Below are positions 1 through 64,000 of a DNA stretch of 64,000 nucleotides, piece by piece. This DNA is from Eledone cirrhosa. Taxonomy: Eukaryota. The notes beneath the pieces were generated by a model. The model was not told where the DNA came from, searched no databases, and saw only the letters and a list, made by a program, of their open reading frames with translations. The stretch spans positions 2,914,001 through 2,978,000 of the forward strand of contig OZ024764.1 in the NCBI GenBank assembly GCA_964016885.1, written 5' to 3'. The translations under genes were made by a program, and so were the position numbers. How positions within the stretch are numbered: the stretch's first letter is position 1; each line of letters begins with the position of its first letter.

Positions 1-1787
1 CTTATCCCTCTTATACACAGTTTCTCTCTCAACACATCACATGTCCATACCATCTCAGTCTTCTCTCCCACACACTACAACTTATTCCTCTTATACACAG
101 TTTCTCTCTCAACGCATCACATGTCCATACCATCTCAGTCTTCTCTCCCACACACTACAACTTATTCCTCTTATACACAGTTTCTCTCTCAACACATCAC
201 ATGTCAATACCATCTGTCTTCTCTCCCACACACTACAACTTATTCCTCTTATACACAGTTTCTCTCTCAACACATCACATGTCCATACCATCTGTCTTCT
301 CTCCCACACACTACAACTTATTCCTCTTATACACAGTTTCTCTCTCAACACACCACATGTCCATACCATCTCAGTCTTCTCTCCCACACACTACAACTTA
401 TTCCTCTTATACACAGTTTCTCTCTCAACACATCACATGTCCATACCATCTGAGTCTTCTCTCCCACACACTACAACTTATTCCTCTTATACGCAGTTTC
501 TCTCTCAACACATCACATGTCAATACCATCTGTCTTCTCTCCCACACACTACAACTTATTCCTCTTATACACAGTTTCTCTCTCAACACATCACATGTCC
601 ATACCATCTGTCTTCTCTCCCACACACTACAACTTATTCCTCTTATACACAGTTTCTCTCTCAACACACCACATGTCCATACCATCTCAGTCTTCTCTCC
701 CACACACTACAGTTTATCCATCTTATACCCAGTTTCTCTCTCAACTCATCACATGTCCATATCATTGCAGTCTTCTCTCCCTCACACTACAACTTATCCT
801 TCTTATACACAGTTTCTCTCTCAACACATCACATGTCCATACCATCTCAGTCTTCTCTCCCACACCACAACTTATTCCTCTTATACCCAGTTTCTCTCTC
901 AACTCATCACATGTCCATACCATCTCAGTTTACTCTCCCACACACCACAACTTATCGCTCTTATACCCAGTTTCACTCTCAACACATCACATGTCCATAC
1001 CATCTCAGTCTTCTCTCCCACACACTACAACTTATCCCTCTTATACCCAGTTTCTCTCTCAACACATCACATGTCCATACCATCTCAGTCTTCTCTCCCA
1101 CACACTACAGTTTATCCCTCTTATACCCAGTTTATCTCTCAACACATCACATGTCCATACCATCTCAGTCTTCTCTCCCACACACTACAACTTATCCCTC
1201 TTATACCCAGTTTCACTCTCAACACATCACATGTCCATACCATCTCAGTCTTCTCTCCCACACACTACAACTTATCCCTCTTATACCCAGTTTCTCTCTC
1301 AACACATCATATGTCCATACCATCGCAGTCTTCTCTCCCACACACTACAACTTATCCCTCTTATACCCAGTTTCTCTCTCAACACATCACATGTCCATAC
1401 CATCTCAGTCTTCTCTCCCTCACACTACAACTTATCCCTCTTATACACAGTTTCTCTCTCAACACATCACATGTCCATACCATCTCAGTCTTCTCTCCCT
1501 CACACTACAACTTATCCCTCTTATACACAGTTTCTCTCTCAACTCATCACATGTCCATACCATCTCAGTCTTCTCTCCCTCACACTACAACTTATCCCTC
1601 TTATACACAGTTTCTCTCTCAACTCATCACATGTCCATACCATCTCAGTCTTCTCTCCCACACACTACAGCTTATCCCTCTTATACACAGTTTCTCTCTC
1701 ACCACATCACATGTCCATACCATCGCAGTCTTCTCTCCCACACACTACAACTTATCCCTCTTATACACAGTTTCTCTCTCAACTCAT
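1..1787 (-). repeat. ~80-bp (78-80) minisatellite, about 22 copies in the window, running off the left edge; derived from RTE LINE family A
   Basis: The minus-strand unit reads LREKLGIRGISCSVWERRLRWYGHVMC, the same segment present once at ~3000-3080 and ~10255-10320. Confidence 0.93.
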
Positions 1788-1915
1788 CTATACTTGGTCA
1801 ATAATGCACATCCAACGGAGCATGCTTGCTTCATTTCTCTCCAGCCGTCACATATCCTCTACAGTTGCTGCCCATGTCTCACAACCATGCAGCATCGCGC
1901 ATCTCACACAGCATA
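1788..1915 (-). mobile_element. RTE LINE family A fragment hosting the 80-bp array
   Basis: Minus strand encodes VRCAMLHGCETWAATVEDM.RLERNEASMLRWMC, contiguous with the array. Confidence 0.85.
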
Positions 1916-1917
1916 TG

Positions 1918-2131
1918 AATCATCATCATCATCGTTTAACGCCCATCTTCCAAGCTAGCATGGGTTAGACGATTTTGTTCCATTTGATGCGGTAATGGTC
2001 GGGAGACCGTGTCTCGCTCGAACGCAAGTGTCTCTGGCAGGTTTTTTACAGCTGGATGCCCTTCCTAACATCAACCACATTTACAGTTTGGACTGGGAAT
2101 CTTTTTACCGTGTCTCCTACATGACCACATT
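1918..2131 (-). mobile_element. SINE-like element with RTE-type (GAT)n tail; single copy of the 49-bp motif
   Basis: (CAT)n followed by CGTTTAACGCCCATCTTCC. Near-identical to 16648-16850. Confidence 0.75.
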
Positions 2132-2642
2132 ACACACATATATATATATATATAAGAAGACCTGGGATGAGGTGATAAAAGCCGACCTTACTCAATTACA
2201 CTTCTCAAAGGTGATGACACACGACCGTGACCTCTGGCATCACGCAGTAATACAGAAGACCTGACCACCCATAGGTCAAGTCGAAGTTGAAGCATATAGT
2301 CAATATGCCCGCACATCCTCCCACTGCAAAGTGGTCGTGGAGGCGCCACGGCAAAAAAGCACCCAGCCCACACTGTAAAGTGGACGTGTAGGCGCCATGA
2401 GGTTGGTGTTAGGAAGGGCATCCAGCTGTAGAAATCAAGCCAGAATCAGTTCCCGTATGAGCAAGACAAGGTCAGCCGACCGGACACTGCCCACAACAGG
2501 ACAACCCGTCTAACCGATGCTAGCATGGAAGAATGGACGTAAAACGGTGATGATATATATATATAACGAAGGAAATGTGGTAAGGAACCAGGTGGACCAT
2601 AACGCACCAAAGTACTCAATACTTAGGGTAGTAGAGTGGGTA

Positions 2643-2772
2643 ATAGGAACGAGTAGGACCTCGACGGCTGAGCTCAAGCCGTTTCGACGGCTAATTCTGG
2701 ACTAAAATTTTAGTCCAGAATTAGCCGTCAAAACGGCTTGAGCTCAGCCGTCAGGGTCCTACTCGTCCCTAT
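2643..2772. repeat. Spacerless palindrome, ~65-bp arms, centre 2707/2708
   Basis: ...GCTAATTCTGGACTAAAA|TTTTAGTCCAGAATTAGC... with few mismatches. Confidence 0.9.
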
Positions 2773-2776
2773 ATAT

Positions 2777-3229
2777 ATCATCATCATCATCATTTTACGT
2801 CCGCTTTTCCCTGCTTGCAAGGGTGGGACGGGTCTTATTCAGCACAGCATCTCTCCACTCGTCACGGTCCCTCGTCATCTCCACCGTGAGCTTCAATGAT
2901 CTGAGGTCTGTTCTCACCACCTCCGCCCATGTTTTTCGTGGTCTACCTCTACCACGTCTTCCTTCAACTGGCACTTCTTCACCCATCGGTCATCCTCCAT
3001 GCGCATCACATGTCCATACCACCTCAGTCTCCTCTCCCGTACACTACATTCTATCCCTCTCAGACACAGTTTCTCTCTGAACACATTTATGCTGGGTCGT
3101 TCACGCACATTTACACTGCACATCCAACGGAGCATGCTTGCCTCATTTCTCTCCAGCCGTCGCATATCCTCTGCGGTTGCTGCCCATGTCTCACTACCAT
3201 GCAGCATCGCGCTCCTCACACAGGCATCA
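2777..3229 (-). mobile_element. RTE LINE family A 3' fragment, unexpanded
   Basis: YDACVRSAMLHGSETW...RRLRWYGHVMRM...GRRGRGRPRKTW followed by a (GAT)n tail. Confidence 0.9.
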
Positions 3230-3293
3230 TATATATATATATATATAAAAACATGAGAAGAATGAATACTGCGTGGTTGCACATGGGTTACAT

Positions 3294-3492
3294 ATGATAA
3301 AAATAGTCCTTCATCAGTTGCGTTGCTATCCTTCTATGTTTGTTTACTTGTCTCGCTCGCTTTACGCGATTTACTTGTCCCAATAGCTTTATTTAGCTAT
3401 TGCTCGCACCAACTGGAGGTATATGATTTTTAAAGCGATGAAATACCAATGAAGGTTGGAAAATCACTGATGAAGGACTATTTTTTTATCAT
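3294..3492. mobile_element. Small MITE with ~25-bp terminal inverted repeats next to (TA)n
   Basis: ATGATAAAAATAGTCCTTCATCAGT ... ACTGATGAAGGACTATTTTTTTATCAT. Confidence 0.6.
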
Positions 3493-3515
3493 ATATATAT
3501 ATATATATATATATA

Positions 3516-3758
3516 TAGTAAGGTGCTATTGGATTACATTCACATGTGGTATGCCAAGATAAGCACTTGTTGCTATTGAGGAGCAGAGTATCAGTAATAA
3601 TTAGGGAACAAACAATCAGTGTTGCATCATTTACATATTTAATTACATATTACACATGTTTCACTGTCGATCAGCTCGAGGTATGATTGATTATGTTCGT
3701 TTCCTGACTCTGGAATCGTAAGCTCTTCAGATATGTTCTTACATGTGGACTCACGTCC
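3516..3758 (+). mobile_element. Unclassified ~240-bp interspersed repeat, TA-flanked; second copy at 63644-63884
   Basis: Both copies start TAGTAA(A)GGTGCTATTGGAT and end GTGGACTCACGTCC. Confidence 0.75.
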
Positions 3759-3794
3759 CAAAACACCAACCATGTTTAGCAAGCATAAAACTGA

Positions 3795-4815
3795 TAACAT
3801 CGTGAGTTCGATTCTCGAACCGAACTTTGTGTTGTTTCCTTGAGCAAGACACTTTATTTCACATTGCTCCAGTTTACTCAGTTGTAGAAATGAGATGTCA
3901 CGTCACTGGTACCAAGCTGTATCAGCCATTGCCTTTCCTTTGGACTACATATATACTCTAGTGTATATCATCATCATCATCATCATTTTATGTCCGCTTT
4001 TCCCTGCTTGCAAGGGTATATATATATGGTATATATATACACGATATATATATATATCGTGTGTAAAATGTATATACCTAGTATATAATGTATATATACA
4101 CAAGCGGTATCAGCCATTACCTTTCCCTTGGACAACATATATAGTGTAGTGTATGTATATGGTGTGTAAAGTATATATATAGTATGTATATAATATATTG
4201 TGATTTCACTGGTACCAAGCTGTATCAGCCATAGCCTGTCCCTTGGACAACATATATAGTACATATAGTATACACGTAGTGCATATATACAGTATATAAT
4301 ATATATAGTATATATTGTATATATACAGTGTATATATTGTCATGTTAGTGGTGCCAAGCTGTATCAGCCATTTCCTTTCTCTTGGACAACATATATAGTG
4401 TAGTGTATCATCATCATCATCATCATTTCATTTTACGTCCGCTTTTTCCCAGCTTGCAAGGGTGGAACGGGAACTGATGCTGGCTTGATTTCTACAGCTG
4501 AATGCCCTTCCTAACACCAACCTCATTTACAGTGAGTGCTGGGTGTTTTTTTGCCGTGGCACCTCCACGACCACTTTGCAAGGCCAATGCTCTAACCACT
4601 AAGCCATGTGCCTCCATATATGTTATGTTACTGGTGCCAAGCTGTATCAGCCATTGCCTTTCCCTTGGACAACATCAGTGGTGTGGTGAGGAGAGACTGG
4701 TATACATGGGTGACCACTTGTCTTCCACAAACACTCTTGCCCGGACTTATACCACGGAGGGGGAACTTTCTAGGTACAAATCCTATGGTCATTTGTGATA
4801 GTAGGGGGTCTTTAT
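3795..4815 (+). mobile_element. SINE with an internally reiterated segment and a nested deleted SINE (~4408-4615, minus)
   Basis: B box GAGTTCGATTC and core TCCTTGAGCAAGACACTTT. ACTGGTACCAAGCTGTATCAGCC...TTGGACAACAT recurs about 5 times. Confidence 0.65.
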
Positions 4816-5673
4816 CGTATATATATATATATAGAACATCTTATACATCTAAACTATAATAAAGTAAGGAGTGAGGGACTGCATACAGTTTATAATTTTT
4901 TTATTCCCTTAGTAAAATAAGTTGGATTACATTCAATAAATAATGAATGAATATTACATAATTTATCTACTAAATTTCGTGGCTGTTCATTATTTTATTA
5001 CTAAAATTTTCAAATGTCAACACTTCTAGTTAGCGATTGCTTAAATAAACATTCATATATTTCTGTCCCTAATTTTCTCCTAATCCAGTTTATATATAAT
5101 ATCGTCTTTTTTTAATGTATCACTGATTACATAAGAGAGTGTAACACAGTCTTCGTTCAATTTCTGTGTATATTGTCAATTATGATTTTATTTGATGTAT
5201 CATATCTACATGCATATATACTTGCGTAAAATATCAATATACACACTACACATACTAACAGAAAACCACCCGAAGGGTGGTTTTTCTGCTAGTAGCTCTA
5301 ACAGGTCAATAAAATGTTGTTCCCTGGGGATAAATAAAATCTCAAGCAACTTAAATATAAGGAGCCTGACCAAAATCCCTGACCACGAAAACAGACTATA
5401 TTCTCAGGCTTTAAAATATGAAAATTCGGCTTCAGTGTTTTATATTTTATTTGTTTTCTTCGTCTTCACCCACTTATTGCTGAGAGGGTCGTGGGGACAA
5501 AGTCCTCAAACACTCCCTCCAGTGGGTCCTGTCTGAAGCAACTCTCTCCAACTGATCCGGCAGGGTCTCCAAGCGTGAGCAGCGAAGCTCATGGATGTTA
5601 TCCAACCATCTTGCTCGGGGTCTACCCCTGGGTCTCCTACCTGTTCGTTTTTGCCTTTAAAATTCGTTCCACA

Positions 5674-7061
5674 ATTCTTTTGTGAGACATTCTAACCAGA
5701 TGTCTGTAGTATCAGAGCTGTGGTATCTCAATTCAGAGATTCTTTCCTGAGACATTCTAACCACATGTCTGTAGTGTCAGAGCTGTGATCTCTCAATTCA
5801 GAGATTCTTTCCTGAGACGTTCTAACCACGTCTGTAGTAACAGAGCTGTGGACTCTCAATTAGTAGATTCTTTCCTGAGACATTCTAACCACATGTCTGT
5901 AGTATCAGAGCTGTGATCTCTCAATTCAGAGATTCTTTCCTGAGATGTTCTAACCACATGTCTGTAGTATCAGAGCTGTGATCTCTCAATTCAGAGATTC
6001 TTTCCTCAGATATTCTAACCACATGTCTGTAGTATCAGAGCTGTGATCTCTCAATCCAGAGATTCTTTCCTGAGACATTCTAACCACATGTCTGTAGTAT
6101 CAGAGCTGTGATCTCTCAATTCAGAGATACTTCCTGGGACATTCTAAACTCATGTCTGTAGTATCAGAGCTGTGATCTCTCAATTCAGAGATTCTTTCCT
6201 GAGACATTCTAACCACATGTCTGTAGTATCAGAGCTGTGATCTCTCAATTCAGAGATTCTTTCCTGAGACATTCTAACCACATGTCTGTAGTATCAGAGC
6301 TGTGATCTCTCAATTCAGAGATTCTTTCCTCAGACATTCTAACCACATGTCTGTATTATCAGAGCTGTGATCTCTCAATTCAGAGATTCTTTCCTGAGAC
6401 ATTCTAACCACATGTCTGTAGTATCAGAGCTGTGGTCTCTCAATTCAGAGATTCTTACCTGAGACATTCTAACCACTTGTCTGTAGTGTCAGAGCTGTGA
6501 TCTCTCAATTAGTAGATTCTTTCCTGAGACATTCTAACCACATGTCTGTAGTATCAGAGCTGTGATCTCTCAATCCAGAGATTCTTACCTGAGACATTCT
6601 AACCACATGTCTGTAGTATCAGAGCTGTGATCTCTCAATTCAGAGATACTTCCTGGGACATTCTAACCACATGTCTGTAGTATCAGAGCTGTGATCTCTC
6701 AATTCAGAGATACTTCCTGGGACATTCTAACCACATGTCTGTAGTATTAGAGCTGTGATCTCTCAATTCAGAGATTCTTTCCTGGGACATTCTAATCACA
6801 TGTCTGTAGTATCAGAGCTGTGATCTCTCAATTCAGAGATACTTCCTGGGACATTCTAACCAGATGTCCATAGTATCAGAGCTGTGATCTCTCAATTCAG
6901 AGATTCTTTCCTGAGACATTCTAACCACATGTCTGTAGTATCAGAGCTGTGATCTCTCAATTCAGAGATTCTTTCCTGAGACATTCTAACCACATGTCTG
7001 TAGTATCAGAGCTGTGATCTCTCAATCCAGAGATTCTTTCTTGAGACATTCTAATCAGATG
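5674..7061. repeat. 65-bp minisatellite, about 21 copies (left part of array 1)
   Basis: Unit GAGACATTCTAACCACATGTCTGTAGTATCAGAGCTGTGATCTCTCAATTCAGAGATTCTTTCCT. Confidence 0.95.
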
Positions 7062-10000
7062 GGGGTGGATGGAGGCTCCGTAAGCCGTAGAGTAGGCAAC
7101 CCGTCTAGGAGAGCTACCACTCCGAATAAATTGGTGCGGCATAGAGAAGTCCCCTAAGTAAGAGAACTTCCCTAGTGCTGGTGGCATGAATAAAAGTACT
7201 CTGTTCATGCTGTAAAATGGAGGGGTAAAGAGGGCCCTGAGTCCAGTAACACAACCTCTCTAGTGCTGGTGGCACGAATAAAAGCACCCAGTCCATGCTG
7301 TAAAATGGAGAGGTGGATATGGCCCCTGAGTCCAGTAAGACGATCTCTCTAGTACTGGTGCATGAATAAAAGCACCCAGTCCATGCTGTAAAGTGGTGCT
7401 GGTGTTAGGAAGGGCATCCAACCAGTATATATACTACTGCCAAACACTATGAACACAACAAATGAAATTTGCAACAACTGCGTAAACAGCAATAACACTA
7501 ATCATGTTAGGGCTGCGCACGGTAGTGGGGTGGCAGGCGAGGCCATGTGCGAGAACCAAGACTGTTATCAAGCAATCACACAACAGGAAAAAGAACGAGA
7601 CGTAGCATCTCAGAGTTGCCACACTTAATGTTGGCACTCTAAAAGGTAGATCTGGTGAGATAGCGGAGATGCTGGAGAGAAGACATGTGGATGTGTGCTG
7701 TGTGCAAGAGGTGAGATGGAGAGGTGCCTCTGCAAGACTACTCGCAGGCAAACATCTTAGTTATAAGCTTTTCTGGGTGGGTAATGATGATGGGTTAGGT
7801 GGGGTGGGCATATTACTGGCTGAGAGATGGATCGATAAGACAATAGGGGTAGTTAGAGTTAGTAATAGAATAATTAAGCTTAGATTAGTTGTAAGCAAGA
7901 GACTACTGACAATCATCTCTGCCTATGCTCCCCAGGCAGGCCTAGGTAAAGAAGAGAAAGACTGCTTTTACGAGCAACTTTTACAAACAGCCTCAATGAC
8001 AGAGGACGGAGACATCATTATGCTAGCAGGGGACTTCAATGGACATGTTGGACAGCTCCAGGATGGATACACTGGGGTACATGGTGGGCACGGTTACGGC
8101 TCAAGAAATGAAGGAGTGAGGCTACTTGAATTTTTTGATGCAAATGCACTAACCATTTGCAACACTAACTTCCAGAAGCCTACCAACCACCTAATAACCT
8201 ACAAATCAGGCGAGCACATAAGCCAGATTGACTCCCTGCTAGTTAGACAACAAGACAGACAGATGGTGTCAAATACTAAGGCATACCCTGGGGAAGAATG
8301 TACCCCACAGCATAGGTTAGTCGTTAGTGACATCTCAGTAAGCAAGAGAAAGAATGAGACATACAGGAAGGTGTGGAAAAGAAAGGTCTGGAAGCTAAAA
8401 GACCCTTTCATTAAAATATAAATTTAGCAAAGCCCTTCAAGACGTGTATGACAAAAAGGAAGACGATTTAGAGTTGTATGACAGATAATAACTGGAATTT
8501 CTTACGTGACAACTTACTGCAGGCTACTGAAGAAACTTGTAGTTGGGGCAGAGCTTCAACCAGACAGAGAGTGACCTGGTGGTGGAACAGCACGGTAGAT
8601 AGGTCCATTAGAGACAAAAGACTGGCATGGAAGGCTTGGAAAAAGGGTGGGAGTAGAGAAGGATATACAGCTGCTAAGAGAGAAGCTAGACGTCAGGTGT
8701 ACTTAGCACATAGGGAGGCTGAGAGTAGGAGGTTTGCCAATGTTCTGCAACGGGAAGATCAGAGACATGCAGTGTTCCACATTGCAAGGCATTGTGTCAA
8801 TGCAAATCAGGATGTTGTTGGAGATAAGTGTGTCCGGCATGATGCCGGTGTACTTAGTGTCATGAATGATCAGAAAAAGGAGGCCTGGAAATGTCATTAT
8901 GAGAGACTGATGAATGTGGAGAACGAATGGGAGAGAGAGAAATTACCCCCAGTAGACCTAACAGAGGGACCAGCTATTGAGATTGACGAATATAGGGTAC
9001 AAGAAACAATTAAAGAAATGAAGAATGGTAAGGCTGCTGGACCGTCGGGGATAGTTGCTGAGATGCTGAAGGCATCAGGGGACGTAGGCACTAAACTGGT
9101 TGCACGCATCATCAATCAGGCTATATATGGTGGTGTCATACCCAATGACTGGTGCAGCAGTATTCTCATATCATAAATTGCTACAAAGGTAAAAGGGATG
9201 CTCTAGAGAGGAGCAATTATAGGGGCATAAAGCTGATGGATCAGGTTATGAAAGTGGCACAGAGAATATTAGCGCAACTGATTAGAGAAAGGGTCAAACT
9301 AGATGAGATGCAGTTTGGTTTTGTGCCTGGGAAAAGTACAACAGATGCCCTCTTCTTGGTGAGACAATTAGGTAGAAACTAGGTGTAGAGAAATGGCTTG
9401 TGAGGATAGTGCAAGCTATGTACAGGGGTGCTGTCAGTAAAGTGAGAGTAGGTATGGAGTTTAGTGAGGAATTCCAGATACAAGTAGGTGTACATCAGGG
9501 TTCGGTCCTCAGCCTGCTCTTGTTCATTATAGTCCTCCAAGCCATAACAGAGGAGTTTAAGACTGGATGCCCCCGGGAACTTCTCTATGCTGATGATCTG
9601 GTTCTTATAGCAGAATCAGTAGAGGAGCTAGAGAATAAATTCTGGCTCTGGAAATGGCCGTTAGAATCAAGAGGACTGAGAGTGAACCTAGCTAAGACAA
9701 AAGTGTTAATATGTAGAAAAGAAGACAAAACTGTCATTCCATCAGGGAAATGGCCTTGTTCAATATGTAGGAAAGGAACTGGCATAAATTTCATAAAATG
9801 TACTCAATGCAGATCTTGGGTACACGAAAGATAGTGGGATAGCAGGCAAACTAACAGGTAGGGAAAACTACATATACAGTAGATGTACAGGGAAAGTTGG
9901 CAGTAGTAATTGCAGTGATAGACACATTTTTCCAATGCAGGTGGGTTCTATAGAAGTGGTGGGTAGCTTCTGGTACCTTCGTGATCAGATTAGCATGGGA

Positions 10001-10548
10001 GAGGGCGTGGGGTTGTTCCGAGTCCATAGTATCTAGAATAAGGACGGGTTCGAAGAAGTTTAGGGAGCTGCTTCCTTTGTTGACAAAGAAGAGTTTCTCC
10101 ACGTGTAGGAAAGGGCGGTGAGATGTGCCATGCTGCATGGTAGTGAGACATGGGCAGCAACTGCAGAGGATATGCGATGGCTGGAGAGAAATGAAGCAAG
10201 TATGCTCCGTTTGATGTGCAATGTCAGTGTGTGTGAACGACCAAGCATAGACAAGTTGAGAAAGAAACTGGGTATAAGAGGGATAAGTTGTAGTGTGCAG
10301 GAGAGAAGACTGTGATGTACATGGAGGATGACCGCTGGATAAAGAAGAGCCAAGAAATCCCAGCAGAAGGAAGACGCAGTAGAGGTAGACCACGAAAAAC
10401 ATGGGTGGAGGTGGTGAGAGCAGACCTCAGATCGCTGAGACTCACCGAGGAGATGACCGTGACAAGTGGAGAGATGCTGTGCTGAATAGGACCTGTCCAA
10501 CCCTTGCAAGCAGGGAAAAGCAGACGTAAAATGATGATGATGATGATG
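7062..10548 (+). mobile_element. Near-full-length degenerate RTE-clade LINE (family A): APE endonuclease and reverse transcriptase
   Basis: APE motifs TLNVGTL, VQEVRW, SAYAPQ, GDFNGH, SQID, QHRLVV. RT motifs KAAGPSG, NYRGIKL, QFGF, GVHQGSVLS, YADD, VNLAKTK. Cys-rich CSIC..CTQC..WVH segment and (GAT)n tail. Multiple stops and frameshifts. The 5' boundary (7062-7430) may include a separate SINE-like piece. Confidence 0.93.
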
Positions 10549-13500
10549 TCTGTAGTATCGGAACTTGATCTCTCAATTCAGAGATTCTTTCCTGAGACAT
10601 TCTAACCACATGTCTGTAGTATCAGAGCTGTGATCTCTCAATTCAGAGATTCTTTCCTCAGACATTCTAACCACATGTCTGTAGTATCAGAGCTGTGATC
10701 TCTCAATTCAGAGATTCTTTCCTGAGACATTCTAACCACATGTCTGTAGTATCAGAGCTGTGATCTCTCAATCCAGAGATTCTTACCTGAGACATTATAA
10801 CCACATGTCTGTAGTATCAGAGCTGTGGTCTCTCAATTCAGAGATTCTTTCCTGAGACATTCTAACCACATGTCTGTAGTATCAGAGCTGTGATCTCTCA
10901 ATTCAGAGATTCTTTCCTGAGATATTCTAACCACATGTCTGTAGTATCAGAGCTGTGATCTCTCAATCCAGAGATTCTTTCCTGAGACATTCTAACCACA
11001 TGTCTGTAGTATCAGAGCTGTGATCTCTCAATTCAGAGATTCTTTCCTCAGACATTCTAACCACATGTCTGTAGTATCAAATCTGTGATCTCTCAATTCA
11101 GAGATTCTTTCCTCAGACATTCTAACCACATGTCTGTAGTATCAGAGCTGTGATCTCTCAATCCAGAGATTCTTACCTGAGACATTCTAACCACATGTCT
11201 GTAGTATCAGAGCTGTGGTCTCTCAATTCAGAGATTCTTTCCTGAGACATTCTAACCACATGTCTGTAGTATCAGAGCTGTGATCTCTCAATTCAGAGAT
11301 TCTTTCCTCAGACATTCTAACCACATGTCTGTAGTATCAGAGCTGTGATCTCTCAATTCAGAGATTCTTTCCTGAGACATTCTAACCACATGTCTGTAGT
11401 ATCAGAGCTGTGATCTCTCAATTCAGAGATTCTTTCCTCAGACATTCTAACCACATGTCTGTAGTATCAGAACTGTGATCTCTCAATTCAGAGATTCTTT
11501 CCTCAGACATTCTAACCACATGTCTGTAGTATCAGAGCTGTGATCTCTCAATTCAGAGATTCTTTCCTCAGACATTCTAACCGCATGTCTGTAGTATCAG
11601 AGCTGTGATCTCTCAATTCAGAGATTCTTTCCTGAGACATTCTAACCACATGTCTGTAGTATCAGAGCTGTGATCTCTCAATTCAGAGATTCGTTCCTCA
11701 GACATTATAACCACATGTCTGTAGTATCAGAGCTGTGATCTCTCAATTCAGAGATTCTTTCCTGAGACATTCTAACCACATGTCTGTAGTATCAGAGCTG
11801 TGATCTCTCAATTCAGAGATTCTTTCCTGAGACATTCTAACCACATGTCTGTAGTATCAGAGCTGTGATCTCTCAATTCAGAGATTCGTTCCTCAGACAT
11901 TCTAACCACATGTCTGTAGTATCAGAGCTGTGATCTCTCAATTCAGAGATTCGTTCCTCAGACATTCTAACCACATGTCTGTAGTATCAGAGCTGTGATC
12001 TCTCAATTCAGAGATTCTTTCCTGAGACATTCTAACCACATGTCTGTAGTATCAGAGCTGTGATCTCTCAATTCAGAGATTCTTTCCTGAGACATTCTAA
12101 CCACATGTCTGTAGTATCAGAGCTGTGATCTCTCAATTCAGAGATTCGTTCCTCAGACATTCTAACCACATGTCTGTAGTATCAGAGCTGTGATCTCTCA
12201 ATTCAGAGATTCTTTCCTGAGACATTCTAACCACATGTCTGTAGTATCAGAGCTGTGATCTCTCAATTCAGAGATTCTTTCCTGAGACATTCTAACCACA
12301 TGTCTGTAGTATCAGAGCTGTGATCTCTCAATTCAGAGATTCGTTCCTCAGACATTCTAACCACATGTCTGTAGTATCAGAGCTGTGATCTCTCAATTCA
12401 GAGATTCGTTCCTCAGACATTCTAACCACATGTCTGTAGTATCAGAGCTGTGATCTCTCAATTCAGAGATTCTTTCCTGAGACATTCTAACCACATGTCT
12501 GTAGTATCAGAGCTGTGATCTCTCAATTCAGAGATTCTTTCCTGAGACATTCTAACCACATGTCTGTAGTATCAGAGCTGTGATCTCTCAATTCAGAGAT
12601 TCGTTCCTCAGACATTCTAACCACATGTCTGTAGTATCAGAGCTGTGATCTCTCAATTCAGAGATTCTTTCCTCAGACATTCTAACCACATGTCTGTAGT
12701 ATCAGAGCTGTGATCTCTCAATTCAGAGATTCTTTCCTCAGACATTCTAACCGCATGTCTGTAGTATCAGAGCTGTGATCTCTCAATTCAGAGATTCTTT
12801 CCTGAGACATTCTAACCACATGTCTGTAGTATCAGAGCTGTGATCTCTCAATTCAGAGATTCGTTCCTCAGACATTCTAACCACATGTCTGTAGTATCAG
12901 AGCTGTGATCTCTCAATTCAGAGATTCTTTCCTGAGACATTCTAACCACATGTCTGTAGTATCAGAGCTGTGATCTCTCAATTCAGAGATTCTTTCCTGA
13001 GACATTCTAACCACATGTCTGTAGTATCAGAGCTGTGATCTCTCAATTCAGAGATTCGTTCCTCAGACATTCTAACCACATGTCTGTAGTATCAGAGCTG
13101 TGATCTCTCAATTCAGAGATTCTTACCTGAGACATTATAACCACATGTCTGTAGTATCAGAGCTGTGGTCTCTCAATTCAGAGATTCTTTCCTGAGACAT
13201 TCTAACCACATGTCTGTAGTATCAGAGCTGTGATCTCTCAATTCAGAGATTCTTTCCTGAGATATTCTAACCACATGTCTGTAGTATCAGAGCTGTGATC
13301 TCTCAATCCAGAGATTCTTTCCTGAGACATTCTAACCACATGTCTGTAGTATCAGAGCTGTGATCTCTCAATTCAGAGATTCTTTCCTCAGACATTCTAA
13401 CCACATGTCTGTAGTATCAAATCTGTGATCTCTCAATTCAGAGATTCTTTCCTCAGACATTCTAACCACATGTCTGTAGTATCAGAGCTGTGATCTCTCA

Positions 13501-14223
13501 ATCCAGAGATTCTTACCTGAGACATTCTAACCACATGTCTGTAGTATCAGAGCTGTGGTCTCTCAATTCAGAGATTCTTTCCTGAGACATTCTAACCACA
13601 TGTCTGTAGTATCAGAGCTGTGATCTCTCAATTCAGAGATTCTTTCCTCAGACATTCTAACCACATGTCTGTAGTATCAGAGCTGTGATCTCTCAATTCA
13701 GAGATTCTTTCCTGAGACATTCTAACCACATGTCTGTAGTATCAGAGCTGTGATCTCTCAATTCAGAGATTCTTTCCTCAGACATTCTAACCACATGTCT
13801 GTAGTATCAGAACTGTGATCTCTCAATTCAGAGATTCTTTCCTCAGACATTCTAACCACATGTCTGTAGTATCAGAGCTGTGATCTCTCAATTCAGAGAT
13901 TCTTTCCTGAGACATTCTAACCGCATGTCTGTAGTATCAGAGCTGTGATCTCTCAATTCAGAGATTCGTTCCTCAGACATTCTAACCACATGTCTGTAGT
14001 ATCAGAGCTGTGATCTCTCAATTCAGAGATTCGTTCCTCAGACATTCTAACCACATGTCTGTAGTATCAGAGCTGTGATCTCTCAATTCAGAGATTCTTT
14101 CCTGAGACATTCTAACCACATGTCTGTAGTATCAGAGCTGTGATCTCTCAATTCAGAGATTCTTTCCTCAGACATTCTAACCACATGTCTGTAGTATCAG
14201 AGCTGTGATCTCACAATTCAGAG
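10549..14223. repeat. 65-bp minisatellite, about 56 copies (right part of array 1)
   Basis: Same unit, resuming in register after the LINE tail. Confidence 0.95.
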
Positions 14224-14458
14224 AAGTAGCAACTCTACTTGAAGTGGCTCTCTGATCTATGCACTTTATCGAGTAATGTTACTGCAAAGACGCTCTGGCG
14301 TAACCCAATTTCAGCCGCTTGTATTCGTGGTTGTATTCTTTCTGTCATTACCGAAGATTCATGGCCATAGGTAAGGGTTGGTATGAAAACCGAAGAAGAA
14401 GCCCTCCTCCACCAGCCTATTTTATTTGTTTTCTAATTTTATTCCTGTCTACTTTCAG

Positions 14459-14606
14459 GACTGCTGCTGATTATTACGATGTTGTGAGCACCCCTATTGA
14501 TCTCTTAAAGATTCAACAGAAACTGAAAACCGATGAATATGATGAACTGGAACAGTTTGCTGCAGATATTGAACTGATGGTGAGCAACACCAAGGCTTAC
14601 TACAGA
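14459..14606 (+). CDS. PBRM1: Polybromo-1 (BAF180) internal exon, bromodomain 1
   Basis: Polypyrimidine tract and TTTCAG acceptor (AG 14457-14458), GTAAGT donor at 14607. Translates (R)TAADYYDVVSTPIDLLKIQQKLKTDEYDELEQFAADIELMVSNTKAYYR, matching the PBRM1 BD1 pattern DYYEVVSQPIDLMKIQQKLK as I recall it. Confidence 0.93.
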
Positions 14607-16370
14607 GTAAGTAGTGTATTTCCATCTCTCTGGTGTTACAGAGGATTAACTGTTGTTTAGCCCTAGGTCAACAACACTGATCCTTACTATAGAGTATGTA
14701 CTCTCTCTCTGGTATTACAGAGGATTAACTGTTGTTTAACCCTAGGTCAACAACACAGCTTTACTATAGAGTATGTAGTCTCTCTCTCTCTGGTATTACA
14801 GAGGATTAACTGTTGTTTAACCCTAGGTCAACAACACAGCTTTACTATAGAGTATGTAGTCTCTCTCTCTGGTATTACAGAGGATTAACTGTTGTTTAAC
14901 CCTAGGCCAACAACACTGAGCCTTACTATAGAGTATGTAGTCTCTCTGGTATTACAGAGGATTAACTGTTGTTTAGCCCTAGGCCAACAATACTGAGCCT
15001 TACTATAGAGTATATAGTCTCTCTCTCTGGTATTACAGAGGATTAACTGTTGTTTAACCCTAGGTCAACAACACTGAGCCTTACTGTAGAGTATGTAGTC
15101 TCTCTCTCTGGTATTACAGAGGATTAACTGTTGTTTAGCCCTAGGTCAACAACACTGATCCTTACTATAGAGTATGTACTCTCTCTCTGGTGTTACAGAG
15201 GATTAACTGTTGTTTAACCCTAGGTCAACAACACAGCTTTACTATAGAGTATGTAGTCTCTCTCTCTGGTATTACAGAGGATTAACTGTTGTTTAGCCCT
15301 AGGTCAACAATACTGAGCCTTACTATAGAGTATGTAGTCTCTCTGGTATTACAGAGGATTAACTGTTGTTTAACCCTAGGCCAATAACACTGAGCCTTAC
15401 TATAGAGTATATAGTCTCTCTCTCTGGTATTACAGAGGATTAACTGTTGTTTAGCCCTAGGTCAACAATACTGAGCCTTACTATAGAGTATGTAGTCTCT
15501 TTCTGGTATTACAGAGGATTAACTGTTTAGCCCTAGGCCAACAATACTGAGCCTTACTATAGAGTATATAGTCTCTCTCTCTGGTATTACAGAGGATTAA
15601 CTGTTGTTTAGCCCTAGGTCAACAATACTGAGCTTAACTATAGAGTATATAGTCTCTCTCTCTGGTGTTACAGAGGATTAACTGTTGTTTAACCCTAGGT
15701 CAACAATAATAAGCCTTACTATAGAGCAGGCATGTCTAACTGAGGGTCCCCCATGTGTTGTCTGATGGCCACACATAACAACTATTTTTTCAAATTGTAT
15801 ATTAGAAAGTTAAAACATGCTCGCGCTGTAAAAACCTTCGTGTGGGATGCAGGTGTGCCTGTAAAGGGCCACATGTTTGATATGCCTGTTCTAGAGTATG
15901 TAGTATCTCTCTCACTCTCTGGTAATACAGAGGGCTGGAGAGTTAACTTGTTTAACCCTAGGTCAACAGACAGCCTTACTATAGAGTAACTAGTGTCTAT
16001 CTCTCCTTCATCTCCCTCTGTCTTTGGTAATACAGAGGGCTGGAGGGTTAACTGTTGTTTAACCCTAGGTCAACAGACAGCCTTACTATAGAGTAACTAG
16101 TGTCTATCTCTCCCTCATCTCCCTCTGTCTTTGGTAATACAGAGGGTTGGAGGGTTAACTGTTGTTTAACCCTAGGTCAACAGACAGCCTTACTATAGAG
16201 TAACTAGTGTCTCTCTCTCCCTCATCTCCCTCTGTCCTTGGTAATACAGAGGGCAGGAGGGTTAACTGTTGTTATGTTGTTATTTAGCCCTGAGTCAACA
16301 ATACTGAGCCTTATTAAAGAGTCTCTCTTTGATATTACAGAGGGCTGGAGGGTTAACTTGTTGGTGTTTA
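14585..16370 (+). repeat. ~80-bp tandem repeat (about 14 copies, then diverged ~107-bp copies) whose unit spans the exon donor junction
   Basis: Exon end CAACACCAAGGCTTACTACAGA|GTAAGT is echoed as CAACACTGAGCCTTACTATAGA|GTATGT in the units. Confidence 0.88.
15727..15888. mobile_element. hAT-like MITE inserted in the donor-spanning repeat
   Basis: CAGGCATGTC...GATATGCCTG termini, imperfect 8-bp TSD CTATAGAG/TTCTAGAG, homologous to 30627-30828. Confidence 0.8.
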
Positions 16371-16384
16371 GTCCTACTGAGTGT

Positions 16385-16647
16385 ATGTTTGAGACCGTGT
16401 GTAAGGGAAGGCAGGTCTTCTGTATAGAGCCAAAGATCTCGAACCTGTGTCATTATCTTTGAGAGGTGCAAGTGTGCAAGGTCAGCCTTTATCACCTTGT
16501 CCCAGGACTTTCTGGGACTTCTTACTCCATAGCTTCCATATATTTTGATCACCCTGAACCATATATGCATCACATGACTATACTAACCCAATCTCCTCCC
16601 TAGTAAACTGTGGCTGACTCCTCTTTAGCCATACCTATCACATGACC
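16385..16647 (-). mobile_element. RTE-like LINE family C 3' fragment
   Basis: Minus strand SLLGRRLG*YSHVMHIW...PRKSWDKVIKADL. A related piece lies at ~2153-2265 (+). Confidence 0.7.
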
Positions 16648-18240
16648 ATCATCATCATCGTTTAACGTCCATCTTCCACGCTAGTATGGGTTAGACGGTT
16701 TTGTTCCATTTGATGCATGAATGGTCAGGAGACCGTGTCTTGCTCGTACGGAAGTGTCTCTGGCAGGTTTTTTACAGCTGGATGCCCTTCCGAACACCAA
16801 CTACATTTACCATGTGGACTGGGAGTCTTTTTACCGTGTCTCCTACATGACCACCTTACAGTGTGGACTGGGAGCCTTTTTACCATGTCTCCTACATGAC
16901 CACCTTACAGTGTGGACTGGGAGCCTTTTTACCATGTCTCCTACATGACCACCTTACAGTGTGGACTGGGAGCCTTTTTACCATGTCTCCTACATGACCA
17001 CTTTACAGTGTGGACTGGGAGCCTTTTTACCATGTCTCCTACATAACCTCTTTACATTGTGGACCGGGAGCCTTTTTACTGTGTCTCCTACATGACCACC
17101 TTACAGTGTGGACTGGGAGCCTTTTTACTGTGTCTCCTACATGACCACTTTACAGTGTGGACTGGGAGCCTTTTTACTGTGTTACCTACATGACCACTTT
17201 ACAGTGTGGACTGGGAGCCTTTTTACTGTGTTACCTACATGACCACTTTACAGTGTGGACTGGGAGCCTTTTTACCGTGTTACCTACACGACTACATTAC
17301 AGCGTGGACTGGGAGCCTTTTTACTGTGTCTCCTACATGACCACTTTACAGTGTGGACTAGGAGCCTTTTTACTGTGTTACCTACACGACTACATTACAG
17401 TGTGGACTGGGAGCTTTTTTACTGTGTCTCCTACATGACCACTTTACAGTGTGGACTGGGAGCCTTTTTACTGTGTTACCTACATGACCACTTTACAGTG
17501 TGGACTGGGAGCCTTTTTACTGTGTTACCTACATGACCACTTTACAGTGTGGACTGGGAGCCTTTTTACCATGTCTCCTACATGACCACTTTACAGTGTG
17601 GACTGGGAGCCTTTTTACCATGTCTCCTACATGACCACTTTACAGTGTGGACTGGGAGCCTTTTACTGTGTCTCCTACATAACCTCTTTATAGTGTGGAC
17701 TGGGAGCCTTTTTACTGTGTCTCCTACATGACTACCTTACAGTGTGGACTGGGAGCCGAGCCTTTTTACTGTCTCCTACATAACCTCTTTACAGTGTGGA
17801 CTGGGAGCCTTTTTACTGTGTCTCCTACATAACCACTTTACAGTGTGGACTGGGAGCCTTTTTACCATGTCTCCTACATGACCACTTTACAGTGTGGACT
17901 TGGAGCCTTTTTACCATGTCTCCTACATGACCACTTTACAGTGTGGACTGGGAGCCTTTTTACTGTGTCTCCTACATGACCACTTTACAGTGTGGACTGG
18001 GAGTCTTTTTACTGTGTCCTCTACATGACCACTCTACAGTGTGGACTGGGGGCCTTTTTACTGTGTCTCCTACATGACTATTTTACAGTGTGGACTGGGA
18101 GCCTTTTTACTGTGTCCCCTACATGGCCACTTTACAGTGTGGACTGGGATCCTTTTTACCGTGTCTTCTACACAACCACTTTACAGTGTGGACTGTTGTG
18201 TCATCGACATAGTGGACGGAACGGAACAGAAATGGGAGGA
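16648..18240 (-). mobile_element. SINE-like element containing a 49-bp array
   Basis: (CAT)n tail, flanked on both sides by ATGACCAT (16642-16649 and 18240-18247). Confidence 0.75.
16806..18195. repeat. ~49-bp minisatellite, about 28 copies
   Basis: Unit TTTACAGTGTGGACTGGGAGCCTTTTTACTGTGTCTCCTACATGACCAC. Confidence 0.93.
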
Positions 18241-18241
18241 T

Positions 18242-21200
18242 GACCATGCCAATGTAATCTCCTCCCTAGTAAACTGTCTGACCCCTATTATACCATACCA
18301 ATGTAATCTCCCTAGTAAACTGTCTGACCCCTATTATACCATACCAATGTAATCTCCCTAGTAAACTGTCTGACCCCTATTATACCATACCAATGTAATC
18401 TCCTCCCTAGTAAACTGTCTGACCCCCTATTATACCATACCAATGTAATCTCTTCCCTAGTAAACTGTCTGACCCCTATTATATCATACCTATGTAATCT
18501 CCTCCCTAGTAAACTGTCTGACCCTCTATTATACCATACCTATGTAATCTCCTCCCTAGTAAACTGTCTCACCCTCTATTATACTATACCTATGTAATCT
18601 CCTCCCTAGTAAACTGTCTGACCCCTATTATACCATACCAATGTAATCTCCTCCCTAGTAAACTGTCTGACCCCCTATTATACCATACCAATGTAATCTC
18701 TTCCCTAGTAAACTGTCTGACCCCTATTATATCATACCTATGTAATCTCCTCCCTAGTAAACTGTCTGACCCTCTATTATACCATACCTATGTAATCTCC
18801 CTAGTAAACTGTCTGACCTCTATTATACCATACCTATGTAATCTCCTCCCTAGTAAACTGTCTGACCCCCTATTATACCATACCTATGTAATCTCCTCCC
18901 TAGTAAACTGTCTGACCCCCTATTATACCATACCAATGTAATCTCCCTAGTAAACTGTCTGACCCCTATTATACCATACCAATGTAATCTCCTCCCTAGT
19001 AAACTGTCTGACCCCCTATTATACCATACCAATGTAATCTCCTCCCTAGTAAACTGTCTGACCCTCTATTATACCATACCTATGTAATCTCCTCCCTAGT
19101 AAACTGTCTGACCCCCTATTATACCATACCTATGTAATCTCCTCCCTAGTAAACTGTCTGACCCCCTATTATACCATACCTATGTAATCTCCTCCCTAGT
19201 AAACTGTCTGACCTCTATTATACCATACCTATGTAATCTCCTCCCTAGTAAACTGTCTGACCCCCTATTATACCATACCTATGTAATCTCCTCCCTAGTA
19301 AACTGTATGACCCCTATTATACCATACCAATGTAATCTCCTCCCTAGTAAACTGTCTGACCCCTATTATACCATACCTATGTAATCTCCTCCCTGGTAAA
19401 CTGTCTGACCCCTATTATACCATACCTATGTAATCTCCTCCCTAGTAAACTGTCTGACCCCCTATTATACCATACCTATGTAATCTCCTCCCTAGTAAAC
19501 TGTCTGACCCCTATTATACCATACCTATGTAATCTCCTCCCTAGTAAACTGTCTGACCTCTATTATACCATACCTATGTAATCTCCTCCCTAGTAAACTG
19601 TCTGACCCCCTATTATACCATACCTATGTAATCTCCCTAGTAAACTGTCTGACCCTCTATTATACCATACCTATGTAATCTCCTCCTTAGTAAACTGTCT
19701 GACCCCTAGTAAACTGTCTCACCCTCTATTATACCATACCTATGTAATCTCCTCCCTAGTAAACTGTCTGACCCCTATTATACCATACCTATGTAATCTC
19801 CTCCCTAGTAAACTGTCTGACCCCCTATTATACCATACCTATGTAATCTCCTCCCTAGTAAACTGTCTGACCCTCTATTATACCATACCTATGTAATCTC
19901 CTCCCTAGTAAACTGTCTGACCCCCTATTATACCAAACCTATGTAATCTCCTCCCTAGTAAACTGTCTGACCTCTATTATACCATACCTATGTAATCTCC
20001 TCCCTAGTAAACTGTCTGACCTCTATTATACCATACCTATGTAATCCCCTCCCTAGTAAACTGTCTGACCTCTATTATACCATACCTATGTAATCTCCTC
20101 CCTAGTAAACTGCCTGACCCCTAGTAGACTGTCTGACCCCTATTATACCATACCAATGTAATCTCCTCCCTAGTAAACTGTCTGACCTCTATTATACCAT
20201 ACCTATCTAATCTCCTCCCTAGTAAACTGTCTGACCACTATTATACCATACCTATGTAATCCCCTCCCTAGTAAACTGTCTGACCCCCTATTATACCATA
20301 CCTATGTAATCTCCTCCCTAGTAAACTGTCTGACCCCCTATTATACCATACCTATGTAATCTCCTCCCTAGTAAACTGTCTGACCCTCTATTATACCAAA
20401 CCTATGTAATCTCCTCCCTAGTAAACTGTCTGACCCCCTATTATACCATACCTATGTAATCTCCTCCCTAGTAAACTGTCTGACCCCCTATTATACCATA
20501 CCTATGTAATCTCCTCCCTAGTAAACTGTCTGACCCCTAGTAAACTGTCTGACCCTCTATTATACCAAACCTATGTAATCTCCTCCCTAGTAAACTGTCT
20601 GACCCCTAGTAAACTGTCTGACCCCCTATTATACCATACCTATGTAATCTCCTCCCTAGTAAACTGTCTGACCCCCTATTATACCATACCAATGTAATCT
20701 CCTCCCTAGTAAACTGTCTGACCCCTAGTAAACTGTCTGACCCTCTATTATACCAAACCCATGTAATCTCCTCCCTAGTAAACTGTCTGACCCCTAGTAA
20801 ACTGTCTGACCCCCTATTATACCATACCTATGTAATCTCCTCCCTAGTAAACTGTCTGACCCCTAGTAAACTGTCTGACCCCCTATTATACCATACCTAT
20901 GTAATCTCCTCCCTAGTAAACTGTCTGACCCCTAGTAAACTGTCTGACCCCCTATTATACCATACCTATGTAATCTCCTCCCTAGTAAACTGTCTGACCC
21001 CTAGTAAACTGTCTGACCCCCTATTATACCATACCTATGTAATCTCCTCCCTAGTAAACTGTCTGACCCCCTATTATACCATACCTATGTAATCTCCTCC
21101 CTAGTAAACTGTCTGACCCCTAGTAAACTGTCTGACCCTCTATTATACCAAACCTATGTAATCTCCTCCCTAGTAAACTGTCTGACCCCTAGTAAACTGT

Positions 21201-24200
21201 CTGACCCCCTATTATACCATACCTATGTAATCTCCTCCCTAGTAAACTGTCTGACCCCCTATTATACCATACCTATGTAATCTCCTCCCTAGTAAACTGT
21301 CTGACTCCCTATTATACCATACCTATGTAATCTCCTCCCTAGTAAACTGTCTGACCCCCTATTATACCATACCTATGTAATCTCCTCCCTAGTAAACTGT
21401 CTGACCCCCTATTATACCATACCTATGTAATCTCCTCCCTAGTAAACTGTCTGACCCCCTATTATACCATACCTATGTAATCTCCCCCCTAGTAAACTGT
21501 CTGACCCCCTATTATACCATACCTATGTAATCTCCTCCCTAGTAAACTGTCTGACCCTCTATTATACCAAACCTATGTAATCTCCTCCCTAGTAAACTGT
21601 CTGACCCCTAGTAAACTGTCTGACCCCCTATTATACCATACCTATGTAATCTCCTCCCTAGTAAACTGTCTGACCCCCTATTATACCATACCTATGTAAT
21701 CTCCTCCCTAGTAAACTGTCTGACCCCTAGTAAACTGTCTGACCCTCTATTATACCAAACCTATGTAATCTCCTCCCTAGTAAACTGTCTGACCCCTAGT
21801 AAACTGTCTGACCCCCTATTATACCATACCTATGTAATCTCCTCCCTAGTAAACTGTCTGACCCCTAGTAAACTGTCTGACCCCCTATTATACCATACCT
21901 ATGTAATCTCCTCCCTAGTAAACTGTCTGACCCCTAGTAAACTGTCTGGCCCCCTATTATACCATACCTATGTAATCTCCTCCCTAGTAAACTGTCTGAC
22001 CCCCTATTATACCATACCTATGTAATCTCCTCCCTAGTAAACTGTCTGACCCCTAGTAAACTGTCTGACCCCCTATTATACCATACCTATGTAATCTCCT
22101 CCCTAGTAAACTGTCTGACCCCCTATTATACCATACCTATGTAATCTCCTCCCTAGTAAACTGTCTGACCCCTAGTAAACTGTCTGACCCTCTATTATAC
22201 CAAACCTATGTAATCTCCTCCCTAGTAAACTGTCTGACCCCTAGTAAACTGTCTGACCCCCTATTATACCATACCTATGTAATCTCCTCCCTAGTAAACT
22301 GTCTGACCCCTAGTAAACTGTCTGACCCCCTATTATACCATACCTATGTAATCTCCTCCCTAGTAAACTGTCTGACCCCTAGTAAACTGTCTGACCCCCT
22401 ATTATACCATACCTATGTAATCTCCTCCCTAGTAAACTGTCTGACCCCTAGTAAACTGTCTGACCCCCTATTATACCATACCTATGTAATCTCCTCCCTA
22501 GTAAACTGTCTGACCCCTAGTAAACTGTCTGGCCCCCTATTATACCATACCTATGTAATCTCCTCCCTAGTAAACTGTCTGACCCCCTATTATACCATAC
22601 CTATGTAATCTCCTCCCTAGTAAACTGTCTGACCCCTAGTAAACTGTCTGACCCCCTATTATACCATACCTATGTAATCTCCTCCCTAGTAAACTGTCTG
22701 ACCCCCTATTATACCATACCTATGTAATCTCCTCCCTAGTAAACTGTCTGACCCCTAGTAAACTGTCTGACCCTCTATTATACCAAACCTATGTAATCTC
22801 CTCCCTAGTAAACTGTCTGACCCCTAGTAAACTGTCTGACCCCCTATTATACCATACCTATGTAATCTCCTCCCTAGTAAACTGTCTGACCCCTAGTAAA
22901 CTGTCTGGCCCCCTATTATACCATACCTATGTAATCTCCTCCCTAGTAAACTGTCTGACCCTCTATTATACCAAACCTATGTAATCTCCTCCCTAGTAAA
23001 CTGTCTGACCCCTAGTAAACTGTCTGACCCCCTATTATACCATACCTATGTAATCTCCTCCCTAGTAAACTGTCTGACCCCCTATTATACCATACCTATG
23101 TAATCTCCTCCCTAGTAAACTGTCTGACTCCCTATTATACCATACCTATGTAATCTCCTCCCTAGTAAACTGTCTGACCCCCTATTATACCATACCTATG
23201 TAATCTCCCCCCTAGTAAACTGTCTGACCCCCTATTATACCATACCTATGTAATCTCCTCCCTAGTAAACTGTCTGACCCCTAGTAAACTGTCTGACCCC
23301 CTCTTATACCATACCTATGTAATCTCCTCCCTAGTAAACTGTCTGACCCCCTATTATACCATACCTATGTAATCTCCTCCCTAGTAAACTGTCTGACCCC
23401 CTATTATACCATACCTATGTAATCTCCTCCCTAGTAAACTGTCTGACCCCCTATTATACCATACCTATGTAATCTCCCCCCTAGTAAACTGTCTGACCCC
23501 CTATTATACCATACCTATGTAATCTCCTCCCTAGTAAACTGTCTGACCCTCTATTATACCATACCTATGTAATCTCCTCCCTAGTAAACTGTCTGACCCT
23601 CTATTATACCATACCTATGTAATCTCCTCCCTAGTAAACTGTCTGACCCCTAGTAAACTGTCTGACCCCCTCTTATACCATACCAATGTAATCTCCTCCC
23701 TAGTAAACTGTCTGACCCCTAGTAAACTGTCTGACCCCCTATTATACCATACCTATGTAATCTCCTCCCTAGTAAACTGTCTGACCCCCTATTATACCAT
23801 ACCTATGTAATCTCCTCCCTAGTAAACTGTCTGACCCTCTATTATACCATACCTATGTAATCTCCTCCCTAGTAAACTGTCTGACCCCCTCTTATACCAT
23901 ACCAATGTAATCTCCTCCCTAGTAAACTGTCTGACCCCTAGTAAACTGTCTGACCCCCTATTATACCATACCTATGTAATCTCCTCCCTAGTAAACTGTC
24001 TGACCCCCTATTATACCATACCTATGTAATCTCCTCCCTAGTAAACTGTCTGACCCCCTATTATACCATACCTATGTAATCTCCCCCCTAGTAAACTGTC
24101 TGACCCCCTATTATACCATACCTATGTAATCTCCTCCCTAGTAAACTGTCTGACCCTCTATTATACCATACCTATGTAATCTCCTCCCTAGTAAACTGTC

Positions 24201-26432
24201 TGACCCTCTATTATACCATACCTATGTAATCTCCTCCCTAGTAAACTGTCTGACCCCTAGTAAACTGTCTGACCCCCTCTTATACCATACCTATGTAATC
24301 TCCTCCCTAGTAAACTGTCTGACCCCTAGTAAACTGTCTGACCCCCTATTATACCATACCTATGTAATCTCCTCCCTAGTAAACTGTCTGACCCCCTATT
24401 ATACCATACCTATGTAATCTCCTCCCTAGTAAACTGTCTGACCCCTAGTAAACTGTCTGACCCCCTATTATACCATACCTATGTAATCTCCTCCCTAGTA
24501 AACTGTCTGACCCCTAGTAAACTGTCTGACCCCCTATTATACCATACCTATGTAATCTCCTCCCTAGTAAACTGTCTGACCCCTAGTAAACTGTCTGGCC
24601 CCCTATTATACCATACCTATGTAATCTCCTCCCTAGTAAACTGTCTGACCCCCTATTATACCATACCTATGTAATCTCCTCCCTAGTAAACTGTCTGACC
24701 CCTAGTAAACTGTCTGACCCCCTATTATACCATACCTATGTAATCTCCTCCCTAGTAAACTGTCTGACCCCCTATTATACCATACCTATGTAATCTCCTC
24801 CCTAGTAAACTGTCTGACCCCTAGTAAACTGTCTGACCCTCTATTATACCAAACCTATGTAATCTCCTCCCTAGTAAACTGTCTGACCCCTAGTAAACTG
24901 TCTGACCCCCTATTATACCATACCTATGTAATCTCCTCCCTAGTAAACTGTCTGACCCCTAGTAAACTGTCTGGCCCCCTATTATACCATACCTATGTAA
25001 TCTCCTCCCTAGTAAACTGTCTGACCCTCTATTATACCAAACCTATGTAATCTCCTCCCTAGTAAACTGTCTGACCCCTAGTAAACTGTCTGACCCCCTA
25101 TTATACCATACCTATGTAATCTCCTCCCTAGTAAACTGTCTGACCCCCTATTATACCATACCTATGTAATCTCCTCCCTAGTAAACTGTCTGACTCCCTA
25201 TTATACCATACCTATGTAATCTCCTCCCTAGTAAACTGTCTGACCCCCTATTATACCATACCTATGTAATCTCCCCCCTAGTAAACTGTCTGACCCCCTA
25301 TTATACCATACCTATGTAATCTCCTCCCTAGTAAACTGTCTGACCCCTAGTAAACTGTCTGACCCCCTCTTATACCATACCTATGTAATCTCCTCCCTAG
25401 TAAACTGTCTGACCCCCTATTATACCATACCTATGTAATCTCCTCCCTAGTAAACTGTCTGACCCCCTATTATACCATACCTATGTAATCTCCTCCCTAG
25501 TAAACTGTCTGACCCCCTATTATACCATACCTATGTAATCTCCCCCCTAGTAAACTGTCTGACCCCCTATTATACCATACCTATGTAATCTCCTCCCTAG
25601 TAAACTGTCTGACCCTCTATTATACCATACCTATGTAATCTCCTCCCTAGTAAACTGTCTGACCCTCTATTATACCATACCTATGTAATCTCCTCCCTAG
25701 TAAACTGTCTGACCCCTAGTAAACTGTCTGACCCCCTCTTATACCATACCAATGTAATCTCCTCCCTAGTAAACTGTCTGACCCCTAGTAAACTGTCTGA
25801 CCCCCTATTATACCATACCTATGTAATCTCCTCCCTAGTAAACTGTCTGACCCCCTATTATACCATACCTATGTAATCTCCTCCCTAGTAAACTGTCTGA
25901 CCCTCTATTATACCATACCTATGTAATCTCCTCCCTAGTAAACTGTCTGACCCCTAGTAAACTGTCTGACCCCCTCTTATACCATACCAATGTAATCTCC
26001 TCCCTAGTAAACTGTCTGACCCCTAGTATACTGTCTGACCCCCTATTATACCATACCTATGTAATCTCCTCCCTAGTAAACTGTCTGACCCCCTATTATA
26101 CCATACCTATGTAATCTCCTCCCTAGTAAACTGTCTGACCCCCTATTATACCATACCTATGTAATCTCCCCCCTAGTAAACTGTCTGACCCCCTATTATA
26201 CCATACCTATGTAATCTCCTCCCTAGTAAACTGTCTGACCCTCTATTATACCATACCTATGTAATCTCCTCCCTAGTAAACTGTCTGACCCCTAGTAAAC
26301 TGTCTGACCCCCTCTTATACCATACCTATGTAATCTCCTCCCTAGTAAACTGTCTGACCCCTAGTAAACTGTCTGACCCCCTATTATACCATACCTATGT
26401 AATCTCCTCCCTAGTAAACTGTCTGACCCCCC
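18242..26432. repeat. 50-bp minisatellite with 69-bp variants (internal 19-bp duplication), ~8.2 kb
   Basis: Unit CTATTATACCATACCTATGTAATCTCCTCCCTAGTAAACTGTCTGACCCC. Minus strand reads SLLGRRLHWYG. Confidence 0.95.
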
Positions 26433-26498
26433 CGCCCGCTCCTCTGACCCCTAATTCCTCTCCCAGTACACTCACCCTTTCCTGCTCTCTATTTGCAG

Positions 26499-27449
26499 AA
26501 GAGCTCTCAGGAGTACAAGGACGCCTGCGATCTCTGGCAAATCTTCCAGGCAACGAGGAACGAGTTGATATCGGAGGTGTTTGGGGAGCCCCTCCCTCCT
26601 CCCGCTGCCGCGTCCCTCACCCCAGGGGCCGGCTCCTCTGGTGTCTCTACTGTGACAGCAGTGATGCAGCAGAGTGCACCACCACCACCGCCGCAGCCAC
26701 ACCACCAACACCAACAACAGCAGCAGCCAACCATCAGCTGCGCGGAGGCTGCCGCGGCTGCTGCCACTGCTGCAGTTGCTGCAGCAGCTGCTGAGTCTGC
26801 TGCCGCCGCAGCCGCCGCCGCCGCTGCTGCTGCGGCGGGCAACCCCGCCGCCTCCTCCGTGCCATCTGGTGGAGGCTTGACCCCCGGGCCGGAGCGCAGG
26901 CGGAGTGCCAGAAAGAACCAGATGGACGGTGGTGGTGGTGGTGGTGTAGGGACAGTCGTGGCGATGGGAGGAGGGGGAAGTGGCGGCGTGCATGCCCCCC
27001 AGCCCCACCGGGCCACCACCGCCGCCGCCGTCTCTGCTGCTGGTGGTGGTGGTGGTGGTGGTGGCGGCGGCGGTGGTGGTGGTGATGAAATGGACGACAT
27101 GGAAGACGAGGACGACGATGACGATGACGAGACCTCGAAGGACGGCGTCTCCCTTCCGTCCATGGCCCTCTCGTCGACGGCGGGGCCCTCCTCGGCGCAC
27201 CACCAGCAGCAGCAGCAGCAGCAGCAGCACCAACACCACCACCACCATCACCACCACCACATGCGGGCTGCTGCTTCCGGTACCCCCAACACCACCTCCG
27301 CTGGTAACACTCCCGTCGGTTCGTCGGAGCACGTGATGCTCTCCAGCGAGGATGCGATGGAGATCAACCAGCTCTACACGGCCATCATTACCGCGAAGGA
27401 CGGAGATCGAGACATTAGCGAAGTCTTCCAGCGACTCCCGCCGAGATCT
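26499..27449 (+). CDS. PBRM1: Polybromo-1 internal exon: end of BD1, low-complexity linker, start of BD2
   Basis: TTTGCAG acceptor, GTGAGT donor at 27450, 951 nt, phase 0-0. Begins KSSQEYKDACDLWQIFQATRNE (continues BD1 in frame) and ends RDISEVFQRLPPRS (BD2 ZA loop). Confidence 0.9.
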
Positions 27450-27503
27450 GTGAGTATTATACACTGGCTTTGTCTTTGTCTTTGTGTTGTATGTCATGTC
27501 AGG

Positions 27504-30489
27504 CAGGGTTGGGCAACATATTCCATTGGGGGGTCAGGGGCCACTTTTGAACAGTGGGACAACTATTAGGGCCATTAATATTTATTAAACACTATTCCAA
27601 AGATTCACCACAACTTTTTTCCATAACATGGAACTGGGATATTATAACACATAACCCTATCAGTGAAGCCCTTTAGTATAGGTCAACTAGGGAATTATAA
27701 CATATAACCCTATCAGTGAAGCCCTTTAGTATAGGTCAACTGGGATATTATAACATATAACCCTATCAGTGAAGCCCTTTAGTATAGGTCAACTGGGGAA
27801 TTAAAACATATAACCCTATCAGTGAAGCCCTTTAGTATAGGTCAACTGGGAAATTATAACATATAACCCTATCAGTGAAGCCCTTTAGTATAGGTCAACT
27901 GGGGAATTATAACATATAACCCTATCAGTGAAGCCCTTTAGTATAGGTCAACTGGGAAATTATAACATATAACCCTATCAGTGAAGCCCTTTAGTATAGG
28001 TCAACTGGGAAATTATAACATATAACCCTATCAGTGAAGCCCTTTAGTATAGGTCAACTGGGGAATTATAACATATAACCCTATCAGTGAAGCCCTTTAG
28101 TATAGGTCAACTGGGAAATTATAACATATAACCCTATCAGTGAAGCCCTTTAGTATAGGTCAACTGGGGAATTATAACATATAACCCTATCAGTGAAGCC
28201 CTTTAGTATAGGTCAACTGGGATATTATAACATATAACCCTATCAGTGAAGCCCTTTAGTATAGGTCAACTGGGGAATTATAACACACATAACCCTATCA
28301 GTGAAGTCCTTTAGTATAGGTCAACTGGGGAATTATAACACAACCCTATCAGTGAAGCCCTTTAGTATAGGTCAACTGGGGAATTATAACATATAACCCT
28401 ATCAGTGAAGCCCTTTAGTATAGGTCAACTGGGAAATTATAACATATAACCCTATCAGTGAAACCCTTTAGTATAGGTCAACTGGGGAATTATAACATAT
28501 ATAATCCTATCAGTGAAGCCCTTTAGTATAGGTCAACTGGGGAATTGTAACATATAACCCTATCAGTGAAGCCCTTTAGTATAGGTCAACTAGGGAATTA
28601 TAACATATAACCCTATCAGTGAAGCCCTTTAGTATAGGTCAACTGGGGAATTATAACATATATAATCCTATCAGTGAAGCCCTTTAGTATAGGTCAACTG
28701 GGGAATTGTAACATATAACCCTATCAGTGAAGCCCTTTAGTATAGGTCAACTGGGGAATTATAACATATATAATCCTATCAGTGAAGCCCTTTAGTATAG
28801 GTCAACTGGGGAATTATAACATATAACCCTATCAGTGAAGCCCTTTAGTATAGGTCAACTGGGATATTATAACATATAACCCTATCAGTGAAGCCCTTTA
28901 GTATAGGTCAACTGGGGAATTAAAACATATAACCCTATCAGTGAAACCCTTTAGTATAGGTCAACTGGGGAATTATAACACATATAACCCTATCAGTGAA
29001 GCCCTTTAGTATAGGTCAACTGGGATATTATAACATATAACCCTATCAGTGAAGCCCTTTAGTATAGGTCAACTGGGGAATTAAAACATATAACCCTATC
29101 AGTGAAACCCTTTAGTATAGGTCAACTGGGGAATTATAACATATAACCCTATCAGTGAAACCCTTTAGTATAGGTCAACTGGGAAATTAAAACATATAAC
29201 CCTATCAGTGAAGCCCTTTAGTATAGGTCAACTGGGGAATTATAACATATAACCCTATCAGTGAAGCCCTTTAGTATAGGTCAACTGGGGAATTATAACA
29301 CATAACCCTATCAGTGAAGCCCTTTAGTATAGGTCAACTGGGAAATTATAACATATAACCCTATCAGTGAAGCCCCTTAGTATAGGTCAACTGGGGAATT
29401 ATAACATATAACCCTATCAGTGAAGCCCTTTAGTATAGGTCAACTGGGGAATTATAACATATAACCCTATCAGTGAAGCCCTTTAGTATAGGTCAACTGG
29501 GAAATTATAACATATAACCCTATCAGTGAAACCCTTTAGTATAGGTCAACTGGGGAATTATAACACATATAACCCTATCAGTGAAGCCCCTTAGTATAGG
29601 TCAACTGGGGAATTACAACACATATAACCCTATCAGTGAAGCCCCTTAGTATAGGTCAACTGGGGAATTATAACACATATAACCCTATCAGTGAAGCCCC
29701 TTAGTATAGGTCAACTGGGGAATTATAACACATAACCCTATCAGTGAAGCCCTTTAGTATAGGTCAACTGGGAAATTATAACATATAACCCTATCAGTGA
29801 AGCCCCTTAGTATAGGTCAACTGGGAAATTATAACATATAACCCTATCAGTGAAGCCCTTTAGTATAGGTCAACTGGGATATTATAACATATAACCCTAT
29901 CAGTGAAACCCTTTAGTATAGGTCAACTGGGGAATTATAACACATAACCCTATCAGTGAAGCCCTTTAGTATAGGTCAACTGGGAAATTATAACATATAA
30001 CCCTATCAGTGAAGCCCCTTAGTATAGGTCAACTGGGAAATTATAACATATAACCCTATCAGTGAAGCCCCTTAGTATAGGTCAACTGGGAAATTATAAC
30101 ATATAACCCTATCAGTGAAGCCCTTTAGTATAGGTCAACTGGGAAATTATAACATATAACCCTATCAGTGAAGCCCTTTAGTATAGGTCAACTGGGGAAT
30201 TATAACATATAACCCTATCAGTGAAGCCCTTTAGTATAGGTCAACTGGGATATTATAACATATAACCCTATCAGTGAAACCCTTTAGTATAGGTCAACTG
30301 GGGAATTATAACACATATAACCCTACCAGTGAAGCCCCTTAGTATAGGTCAACTAACAGAAGTATTATGGTTACGAAAAAAATTGTAAATAAGCCTACAA
30401 GGGAAAAATTAAAAATGGTCATTGCGGGCCACTCTGACTGGTCTGGTGGGCCGGATTGTGGCCCGCGGGCCGCCTGTTGTACGCCCCTG
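27504..30489. mobile_element. hAT-like non-autonomous element carrying a 53-bp array
   Basis: Termini CAGGGTTGGGCAAC ... GTTGTACGCCCCTG, subterminal GGCCCGCGGGCC motif, degenerate 8-bp TSD ATGTCAGG/GTGTAAGG. Confidence 0.65.
27632..30353. repeat. 53-bp minisatellite, about 51 copies
   Basis: Unit ACTGGGGAATTATAACATATAACCCTATCAGTGAAGCCCTTTAGTATAGGTCA. Confidence 0.95.
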
Positions 30490-30626
30490 GTGTAAGGTGT
30501 CTGGTGTGAGGAAGTGGTCTCAGTTGTAGAAACCTTGGAGAAAAGGATCGAGGGCTCCCTTTCACTTGTGACCACAGCTTCTCAGCCCTTTTAGTACTGG
30601 TGTCATTGGAAATGCATCCTGTATGG

Positions 30627-30828
30627 CAGGCATGTCAAATTGAGGGTCTCCCAAGAACCACATGGGTCACTTATGTGTTGTCTGAGGGCCACACATAACA
30701 ACTAATTGCACACATTACAACTAATTTTTTAAATTTTATGTTAAAAAGATTTAAAATGTTTTGCACTGTAAAAACCTTTGTGTGGGCCGCAGATGTGCCT
30801 GTAAAGCGCCGCATGTTTGACATGCCTG
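30627..30828. mobile_element. hAT-family MITE
   Basis: Perfect 13-bp TIR CAGGCATGTCAAA/TTTGACATGCCTG and perfect 8-bp TSD CTGTATGG. Confidence 0.92.
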
Positions 30829-30931
30829 CTGTATGGTGTCTGGTGTGAGGAAGTGCTGCCAATCGTAGGAAACGTGGTGAAAAAAGGGTCGCGGGGACCC
30901 CTTTCACTTATGACACAACACAACAGCCTAT

Positions 30932-31102
30932 GAAGGTGCATGCATGGCTTAGTGGTTAGAGCATTGGGCTTGCAATCGAAAGGTTGTGAGTTCAATTCTC
31001 AGACCGGGTGATGTGTTGTTTCCTTGAGCGAGACACTTTATTTCATGTTGCTCCAGTTTACTCAGCTGTAGAAATGAGATGACAGGACTGGGGTCCCTAT
31101 CA
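30932..31102 (+). mobile_element. tRNA-derived SINE, 5' half
   Basis: A box TGGCTTAGTGG and B box GAGTTCAATTC, same family as 58282-58628. Confidence 0.85.
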
Positions 31103-31499
31103 TTAAATCACCGAAGACACCTCCGAGATATACCTTGGAGGAGGCCTGCTAAACCTGCATAGGTGTCACAACAACAACAATAGCCCTTCTAGAACTGGTG
31201 CCCCCCCAAAATGCATCATGTAAGGTGTTTGGTGTGAGGAAGTGGGCCCTGTCATAGAAACCTTGGCAAAAAACAGGGTTGAGGAGGCCATTTCAGTCGT
31301 GACACCACAGGCCCTCTTATGCTGGTGCCATGATAAAACACACCCAGTACTTTCTGTAAGGTGGTTGGTATTAGGAAGAGCTCCCTGTTGTAGAAACCAA
31401 GTTGTTGCCATGACAGTCAAGAGGGTTTTTCACTCATGACACAATGACCTCTCTAGTTCAAGGGCCACGAAAAATGCATTGAGTGTGTTCCGCTCTGTG

Positions 31500-31953
31500 A
31501 GTTATTGACTGCAGATATATTTGTATTTCTGGCTAGAAGTACCCACTCCTTTCCTCAGTCAGTAGTTGACTGTACCTGTTGCCAGAAGTACCTGCCCTCT
31601 CCTCTCTGTGTGATCGACTGCACATATACTTCCACCTGTTGCCAGAAGTACCTACTCCCCCTCCTCTCTCATTAGTTAATTCCACATATACTTCCGTCTG
31701 CCACCAGAAGTACTGGCCCATTCTCTCTGAGTGGTTAACTCCACATATACAACTGCCTGTTGCCAGAAGTACCCAACCCCTCCTCTCTGATTAGTTAACT
31801 CCACATATACTTGAGTCTATTGCCAGAAGTACCCACCCTCTCCTCTCTCATTAGTTAACTCCACATATACTTGAGTCTATTGCCAGAAGTACCCACCCTC
31901 TCCTCTCTGACCAGTCGACTGCACATATGTTTGTGTTTATTGCCAGAAGTACC
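31500..31953 (+). repeat. ~60-bp tandem repeat, 8 copies, spanning the exon acceptor junction
   Basis: YAG|AAGTAC with the G of AG at 31536, 31585, 31645, 31707, 31766, 31826, 31886 and 31946 (true site). Confidence 0.88.
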
Positions 31954-32114
31954 CGAAATACTATGAGATCATCAAAGAGCCAATTGATCTGAAGTTGATA
32001 GCTCAACGAATACAGGAATCCTATTACCCAAATGTCACCATGCTTGAGAAGGACCTGTTGCTCATGATAAAGAATGCCAAAACCTTCAACGAACCCCGTT
32101 CGCAAGTATACAGG
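31947..32114 (+). CDS. PBRM1: Polybromo-1 internal exon, bromodomain 2
   Basis: TGCCAG acceptor, GTAAGT donor at 32115, 168 nt. My translation (not in the ORF track): KYPKYYEIIKEPIDLKLIAQRIQESYYPNVTMLEKDLLLMIKNAKTFNEPRSQVYR, with the PBRM1 BD2 hallmarks IIKEPIDLK.IAQRIQ and KNAKT.NEP.SQV. Confidence 0.93.
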
Positions 32115-32445
32115 GTAAGTACACGGCCTACTTTATAAGAATCAGAATTGTAGTTGTAAAAAAAATTTTGGTGTATTTTTGTTTTTCGTCTCTCTCTCTT
32201 TCTCTCTTCTCCTTTTTCCCCCCCTGCTGGGGTGGGGGGTGGGACAGATGGGTAGTTTAATTTGGGATGGACAGGTGGGTGCTGTTTGCTATGGGTAGTT
32301 TAATTTGGGGTGGTAGTGGTGCTGCACATGCAGGTAGTTTAGTTTAGGGTGGTGAGGGTTGTGGTGGGTAGGTGGGTAGTTTAATTTGGGGTGGTGGACA
32401 TTGGCTAGTTTAATTTGGATGGTGGTGGGCAGGTTGGTAGTTTAA

Positions 32446-33939
32446 CCCTTTCGCATTTACATTACTCTATATATACTATTGTATTTTCACAGTAAAGGCT
32501 TTACCTCACATAATATCTCACATAACATTTACATTACTCTATATATACTATTGTATTGTCACAGTAAAGGCTTTACCTCACATAATATCTCACATAACAT
32601 TTACATTACTCTATATATACTATTGTATTGTCACAGTAAAGGCTTTACCTCACATAATACCTCACATAGCATTTACATTACTCTATATATACTATTGTAT
32701 TTTCACAGTAAAGGCTTTACCTCACATAATACCTCACATAACTTTTACATTACTCTATATATACTATTGTATTTTCATGGTAAAGGCTTTACTTCACATA
32801 ATATCTCACATAACATTTACTACTCTACATATACTATTGTATTTTCATGGTAAAGGCTTTACCTCACATAATACCTCACATAACATTTACATTACTCTAT
32901 ATATACTATTGTATTTTCATGGTAAAGGCTTTACCTCACATAATATCTCACATAACATTTACATTACTCTATATATACTATTGTATTTTCACAGTAAAGG
33001 CTTTACCTCACATAATACCTCACATAACATTTACATTACTCTATATATACTATTGTATTTTCATGGTAAAGGCTTTACCTCACATAATATCTCACATAAC
33101 ATTTACATTACTCTATATATACTATTGTATTGTCACAGTAAAGGCTTTACCTCACATAATATAGAATCTATGAAATTTTGATGTTATTTATTTTGAGAAC
33201 AATACCTTAACATCAGTATGAGTAGTCGGTTATGGCCAGTTTAAACAGAAAGAGGTTAGAGAATTCTGGTCACATATAGCTTGTTTAAATGCTAAAGGGT
33301 TAAACTGGCCAGAATTCTCTCACCTTTTTCTGTTCAAATTGGTCGTAACTGGCTGCTCATACTGATGTTAAGGTATTGTTCTCAAAATGTCATAGATTCG
33401 ATATTATATGAGGTAAAGCTTTTACTGTGAAAATTCAATAGTATATGTAGAGTAATGTAAATGTTATGTGAGGTAAAGCCTTTACTGTGAAAATACAATA
33501 GTATATATAGAGTAATGTAAATGTTATGTGAGGTAAAGACTTTACTGTGAAAATACAATAGTATATATAGAGTAATGTAAATGTTATGTGAGATATTATG
33601 TGAGGTAAAGCCTTTACTGTGAAAATACAATAGTATATATAGAGTAATGTAAATGTTATGTGAGGTGAAGCCTTTACTGTGAAAATACAATAGTATATAT
33701 AGAGTAATGTAAATGTTATGTGGGATATTATGTGAGGTAAAGCCTTTACTGTGAAAATACAATAGTATATATAGAGTAATGTAAATGTTATGTGGGATAT
33801 TATGTGAGGTAAAGCCTTTACTGTGAAAATACAATAGTATATATAGAGTAATGTAAATGTTATGTGGGATATTATGTGAGGTAAAGCCTTTATTACAAAA
33901 ATACAATAGTATATATAGAGTAATGTAAATGCGAAAGGG
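32446..33939. mobile_element. Inverted dimer of a piggyBac-like (TTAA) MITE with internal 60/71-bp minisatellites
   Basis: TTAA-CCCTTTCGCATTTAC ... GTAAATGCGAAAGGG-TTAA, with an internal terminus GCTAAAGGG-TTAA at 33291-33303. The two arrays are in opposite orientation. Confidence 0.82.
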
Positions 33940-34552
33940 TTAATTTGGGTGGTAGAGGTGGACTTCTTGTTAGTTTAATTTGTGTCTGGGGGAGGGGGGA
34001 CAGAGGGGTAGTATTCACTTTTGCTGGGGGTCGATGACAGATTAATAGATTTTTCTTGCAGGGTGGAGGTAAATAGTCTTAGAAACATCTGCTCTATTTT
34101 GTAGTTCTCTCGGCTCCTTTTTTTCATGGGTGGTGGTCTTCGTTGGGGCATCTGTCATTTTCTTTGATGTTGTTTGTGGTTTTTTTAGGGGTTAGGAAAG
34201 GAATTTAAGGGTTGCTGTATGGGATGGGGTCTTGATTGGGGTGTCTGTCTTTTTCTATGTTGTGTATTTTCTTTTTGAGAGGGGCTGCTGTAAGGTTAAC
34301 TATTTGCTTTAGCTAGAGGGTGGTGGGGCAAAAATGGCCTTAAAATGCTTGTTGCTGTTGTTTCATTGTCTGTTGGTCTACTGGGTTTTTGTAAGGGTTT
34401 TTCTGGTGGTGGGGTGGGGTTATTTGGAGGTTTGAAGTGGAAGGGTGTCGGCAGATTTATTTATTTTGGTGGTGGTGGAGTCTTGTTTGTTTGTGTAATT
34501 TGGCATTTTGGGTGGAATTATTAGTTTTTGTCTTGTATATAAATATATACAC

Positions 34553-34590
<38 letters not shown>

Positions 34591-34790
34591 TTAGTTATGT
34601 ATATGTATGTATATATATGTGTATATATATGTATACATATATATATATACATTTAGTTATGTATATGTATATATATATATATGTATATATATGTATATAT
34701 ATATATACACATTTTGGTATGTATGTATGTATATATATATATATATACATTTAGTTATGTATATGTATGTATATATATATGTATATATAT

Positions 34791-34825
<35 letters not shown>

Positions 34826-34850
34826 CATTTCGTTATGTATATGTATATAT

Positions 34851-34898
<48 letters not shown>

Positions 34899-35534
34899 TA
34901 TAAATAATGAAATAAAAGAGCAGAAGGGAGTTGTGTCTGTTGCCGACACCTGTTTCAGTGGTTAAACCTGCTTGTCTTTCATAAGAGTTAGGCAGAATAA
35001 CACAACACTGCCCCTAACTCAGAATACGTTTACTTCACTTTCTCTGGCAAATTGAGCAAAGTATTTATTAACACCACTCTGACCTACGTGTAGACTCTGT
35101 CACCGTCTTCCGTTGTCTAGTCGTCCTTGCTCTTCCCCTCCACTTCCTCGCATTTATCACATTTATAATCCTTTCTGTGAAGGCACGTGGCTGTGATGTT
35201 TGAGAATTGGATTCGCAATCGTGAGGTTGTGGCTTCGCTGCCCTGACCGGGTGATGTGTGTTATGTCCTTGAGCAAGACATTTTATTTCATGTTGCTTCT
35301 TCTGCCTGGAAAGACCAATGGGCGAATAAGGTCTGGGATCTTGTTGATCGACTGTCGGCTCGATGGTTCTTTCCAATACTGTTTTCTTTTGCTGTATGTT
35401 AAGCCAAACTACTTAGATTGTTATAAAAACCAAACACAGCATACTTGGCAGACTTTAGGACACAGAAGAAAATACTGCGTAGGAAAACATAGAAAACATT
35501 GAAAGAATATTAAGCAGTAGATCTTCATCGTCCC

Positions 35535-38500
35535 TTCTTTTTTTCCTTCACCCACTTATTCCTGAGAGGGTCATGCAGGCAGTGTCCTCAAAGCACTCTT
35601 TCTGCCAGGTTCTGTCAGAAGCAACAGTCTCCAATTGATCCAGCTGGATCCCCAAGTAAGACCAGCTGAGGTCATGGATATTAACTACCCCTGGGTCTCC
35701 TGTCGGTTGGTTTTAACCACATGTCTGTAGTATCAGAGCTGTGGTCTCTCAATTCAGAGATTCTTTCCTAAGACATTCTAACCACATGTCTGTAGTATCA
35801 GAGCTGTGGTCTCTCAATTCAGAGATTCTTTCCTGAGACATTCTAACCACATGTCTGTAGTATCAGAGCTGTGGTCTCTCAATTCAGAGATTCTTTCCTG
35901 AGACATTCTAACCACATGTCTGTAGTATCAGAGCTGTGATCTCTCCATTCAGAGATTCTTTCCTGAGACATTCTAACCACATGTCTGTAGTATCAGAGCT
36001 GTGGTCTCTCAATTCAGAGATTCTTTCCTGAGACATTCTAACCACATGTCTGTAGTATCAGAGCTGTGGTCTCTCAATTCAGAGATTCTTTCCTCAGACA
36101 TTCTAACCACATGTCTGTAGTATCAGAGCTGTGATCTCTCAATTCAGTGATTCTTTCCTGAGACATTCTAACCACATGTCTGTAGTATCAGAGCTGTGGT
36201 CTCTCAATCCAGAGATTCTTTCCTGAGACATTCTAACCACATGTCTGTAGTATCAGAGCTGTGATCTCTCAATTCAGAGATTCTTACCTGAGACATTCTA
36301 ACCACATGTCTGTAGTATCAGAGCTGTGGTCTCTCAATTCAGAGATTCTTTCCTGAGACATTCTAACCACATGTCTGTAGTATCAGAGCTGTGGTCTCTC
36401 AATTCAGTGATTCTTTCCTGAGACATTCTAACCACATGTCTGTAGTATCAGAGCTGTGATCTCTCAATTCAGAGATTCTTTCCTGAGACAATCTAACCAC
36501 ATGTCTGTAGTATCAGAGCTGTGGTCTCTCAATTCAGAGATTCTTTCCTGAGACAATCTAACCACATGTCTGTAGTATCAGAGCTGTGGTCTCTCAATTC
36601 AGAGATTCTTTCCTGAGACAATCTAACCACATGTCTGTAGTATCAGAGCTGTGGTCTCTCAATTCAGAGATTCTTTCCTGAGACATTCTAACCACATGTC
36701 TGTAGTATCAGAGCTGTGGTCTCTCAATTCAGAGATTCTTTCCTGAGACATTCTAACCACATGTCTGTAGTATCAGAGCTGTGATCTCTCAATTCAGAGA
36801 TTCTTTCCTGAGACATTCTAACCACATGTCTGTAGTATCAGAGCTGTGGTCTCTCAATTCAGTGATTCTTTCCTGAGACATTCTAACCACATGTCTGTAG
36901 TATCAGAGCTGTGATCTCTCAATTCAGAGATTCTTTCCTGAGACATTCTAACCACATGTCTGCAGTATCAGAGCTGTGATCTCTCAATTCAGTGATTCTT
37001 TCCTGAGACATTCTAACCACATGTCTGTAGTATCAGAGCTGTGGTCTCTCAATTCAGTGATTCTTTCCTGAGACATTCTAACCACATGTCTGTAGTATCA
37101 GAACTGTGGTCTCTCAATTCAGAGATTCTTTCCTGAGACATTCTACCCACATGTCTGTAGTATCAGAGCTGTGGTCTCTCAATTCAGTGATTCTTTCCTG
37201 AGACATTCTAACCACATGTCTGTAGTATCAGAGCTGTGATCTCTCAATTCAGTGATTCTTTCCTGAGACATTCTAACCACATGTCTGTAGTATCAGAGCT
37301 GTGGTCTCTCAATTCAGTGATTCTTTCCTGAGACATTCTAACCACATGTCTGTAGTATCAGAGCTGTGATCTCTCAATTCAGTGATTCTTTCCTGAGACA
37401 TTCTAACCACATGTCTGTAGTATCAGAGCTGTGATCTCTCAATTCAGAGATTCTTTCCTGAGACATTCTAACCACATGTCTGTAGTATCAGAGCTGTGGT
37501 CTCTCAATTCAGTGATTCTTTCCTGAGACATTCTAACCACATGTCTGTAGTATCAGAGCTGTGATCTCTCAATTCAGAGATTCTTTCCTGAGACATTCTA
37601 ACCACATGTCTGTAGTATCAGAGCTGTGATCTCTCAATTCAGTGATTCTTTCCTGAGACATTCTAACCACATGTCTGTAGTATCAGAGCTGTGATCTCTC
37701 AATTCAGAGATTCTTACCTGAGACATTCTAACCATATGTCTGTAGTATCAGAGCTGTGATCTCTCAATTCAGAGATTCTTTCCTGAGACATTCTAACCAC
37801 ATGTCTGTAGTATCAGAGCTGTGATCTCTCAATTCAGAGATTCTTTCCTCAGACATTCTAACCCCATGTCTGTAGTATCAGAGCTGTGATCTCTCAATTC
37901 AGAGATTCTTTCCTCAGACATTCTAACCACATGTCTGTAGTATCAGAGCTGTGGTCTCTCAATTCAGTGATTCTTTCCTGAGACATTCTAACCACATGTC
38001 TGTAGTATCAGAGCTGTGATCTCTCAATTCAGAGATTCTTTCCTGAGACATTCTAACCACATGTCTGTAGTATCAGAGCTGTGGTCTCTCAATTCAGTGA
38101 TTCTTTCCTGAGACATTCTAACCACATGTCTGTAGTATCAGAGCTGTGGTCTCTCAATTCAGTGATTCTTTCCTGAGACATTCTAACCACATGTCTCTAG
38201 TATCAGAGCTGTGATCTCTCAATTCAGAGATTCTTTCCTGAGACATTCTAACCACATGTCTGTAGTATCAGAGCTGTGATCTCTCAATTCAGTGATTCTT
38301 TCCTGAGACATTCTAACCACATGTCTGTAGTATCAGAGCTGTGATCTCTCAATTCAGAGATTCTTTCCTGAGACATTCTAACCACATGTCTGTAGTATCA
38401 GAGCTGTGGTCTCTCAATTCAGTGATTCTTTCCTGAGACATTCTAACCACATGTCTGTAGTATCGGAGCTGTGGTCTCTCAATTCAGTGATTCTTTCCTG

Positions 38501-41500
38501 AGACATTCTACCCACATGTCTGTAGTATCAGAGCTGTGATCTCTCAATTCAGAGATTCTTTCCTGAGACATTCTAACCACATGTCTGTAGTATCAGAGCT
38601 GTGATCTCTCAATTCAGAGATTCTTTCCTGAGACATTCTAACCACATGTCTGTAGTATCAGAGCTGTGATCTCTCAATTCAGTGATTTTTTTTCCCCCAG
38701 ACATTCTAACCACATGTCTGTAGTGTCAGAGCTGTGGTCTCTCAATCCAGAGATTCTTTCCTGAGACATTCTAACCACATGTCTGTAGTATCAGAGCTGT
38801 GGTCTCTCAATTAAGAGATTCTTTCCTGAGACATTCTACCCACATGTCTGTAGTATCAGAGCTGTGGTCTCTCAATTCAGAGATTCTATCCTGAGACATT
38901 CTAACCCCATGTCTGTAGTATCAGAGCTGTGATCTCTCAATCCAGAGACTCTTTCCTGAGACATTCTAACCACATGTCTGTAGTATCAGAGCTGTGATCT
39001 CTCAATTCAGAGATTCTTTCCTGAGACATTCTAACCACATGTCTGTAGTATCAGAGCTGTGATCTCTCAATTCAGAGATTCTTTCCTGAGACATTCTAAC
39101 CACATGTCTGTAGTATCAGAGCTGTGATCTCTCAATTCAGAGATTCTTTCCTGAGACATTCTAACCACATGTCTGTAGTATCAGAGCTGTGATCTCTCAA
39201 TTCAGTGATTTTTTTTCCCCCAGACATTCTAACCACATGTCTGTAGTGTCAGAGCTGTGGTCTCTCAATCCAGAGATTCTTTCCTGAGACATTCTAACCA
39301 CATGTCTGTAGTATCAGAGCTGTGGTCTCTCAATTAAGAGATTCTTTCCTGAGACATTCTAACCGCATGTCTGTAGTATCAGAGCTGTGGTCTCTCAATT
39401 CAGAGATTCTTTCCCGAGACATTCTAACCGCATGTCTGTAGTATCAGAGCTGTGATCTCTCAATTCAGAGATTCTTTCCTCAGACATTCTAACCACATGT
39501 CTGTAGTATCAGAGCTGTGGTCTCTCAATTCAGAGATTCTTTCCTTAGACATTCTAACCACATGTCTGTAGTATCAGAGCTGTGGTCTCTCAATTCAGAG
39601 ATTCTTTCCTGAGACATTCTAACCACATGTCTGTAGTATCAGAGCTGTGGTCTCTCAATTCAGAGATTCTTTCCCGAGACATTCTAACCACATGTCTGTA
39701 GTATCAGAGCTGTGATCTCTCAATTCAGTGATTTTTTTTTCCCCAGACATTCTAACCACATGTCTGTAGTATCAGAGCTGTGGTCTCTCAATTCAGAGAT
39801 TCTTTCCTGAGACATTCTAACCGCATGTCTGTAGTATCAGAGCTGTGATCTCTCAATTCAGAGATTCTTTCCTGAGACATTCTAACCGCATGTCTGTAGT
39901 ATCAGAGCTGTGGTCTCTCAATTCAGAGATTCTTTCCTGAGACATTCTAACCACATGTCTGTAGTATCAGAGCTGTGGTCTCTCAATTCAGAGATTCTTT
40001 CCTGAGACATTCTAACCACATGTCTGTAGTATCAGAGCTGTGGTCTCTCAATTCAGAGATTCTTTCCTGAGACATTCTAACCACATGTCTGTAGTATCAG
40101 AGCTGTGGTCTCTCAATTCAGAGATTCTTTCCTGAGACATTCTAACCACATGTCTGTAGTATCAGAGCTGTGATCTCTCAATTCAGTGATTTTTTTTTCC
40201 CCAGACATTCTAACCACATGTCTGTAGTATCAGAGCTGTGGTCTCTCAATTCAGAGATTCTTTCCTGAGACATTCTAACCACATGTCTGTAGTATCAGAG
40301 CTGTGGTCTCTCAATTCAGAGATTCTTTCCTGAGACATTCTAACCACATGTCTGTAGTATCAGAGCTGTGGTCTCTCAATTCAGAGATTCTTTCCTGAGA
40401 CATTCTAACCACATGTCTGTAGTATCAGAGCTGTGATCTCTCAATTCAGAGATTCTTTCCTGAGACATTCTAACCACATGTCTGTAGTATCAGAGCTGTG
40501 ATCTCTCAATTCAGAGATTCTTTCCTGAGACATTCTAACCACATGTCTGTAGTATCAGAGCTGTGATCTCTCAATTCAGTGATTTTTTTTTCCCCAGACA
40601 TTCTAACCACATGTCTGTAGTATCAGAGCTGTGGTCTCTCAATTCAGTGATTTTTTTCCCCCCAGACATTCTAACCACATGTCTGTAGTATCAGAGCTGT
40701 GGTCTCTCAATTCAGTGATTTTTTTCCCCCCAGACATTCTAACCACATGTCTGTAGTATCAGAGCTGTGGTCTCTCAATTCAGAGATTCTTTCCTGAGAC
40801 ATTCTAACCGCATGTCTGTAGTATCAGAGCTGTGATCTCTCAATTTAGAGATTCTTTCCTGAGACATTCTAACCACATCTCTGTAGTATCAGAGCTGTGG
40901 TCTCTCAATTCAGAGATTCTTTCCTGAGACATTCTAACCGCATGTCTGTAGTATCAGAGCTGTGATCTCTCAATTCAGAGATTCTTTCCTGAGACATTCT
41001 AACCGCATGTCTGTAGTATCAGAGCTGTGATCTCTCAATTCAGAGATTCTTCCTCAGACATTCTAACCACATGTCTGTAGTATCAGAGCTGTGATCTCTC
41101 AATTCAGAGATTCTTTCCTCAGACATTCTAACCACATGTCTGTAGTATCAGAGCTGTGGTCTCTCAATTCAGAGATTCTTTCCTCAGACATTCTAACCAC
41201 ATATCTGTAGTATCAGAGCTGTGATCTCTCAATTCAGAGATTCTTTCCTCAGACATTCTAACCACATGTCTGTAGTATCAGAGCTGTGATCTCTCAATTC
41301 AGAGATTCTTTCCTGAGACATTCTAACCACATGTCTGTAATATCAGAGCTGTGATCTCTCAATTCAGAGATTCTTTCCTGAGACATTCTAACCACATGTC
41401 TGTAGTATCAGAGCTGTGATCTCTCAATCCAGAGATTCTTTCCTGAGACATTCTAACCACATGTCTGTAGTATCAGAGCTGTGATCTCTCAATTCAGAGA

Positions 41501-41875
41501 TTCTTTCCTCAGACATTCTAACCACATGTCTGTAGTATCAGAGCTGTGATCTCTCAATTCAGAGATTCTTTCCTGGGACATTCTAACCACATGTCTGTAG
41601 TATCAGAGCTGTGATCTCTCAGTTCAAAGAAGTAGTGGCTCTTCCTGGAGTGACTCTCTGATCTCTGAGCTCTGTTGTGTAACGTTACGCTAACGACACT
41701 TCAGAGAAAGCCCATTTCATCCGCTTGTATTCACAATCATATTCTTTCATTCATTATCCAAGATTCATGACCATTGCTAAGGGTTGGCATTAATAGCGAA
41801 TTGAAGATAGCGAGTTTGGCTTTTACACTTAACTCTCATTATTGAACACTGAAGCTAACACATTACTGCAGTTGT
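35535..41875 (-). mobile_element. LINE family B fragment, copy 2, with a ~90-copy 65-bp array (35714-41628)
   Basis: Same flanks as copy 1 (TTCACCCACTTATTCCTGAGAGGGTC on the left; AGAAGTAG...CCGCTTGTATTC...AAGATTCATGACCA on the right). Confidence 0.88.
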
Positions 41876-42021
41876 AAGAAATTCTCGGTAGAGCTGGACA
41901 GCAGAAGGTCTTAGAGGACGCCCCCCCCCCCCTTCTTTATGGCAACTATAATGATACACATTCTCTACATTCTTATTGAGCACTCTATTCCTTTGTAAAC
42001 CCAAACAAAGGTACATATATA

Positions 42022-42365
42022 CATCATCATTTCATCATTTCATTTTACGTCCACTTTTCCCTGCTTGCAAGGGTGGGACGGGAACTGATTCTGGCTTGAT
42101 TTCTACAGCTGGATGCCCTTCCTAACACCAACCCCATTTACAGTGAGTGCTGGGTGCTTTTTTGTCGTGGCACCTCCACGACCACTTTGCAGTGGAATGA
42201 TAGGGACCCCAGTCCCTATCATCTCATTTCTACAGCTGAGTAAACTGGAGCAATGTGAAATAAAGTGTCTTGCTCAAGGAAACAACACATCACCCGGTCT
42301 GAGAATTGAACTCACAACCTTTCGATTGCAAGGTCAATGCTCTAACCACTAAGCCATGTGCCTCC
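42022..42365 (-). mobile_element. Full-length tRNA-derived SINE with RTE 3' tail
   Basis: Reverse complement of 58282-58628. Confidence 0.9.
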
Positions 42366-42499
42366 ATATATACACAGATATATATTAGAACAAAGTGGAG
42401 GTGTTACATAAGAAATTTATTGCTCAATCCTGGTTACAAATTTCTTATGAAACACCTCCCATTTGTTCTTATTATATATACTCTGCCTGGATAGGGAAG

Positions 42500-42901
42500 T
42501 GGATTGGCAGTATCGGTAGAGGGTCGGACACCATGCTTTGACGCATAGAGTTACGGCCCTTGCCATTCTGAGTTCAAATCCCGCCGAGGTCAACTTTGCC
42601 TTTCATCCTTACGGGGGTCGATAAAATAAAGTACCAGTAATGTACTGGAGTAATTGCTGGCCTTGTGCCAAAAGTAGAAACAAATATATATACTCTGCCT
42701 ATATAAGAAACTATAATTGATTGGCAGTATCGGTAGAGGGTCGGACGTCATGCTTTGACGCATCGAGTTACGGCCCTTGCCATTCTGAGTTCAAATCTCG
42801 CCGAGGTTAACTTTGCATTTCATCCTTACGGGGTGGATAAAATAAAGTTACCAGTAATTCACTGGGGTAATTGCTGGCCTTGTGCCTAAAGTAGAAACAA
42901 T
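42500..42901 (+). mobile_element. Two tandem copies of a second SINE family
   Basis: B box GAGTTCAAATC and core GCCTTTCATCCTTACGGGGGTCGATAAAATAAAGTACCAG (resembles the MetaSINE core from memory). Other copies at 46585-47015, 49910-50025 and 55160-55345 (-). Confidence 0.8.
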
Positions 42902-42957
42902 TGTATACACTCTGCTCTGCATTGAGGGCCGACTTTGGTACCCTGAACCTTCTAAAT

Positions 42958-43068
<111 letters not shown>

Positions 43069-43321
43069 TACACACGGTATGTTTTTCACAGCTTATATTA
43101 GAACCCTATTTGTTTATTCATCTTGTACTTGTTTATATATAAATATTTTGCCAAAAAAAAAAAAAAAAATGTATATATATATTGCTATGTGAAATATATG
43201 CAGTTAAATGTATCCTGTGAAAACTGTGCAGTTTTATATATATATACCCCATGAAATACATGCAGTAAAATGAGTCCTTTGTAAAATTTGTTATTAAATG
43301 TGTTTTGTGGAATATATGCAG

Positions 43322-43357
<36 letters not shown>

Positions 43358-43359
43358 AA

Positions 43360-43418
43360 ATAAGTAGCACTCAACAGTTTATAGGACTCCAGTTCTATAA
43401 ACTGTTGAGTGCTACTTA
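43360..43418. repeat. Hairpin with a 25-bp perfect stem
   Basis: ATAAGTAGCACTCAACAGTTTATAG ... CTATAAACTGTTGAGTGCTACTTAT. Confidence 0.88.
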
Positions 43419-43464
43419 TCCGATATTTGCATTGCTTTATTGTGCTACAATAAAACTCACCTCC

Positions 43465-43534
<70 letters not shown>

Positions 43535-43545
<11 letters not shown>

Positions 43546-43746
43546 ATAGCTTTCACTGTATTTTTGACTAAAGGAACTTTAGCTTGATAACGGGGTTTAG
43601 AACCCTCAGATAAATGGAAAAAGATGAGTATTGATGTACATGTATGTCAATACTCATCTTTTTCCATTTATCTGAGGGTTCTAAACCCCATTATCAAGCT
43701 AAAGTTCCTTTAGTCAAAAATACGGTGAAAGCTATATATTTTTTAA
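43535..43746. repeat. Spacerless palindrome, ~105-bp arms, centre 43640/43641
   Basis: ...AAAGATGAGTATTGATGTACA|TGTATGTCAATACTCATCTTT... Confidence 0.92.
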
Positions 43747-43856
43747 TTTCAACCTCGCTCACTGTTTCAAAACATACTTACTTATATATATATATATATA
43801 TATATGATCTGTAAAATTTGTAATTGTATGTCTTGTGGAATATCTGCAGTCACCAC

Positions 43857-43890
<34 letters not shown>

Positions 43891-44744
43891 GTATATATAT
43901 ATCTGCAATTTATTTAGACCTGTATATCTGCGAAAATATTTTGAGTTAAATATATATTCTGTGATATAACTGGGTGTCTATGTAGTTTTAAATTGATTCC
44001 ATTTGTCTGTGTATATGTATATCTATTTATCCATCCATCTATTGATCTATATATCATTTGACCCCTCTTTTGTGCCCCTGTGGCTAATAAAGAAACATAT
44101 ATATATAAAGATATATCTCTATCAATCTATATATAAGCTATCTTTCTGTCTGTCTATCTATCTACCTATCTTTTCATCTACCTCTCTATCTCTCTACGTA
44201 TCTATCCATCTACCTACCCCTCTATATCTATATATCTATCTATCTATCTGACCCCTTCTTCCCTCCCCTTCGGTCTCCATTAGTATAGAGCACAGTTTAG
44301 TAATACTATTCAGTTAGCCTCTTCTAGGTTTCAAGTTCAAACCCCATATAGGTTTGTTTTGACTTTTATCCTTCCTTGTATTGGTTGTGTGTGGGTGTGA
44401 GGTTGGGTTAATCTACATTAACCTTTAGGTGGCTGAATTGTTTTTATGAATTACCTCCCTTGACACTGTATTATCTATTCAGGGGAGATTTCTCTGTCGC
44501 CAGGGTTAACTCTGCTTGTTCCTATCACTCCCCTCAACAAATTAGGGGGCCTTTTTGTTTTTCTCCTCCCTGTCCCCTGTGGTGATATTTAACGTTTTAT
44601 TTCTGTTTAGTTATATGTTTTGTTTTCTTTGGGTTCGAATCCCACCATGGGTCGTTGGCCCTTCTTTTATCTGCGAGAGGGGGGTGTTGACATGTCAGTA
44701 GAATACACTGCCAGGTATTGAGTATTTTCAACTGTTTGTAAATT

Positions 44745-46490
<1,746 letters not shown>

Positions 46491-46584
46491 TGTGTTTTTG
46501 TATTTGTTGTTGCAAGATGTGTGTTCAATTCTGCTGCCAATAAAAACACAAACACTTCAGTTTTTATGATTAGTTAGTACAGTG

Positions 46585-47015
46585 GATTGTTGGTAATGGG
46601 TAGAGCATCGCAGAATGTGCTTTATGTCATATAGTTACAGCTCTCTACGTTCTGAGTTTAAATCCTGCCAAGGTTAGCCTTGCCTTTCAAGAAAATAAAG
46701 TACCAGTAATACACTGGGGTAATTGCTGGCCTTGTGCCAATAGTAGGAACAATTATTTCATTACTGATTCTGAGTTCAAATCCCGCCGAGGTTAACTTTG
46801 CCTTTCATCCTTACGGGGGTCGATAAAATAAAGTACCAGTAATACACTGGGGTAATTGCTGGCCTTGTGCCAAAAGTAGAATCAATTATATTACTGATTC
46901 TGAGTTCAAATCCCGCCGAGGTTAACTTTGCCTTTCATCCTTACGGGGGTCGATAAAATAAAGTACCAGTAATACACTGGGGTAATGGCTGGCCTTGTGC
47001 CAAAAGTAGAATCAA
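46585..47015 (+). mobile_element. Second SINE family with its 3' portion tandemly triplicated (~125-130 bp)
   Basis: TTCTGAGTTCAAATCCCGCCGAGG...GGCCTTGTGCCAAAAGTAG occurs three times. Confidence 0.8.
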
Positions 47016-47443
47016 TTATTAGTCAAGTAACTACGGCTGTTGATTGGTGAAATCGGTAGAGCGTTGGACAAAGTGCTTTGCCGTATTTGTGAGGAGTGTT
47101 TGTGTTCTTTCTGAGGTCGAATTCCACCAAGGTCAGTTTTACTGGCACTTTATTTTATCATACCTGTAAACATGCTAACTATGGCGGGATTTGAACTCAA
47201 TATGTAAAGGGATATTACTATATGACACAAAACATATTGTCTGATGCTCTACTGATTCTGCTTATCCTCTGTCTACTAGTAATAGGTGAACTGAAACTCA
47301 ACTGGTGTGTGTGTGTTTTTATGGACAGCATGACTTTCACAAAGTATATATATATACATACACAGCAGACATATATATATATATATATATGTGTGTGTAT
47401 ATAAAGGAATTGTATATATATATATGTGTGTATATAAAGGAAT

Positions 47444-47498
<55 letters not shown>

Positions 47499-47628
47499 AT
47501 AAAGGAATTGTATATATATGTATATAAATATATATATATATATATAAGGTTTATAAAAACATCAAAGAATGTATTTTTATAGATGGCATGACCTTCACAA
47601 AGTATATATACATACATATATATATATA

Positions 47629-47659
<31 letters not shown>

Positions 47660-48031
47660 GGGTTATAAAAAACACCAAAGAAACAATGTATTTTTATAGA
47701 CAGCATGACCTTCACAAAGTATATATACACACATACAAACACATATATATATATATGTGTGTGTGTGTATATAAAGGAAGTATATATATCAGGTTTATAA
47801 AAAACACGAGAGTCAATATGTTTTAAACTAACATGTTTCCCACCCCGAAGCTGTATAGTTACATAATTAGAAATTTTAAAATTCTTTAAAAAAATTTCTT
47901 TTGCAAATATATTGACTGTTTGGTGCTTTTTATAAACTTTATACATTAGCTAAGGGTGAACCCCTTTGCTTTGAGCTTGGAACCCTTGGGTACAGTTCAC
48001 CCCCAATTATAACGGTACTGTTATTACTATC

Positions 48032-48073
<42 letters not shown>

Positions 48074-48768
48074 ATGATATATATGTATATATATATAAAT
48101 ATATATATAGATATATATTTTGATCTCTATTAATGGACTTTGTTTTCAAAAAATGACATATAAAGAAAAAAAGTGAAACTGGAAGTTGGTGACTAAGCAT
48201 GTTTTTATTTCCTCCTTGTGGACATTTCTTTCAAATCCCTCATTTGTATATATTTGACCGTTTTGTTACCATATTTCCAATGAAAAACACTGCCAATTTT
48301 TTTCGAATAATTTCGAAAATAATGAAGATGCTTTTTTTTTTTGTTTGAAGGGACTCGTGTAAAAATGTAACAAACTTTTTTCTCTCTCCTATTTTATTAA
48401 CTCTTAACATCCTGAATTGATTCAGCAGAAAATATCTTTAAAAAAATATGGGGTTTGGTTGATATAATGCAGTGAAAGTGCTGTGTTGTACTTTTCTGTT
48501 ATTTGTCAAGAAAGTCTTGCCGATGTGTTTTCATGTGGAACAGGATGTTGAGAGTTAAGTTGTTTTTTTTTGGAACATAGCTTAACAAAATATAATGACT
48601 ATGAATATGTTGAAATTATCAGCCTTGTATTGTATATAGAACCAGGGGGTGATTTCAAAAGGGTTTCAGCCCTTTTGGTCACGTAAAAACAACAAACATA
48701 TTGCGATCCCCACCCACCCTCTGAAAAAAGGTATTCCATTGTATTTGTTGTTAGTCCTATTATGATTG

Positions 48769-48820
<52 letters not shown>

Positions 48821-49095
48821 ATCGTGTGTTGTACATATGATCATACAATACACCAAGAATCAAATAGACTTCTGTTTTTTTATTGTTTTTGTTCTTTAAA
48901 TTCCTAATGCATTTTTTTAATATATACATTATATCATTATATCAATGCACATGTGTGTGTATATATATATATATATGTACATAGTAAAACAACCTAGTTC
49001 TAAGATACAAGTTGACTACAAATTGTTTCATGTAGTTACAATAGTTATACATACATAAACACTATATATATATATATATATACACACATAAATAC

Positions 49096-49133
<38 letters not shown>

Positions 49134-49547
49134 AGTCGTTTGGAAGCCTCGACAATGCAAATGGGTAAATCTCCGGGTAACAAGGTCCGGTGGTGGAGAG
49201 AGAGATGTAAGTGGGTGTATGTTGAGATGCGTGGTGTGTATAAGATGTGTGAGATGTGTAGAATGAAGGGAAGAGTATATATATATGTGCCAGCCAAACA
49301 ACAACTCTTCTCCAATCGTTCTTTGAACAGCTACACACAGGTCCTCTCTTGACAAAGGGCTTTTGAGCCCGAAAATATTTGAGATAAATAAATGTGCTAA
49401 GGTAAAATTCTATCGTCCTCATTCTTTCCTCTATAACTCCTATTACCTTAGCACTTTTAACATTGTATGCATTGTAGGGCTTTCAAATATTTAAATTTAT
49501 CTAAATTTGTATTTCCTATTTCACAATGCTTCAAGCAAACTACAACA

Positions 49548-49629
<82 letters not shown>

Positions 49630-51075
49630 TATACATATACACACACACACATATATATATATATACCAAGATATTAAATAAATGGAAACTATATTTATAA
49701 AATCATATTTATTTTATTATATATATTTCAAGGGCAACCAAGGTTTACCTTGGTGCGCTTTCATCAGATAAAATACAAAGTGTGTTTTATAAATAAAGAC
49801 ATATATATATATATATATATATATATTCATATTCATATACATACACACACATATATATATATAATATATATATATACATACATACATATATACATCATTA
49901 TGTAATATGGTCTGAGTTCAAATCCCGCCGAGGTTAACTTTGCCTTTCATCCTTACGGGGTCGATAAAATAAAGTACCAGTAATGCACTGGGATAATTGC
50001 TGGCCTTGTGCCAAAAGTAGAAATAATTATGTAATATTTAGAAGGAAAAAAAATCATGTGAGAGGCGATATATATGGTTAAGCCATGTTTTATATCTTGG
50101 TGTCTTTCGAAATCCTAGCAACATCCTAACATTGTTTATCTTTGAAAGTTTGGTTAAGAACTGAAAATGTAGGCATATATGTGGGTTAATGTATGTTTGT
50201 ATGTTTGTATGTAGATATGTAGATATGTAGATACGAATTGCTGTTTCTTTTTGCTTTAGGGGTCATCTGTATGTTTGTGGGTTGTGGTTTGCGTACGATT
50301 TATAGACTCTGCATATGTACATCTGTGTCTGCCTGTGTTGGTTATGCGTATATACACATGTGCGTGCGTGTTTGTGTGTACATGTGTGTATATATGTATG
50401 AGCAAGACAACCACTCTTGCCTCAAGTGGGAAAAAAACTCCCGTCCAAACCCGTGCAAGGGTGGAATATGGACGTTAAACGAAGATGATGAAGATGATGA
50501 TGATGATGGTGATGAATTCCAGTGTGATTTTTTTTTTTTTTTTGGCTGTCTTTGTGTGTTTGAGTGTTGTGGTGTAAGAACATTTCATGTGTTCTACATA
50601 TGTACTACGCTGAATGTGTGTGTGTGCTCGCATGGGTTATGCATTTATACGTGTGCGTTTGTGTGTGCGTGTGTTTTTTTTCTCTTCATTTTCGGATAGA
50701 GAAGCCATTCCACAACGGAGAAGATTTTTTTCATGGTGCCAAGAAGTTCCGAGAAACCAAAATTATTAAAGGTAAGTAAAATATATATATATGTATATTT
50801 ATATGTATATATATATATATATACACATACACACGCTCACACACACTCATATATATGTATAAATATATATATATGTGTGTATATATATATATTTATATAT
50901 ATATATATATATAACATATAACATATGTATCTGTATATATGTGTATATGCACATATATATATATGTATGTATATATGTATACATATGGGTATATATATAT
51001 GTATGTATACATATATATATGTAATATATATATATATATACATGTATATATACATACATGTATATATATATATAT

Positions 51076-51169
<94 letters not shown>

Positions 51170-51321
51170 ATATATATATATATATATACATGTGTATATA
51201 TATGTATATACATATATATATATATAAATATATACACGTGTATACATATATATACATACCTGTATATATATATACATGTATACATATATATATACATACA
51301 TATATATATATACATGTATAC

Positions 51322-51388
<67 letters not shown>

Positions 51389-51669
51389 TGTATACATATA
51401 TATACATATATATATACATGTATACATATATATATATATATATACATGTATACATATATATAAATATATATATACATGTATACATATATATATATATATA
51501 TACATACATATATATATATACATGTATACATATATATATATATGTATTTATATATTTGAAAAGCTATTAAATCATATTTTTGAAAAATTATATTTTCTAT
51601 TAGAATTATTATTTTTTCAAAATTAAAAGAATTTTTTTTTCTTTTTCGATGTTTAAAATTGTTCTTTAA

Positions 51670-51964
51670 CCCTTTTGGTACCTTACCAAACCACCTGAAA
51701 CTGTCCCTCTCCTTCGTACCTGCCCTGGTTCTATCATACAAGACACCTGTTCACCTGTTTTATTGTAAAGTGTTTATATTTATCTAAAAATCATAATTTT
51801 TAACTTAAGAACCTTTGTTAAGTTATGTTCCAAACACCAGATAATTTACAACAAGAAAGTTAGTTATATTACTAAATCCCCTCAGAAAATTGTTGATCAT
51901 TATTGAAATCATTTGAAACTGACAGGGGTCAGCGTCTTTCATTAGAAATATGGTAACGAAAGGG
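51670..51964. mobile_element. piggyBac-like TTAA MITE
   Basis: TTAA-CCCTTTTGGTACC ... GGTAACGAAAGGG-TTAA (11/13 TIR match). Confidence 0.75.
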
Positions 51965-52553
51965 TTAATTTACAATTTTGTTTTTGTTGTTTTTTTCGTT
52001 TGGCTGTTGTTGATTTTCAAAAAAAATATTTAAATATTTGTGTTTCTATATTTTACTGTATCTTGTTTTCATCTTTGTATTATTAAATTCTGCGTGATTG
52101 TTGATGATGATGATAATAATAATAATGATAATGATAATAATGATAATGATAATAATGATTTGTATAATAACATTTGTGCGAGATCTGTATTTTTTTCTCT
52201 GTGTCTCTCGAACGCTACGCTGTGTCAGGACATTTCTAGAAGTTATGGAGGCTTAGAAGCCCTAGAAACTAGAAGAAAATGTGGGGAATGGTGGTGGTGG
52301 GCCGCATATAGTGAAACTGTGTCTAAAATGTTTTCATTCATGTCAGAAAGCAACATTCTGGCAGTGCTGTTATCTACCTCTCTTTCTCCTTTTCTCTCTA
52401 TCTACTTTCTTTTGTGTGTATATCTGTATTATATACACACACAAATAAATATACATATATCTATACATCTACACATGACAGTTGATTGACTTTCGTCAAA
52501 TCGGACCGAGGAAACAATGTTTCCATTGGTCTTTCAAATTGCTAATACTATCT

Positions 52554-52677
52554 ATCGGTCGCAACTCCAGGTAGAAGGAGAAACGTGAAATAAAGTGTCT
52601 TGTCCAAGGACATAACCCATGACCCTTGGGCAAGACACTTTATTTCACGTTGCTCCTTCTACCTGGAGTTGCGACCG

Positions 52678-52679
<2 letters not shown>
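52554..52679. repeat. Fold-back (~55-bp arms) containing the SINE core
   Basis: ATCGGTCGCAACTCCAGGTAGAAGGAG...AAAGTGTCTTG / CAAGACACTTT...CTCCTTCTACCTGGAGTTGCGACCGAT. Confidence 0.88.
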
Positions 52680-52719
<40 letters not shown>

Positions 52720-52809
52720 GCATGGATATATATTCATATATATGTGGTGTGTGTATATATGTATATATAAATATATAAATATTTAAACACACATATATAT
52801 CCTGCAAAC

Positions 52810-53601
52810 AAAAGGTTGGCTATACGATGCCTGTGTGAGATGCGCGATGCTGCATGGTAGTGAGACATGGGCAGCAACTGCAGAGGATATGCAACAGCTG
52901 GAGAGAAATGAAGCAAGCATGCTCCGTTGGATGTGCAGTGTAAATGTGCGTGAACGACCAAGTATGAGTTGAGAGAGAAACTGTGTATAAGAGGGATAAG
53001 TTATGGTGTGTGGGAGAGAAGACTGAGATGGTATGGACATGTGATGTGTTGAGAGAGAAACTGTGGATAAGAGGGATAAGTTGTGGTGTGTGGGAGAGAA
53101 GACTGAGATGGTATGGACATGTGATGTGTTGAGAGAGAAACTGTGTATAAGAGGGATAAGTTGTAGTGTGTGGGAGAGAAGACTGAGATGGTATGGACAT
53201 GTGGTGTGTTGAGAGAGAAGCTGGGTATAAGAGGGATAAGTTGTGGTGTGTAGGAGAGAAGACTGAGATGGTATGGACATGTGATGTGTTGAGAGAGAAA
53301 CTGGGTATAAGAGGGATAAACTGTAGTGTGTGGGAGAGAAGACTGAGATGGTATGGACATGTGATGTGCATGGAGGATGACCACTGGGTAAAGAAGTGCC
53401 AAGAAATCTCAGTGGAAGGAAGACGCAGTAGAGGTAGACCACGACAAACATGGGCGGAGGTGGTGGAGAGCTGACGTTAGATCACTGAAGCTCACAGAAG
53501 AGATGACGTAGGACAGTGACAAATAGAGAGAGATGCTGTGCTGAATAGGACCCGTCCCATCCTTGCAAGCAGGGAAAAGCAGACGGTAAAATGATGATGA
53601 T
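52810..53601 (+). mobile_element. RTE LINE family A 3' fragment with 5 tandem copies of the 80-bp unit (~52968-53368)
   Basis: YDACVRCAMLHGSETW, five RRLRWYGHV units, GRRSRGRPRQTW, (GAT)n tail. Confidence 0.9.
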
Positions 53602-53890
53602 ATATGTATATAGCAACAGCAGTGGAGTTATCTGAGGAGGTCCCTATACACTCAATGATCCGAGAAATGGATTAATTCCCTCCATCAAGGAGACTCTTCA
53701 AAATATTCGAAGGGAAACGCCATGAGAAATATAGACTGGATAGATGTCAGCTATAATGTATAACAGCCAGAACTCTGCTCCCTGCTCCCAGGACCTTCCC
53801 AGGAATAAGTGGCAAAAGATATATAAGATGAAGCAAAAGATATATACATACTATTTGGTTGCATCTCAGTTTCAAGAATTGCCATTCCAT

Positions 53891-54230
53891 GGAGGCACAT
53901 GGCTTAGTGGTTAGAGCATTGGCCTTGCAATCGAAAGGTTGTGAGTTCAATTCTCAAACCGGGTGATGTGTTGTTTCCTTGAGCAAGACACTTTATTTCA
54001 CATTGCTCCAGTTTACTCAGCTGTAGAAATGAGATGATAGGGACTGGGGTCCCTATCATTCCACTGCAAAGTGGACGTGGAGGTGCCACGGCAAAAAAGC
54101 ACCCAGCACTCACTGTAAATGAGGTTGGTGTTAGGAAGGGCATCCAGCTGTAGAAATCAAGCCAGAATCAGTTCCCGTCCCACCTTTGCAAGCAGGGAAA
54201 AAGCGGACGTAAAATAAAATGAAATGATGA
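53891..54230 (+). mobile_element. Full-length tRNA-derived SINE
   Basis: Same family as 58282-58628. Confidence 0.9.
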
Positions 54231-55500
54231 CCCTTTTCTCATATATAGGTGGCACAAAGAGGACTTTTTAGCCCTGCCAAGGACTTGGATTCCTTTCTGC
54301 ATATGCTGCAGCGAAAGAAAAGAAAAGAAGAAAAGGGCAAGCTGCCATAACACACATGCAGGGGATTGGGAGCATGTTTCAGTGGATGTGGGGTGTACAT
54401 GAAGAACGGCAGAAGAACGAACTACGAGAAGGAACAAAGCTGGATATGATAGGAATTGGTTGCGGTGTGCTGGAATCGACATGTTATTGTATAGAGGTGG
54501 ATGACAGTTGGAGTGAAGAATGTCGATTGTTCCAAAGTGGTGAAGAGATGAAGAAAACAGGAACAAAATTGAGTGGAAACACTCTGAGAAGATACACCGA
54601 CGCCATGTAAGCCTGGAGGAAAATGGGTATAAAGGTGGTGTAGGGTGATGAGGGTTACGGTGTATGATATCTACATTTGGGTCTCTTCATATTAAGATAT
54701 CGACTCTCATCGTTTTGAGTTGGATGAAAAAAAAAAAAAAAAATACTGGTTCTTCCTCTATATCTCTTCCTCACTTTCTTTCTCACTTTCTCTCTCTTTC
54801 TCTGGAAGAAATCTGCTGTATTGAGACCCGGAGAGGAGAGATGAGTTCCCCCAGGTTTTAAAAATGCTTAAGAAGTGCTGTGTTTCAATGTGGCCGCCAT
54901 ACCACACCCTCGGGAGTTGCGGGACCATACATACATACACACAAATCTAATACCAGTCTTGTACTGAGGTTGATTTTTTCCTATATATCTCTTTCTCACT
55001 CTCTCTGTATATCATTCTCAGGAAGAAATCTATTGTATTCAGACCTGGAGAAGAGATTGGTTCCGCCAGGTATAAAAAAATGCACTAAGAAAGGCTTTAT
55101 ATCAGTATGGCACCCATATGACTCCCTTGAAAGTTAGGGCACCATACATACAAATATAATTGTTTCTACGTTTGGCACAAGGCCAGCAATTACCCCAGTA
55201 CATTACTGATACTTTATTTTATCGACCCCCGTAAGGATGAAAGACAAAGTTAACCTCGGCGGGATTTGAACTCAGAATGGCAATGGCCGTAACTCTGTGT
55301 GTCAAAGCATGGCGTCCGACCCTCTACCGATACTGCCAATCCACCGCCCTTACATACAAATATAATACCTGTCAACTACTGGGGTTGATTCTTTCTCACT
55401 TCCATTCTCTCACTCTCTCTCCTTCTCTGGAAGAAATCTGCTGTATTCAGATGTGGAGAGGAGATGGTCTCCACCAAGTTTTTAAAAAATGCCCTAGAAA

Positions 55501-56025
55501 CCCTTTAATGTTAAAACAGGCCAGAATTCTCTACCTTTACCTGGCTGTAACTGGTCACTCAAACTGATGTTCAGGTATTGTTCTCAAAATAAATACTTTC
55601 AAAATCTCATAGATTTGATATTATGTTAGATAATTATGTGGGGTAAAGCCTTTACTGTGAAAATACAATAGTATATATAGAGTAATGTAAATGTTATGTG
55701 AGGTAAAGCCTTTACTGTGAAAATACAATAGTATATATAGAGTAATGTAAATGTTATGTGAGGTAAAGCCTTTACTATGAAAATGCAATAGTATATATAG
55801 AGTAATGTAAATGTTATGTGTGGTAAAGCCTTTACTGTGAAAATACAATAGTATATATAGAGTAATGTAAATGTTATGTGAGATATTATGTGAGGTAAAG
55901 CCTTTACTGTGAAAATACAATAGTATATATAGAGTAATGTAAATGTTATGTGAGATATTATGTGAGGTAAAGCCTTTACTGTGAAAATACAATAGTATAT
56001 AAAGAGTAATGTAGATGCTAAAGGG
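55501..56025 (-). mobile_element. Monomeric copy of the TTAA MITE with a ~6-copy 60/71-bp array
   Basis: Homologous to 33304-33939. Ends GCTAAAGGG-TTAA. Confidence 0.82.
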
Positions 56026-56929
56026 TTAACATGGTGCCCCTATGACTCCCTTAGAAGTTACAAGGCCATACATAGAAATACAATCCCAGTTTAGTACTGG
56101 GGGGTTGATTCTTCCTCTATATCTCTTTCTCACTTCCTCTATCACACTCTCTCTCCTTCTCTGGAAGAAATCTGCTGTATTCAGACCAGGTTTTAAAATA
56201 TGCTCAAGAAACCCTGTGTCAATATGGCAACCATATTACCTTTTTTTTCTTCTTTTATTGTGCTGAACAGCTGTGTCGTGTGTGGCATATCCAGGGCCAA
56301 AATTTCACCTGCTGAGGCCCTAATTTCAATAACTTTGGCAGATAACAGAATAATCTGCAACTAATGTGTGGTTCATCTTGAATTATATTATGTGGTCCCC
56401 CTTCCTGTTGTGTGGGGAATGTTCACCTTCAGTTACCTTTGGTGGTCTTCTGCACCCTATTCTCTGGGGTTTTCATCTTCATTTACCTAAATGGTCTTTC
56501 CCTCCCTACTATTTTGTTGGAGTTTTCATCTTGAATTACCTTAGCTTGTCTCCCCTAATTTTTTTCTGCTGGAGGGGTTTCACCTTCAGTTATCATGGGA
56601 ATCTATAATTTTTTTTTGAGTTTTGAACCTTTTTATGTCGCATGACCCCTACTTTGTGTTGTAACATATCCTTGTATTGTCTCCAAGGTTTTGGGCCCTT
56701 GTGACCAATAAAGGTGACCCTTATCCCACAACATCTCTTGTGTGCTCGCAATTTACATTGTGTACATCGTATAGAGTTTATGCCTACTTCTTTTCTATAT
56801 ATTGAGCAGGGTCACTTCCAGAAAGGAATCAGGGCCCTATCTTCTTTCCTACTTTCCAGCACTTTAGTTTTGGCTAAGTTTACTCTCAGCCCTTTTGATT
56901 CCATTACCATTATATACATATATATATAT

Positions 56930-57838
56930 CTTCCCTTCTTCTTCACCCACTTATTCCTGAGAGGGTCGTGGGGCAAAAGTCCTCAAACACTCCCTCCAGA
57001 GATTCTTTCCTGAGACATTCTAACCACATGTCTGTAGTATGAGTTGTGATCTCTCAATCCAGAGATTCTTTCCTGAGACATTCTAACCACATGTCTGTAG
57101 TATCAGAGCTGTGGTCTCTCAATTCAGAGATTCTTTCCTGAGACATTCTAACCACATGTCTGTAGTATCAGAGCTGTGATCTCTCAATTCAGAGTTTCTT
57201 TCCTCAGACATTCTAACCACATGTCTGTAGTATCAGAGCTGTGATCTCTTAATTCAGAGATTCTTTCCTGAGTCATTCTAACCACATGTCTATAGTATCA
57301 GAGCTGTGATCTCTCAATTCAGAGATTCTTTCCTCAAACATTCTAACCACATGTCTGTAGTATCAGAGCTGTGGTCTCTCAATTCAGAGATTCTTTCCTC
57401 AGACATTCTAGCCACATGTCTGTAGTATCAGAGCTGTGATCTCTCAATTTGGAGGTTCTTTCCTGAGACATTCTAACCACATGTCTGTAGTATCAGAGCT
57501 GTGATCTCACAACTCAGAGATTATTTCCTGAGACATTCTAACCACATGTCTGTAGTATCAGAGCTGTGATCTCTCAATTCAGAGATTCTTTCCTCAGACA
57601 TTCTAACCACATGTCTGATGTATCAGAGCTGTGATCTCTCAATTCAGAGAAGTAGCAGCTCTACCTGAAGTGACTTTCTGATCTCCGAGCTACACACTCT
57701 ATCGAGTAATGTTACTCTCAAGACACTTTGGAGGAACCCCATTTCAGCCGCTTGCATTCGAGATTGTTTTCTTTCGGTCATTACTCAAGATTCATGACCA
57801 TAGGCAAGGGTTGGGACGAATACCAATTTGAAGACAGT
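56930..57838 (-). mobile_element. LINE family B fragment, copy 3, with a ~10-copy 65-bp array (56997-57650)
   Basis: Same flanks. Deletion on the left side of the array. Confidence 0.88.
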
Positions 57839-58281
57839 CTGTTGTCATATATATATATATATTATATGATATATCGCTGCCTTCAATATATATATATATA
57901 TATTGTTGTGTGGTTACTGATAAAGTGTATTTAGAAATGAAAGGAAAGCACAAACAAGGGACACGTCCCTTCCTCAGTTGTCTGCTGGGGGTCTCAGATG
58001 TATATATAGCAGACTAGATGAGCTTCTTTGAGGCTAATGTTATAGAATTCCGTAATTACCATTAATTAGTTAGATACCCTGATATTTTTGATCTCTGAAT
58101 TAATTGTAAAACAATGAAATACCTCACTTTGTTTTTATTTTGTATTCATTGTTTAACATATGTATGTGTAGGAATATGTATATACATATATGTGTGTGTG
58201 TGTATATATACATATATATATGTGGGCGTGTATATATACATATATATGTGTGTGTATATATACATATATATATGTATATAT

Positions 58282-58628
58282 GAAGGCACATGGCTTAGTG
58301 GTTAGAGCATTGGCCTTGCAATCGAAAGGTTGTGAGTTCAATTCTCAGACCGGATGATGTGTTGTTTCCTTGAGCAAGACACTTTATTTCACATTGCTCC
58401 AGTTTACTCAGCTGTAGAAATGAGATGATAGGGACCGGGGTCCCTATCATTCCACTGTAAAGTGGTCGTGGAGGTGCCACGGCAAAAAAGCACCCAGCAC
58501 TCACTGTAAATGAGGTTGGTGTTAGGAAGGGCATCCAGCTGTAGAAATCAAGCCAGAATCAGTTCCCGTCCCACCCTTGCAAGCAGGGAAAAGCGGACGT
58601 AAAATGAAATGATGATGATGATGATGAT
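58282..58628 (+). mobile_element. Full-length tRNA-derived SINE sharing its 3' end with RTE LINE family A
   Basis: A/B boxes, core TCCTTGAGCAAGACACTTT, tail ACCCTTGCAAGCAGGGAAAAGCGGACGTAAAATG..(GAT)n. Confidence 0.92.
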
Positions 58629-58641
58629 ATATATATATATA

Positions 58642-59380
58642 TAGTAGCTAAAGTACCCGTCCTTTGGACAGTTCAAGTAGCTTTCGATGTAGCTCATTAA
58701 ACTAAACAAAGTAAATTTGAATACATAGAAGAAAAACGTACTTTATGTAAACATGAAAACCTTAGGCACTATTCCAGCGAAATAATTAATATGTGAGCTC
58801 GGTGTCATCCATTATACCATGTAACAACAGAAATCCAGTCTAGGTATACATTTTTTTGACAACAGTAAAAGGGCATCATGAAATAGAGAAGTGAAGTGAA
58901 TAATAGACCCTATTATGTACATAGCATAATATTGTATAAGTTATGACATAACTTAATGTCTGAACATCAAGCTTGAAACGATAAATTATACAATGTCAAA
59001 TCTATAACTTAACTTAGTAATCTGTTAGAAATTGCTGCTTGTGAAATATACAAAATGATATTGTTAGTCTCAAGTACAAAGAGTAAATTAAAATCCGAAT
59101 GAGCCGAATTACAAAAGATAACTCTTGTCTTACTTAAAGATAACTCTTGTCTTACTTAATCACGAAAATTCACACAAATAACCGAAACTTTTTTAATGTC
59201 TCCAAAGGCCTCAATATCGATTTTTGAAAGCCTTTGTAGATCATGTACAGGTTTTGTGCAAGGAGAAGCTCTGTAAAAAACTTCAAAGAAATCGCATGAA
59301 TGGTTTAGAATATATGAGCCCTCATTAAAAATTGTCCACACACATATACAGAAAACTTCGTCTTTATTATATATATATAC
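58642..59380. mobile_element. Possible non-autonomous Helitron-like element
   Basis: Starts TAGTAGCTAAAGTACCCG after (TA)n and ends CTTCGTCTTTATTATATATATA. Only the terminal pattern supports it, and it is single-copy here. Confidence 0.3.
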
Positions 59381-59889
59381 AGATATACAGATATTATTAT
59401 AATTTGGTGGGTTTTTGATATATAACGTACCAGCCTAGCACTGATGGTTCTTCTTCCCTTCTCTCTCTCACTCTCTCTCTCTCTCTCTCTGTATACGTAT
59501 GTATGTGCCTTTATGTTCCCTGTATATCATCTGTGGCCATGCTGGAGCTATCTCTCTATATAGATATATACAAGAGTAATTTTTAAAAAATGTGTATATA
59601 TATATATTTTTGTTTATGGGGTGTGGGTATAGCACTGTCTTTGTACGTGTATGTGTGTACCTGTGTGTGTTTTTGTATTATTGTGTATGTGTGTATATTA
59701 GTGTGTGTGTGTGTGTGTGTCTATGTTAGTGTATGTCTATGTTTGTATATGTGTTAGCAAGTGTATTTAAGGCCTTTTAAGATAAGTAAGCTTCTTTCAA
59801 CATACTGACGCGTATTTGTTTATATGTGTGTGTATGTGCATACATTTATATGTATGAGTATATAAATATAAACGTGAAAACAGACATGC

Positions 59890-60350
59890 TTACAAAAACA
59901 CACTCACACATACTTTCACACAAACACACACATACTTTCACACAAACACACATATATATTCACACAAACACACATATATATTCACACAAACACACACATA
60001 TATATTCAAACAAACACACATACTTTCACACAAACACACACATACTTTCACACAAACACACACATACTTTCACACTAACACACACATACTTTCACACTAA
60101 CACACACATACTTTCACACAAACACACACATACTTTCACACAAACACACACATATATTCACACAAACACACACATATATTCACACAAACACACATATATT
60201 CACACAAACACACACATATTCATACAAACACACATACTTTCACACAAACACACACATATATTCACACAAACACACACATATATTCACACAAACACACACA
60301 TATTCATACAAACACACATACTTTCACACAAACACACATACATTCACACA
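59890..60350. repeat. ~20-22-bp CA-rich minisatellite
   Basis: CACACAAACACACACATA(CTTT/TATT) repeated. Confidence 0.9.
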
Positions 60351-60884
60351 GCATAGTGTTTTCATCACCCCCTTCCTTCCTTTTACACACTCATACATTC
60401 AGGCTGGCAGCAGATGTAAAGAGAGAGAAGTAGTATGAGGTCGTCAAACTACTCCTCTCTCTTTATGTGTTGTGACAGAATCGCAGAAATTTATGATCTC
60501 TTACATGTGTTTCAATACGGTTATGTAGTCGCCTATGAGACCTGTATGTTCATGTAATCCACTGTCAAATGCTGCATATCACCAGAGAGAAAGTGGTTGG
60601 TGATAAGAAGGGCATCAAGCCATAGGAAACTTGCCAAACAAAGAGTTGGGGGGACCCTTGAAATGTGTCAAAGACATGACAAGCCTTCCTGTGCACTTAA
60701 TAGAATAGGAGACCATATGTAAGTGAAACACAGACCCGCTGGCCTCTATGGGAGATTAGTAGTGTCGCTTCAGTGGGAGAGACTGAAGTGGATGATGATG
60801 TGCTTGTATAGTAAATTATGTACACAAATACATCATTGATGTATATATGGTCAAATATACCAGATAATTTACATACGATAGGTG

Positions 60885-62640
60885 GATCTTGGGGGCAGAG
60901 TCCTCAAACACTCCCTCCAGCAGGTCCTGTCAGAAGTAAGTATGACCGGCCAAGCCCATGGATGTTATCCAACCATCTTGCTCAGGGTCTACCCCTGGGT
61001 CTCCCACCTGTTGGTTTTGCCAGTAAAATCTGTTCAGCGCTTATTACCTGAGACATTCTAACCACATGTCTGTAGTATCAGAGCTGTGATCTCTCAATTT
61101 AGAGATTCTTTCCTGAGACATTCTAACCACATGTCTGTAGTATCAGAGCTGTGATCTCTCAATTCAGAGATTCTTTCCTGAGACATTCTAACCACATGTC
61201 TGTAGTATCAGAGCTGTGATCTCTCAATTCAGAGATTCTTTCCTGAGACATTCTAACCACATGTCTGTAGTATCAGAGCTGTGATCTCTCAATTCAGAGA
61301 TTCTTTCCTCAGACATTCTAACCACATGTCTGTAGTATCAGAGCTGTGGTCTCTCAATTCAGAGATTCTTACCTGAGACATTCTAACCACATGTCTGTAG
61401 TATCAGAGCTGTGGTCTCTCAATTCAGAGATTCTTACCTGAGACATTCTAACCACATGGCTGTAGTATCAGAGCTGTGATCTCTCAATTCAGAGATTCTT
61501 ACCTGAGACATTCTAACCACATGTCTGTAGTATCAGAGCTGTGGTCTCTCAATTCAGAGATTCTTTCCTGAGACATTCTAACCACATGTCTGTAGTATCA
61601 GAGCTGTGATCTCTCAATCCAGAGATTCTTTCCTGAGACATTCTAACCACATGTCTGTAGTATCAGAGCTGTGGTCTCTCAATTCAGAGATTCTTTCCTG
61701 AGACATTCTAACCATATGTCTGTAGTATCAGAGCTGTGATCTCTCAATCCAGAGATTCTTTCCTGAGACATTCTAACCAAATGTCTGTAGTATCAGAGCT
61801 GTGATCTCTCATTTCAGAGATTCTTTCCTCAGACATTCTAACCACATGTCTGTAGTATCAGAGCTGTGATCTCTCAATTCAGAGATTCTTTGCTGAGACA
61901 TTCTAACCACATGTCTGTAGTATCAGAGCTGTGGTCTCTCAATTCAGAGATTCTTTCCTCAGACATTCTAACCACATGTCTGTAGTATCAGAGCTGTGAT
62001 CTCTCAATTCAGAGATTCTTTCCTCAGACATTCTAACCACATGTCTGTAGTATCAGAGCTGTGATCTCTCAATTCAGAGATTTTTTCCTGAGACATTCTA
62101 ACCACATGTCTGTAGTATCAGAGCTGTGGTCTCTCAATTCAGAGATTCTTTCCTGAGACATTCTAACCACATGTCTGTAGTATCAGAGCTGTGATCTCTC
62201 AGACCAGAGATTCTTTCCTCAGACATTCTAACCACATGTCTGTAGTATCAGAGCTGTGATCTCTCAATTCAGAGATTCTTTCCTCAGACATTCTAACCTC
62301 ATGTCTGTAGTATCAGAGCTGTGATCTCTCAATTCAGAGATTCTTTCCTGAGACATTCTAACCACATGTCTGTAGTATCAGAGCTGTGATCTCTCAATTC
62401 AGAGAAGTAGTGGCTCTACCTGGAGTGGTAGATAAAGCTACACACTTTATCAAGTACTCCAAAGACCCTTCAGAGGAACCACACTTTGGCCGCTTGTATT
62501 CACGATCGTATTCTTGCAGCATTACCCAAGATTCATGACCATAGGTAAGGGTTGACATGAATAGCAAGTTTGTCTTTTACAGCTACCTCCCTTGTTCTGA
62601 TTACTGAATGCTGAAGCTGGTGCATTGCTGCAATTAATCC
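60885..62640 (-). mobile_element. LINE family B fragment, copy 4, with a ~21-copy 65-bp array (61047-62405)
   Basis: Same flanks as copies 1-3. Confidence 0.88.
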
Positions 62641-62663
62641 AGCCTCCTGCCTTCCATCATATC

Positions 62664-62704
<41 letters not shown>

Positions 62705-63117
62705 TTATCTGATGAGGACGTACTGAAATAACAACACAGTACCTTTGAAATATATATAATAAAGCATATATTTTGATTATGTGAATATCCTTCATTTGTT
62801 AATATTTTGAATAATATATATATATTTAAAACTGTCTTCTTGATAATATTGACACACCATCTGATACATCATCATCATCGATTAACGTCCATCTTCCACA
62901 CTAGCATGGGTTGGACGGGTCCCATTTAGACGCAAGTTGGGTTGGCTGCCCATGTCTCGTTCATATAGGGGTGTTTCTGGCTGGTTTTCTACGGCTGGAT
63001 GCCCTTCCTAACGCCAGTAGGTAATACATTAAGGGACCCACATTGTGGAATGCTTATGCCTGTTTACACTACAGGTCAACCAATGTTCCTTACTTGGAAT
63101 ATGGAATATATATATAG

Positions 63118-63620
63118 TGGAGGCACGTGGCCTAGTGGTAAGGGTGTTGGACTTATCATAATGTCGTGGGTTTGATTCCTGGGTTGTGTGTTGTGTTCTT
63201 GAGCAAAACACTTCATTTCACGTTGCTCCAGTATTCTAAGCTGAAAATGAGTACCAGTAATAGCTGGGAGTTTAACCCTGTGATGGACTGGTGTCCTGAC
63301 CAGAGGGAAGTCTTGTGCTCTGTCGCTTCATGTCATGACACCAGGATAAACACAGGCCAAATGAGCCTTCTAGCTTAAGACAGACTTTAACCTGTGATGG
63401 ACTGAGGTCTTGTCTAGTGGGGAGTATTGTACCCCCAAACACTTAACGCCACAGAAATTGGGATAAGCACTGCTCTGATGTCTTTCTAGCTTGGCACATA
63501 CTTTAACCTGTGATGGACTGGGGTCCTGTCCAGGAGGAAGTCTTGTACTCTCAGTCACTTCACACCATGTAACAGGGATAAGCACCGGCCAAATGAGCCT
63601 TCTGGCTTAAGACAGACTTT
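63118..63620 (+). mobile_element. tRNA-derived SINE with a triplicated ~117-bp 3' segment
   Basis: A box TGGCCTAGTGG and B box GGTTTGATTC. TTAAC(C)CTGTGATGGACTG recurs at ~63272, ~63387 and ~63503. Confidence 0.72.
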
Positions 63621-63643
63621 AGACTTTGTTAGATATATATATA

Positions 63644-63884
63644 TAGTAAAGGTGCTATTGGATCATTCACAGGTGGTATGCCAAGATGAGCACTCGATAA
63701 TATTGTGGAGCAGTGTATTAATAATAATTAGGGAACAAAGAATCAGTGTTGCATCATTTACATATTTAATTACATATTACACATGTTTCACTGTCGATCA
63801 GTTCGAGGTACGATCGATTATGTTCTTTCCTGACTCTGGAATTGAAAGCTCCTCAGATGTGTTCTCACATGTGGACTCACGTCC
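63644..63884 (+). mobile_element. Second copy of the unclassified ~240-bp repeat
   Basis: High similarity to 3516-3758. Confidence 0.75.
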
Positions 63885-63943
63885 TATATACATACACATA
63901 TACACACAGAAATTTATATATACACTCATATTTACATATCTAT

Positions 63944-64000
<57 letters not shown>

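Follow-up and report, generated by a model that had tools for sequence, protein, structure and literature searches.

The published passages cited here describe several satellites and minisatellites that descend from, or settle on, dispersed repeats. In squamates, SINE-derived satellites (sSat) form arrays of an internal 67–215-nt retroposon piece at many loci with a subtelomeric bias, and their units, 89% alike against 64% for parent copies, are read as products of concerted evolution (PMC10702118). Within the Drosophila simulans clade, Rsp-like spread into 1.688 clusters via interlocus conversion or eccDNA reintegration (PMC7403614). Among human minisatellites, 23% are TE-derived, with positional hotspots within AluS and LTR12 and short flanking direct repeats (PMC3389668). 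Satellites derived from LINE ORF2 include chicken HinfI from CR1, PROsat, and the cetacean common satellite (PMC9659126).

We analyzed a 64,000-nucleotide stretch of the Eledone cirrhosa genome (assembly GCA_964016885.1, contig OZ024764.1, positions 2,914,001 to 2,978,000), hereafter the window, which contains arrays of 80-, 65-, and 50-bp units. As in sSat, the unit comes from inside a dispersed retroposon, a parent remnant lies at the array end, and units are closer between loci than parent copies are. Whereas sSat has SINE parents and usually one flank, the source here is LINE ORF2 in five families, often with both flanks in register; the parents contain sequence coding for endonuclease and RT, which sets them apart from SINEs. 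The cited part of the squamate account describes no segment homologous across families and does not touch on the unrelatedness of hosts (PMC10702118). Like Rsp-like in 1.688, a young, homogeneous satellite settles dispersed sites that an older, abundant repeat had seeded, and we find near-identical arrays at such pre-existing sites; Rsp-like, as portrayed in the section cited, is a foreign satellite hitchhiking on another through a hybrid junction, whereas the satellite described here goes back into individual relics of its parent LINE, where homology is full-length, and replaces the host segment (PMC7403614). Positional hotspots inside a TE and short flanking direct repeats are shared with human TE-derived minisatellites, which the cited portion presents as mostly single-locus, with 2–3 units expanded in place and hotspots confined to one family, and with no homologous coding segment across several (PMC3389668). 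Monomers from 3′/ORF2 parts are shared with the LINE-derived satellites, for which ectopic repair has been proposed as the source of tandem duplications; in the part cited, those are isolated examples in which a large block has separated from the parent, and re-colonization of relics is not described (PMC9659126).

Our preferred reading, to which we assign a probability of about 0.6, is that satellites from the end of ORF2 expanded on small chromosomes and that ectopic gene conversion then likely copied them, in register, into other old relics of the family they came from. The window contains the following features.

1–1788, minus strand: 80-bp family-A array, the window-side end of a 46-kb array; unit spans −69 to +11 relative to the G codon of GH
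1789–1917, minus: 5′ flank of the old family-A relic hosting the 46-kb array
2776–3230, minus: young family-A 3′ fragment, array-free, segment single-copy
5470–5673, minus: 3′ flank of family-B relic locus 1
5674–7061, minus: 65-bp family-B array (−29 to +36), left half of locus 1 (TRF)
7062–10545, plus: decayed, near full-length family-A LINE (~3.5 kb) inserted in the 65-bp array
10546–14224, minus: right half of the locus 1 65-bp array (TRF)
14225–14410, minus: 5′ flank of family-B relic locus 1 (LTYGHES)
14460–14607, plus: host-gene exon, bromodomain (Pfam PF00439, E 1.5e-14)
16340–16647, minus: 3′ part of a family-C relic (RSPRKSWDKVIKADL)
16648–18240, minus: insert of family-C 3′ UTR origin; holds a 49-bp array (16806–18195) and a (GAT)n tail
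18243–26431, minus: 50-bp family-C array (−51 to +2), with 69/119-bp higher-order forms (TRF)
31950–32114, plus: host-gene exon, second bromodomain (Pfam PF00439, E 1.3e-17)
35540–41880, minus: family-B relic locus 2; 65-bp array at 35714–41630, flanks in register on both sides
52830–53600, plus: old family-A relic; 80-bp array at 52964–53368, flanks in register on both sides
56940–57830, minus: family-B relic locus 3; 65-bp array at 56997–57650
60870–62650, minus: family-B relic locus 4; 65-bp array at 61033–62405, flanks in register on both sides

Arrays of the three units occupy 23,393 bp by TRF, or 36.6% of the window, in line with the first-pass annotation's estimate of roughly a third. 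The 3′ flank of the relic hosting the 46-kb array sits 44.5 kb to the left of the window. We reproduced the unit translations given earlier (ERRLRWYGHVM for 80 bp, IERSQL*YYRHVVRMSQER for 65 bp, and SLLGRRLHW for 50 bp), and all three units map, as proposed, to the RRLRWYGH segment of three LINE families; the 50-bp unit encodes SLLGRRLHW and ends at the G codon, so its claimed coverage of the motif falls short of H-V. The count of four 65-bp loci was correct, since 5674–7061 and 10546–14224 are a single array split in register by the family-A LINE. That LINE retains endonuclease, RT, a PHD-like finger, and a (GAT)n tail, and has lost 16 bp at its own WYGH codons. Excision of 16648–18240 together with its 8-bp target duplication, which lies at family-C GH codons, rebuilds W-H-G-H-V-I as predicted; the insert had been called a SINE, an identity we rejected given its 83%–87% identity to the 3′ UTR of family C itself. 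The 50-bp array, for which no LINE flank was found upstream, is known solely from this locus, and between-locus unit comparison therefore does not apply to it. In reads and contigs of four sequencing runs, coverage of the 65-bp unit greatly exceeds that of its flanks and the 99-bp junction is present, so we rejected an assembly artefact as the origin of the arrays.

RTE-clade LINEs encode an APE endonuclease and RT in one ORF with no separate ORF1, and have a short 3′ UTR and a tandem-repeat tail. Family A has this single-ORF arrangement (Exo_endo_phos, E 3.7e-8; RVT_1, E 6e-6), no separate ORF1, and a 5′ leader of about 500 bp; families B and C are represented here by RT and 3′ parts, and we take all of the families to be RTE. 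The 3′ tail is (GAT)n in A and (GAA)n in B; family C has a tail but a 350-bp UTR. From motif to tail the distance is 225–250 nt in A, B, D, and G and 600 nt in C. Family C, the parent of the 50-bp unit, has 3,737 candidate copies and is a genuine LINE family to which the unit aligns at 83%, an alignment whose failure would have counted against the proposed hotspot. The three units had been described as unrelated; this holds for B, which is 39%–41% identical to A and C, and fails for A and C, whose parent segments are 72%–79% identical, so that these two families are not unrelated. The nearest protein clusters of the LINE proteins combine PHD with RVT_1, and some are molluscan; a search of solved structures gave no match to the LINE C-terminal region.

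Beyond the window, we used a 1.9-Mb genome sample to find further families and duplications. Families D and G carry additional arrays (96- and 42-bp) overlapping the same segment; tandem repeats thus grew from the same near-end segment of ORF2 in five LINE families. The chance of three units of such lengths sharing one point, given relic coverage, is 0.012. Of 13 new duplications, none lay wholly more than 80 bp upstream, against 3.8–5.8 expected (p 0.008–0.0002 after coverage correction), and four of six interior arrays of at least four copies fell on the motif (p 0.016–0.002). A flank-based rescan of 676 arrays yielded no amplified upstream case. Left out of the 13-event test were the B units of 155, 99, and 97 bp, along with the 123-bp unit, as nested with the 65-bp unit; apparent family-A duplications of 240 and 390 bp proved to be adjacent tails of another element and were removed before counting. 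These results argue against a reading that we consider doubtful, in which no site is special: small chromosomes would seed minisatellites everywhere, most relics consist of 3′ ends, and the motif would stand out only because readers recognize it. In its favor, a 1.17-Mb small-chromosome sample is 20% arrays, with 121 unit clusters; arrays in the window also arose from host exon boundaries; 6/13 duplications lie on the motif, a weak result, and 7/13 miss it (p 0.02–0.12, the latter under the strict null); families D, F, and G alone place 2/4 there (p 0.4); and events within one family, and those of A with C, are not independent. This reading addresses position alone and leaves the shared units unaddressed.

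The proposed hotspot at WYGHV accordingly stands as recurrent seeding of the segment, but its site is a zone of some 330 bp at the end of ORF2 rather than a point. The commonest LINE-derived arrays originate in the 3′ UTR of family C. Purine content along the references showed nothing common to all families. Deletion scars were not enriched at the motif (6/78 versus 7.4% expected, p 0.52), and a break hotspot is thus not shown there; 36/78 scars fall within −80 to +130, a weak excess (p 0.03). As for self-insertion of (GAT)n-tailed elements at the motif as a seed, the majority of the 172 tails lead into (TA)n and just 2–3 into LINE coding sequence, numbers too small for a verdict. Searching with whole fragments of families G and D gave no arrays among the 40 best intact copies, a ranking biased toward intact copies and therefore uninformative.

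The cause first suggested, in which RT stalls or slips at structured RNA near WYGHV during insertion and a dimer present at birth expands later, now appears very unlikely. The similar motif-to-tail spacing in A, B, D, and G, a mild gathering of relic 5′ starts near −70 (5/80 in A, 7/58 in B), and two dimers diverged enough to date from insertion speak for it. However, folding of seven segments found no shared structure (z-scores of −0.61, −0.55, −0.15, and −0.09 for the zone in A, B, and D; −2.99 in one C copy alone), none of 29 young family-A copies has an array or dimer, and the family-C motif lies 600 nt from its tail. One C dimer has a stop codon common to both copies, which makes it younger than the decay. 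Slippage also leaves identical decayed units in unrelated hosts and the confinement of arrays to small chromosomes unaccounted for; the multi-locus pattern requires unit transfer between loci after insertion, a point missing from the first-pass annotation.

Arrays were absent from all 51 relics on C1–C7/C28 and present in 12/33 on smaller chromosomes (p 3e-6). The 65-bp dimer occurred in 0/33 family-B relics of large chromosomes, four of which are near-copies of one block. Exact matches to the entry junction fell on C25–C27, 2.5% of the genome, in 37/47 cases, and 36/40 of those retrieved were arrays; matches are scattered along the whole of C25, and the bias is toward small chromosomes. As predicted for family A, signature copies were arrays in 5/7 cases on C25/C27 and 0/6 elsewhere.

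Arrays of the 65-bp unit are alike in hosts that are not. In 12 pieces found without selecting on unit sequence, unit identity was 0.982 versus 0.769 (5′) and 0.803 (3′) for the flanks; in 38 pieces it was 0.988 versus 0.803 and 0.814. Between loci, units are 0.98–0.99 alike versus 0.81–0.85 for parent copies. A core unit is common to 38/39 array pieces and exact in 27, with 27 of the 39 chosen via a pattern containing part of the unit. No array-free copy among 53 carried four or five of its five diagnostic bases, three of which represent CpG decay. Hosts share derived flank sites at 0.065 and 0.094, equal to the background of 0.067–0.084, and the flank tree requires eight changes for hosts, which were grouped in 0% of bootstrap trees; an AU test did not reject their single origin (p 0.22) because family B is star-like. 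SVA-like joint travel of flanks and array does not fit, as flanks are 77%–81% identical with no excess of shared sites; the pair L309/L317 is the one exception. At least one in-register flank is kept at 10 of 11 unselected loci, the remaining one being an array without any homologous flank, and terminal units retain host-specific bases at their outer edges. Among old-type 80-bp arrays, five share a base found in 1/20 array-free neighbors. We conclude that the 65-bp unit likely spreads between copies by DNA recombination rather than by the LINE's own enzyme.

These data also bear on the idea, unlikely in our judgment, that arrays were born in place or inherited as source-element dimers and their units homogenized later by concerted evolution, with transfer occurring but founding no arrays. 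An old, diverged 123-bp dimer on C7, 123-bp units merely 92% alike, and the AU result agree with it, as does the concerted-evolution reading of sSat in the part cited (PMC10702118). So does L106, a 65-bp array with local sequence and the same junction; for this array and a young-type 80-bp array of the same kind, independent birth fits as well as junction-only transfer. Retrotransposed dimers, however, should occur genome-wide, against their absence from the large-chromosome B relics; within 264 kb, 9/9 family-B pieces (8/8 loci) carry the array; and dozens of loci would each have had to form an identical junction independently, at 2 bp of microhomology in the consensus.

Under conversion into old relics, rare tandem duplications with 2–5 bp of microhomology would arise in the zone, where we observe them, in at least five families, and some seeds may date from insertion, as the C7 dimer suggests. 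They would expand only on small chromosomes, matching the distribution of arrays, presumably because per-base crossover and break-repair rates are higher there. An existing array would then be the most abundant template for the segment: a break in or near a relic's copy may be repaired through array invasion, copying of at least one junction, and re-annealing, leaving the donor unit between the host's own flanks, as the units shared between loci suggest. Copying slips could yield nested units (123, 99, 97, 65, and 15 bp in family B), multiplying the apparent hotspot. More tentatively, the decayed 65-bp fragment may be a homing satellite, a selfish conversion donor without an endonuclease of its own that re-invades thousands of parent relics, with the same ORF2 segment doing so time and again across RTE-like families that are unrelated; in that case, dead LINE copies would be genome-wide landing pads, turning into satellite wherever recombination is high.

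Satellite arrival at new loci is usually untestable because the pre-insertion site is not known. Here each landing site is a LINE relic whose ancestral sequence is known and whose flanks are dated, and empty relics serve as controls by the thousand. The donor, the tract ends, the dependence on distance, and the rate of filling can therefore be measured directly. On the small chromosomes of cephalopods, array spread also provides a sequence-based stand-in for ectopic recombination. In the window, such arrays have inflated by tens of kilobases the introns of a conserved gene, presumably resembling polybromo-1, whose exon boundaries likewise seeded arrays.

The window is intronic, within a gene having bromodomain exons that we take to be polybromo-1, on C25, which at 29 Mb is among the smallest chromosome-scale pieces of the 3.0-Gb assembly (C1–C4 measure 379–443 Mb each). 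The three arrays and translations reported by the first-pass annotation all match its description, the restored WHGHVI reading in family C was reproduced, and arrays, put at about a third of the window, measured 36.6%. Genome searches returned 1,288–7,068 candidate copies per query, and the parent LINEs A, B and C are real families. With position 0 set at the glycine codon of the GH motif, the units span −69 to +11 (A, 80 bp), −29 to +36 (B, 65 bp) and −51 to +2 (C, 50 bp); when relic coverage is used to weight the draws, three such units have a point in common by chance in 1.2% of them. The satellites had been called unrelated: B does stand apart, with about 40% segment identity to A or C, but A and C are 72–79% identical, which leaves the window with two independent lineages, not three. 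The 50-bp array is confined to a single locus. The family A and C ORF also carries a PHD-like finger between the RT and C-terminal regions (L007:960-1943; Pfam PF00628, E 3e-6).

Our sample comprised the 200 kb surrounding the window, 117 pieces of 10 kb scattered over C7–C27, and about 145 loci of relics, or old decayed LINE copies, chosen by flank similarity. The DNA proved very rich in arrays, which took up 237 kb of 1.17 Mb and fell into 121 unit clusters. Nine of the 117 pieces (L160, L184, L190, L216, L227, L235, L239, L244, L252) were one satellite throughout, with units of 32–84 bp, almost every one distinct; the L235 unit is similar to a SINE segment. To place arrays on the references of nine families we used their junctions and also their flanks, the latter for 676 arrays.

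Duplications placed on LINE references; the core, −34 to +2, is that of the first-pass annotation, and D, F and G are further families
Family A, 176 bp: new unit over core
Family A, 182 bp: new unit over core
Family A, 267-bp dimer: new unit over core
Family C, 120-bp dimer: new unit over core
New family D, 96 bp, two loci: new unit over core
New family G, 42 bp x 59: new unit over core
Family A, 28 bp: off core, found by eye
Family B, 15 bp: off core
Family B, 23 bp: off core
Family C, 15-bp dimer: off core
Family B, 90 bp: off core, 3'-terminal repeat
Family D, 200 bp: off core, 3'-terminal repeat
Family F, 135 bp: off core, 3'-terminal repeat

Family-B units of 123, 99, 97 and 155 bp cover or adjoin the core and were excluded as nested with the 65-bp unit. 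Six of 13 duplications lay on the core, where 2.7 were expected (p 0.02), or 3.8 if the null used old copies with a cap at −640 (p 0.12); among interior arrays with at least four copies the figure was 4/6 (p 0.002–0.016), and for families D, F and G taken alone it was 2/4 (p 0.4). None of the 13 was wholly upstream of −80, where 5.8 or 3.8 were expected (p 0.0002–0.008). The commonest LINE-derived arrays (48/49/112 bp) derive from a doublet pre-existing in the family C 3' UTR, and such UTR arrays make up 31 of 264 pieces having at least three junctions. Together these counts define a seeding zone that covers the final 330 bp of ORF2 and peaks modestly at the motif; the pattern behind the proposed recurrent hotspot is real, but it extends further, and has less sharp support, than was claimed. 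That no site is special is a rather doubtful alternative, which bears on position only and is compatible with the transfer mechanism favored below. Deletions showed no enrichment at the motif and so supply no cause for the zone, and junction microhomology was 1–5 bp. Relic 5' starts gather near −77 to −61 (A 5/80, B 7/58), close to several duplication breakpoints.

In the 65-bp unit, two changes create a stop or are missense, and further bases depart from the family majority. Twelve array pieces at 11 loci (C25, C27, C12) were collected without regard to unit sequence, and 11 of these have the identical majority unit; mean identity was 0.982 for the unit and 0.769 and 0.803 for the flanks. An exact flank-plus-unit pattern matched 47 genome sites, 37 on C25–C27, and the 40 fetched comprised 27 mainly 65-bp arrays, five 123-bp, four 99-bp and four single copies; across 38 pieces, identity was 0.988 for the unit and 0.80–0.81 for the flanks. 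Host flanks share derived non-CpG sites at background level and are scattered across the flank tree, with a single origin not formally rejected (AU p 0.22). At least four of the five diagnostic bases occurred together in 0/53 array-free copies, and within the 264 kb surrounding the window each of the nine family-B pieces bears the array. Independent sequencing runs cover the unit deeply and contain the 99-bp junction. One decayed unit thus lies in register within many unrelated hosts, so sequence was transferred between loci when these hosts were already old. L309 (C1:406.76 Mb), on a large chromosome, and L317 (C25:4.15 Mb), on a small one, are identical in their flanks and 65-bp array, which reflects either recent copying of a block or a problem in the assembly. 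The L036–L037 region, 69 kb to the left of the window, has a 65-bp array that lacks a family-B flank and sits between family-C UTR and ORF pieces; templated insertion during a rearrangement may account for it.

Family A repeats this pattern. Five old-type 80-bp arrays (C25, C19) have a common base found in 1/20 array-free relatives and, as predicted from the exit-side pattern, arrays were present at 5/7 other C25/C27 sites and 0/6 elsewhere. Another 80-bp array lies 35 kb from the large one and combines young-subfamily sequence with the same junction; since old and young units are identical over 38 bp spanning that junction, junction-only transfer and a second birth both fit. The 80-bp array at L359 (C27:17.67 Mb) has a hybrid unit, part young-type and part old-type sequence.

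Arrays are confined to small chromosomes. Flank-picked relics on C1–C7/C28 carried none (B 0/33, including four near-copies; old A 0/18), versus 7/24 B and 5/9 old A relics on smaller chromosomes (p 3e-6, A and B combined). Reverse transcription should ignore chromosome size, so this bias counts against it unless only later expansion is size-dependent. RT slippage, the mechanism first proposed, is therefore very unlikely as the main cause: young family-A copies also lacked arrays (0/29), and RNA folding at the segment was unremarkable in A, B and D. Some seeds may nevertheless have that origin, with size-dependent expansion, since large chromosome C7 carries an old 123-bp dimer.

The units come from one zone in five families. 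We favor, at a probability of roughly 0.6, a homing process in which transfer into old relics of the parent LINE itself creates arrays, beyond homogenizing existing ones. Birth in place followed by homogenization between loci appears unlikely. Array-creating transfer could proceed by ectopic synthesis-dependent repair from an abundant array template, or by circle reintegration; small chromosomes would recombine more, and nested units may be slips during copying.

This in-register spread through parent relics is the more valuable result and is directly testable. In the accessible text of the sources cited here, the closest known mechanism is that of Rsp-like satellites, which spread into 1.688 clusters via conversion or eccDNA (PMC7403614). 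Squamate sSats form arrays inside SINE remnants, homogeneous between loci, and in-register hosts may be present in the published supplements (PMC10702118); Tribolium arrays lack regular ends (bioRxiv 10.1101/2023.04.24.538079). Positional hotspots inside an element are known for AluS and LTR12 (PMC3389668), as are LINE-ORF2 satellites (PMC9659126), and the word "satellite" is absent from the accessible Octopus vulgaris repeat annotation (PMC13282606). Our search, which covered only a minority of subscription journals, found no literature describing a satellite zone common to several RTE families or the return of satellites into relics of their parent LINE.

Some arrays lie at or near host-gene exons. 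The 81- and 107-bp arrays (window 14625–16273) begin where a bromodomain exon ends, and what they repeat is a copy of its last codons and splice donor. In the 60-bp array (31575–31954) the repeated sequence is the splice acceptor of the next bromodomain exon together with that exon's first codons, yielding several look-alike acceptors. About 67 bp (26432–26499) separate the end of the 50-bp array from an exon acceptor downstream, and the intervening pyrimidine tract partially resembles the array's unit. A 72/60-bp AT-rich family (32454–33931, 55634–56017 and many sampled loci; 26 arrays in the sample) twice forms an inverted pair flanking a short core, and looks like the internal repeat of a non-autonomous DNA element.

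Follow-up and report, generated by a model that had tools for sequence, protein, structure and literature searches.

Why does the 5' splice site of a conserved coding exon stand at the head of a long array of its own copies, and do these copies serve any purpose? The question arises in a stretch of 64,000 nucleotides from Eledone cirrhosa (contig OZ024764.1, positions 2,914,001 to 2,978,000; the window), which contains three exons of PBRM1, here called A, B and C, as located by tblastn with three cephalopod proteins as queries. All positions given are those of the window, and the exons and arrays are described on its forward strand. Exon A (14459..14606) encodes part of bromodomain 1 and is supported by protein similarity, tblastn and an RNA-like contig, X21, described below. 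Its 49 codons (14460-14606) have polybromo-1 bromodomain 1 as their best PDB match and are 96% identical to PBRM1 of Octopus sinensis and Acanthosepion pharaonis. Exon B (26499..27449, tblastn) carries the end of bromodomain 1, a low-complexity linker, and the start of bromodomain 2, and is closer to the Octopus protein than to the cuttlefish protein. Its low-complexity insert (poly-Ala, -Gly, -Gln, -His, and -Asp) is far larger than that of the cuttlefish and also larger than that of Octopus sinensis. Exon C (tblastn), which belongs to bromodomain 2, ends at 32114 and has a NAGNAG acceptor at 31944-31949 (CAG/AAG), where either start, 31947 or 31950, keeps the frame; the K-containing RSKYP and the K-less RSYP forms are both present among the cephalopod homologues of this exon. 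Spliced together, the three exons give an open frame matching cephalopod PBRM1, and no further PBRM1 exons were found within the window 5' of A or 3' of C. The intron that follows exon A is 11.9 kb long, with its last base at 26498.

The array is a minisatellite of 81- and 107-bp units that runs from 14579 to ~16375, beginning 28 nt within exon A, and its unit covers the border between exon A and the intron, as in a boundary minisatellite. The 87-nt seed unit (14579..14665) comprises 28 exon bases, the true donor, and 59 intron bases. A first-pass annotation of this DNA had placed the seed of the unit on the PBRM1 exon donor, with the true site TACAGA|GTAAGT and its G at 14607, and our analysis agrees (AGA|GTAAGT, 14607..14612). 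The annotation was right that the unit includes the end of the exon, but the share that it gave, about 20 nt, is slightly short; the exon part spans ~28 nt (14579-14606), 21 of which are identical in all four units checked. Downstream, 17 GT copies of the donor, hereafter decoys, lie between 14694 and 16200 (10 GTATGT, 4 GTATAT, and 3 GTAACT), in line with the approximate count, the three motifs and the first position proposed earlier. The sequence TATAGA, which had been given for the bases ahead of the decoys, precedes 15 of the 17, while TGTAGA is found at 15091 and TCTAGA at 15896. A MITE interrupts an 18th donor copy, at 15726, which has GC in place of GT, so that 17 of 18 copies keep GT; a further, degenerate copy (the 19th) lies at 16321.

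The copies fall into two sub-lineages. Sub-array 1 (14666..15726) is made of 76-81-bp units and holds 13 GT copies (9 GTATGT and 4 GTATAT) together with the MITE-split copy. The segment from 15889 to 16375 holds one post-MITE copy (GTATGT at 15896), the 107-bp sub-array 2 (GTAACT at 15986, 16093, and 16200), and a degenerate tail. Among 16 aligned units, a set that leaves out the unit holding the MITE and the degenerate units at the end of the array, identity was 90-100% within sub-array 1 and 82-88% between the two sub-arrays, and the seed copy was 82-88% identical to the units of sub-array 1 and 79-88% identical to all other units. The inner units are homogenised and the boundary unit is left out, which is the concerted evolution of the repeats known as mirages; the seed copy stands first in the array and has drifted away from the inner copies. 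The MITE (15727..15888, 162 bp, no strand assigned) has terminal inverted repeats and sits within donor copy 14, behind its G, with an 8-bp target duplication of which 6 positions match and GC at its left edge. It may be hAT-like. A second copy at 30627-30828 has a perfect 8-bp target duplication. The two sub-lineages and the MITE insertion are a record of ordinary array turnover.

The relation of the decoys to the true junction is not due to chance. When 37 nt across the junction were compared ungapped with each decoy, 13 of 17 matched at 26-29 positions and the post-MITE copy at 17; a 2-nt deletion limited the other three to 23. Elsewhere in the window, no site matched at more than 22 positions on the forward or 24 on the reverse strand. 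The donor-array unit itself was not found elsewhere in the window.

Evidence on donor use came from four sequencing runs that carry the locus, available as assembled contigs of unrecorded kind from two samples of one study, which we examined over 14230-14760. X21, a contig of 710 nt at a depth of ~12, matches 14457-14606 with 0 differences and departs from the genome at either end. Read by eye, the translation of its upstream loose end gives the residues that precede exon A in homologues, and X21 was therefore taken as RNA. This sole RNA-like contig over exon A leaves the genome at the true donor (14606), which thus appears to be the site used. The RNA-like evidence comprises one run of contigs, and contigs lose rare and NMD-degraded forms. 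The X21 bins 14608-14643 and 14680-14715, at the intron start and the first decoy, had no contig cover, which we do not count as absence. Pieces at ~14644-14679 and 14716-14751, whose loose ends fall at 14673 and 14730 and thus not at a decoy donor, fit a dispersed repeat.

We compared donor strength by in-register U1 duplex energy, a crude score that ignores U5/U6 and has no mollusc training. The true donor gave -7.2 kcal/mol, and the other two true donors -7.4 and -11.4 kcal/mol. Values for the decoys were -3.2 to -3.4 kcal/mol for GTATGT, -1.5 kcal/mol for GTAACT, and -0.7 kcal/mol for GTATAT, and all 17 differ from the true donor at +4 and/or +5. Nowhere else in the intron did a GT reach the value of the true donor, neither among the 17 decoys nor among the 805 remaining GT sites. 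The first decoy was equalled or beaten by 49 of these 805 sites and by 698 of 4321 GT sites in the window, a background that includes the two other true donors. Folding of 14560-14860 was unremarkable (z -1.76), with a small hairpin across the true donor.

If splicing did reach a decoy, the product would be truncated. A TAG at 14658..14660 lies in frame ahead of every decoy and is the first stop in 17 of 17 decoy-spliced products, so that the earlier claim of a premature stop upon any decoy use holds. An in-frame stop within 87 nt was also present in 85% of 20000 shuffles and in 809 of 1094 intronic 87-nt windows (74-85%). The stop is thus expected by chance and needs no selection. For 15 decoy units, parsimony on their tree counted 4 changes in the donor motif (-3..+6) versus 3.0 expected (P 0.36), and the probability of fewer changes than expected was 0.81, indicating no conservation of the donor copies beyond neutral.

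Taken as a whole, the data make it quite probable that the donor array is a near-neutral boundary minisatellite, a mirage in which a local duplication has been tolerated. It would have begun as an 87-bp duplication across the exon/intron border, by slippage or unequal exchange, probably mediated by a short microhomology that the exon shared with a repeat fragment lying 87 nt further 3'. The array copies encode V-N-N-T-E-P-Y-Y-R, and exon A encodes V-S-N-T-K-A-Y-Y-R. Of 58 homologues examined, 51 fit the pattern and 7 do not; N occupies the V-x-N position in 47 of the 51, and in four of four cephalopod records. We suggest that up to 7 bp of microhomology between the ancestral exon and a dispersed-repeat fragment may have seeded the duplication. 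A stretch at 14650..14670 is common to a dispersed repeat family, a short match that gives moderate evidence. Its 3' end is the unit junction, where other contigs that share the stretch diverge, and this points to a dispersed repeat fragment.

The later expansion would resemble that of many other arrays of this genome. Tandem arrays occupy 51% of the window, and in the intron between exons A and B their share is 95%, so array birth appears to be common; since this intron collapses to only 783 bp, an array born in it had reasonable odds of extending across a junction. Exon definition and first-site selection, aided by the stronger U1 match, would commit splicing to the true donor, and the array may be tolerated because the first and strongest donor wins. 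Any rare use of a decoy would presumably be cleared by NMD, as noise and not as regulation. Weighing against this near-neutral reading are the narrow RNA-like evidence, the crudeness of the U1 score, the use of pseudo-sites in CBS and IFI6, the weakening at +4/+5, and two observations described below, the conservation of an acceptor core and a tendency of arrays to lie nearer to exons than random placement would put them (P 0.03 with the index array left out).

The weakening at +4/+5 could instead reflect a selective filter, in which the array was able to grow only once the donor copies had weakened and changes at +4/+5 were favoured. We consider this unlikely, though it fares best among the alternatives. 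Each sub-array carries a separate weakening, +4 A>T in one and +5 G>C in the other, and +5 G>A is present in four copies as well. Having no -1G, the true site depends on +4/+5, as in the NN//GURAG class described in the excerpted text of PMC11732430. In a window of +3..+6, which was picked post hoc, there were 4 changes versus 1.26 expected (P 0.04); over +1..+6 the same 4 changes compare with 1.95 expected (P 0.13). GT is nonetheless retained in 17 of 18 copies. On the exon side, both sub-arrays depart from the true copy in the same way, so that a copy not yet weakened was probably still present and had been duplicated before the changes arose. F7, according to excerpts of PMC1557585, tolerates 4-8 identical copies. 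The first-pass annotation had proposed that expansion followed only after the +4 A>T change, and this is contradicted by the 107-bp sub-array, which grew with +4A intact and changed +5 instead. In a looser form, in which any weakening came first, the idea keeps the weak hint of the post hoc test over +3..+6 and loses it over +1..+6.

A second boundary minisatellite, of ~60-bp units, lies at exon C (31488..31958), where the acceptor has been copied seven times upstream. The AGs of these decoys end before 31537, 31586, 31646, 31708, 31767, 31827, and 31887, the true site being the last copy. AG is kept in all seven copies, use of any of the seven leads to a premature stop, and the tract of the true acceptor is the richest in T (11 T versus 6-10 in 20 nt). 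Identity among the seven aligned units is 63-81%, apart from one pair at 96%, and all seven share an invariant CCAG|AAGTAC, which at 10 columns out of 60 is the longest run (shuffle P 0.0002). Across -4..+3, six decoys showed 0 changes versus 5.0 expected (P 0.007), and adding the most distal copy gave 1 change (CAG to TAG) versus 6.7 expected (P 0.009). These values concern a motif that was first noticed by eye and was also used to locate the units, although their spacing indicates that none was skipped inside the array, and the background may be inflated by misalignment or CpG decay. The acceptor core thus appears to have been held more than neutrality predicts (P 0.007-0.009), an anomaly for a near-neutral array. 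A frozen master copy was considered and set aside; by rough reasoning it would at most halve the expected changes, and the anomaly remains.

Arrays may also be enriched at junctions in this window. Of 19 arrays merged by hand, two cover a junction versus 0.25 expected (P 0.025, or 0.18 minus the index array), and conditioning on the two short collapsed introns gave P 0.12 and 0.25. Four arrays lie at most 200 nt from an exon edge (P 0.011, or 0.033 without the index array). As the thresholds were chosen after looking, we regard this enrichment as suggestive only.

The two arrays at PBRM1 junctions invite a broader proposal, that boundary minisatellites are frequent in octopods and that some have been selected as NMD-coupled sites, with PBRM1 dose set by array length and U6 m6A; we find this improbable. 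In that reading PBRM1 would carry two such repeats, an acceptor array in which the CAG|AAG core stays constant as the remainder of the unit drifts, and a donor array in which +4U copies replace the +4A true site when U6 m6A is low. Regulated decoy use, or its occurrence genome-wide, would provide a fast-evolving route to gene-dose control if true, and it finds no support here.

A more restricted possibility, and one that strikes us as quite improbable, is poison splicing, in which copy number or cell state sets decoy use and the resulting NMD transcripts tune PBRM1. One example would be a reduction of U6 m6A that shifts use from +4A to +4U sites. Excerpts of PMC11732430 describe such a +4A/+4U shift upon loss of U6 m6A in METTL16 mutants, and it agrees with the +4A of the true site and the +4U and +5G of the 10 GTATGT copies. 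Premature stops in the products of 17 of 17 donor and seven of seven acceptor decoys would suit this scheme, as would the over-conserved acceptor core, and tandem repeats alter splicing in humans (PMC10078293). Against it, the RNA-like contig uses the true donor, the stop in decoy products is expected by chance, and the decoys lack a strong exon-side AG. The donor decoys are conserved no more than background, and one has been split by the MITE. The earlier suggestion that copy number could tune PBRM1 dosage accordingly finds no backing in the RNA-like contig, the weak U1 pairing of the decoys, or the chance expectation for the stop, and in most published cases the first site alone is used; minor use of decoys may still occur, as some pseudo-sites are used in CBS and IFI6.

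That the donor array is an assembly artefact or the product of a wrong gene model is barely credible: arrays are hard to assemble and the DNA-like runs represent one sample that is possibly the assembly's own source, but the array has stable unit variants (also displayed by the DNA-like runs), the MITE and two sub-lineages, its tandem back-joint (14729 back to 14654) is present in contigs of three of three DNA-like runs, a 321-nt contig covers 14334-14654 with 0 differences in two of the three, and the three exons join in an open frame like that of cephalopod PBRM1.

The near-neutral reading has precedents, which are compared here as far as the excerpts of the cited papers describe them. In intron 7 of F7, a 37-bp VNTR contains pseudo-donors identical to the true site that are silent through first-site selection, and only the first site is used in LMNB2 and in PDGF intron 4, with an 81-bp unit in 16-18 copies (Borensztajn et al. 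2006, PMC1557585). In IFI6 (a gene also named 6-16) and CBS intron 13, two pseudo-sites are used as well (PMC1557585); the CBS unit spans the exon end and +7 (PMC2630376). Similar to this group, the first PBRM1 unit straddles the border of exon and intron, further copies of the donor follow downstream and the RNA-like contig uses the first site, and in unit size and copy number the array is close to PDGF intron 4. Unlike the identical copies of F7, all 17 octopus decoys differ from the true site at +4 or +5, which makes PBRM1 a weaker test of scanning than F7. The PBRM1 array also differs from the F7 group in its host, a mollusc and not a mammal, and in its two sub-lineages and MITE.

The amphioxus mirages occur on both types of boundary, in Adh3, the globins BflGb6 and BflGb9, TnC, and PGBD5, and combine concerted evolution and length instability with normal splicing (PMC3087553, PMC3902484). 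Here too, donor and acceptor boundaries are both duplicated and splice signals are kept in many copies. As in PMC3087553, the boundary unit is excluded from homogenisation (seed copy 82-88% versus 90-100% for inner units). The PBRM1 array, at 17-18 copies, has more repeats than that of BflGb6 (3-6 copies), and unlike in amphioxus, donor and acceptor arrays occur in one gene stretch and the host is a cephalopod. The over-conserved acceptor core has no counterpart in the excerpted mirage descriptions (PMC3087553, PMC3902484). Splicing-associated human repeats (PMC10078293) and ITR-driven intron changes (PMC2812944) likewise lie near splice junctions and can alter splicing; the excerpts of these two sources give measured links between length and splicing, whereas the PBRM1 array is known here from sequence. 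As the single transcript uses the original signal, like the human and amphioxus repeats, we regard the array as a known oddity and not as demonstrated dosage control. A literature search that covered few subscription papers found no report of a boundary minisatellite in a cephalopod or of genome-wide junction enrichment. The locus extends mirages to cephalopods, and with donor and acceptor arrays together in a single conserved chromatin gene it provides a natural test of first-site selection in an invertebrate with long introns.

It also illustrates the growth of a short intron (~0.8 kb with arrays collapsed) to 11.9 kb. Besides the donor array, the 95% of this intron occupied by arrays consists of a 49-bp array (16806-18195) and an unrelated 50/69/119-bp array of 8 kb (18243..26431). 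The latter was considered as a copy of the branch-point region of exon B, an origin that we rejected since 337 of 2000 resampled sequences scored equally well. A copy of its 50-bp unit at 16590 is cut off from the main array by an insertion bearing the 49-bp array (16590-18243); the insertion grew this array in turn, a nested array history. A locus-specific 53-bp array at 27632-30354 begins 182 nt past the exon B donor and is unlike the junction. Elsewhere in the window, a 65-bp unit forms five arrays in one orientation (5674-7061, 10546-14224, 35714-41630, 56997-57650, and 61033-62405) and reads as a dispersed or element-borne satellite. A decayed LINE-like element at 7600-10540 has endonuclease and reverse-transcriptase-like motifs by eye, and the 80-bp arrays at 1-1788 and 52964-53368 correspond to the 3' part of this element. 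Finally, two 60/72-bp arrays within 32454-33931 form a large inverted pair, with a third copy at 55634-56017.

Follow-up and report, generated by a model that had tools for sequence, protein, structure and literature searches.

Eight tandem copies of a splice-acceptor junction before a polybromo-1 exon of Eledone cirrhosa: a 'mirage' minisatellite, probably neutral

The intron that leads into the bromodomain 2 exon of polybromo-1 (PBRM1) in the cephalopod Eledone cirrhosa ends in eight head-to-tail copies of its own acceptor junction. The copies lie in a 64,000-nucleotide stretch of contig OZ024764.1 (assembly GCA_964016885.1, positions 2,914,001 to 2,978,000 of the forward strand), which is called the window here and from whose first letter all positions are counted. 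The array belongs to a kind of minisatellite published under the name 'mirage'. It is probably tolerated, neutral intron sequence, the seven upstream copies being ignored by the spliceosome.

Three PBRM1 exons lie on the + strand of the window. The first (14459-14606, 148 nt) is the bromodomain 1 (BD1) exon, with the authentic donor GTAAGT at 14607. The second (26499-27449, 951 nt), delimited by translation and tblastn, contains the end of BD1, a low-complexity linker and the start of bromodomain 2 (BD2), and its donor is GTGAGT at 27450. In the stretch from BD1 to BD2 this exon has long runs of Ala, Gly, Gln, His and Asp, which are more expanded than in Octopus sinensis and cuttlefish. The acceptor of this exon is also CAG-AAG, and the Lys there is kept in all homologs checked. 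The third exon, ending at 32114, encodes BD2 and matches residues 216-271 of human PBRM1 in a phmmer search; its best homologs are cephalopod, with 91% identity in O. sinensis and 87-88% in cuttlefish. As found in a spliced contig it measures 165 nt (31950-32114) and starts Tyr-Pro-Lys. Counted from the first AG it would start at 31947 and measure 168 nt, with one extra Lys. Searches by tblastn with four homologs found no further PBRM1 exon in the window, including the 32 kb from 32115 to 64000, so the intron after the BD2 exon is longer than 31.8 kb.

Two side observations concern the sequence joined after the BD2 exon. The spliced contig stops 5 letters into the next exon, beyond 32114-32115, and in the cuttlefish isoform P0005 the BD2 exon is joined to the tail of bromodomain 3 (BD3; DACRL) instead of DAVTL. 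One might guess that two exons with a common 5-letter start caused the contig break near 32115. It is likewise a guess that skipping between the BD2 exon and the BD3 tail could give a hybrid BD2/BD3 bromodomain.

The array covers 31493-31954 on the + strand (period 60 by TRF, extent by self-BLAST) and consists of eight units of 49-62 nt. The first-pass annotation of this DNA had pointed to eight recurrences of YAG-AAGTAC. The motif does occur eight times in the 64-kb window, always on the + strand and always between 31534 and 31952, where chance would give 0.003 per 450 nt. Copies 1 to 7 (31493-31894), the decoys, have first AGs ending at 31536, 31585, 31645, 31707, 31766, 31826 and 31886. The authentic acceptor, copy 8 (31895-31949), carries a tandem CAG-AAG at 31944-31949, the G of its first AG being 31946. 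Successive spacings are 49, 60, 62, 59, 60, 60 and 60 nt, and the last four copies are thus 60 nt apart and in frame, as had been claimed; the coordinates given with that claim were mixed, 31886 being the G of an AG and 31947 a first exon base. Each unit comprises the last 40-50 nt of the intron, YAG-AAG and a likeness to the exon start of 6-8 nt, counted from the first AG. YAG-AAG is intact in all eight, giving two AGs per copy. Pairwise identity in the alignment is 58-85%, and 98% between copies 6 and 7; in a tree of the eight units none of the five inner branches is supported. The repeated unit is the gene's own junction, and self-BLAST finds it nowhere else in the window. In copy 8 there is a branch-point-like CTGAC at 31907-31911, which, judged by the consensus motif, is the putative branch point.

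Might such a structure be a repeat that was mis-expanded in assembly? This is almost certainly not so. The whole array is not spanned by any one contig, and runs X1 and X2, which represent one sample, possibly the assembly's own, may come from the very sample from which the window was assembled. The DNA contigs of these two runs nevertheless tile 31380-32230 with 0 differences, and the units differ from one another by up to 42%. A 59-nt piece common to copies 6 and 7 stands at exactly double depth in both runs (8 vs 4, and 25.6 vs 12), so the copy number there is right. The sample of X1 and X2 shows no length variant of the array. RAD-seq run X5, from another sample, gave six reads, all outside it.

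Which of the copies is used? Four of the seven listed runs were compared over 31380-32230, and acceptor use is read from one spliced contig of one of them, X4. The library type of this run is not on record; that two exon ends are joined in its contig is the one reason for taking it to be likely RNA. The contig (389 nt, depth 13.3) has 0 differences from the window over 31950-32115 and extends 219 letters upstream of 31950. The junction is deduced from a loose end of 30 letters, which is identical to 27420-27449, the last 30 nt of the 951-nt exon. The donor GT at 27450 and the acceptor AG at 31948-31949 are thus the sites used, and exon end 27449 is joined in frame to 31950. The first-pass annotation had held that only the last copy is productive, at 31947, and had proposed looking for junctions from 27449 to each AG. 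The last copy is indeed the one used in this contig, and it alone keeps the frame, since the rest of the exon follows it only. The exon start is 31950, and the single X4 contig joins neither a decoy nor 31947. No X4 contig lies on the decoys (31380-31930); contigs drop rare forms, so minor decoy use is compatible with this result.

Because the second AG of CAG-AAG is used, Lys is absent from the X4 product. Nine of the ten proteins examined from the cephalopod cluster carry this junction, seven as PPRS-YPKY and two as PPRS-K-YPKY; the nine are not independent, five being isoforms of one cuttlefish gene that has both forms. Lys is absent in O. vulgaris and one further assembly and present in O. 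sinensis. The proximal-AG form was seen only in two of nine homolog proteins, from other species, and the distal AG is used in this organism. Forms with and without one residue, both of which exist among cephalopod PBRM1 proteins, are what NAGNAG acceptors produce. The preference given in the part of PMC2699507 drawn on here is CAG > TAG > AAG > GAG, and the contig, unlike that order, takes the distal AAG. Distal-AG use leaves a BD2 loop of three residues between LP and YP; the first 17 homologs contain 45 such motifs, and in 43 of them the loop has four residues. The short loop may represent a one-residue variation of the acetyl-lysine pocket loop common to cephalopods as a whole.

Splicing to a decoy would not give a normal product. 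From each of the 14 AGs in copies 1-7 the reading frame runs into a premature stop, which lies 204-545 nt short of the donor at 32114. Two such routes had been pointed out before and hold up: 31886 gives KYPPSPL and the TGA at 31908-31910, and 31826 reaches a TGA at 31872. Splicing at 31766 ends likewise, at a TGA at 31788. Transcripts with premature stops are subject to nonsense-mediated decay (NMD), and by the 50-nt rule stops that far upstream would trigger it.

Are the decoys then regulated poison acceptors, with NMD of decoy-spliced pre-mRNA tuning polybromo-1 dose? All 14 decoy AGs do stop that far ahead of the next junction, no copy has lost its junction core and a YTRAY branch-like motif is present in six of the seven decoys. 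The idea, which was raised in the first-pass annotation, is very unlikely all the same, as the stops need no selection. Four of seven decoys are out of frame. The other three are in frame, and their routes all read through copy 7, where one TGA closes them; the TGA that stops the copy-7 route sits inside the CTGAC (31907-31911) of the real acceptor. Shuffled in-frame units contain a stop in 35-46% of cases (35% for copy 7). The decoy stops are therefore no sign of design. The contigs show no decoy use, although the empty stretch of X4 at 31380-31930 is a weak argument, contigs showing presence only. Published mirages, in the parts of PMC3087553 and PMC3902484 used here, leave splicing undisturbed.

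Intact cores and diverged flanks do stand as a counter-point to a neutral reading: YAG-AAG-TAC is kept in 8/8 copies while the rest diverged to 58-85%. The intact core could reflect constraint or homogenisation. The neutral mirage, grown probably by the turnover that is ordinary for minisatellites, is the preferred reading. A local duplication across the junction would have come first, and slippage or unequal exchange would then have amplified it. The youngest copies would be 6 and 7, and the others would have drifted. From the geometry, such a duplication would be tolerated only if the last copy wins splicing, as it does in the one spliced contig (27449 to the second AG of the last copy). Rare decoy use would be removed by nonsense-mediated decay.

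Why should the last copy win? Copy strength was ranked crudely, from sequence composition. The U-tract of copy 8 has 10 T of 17, and those of the decoys have 5-9. The AG-free stretch upstream is 30 nt in copy 8 and 9 nt in copies 6 and 7, which have an extra AG at -13. The purine fraction downstream is 0.60 for copy 8 and 0.20-0.37 for the decoys, which are followed by pyrimidine-rich sequence. An exon begun at copy 8 would be 165-168 nt long, and one begun at a decoy 225-578 nt. Acceptors are chosen in part by exon definition. Copy 8 would win on three counts: its U-tract is the best, the exon that follows it is rich in purines, and it lies nearest to the donor at 32114. Three observations run counter to simple versions of this account: the tract of copy 1 is nearly equal (9 T of 17), the junction core is intact in all eight copies, and the same gene tolerates a 951-nt exon.

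The closest relatives of the array are the mirages of amphioxus. In the part of PMC3087553 used here, tandem duplications of an intron 3' end plus the 5' part of an exon are described in the globin gene BflGb6, and donor-side tandem duplications in the globin gene BflGb9; the name is taken from the Adh3 case. Mirages are said there to have units of 10-160 bp, normal splicing and length instability, and the mechanism that generates them is called unclear. Troponin C and PGBD5 are further amphioxus examples in the available part of PMC3902484, and that of PMC2812944 counts 27 cases in which tandem repeats modified an intron among human duplicated genes. The present array has a head-to-tail unit that spans the junction, a spacing of 49-62 nt, YAG-AAG in 8/8 copies and one regularly spliced contig. 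The likeness to the amphioxus cases, as far as those excerpts describe them, extends to a unit across the exon-intron boundary, many copies that keep AG or GT, normal splicing, similar copy numbers (3-6 in BflGb6) and perhaps inner neighbours that are more alike. Those mirages, however, belong to a cephalochordate and have units 81-100% identical, whereas these belong to a cephalopod and are 58-98% identical. Here only 6-8 exon bases are copied, acceptor and donor arrays occur in one gene, and the NAGNAG in each acceptor unit brings the number of AGs to 16, unlike in the described amphioxus mirages. No cephalopod mirage or closer parallel was found in the open-access literature searched.

A human polymorphism offers a functional parallel. 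In CBS 844ins68 the boundary between intron 7 and exon 8 is duplicated, the distal copy is strongly favoured and the mRNA is normal, according to the portion of PMC2630376 used; that text words the sites as 'donor', and the study it cites concerns 3' splice-site selection. The acceptor array works like this insertion repeated seven times. CBS has one extra 68-bp copy, whereas here there are seven extra copies, partly decayed.

Mirages have been proposed as a route of intron gain (the same part of PMC3087553), and the first-pass annotation had suggested an intermediate of intron gain or sliding. In the Rogers model cited there, the duplicated unit would provide both a working donor and a working acceptor, through which the added sequence is removed as an intron. 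A micro-exon would arise from the exon-like bases of a decoy, and a new intron from the units that follow it. This is extremely unlikely here. It needs a donor behind a decoy, and no GTRAG follows any of them; the only one in the array, at 31497, precedes the first acceptor, which leaves no way to draw a cassette or micro-exon, and the suggestion fails at the level of the sequence. Just 6-8 exon bases are copied per unit, and in the proteins of cuttlefish and octopus the junction falls at an identical position.

The same gene has a second, donor-side array. It follows exon 14459-14606, as had been noticed, and occupies 14585-16363 on the + strand, with units that measure first about 81 nt and later 107 nt, each made of some 20 nt of likeness to the exon end and the start of the intron. 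There are at least 16 copies of the donor: GTATGT in nine, GTATAT in three, GTAACT in three and one interrupted by an insertion. GTAAGT occurs only at the real donor, in none of the 16 copies. The first copy downstream of the exon already has a stop. This array is matched directly by the 37-bp VNTR in intron 7 of human F7, whose edge unit spans the exon boundary and of which only the authentic site is used (from the part of PMC1557585 drawn on here). The F7 pseudo-sites are identical to the real donor; the copies here lack GTAAGT.

Do two arrays in one gene mean that splice junctions seed repeats? The earlier claim of junction-seeded repeats stands insofar as both arrays repeat in tandem a junction of the gene itself (the acceptor and the donor at 14606). 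The special process that it invoked is weakly hinted at. A process coupled to transcription or splicing might seed duplications preferentially at junctions, giving arrays that have no function but a non-random position; this is unlikely. Two of six junctions fall inside the terminal unit of a local array, and in both cases the copies occupy the intron side; the background is about 3.4% of non-interior positions. The binomial p for at least two of six is about 0.016, a post hoc value from a tiny sample of junctions, and it becomes about 0.16, for one of the remaining five, once the prompting junction is set aside. Purifying selection alone leaves an intron-side polarity. Tandem repetition is also general in the window, 50% of which lies in tandem arrays of period at least 40 and 59% in any tandem repeat. 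The 50-mer, 53-mer and 29-mer arrays span no junction. The 53-mer array lies in the same intron as the acceptor array, and so does an older tandem duplication, equally clear of junctions (30469-30572, 30808-30914, 31219-31331 and 31355-31398). A repeat-prone genome plus selection against expansion on the exon side suffices; a junction bias keeps a small probability.

One array was considered as a third junction-derived case and rejected. The 8-kb 50-mer array at 18243-26431, which has 19-mer sub-units, stops short of the acceptor at 26498 by about 67 nt, contains no junction copy, and its likeness to the acceptor flank is insignificant (9% of shuffles score as high). Its unit contains CTGAC, a pyrimidine-rich run and TAG, and thus looks like a pseudo-acceptor with no exon sequence.

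The window is rich in other repeats. Three elements, at 30628-30827, 15727-15889 and 27504-30487, have terminal inverted repeats and are flanked by 8-bp duplications (perfect at the first, imperfect at the other two), and they resemble hAT-type MITEs; one element of this sort interrupts the donor array and another carries a 51-copy 53-mer array. A decayed LINE-like element with endonuclease- and reverse-transcriptase-like sequence was recognized by eye at 7500-10550, and two arrays, of an 80-mer and a 49-mer, match parts of repeats that are dispersed elsewhere in the window. One 65-mer array occurs at five places (5674-7061, 10546-14224, 35714-41630, 56997-57650 and 61033-62405) with similar flanks, so that a mobile element probably carries it. 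A short way downstream of the BD2 exon, a 72-mer array (32454-33931) falls into two oppositely oriented blocks with a spacer between them, which make up a large inverted repeat; a further block lies at 55634-56017.

A bolder combination would have cephalopod minisatellites nucleate by preference at splice junctions, by a transcription- or splicing-coupled process, and decoy copy number send a share of the pre-mRNA into decay, as a heritable dial of the dose of polybromo-1, a chromatin remodeller. It is decidedly improbable.

The neutral mirage has significance of its own. Arrays such as these can mislead gene annotation. The acceptor array also offers a natural experiment on 3' splice-site choice, with 16 AGs in near-identical context, of which the last is used against the preference of CAG over AAG. 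An enrichment of such arrays at junctions genome-wide, if true, would matter much more, as the mechanism that generates mirages is called unclear in the part of PMC3087553 used here. With these copies, mirage minisatellites are extended to cephalopods.
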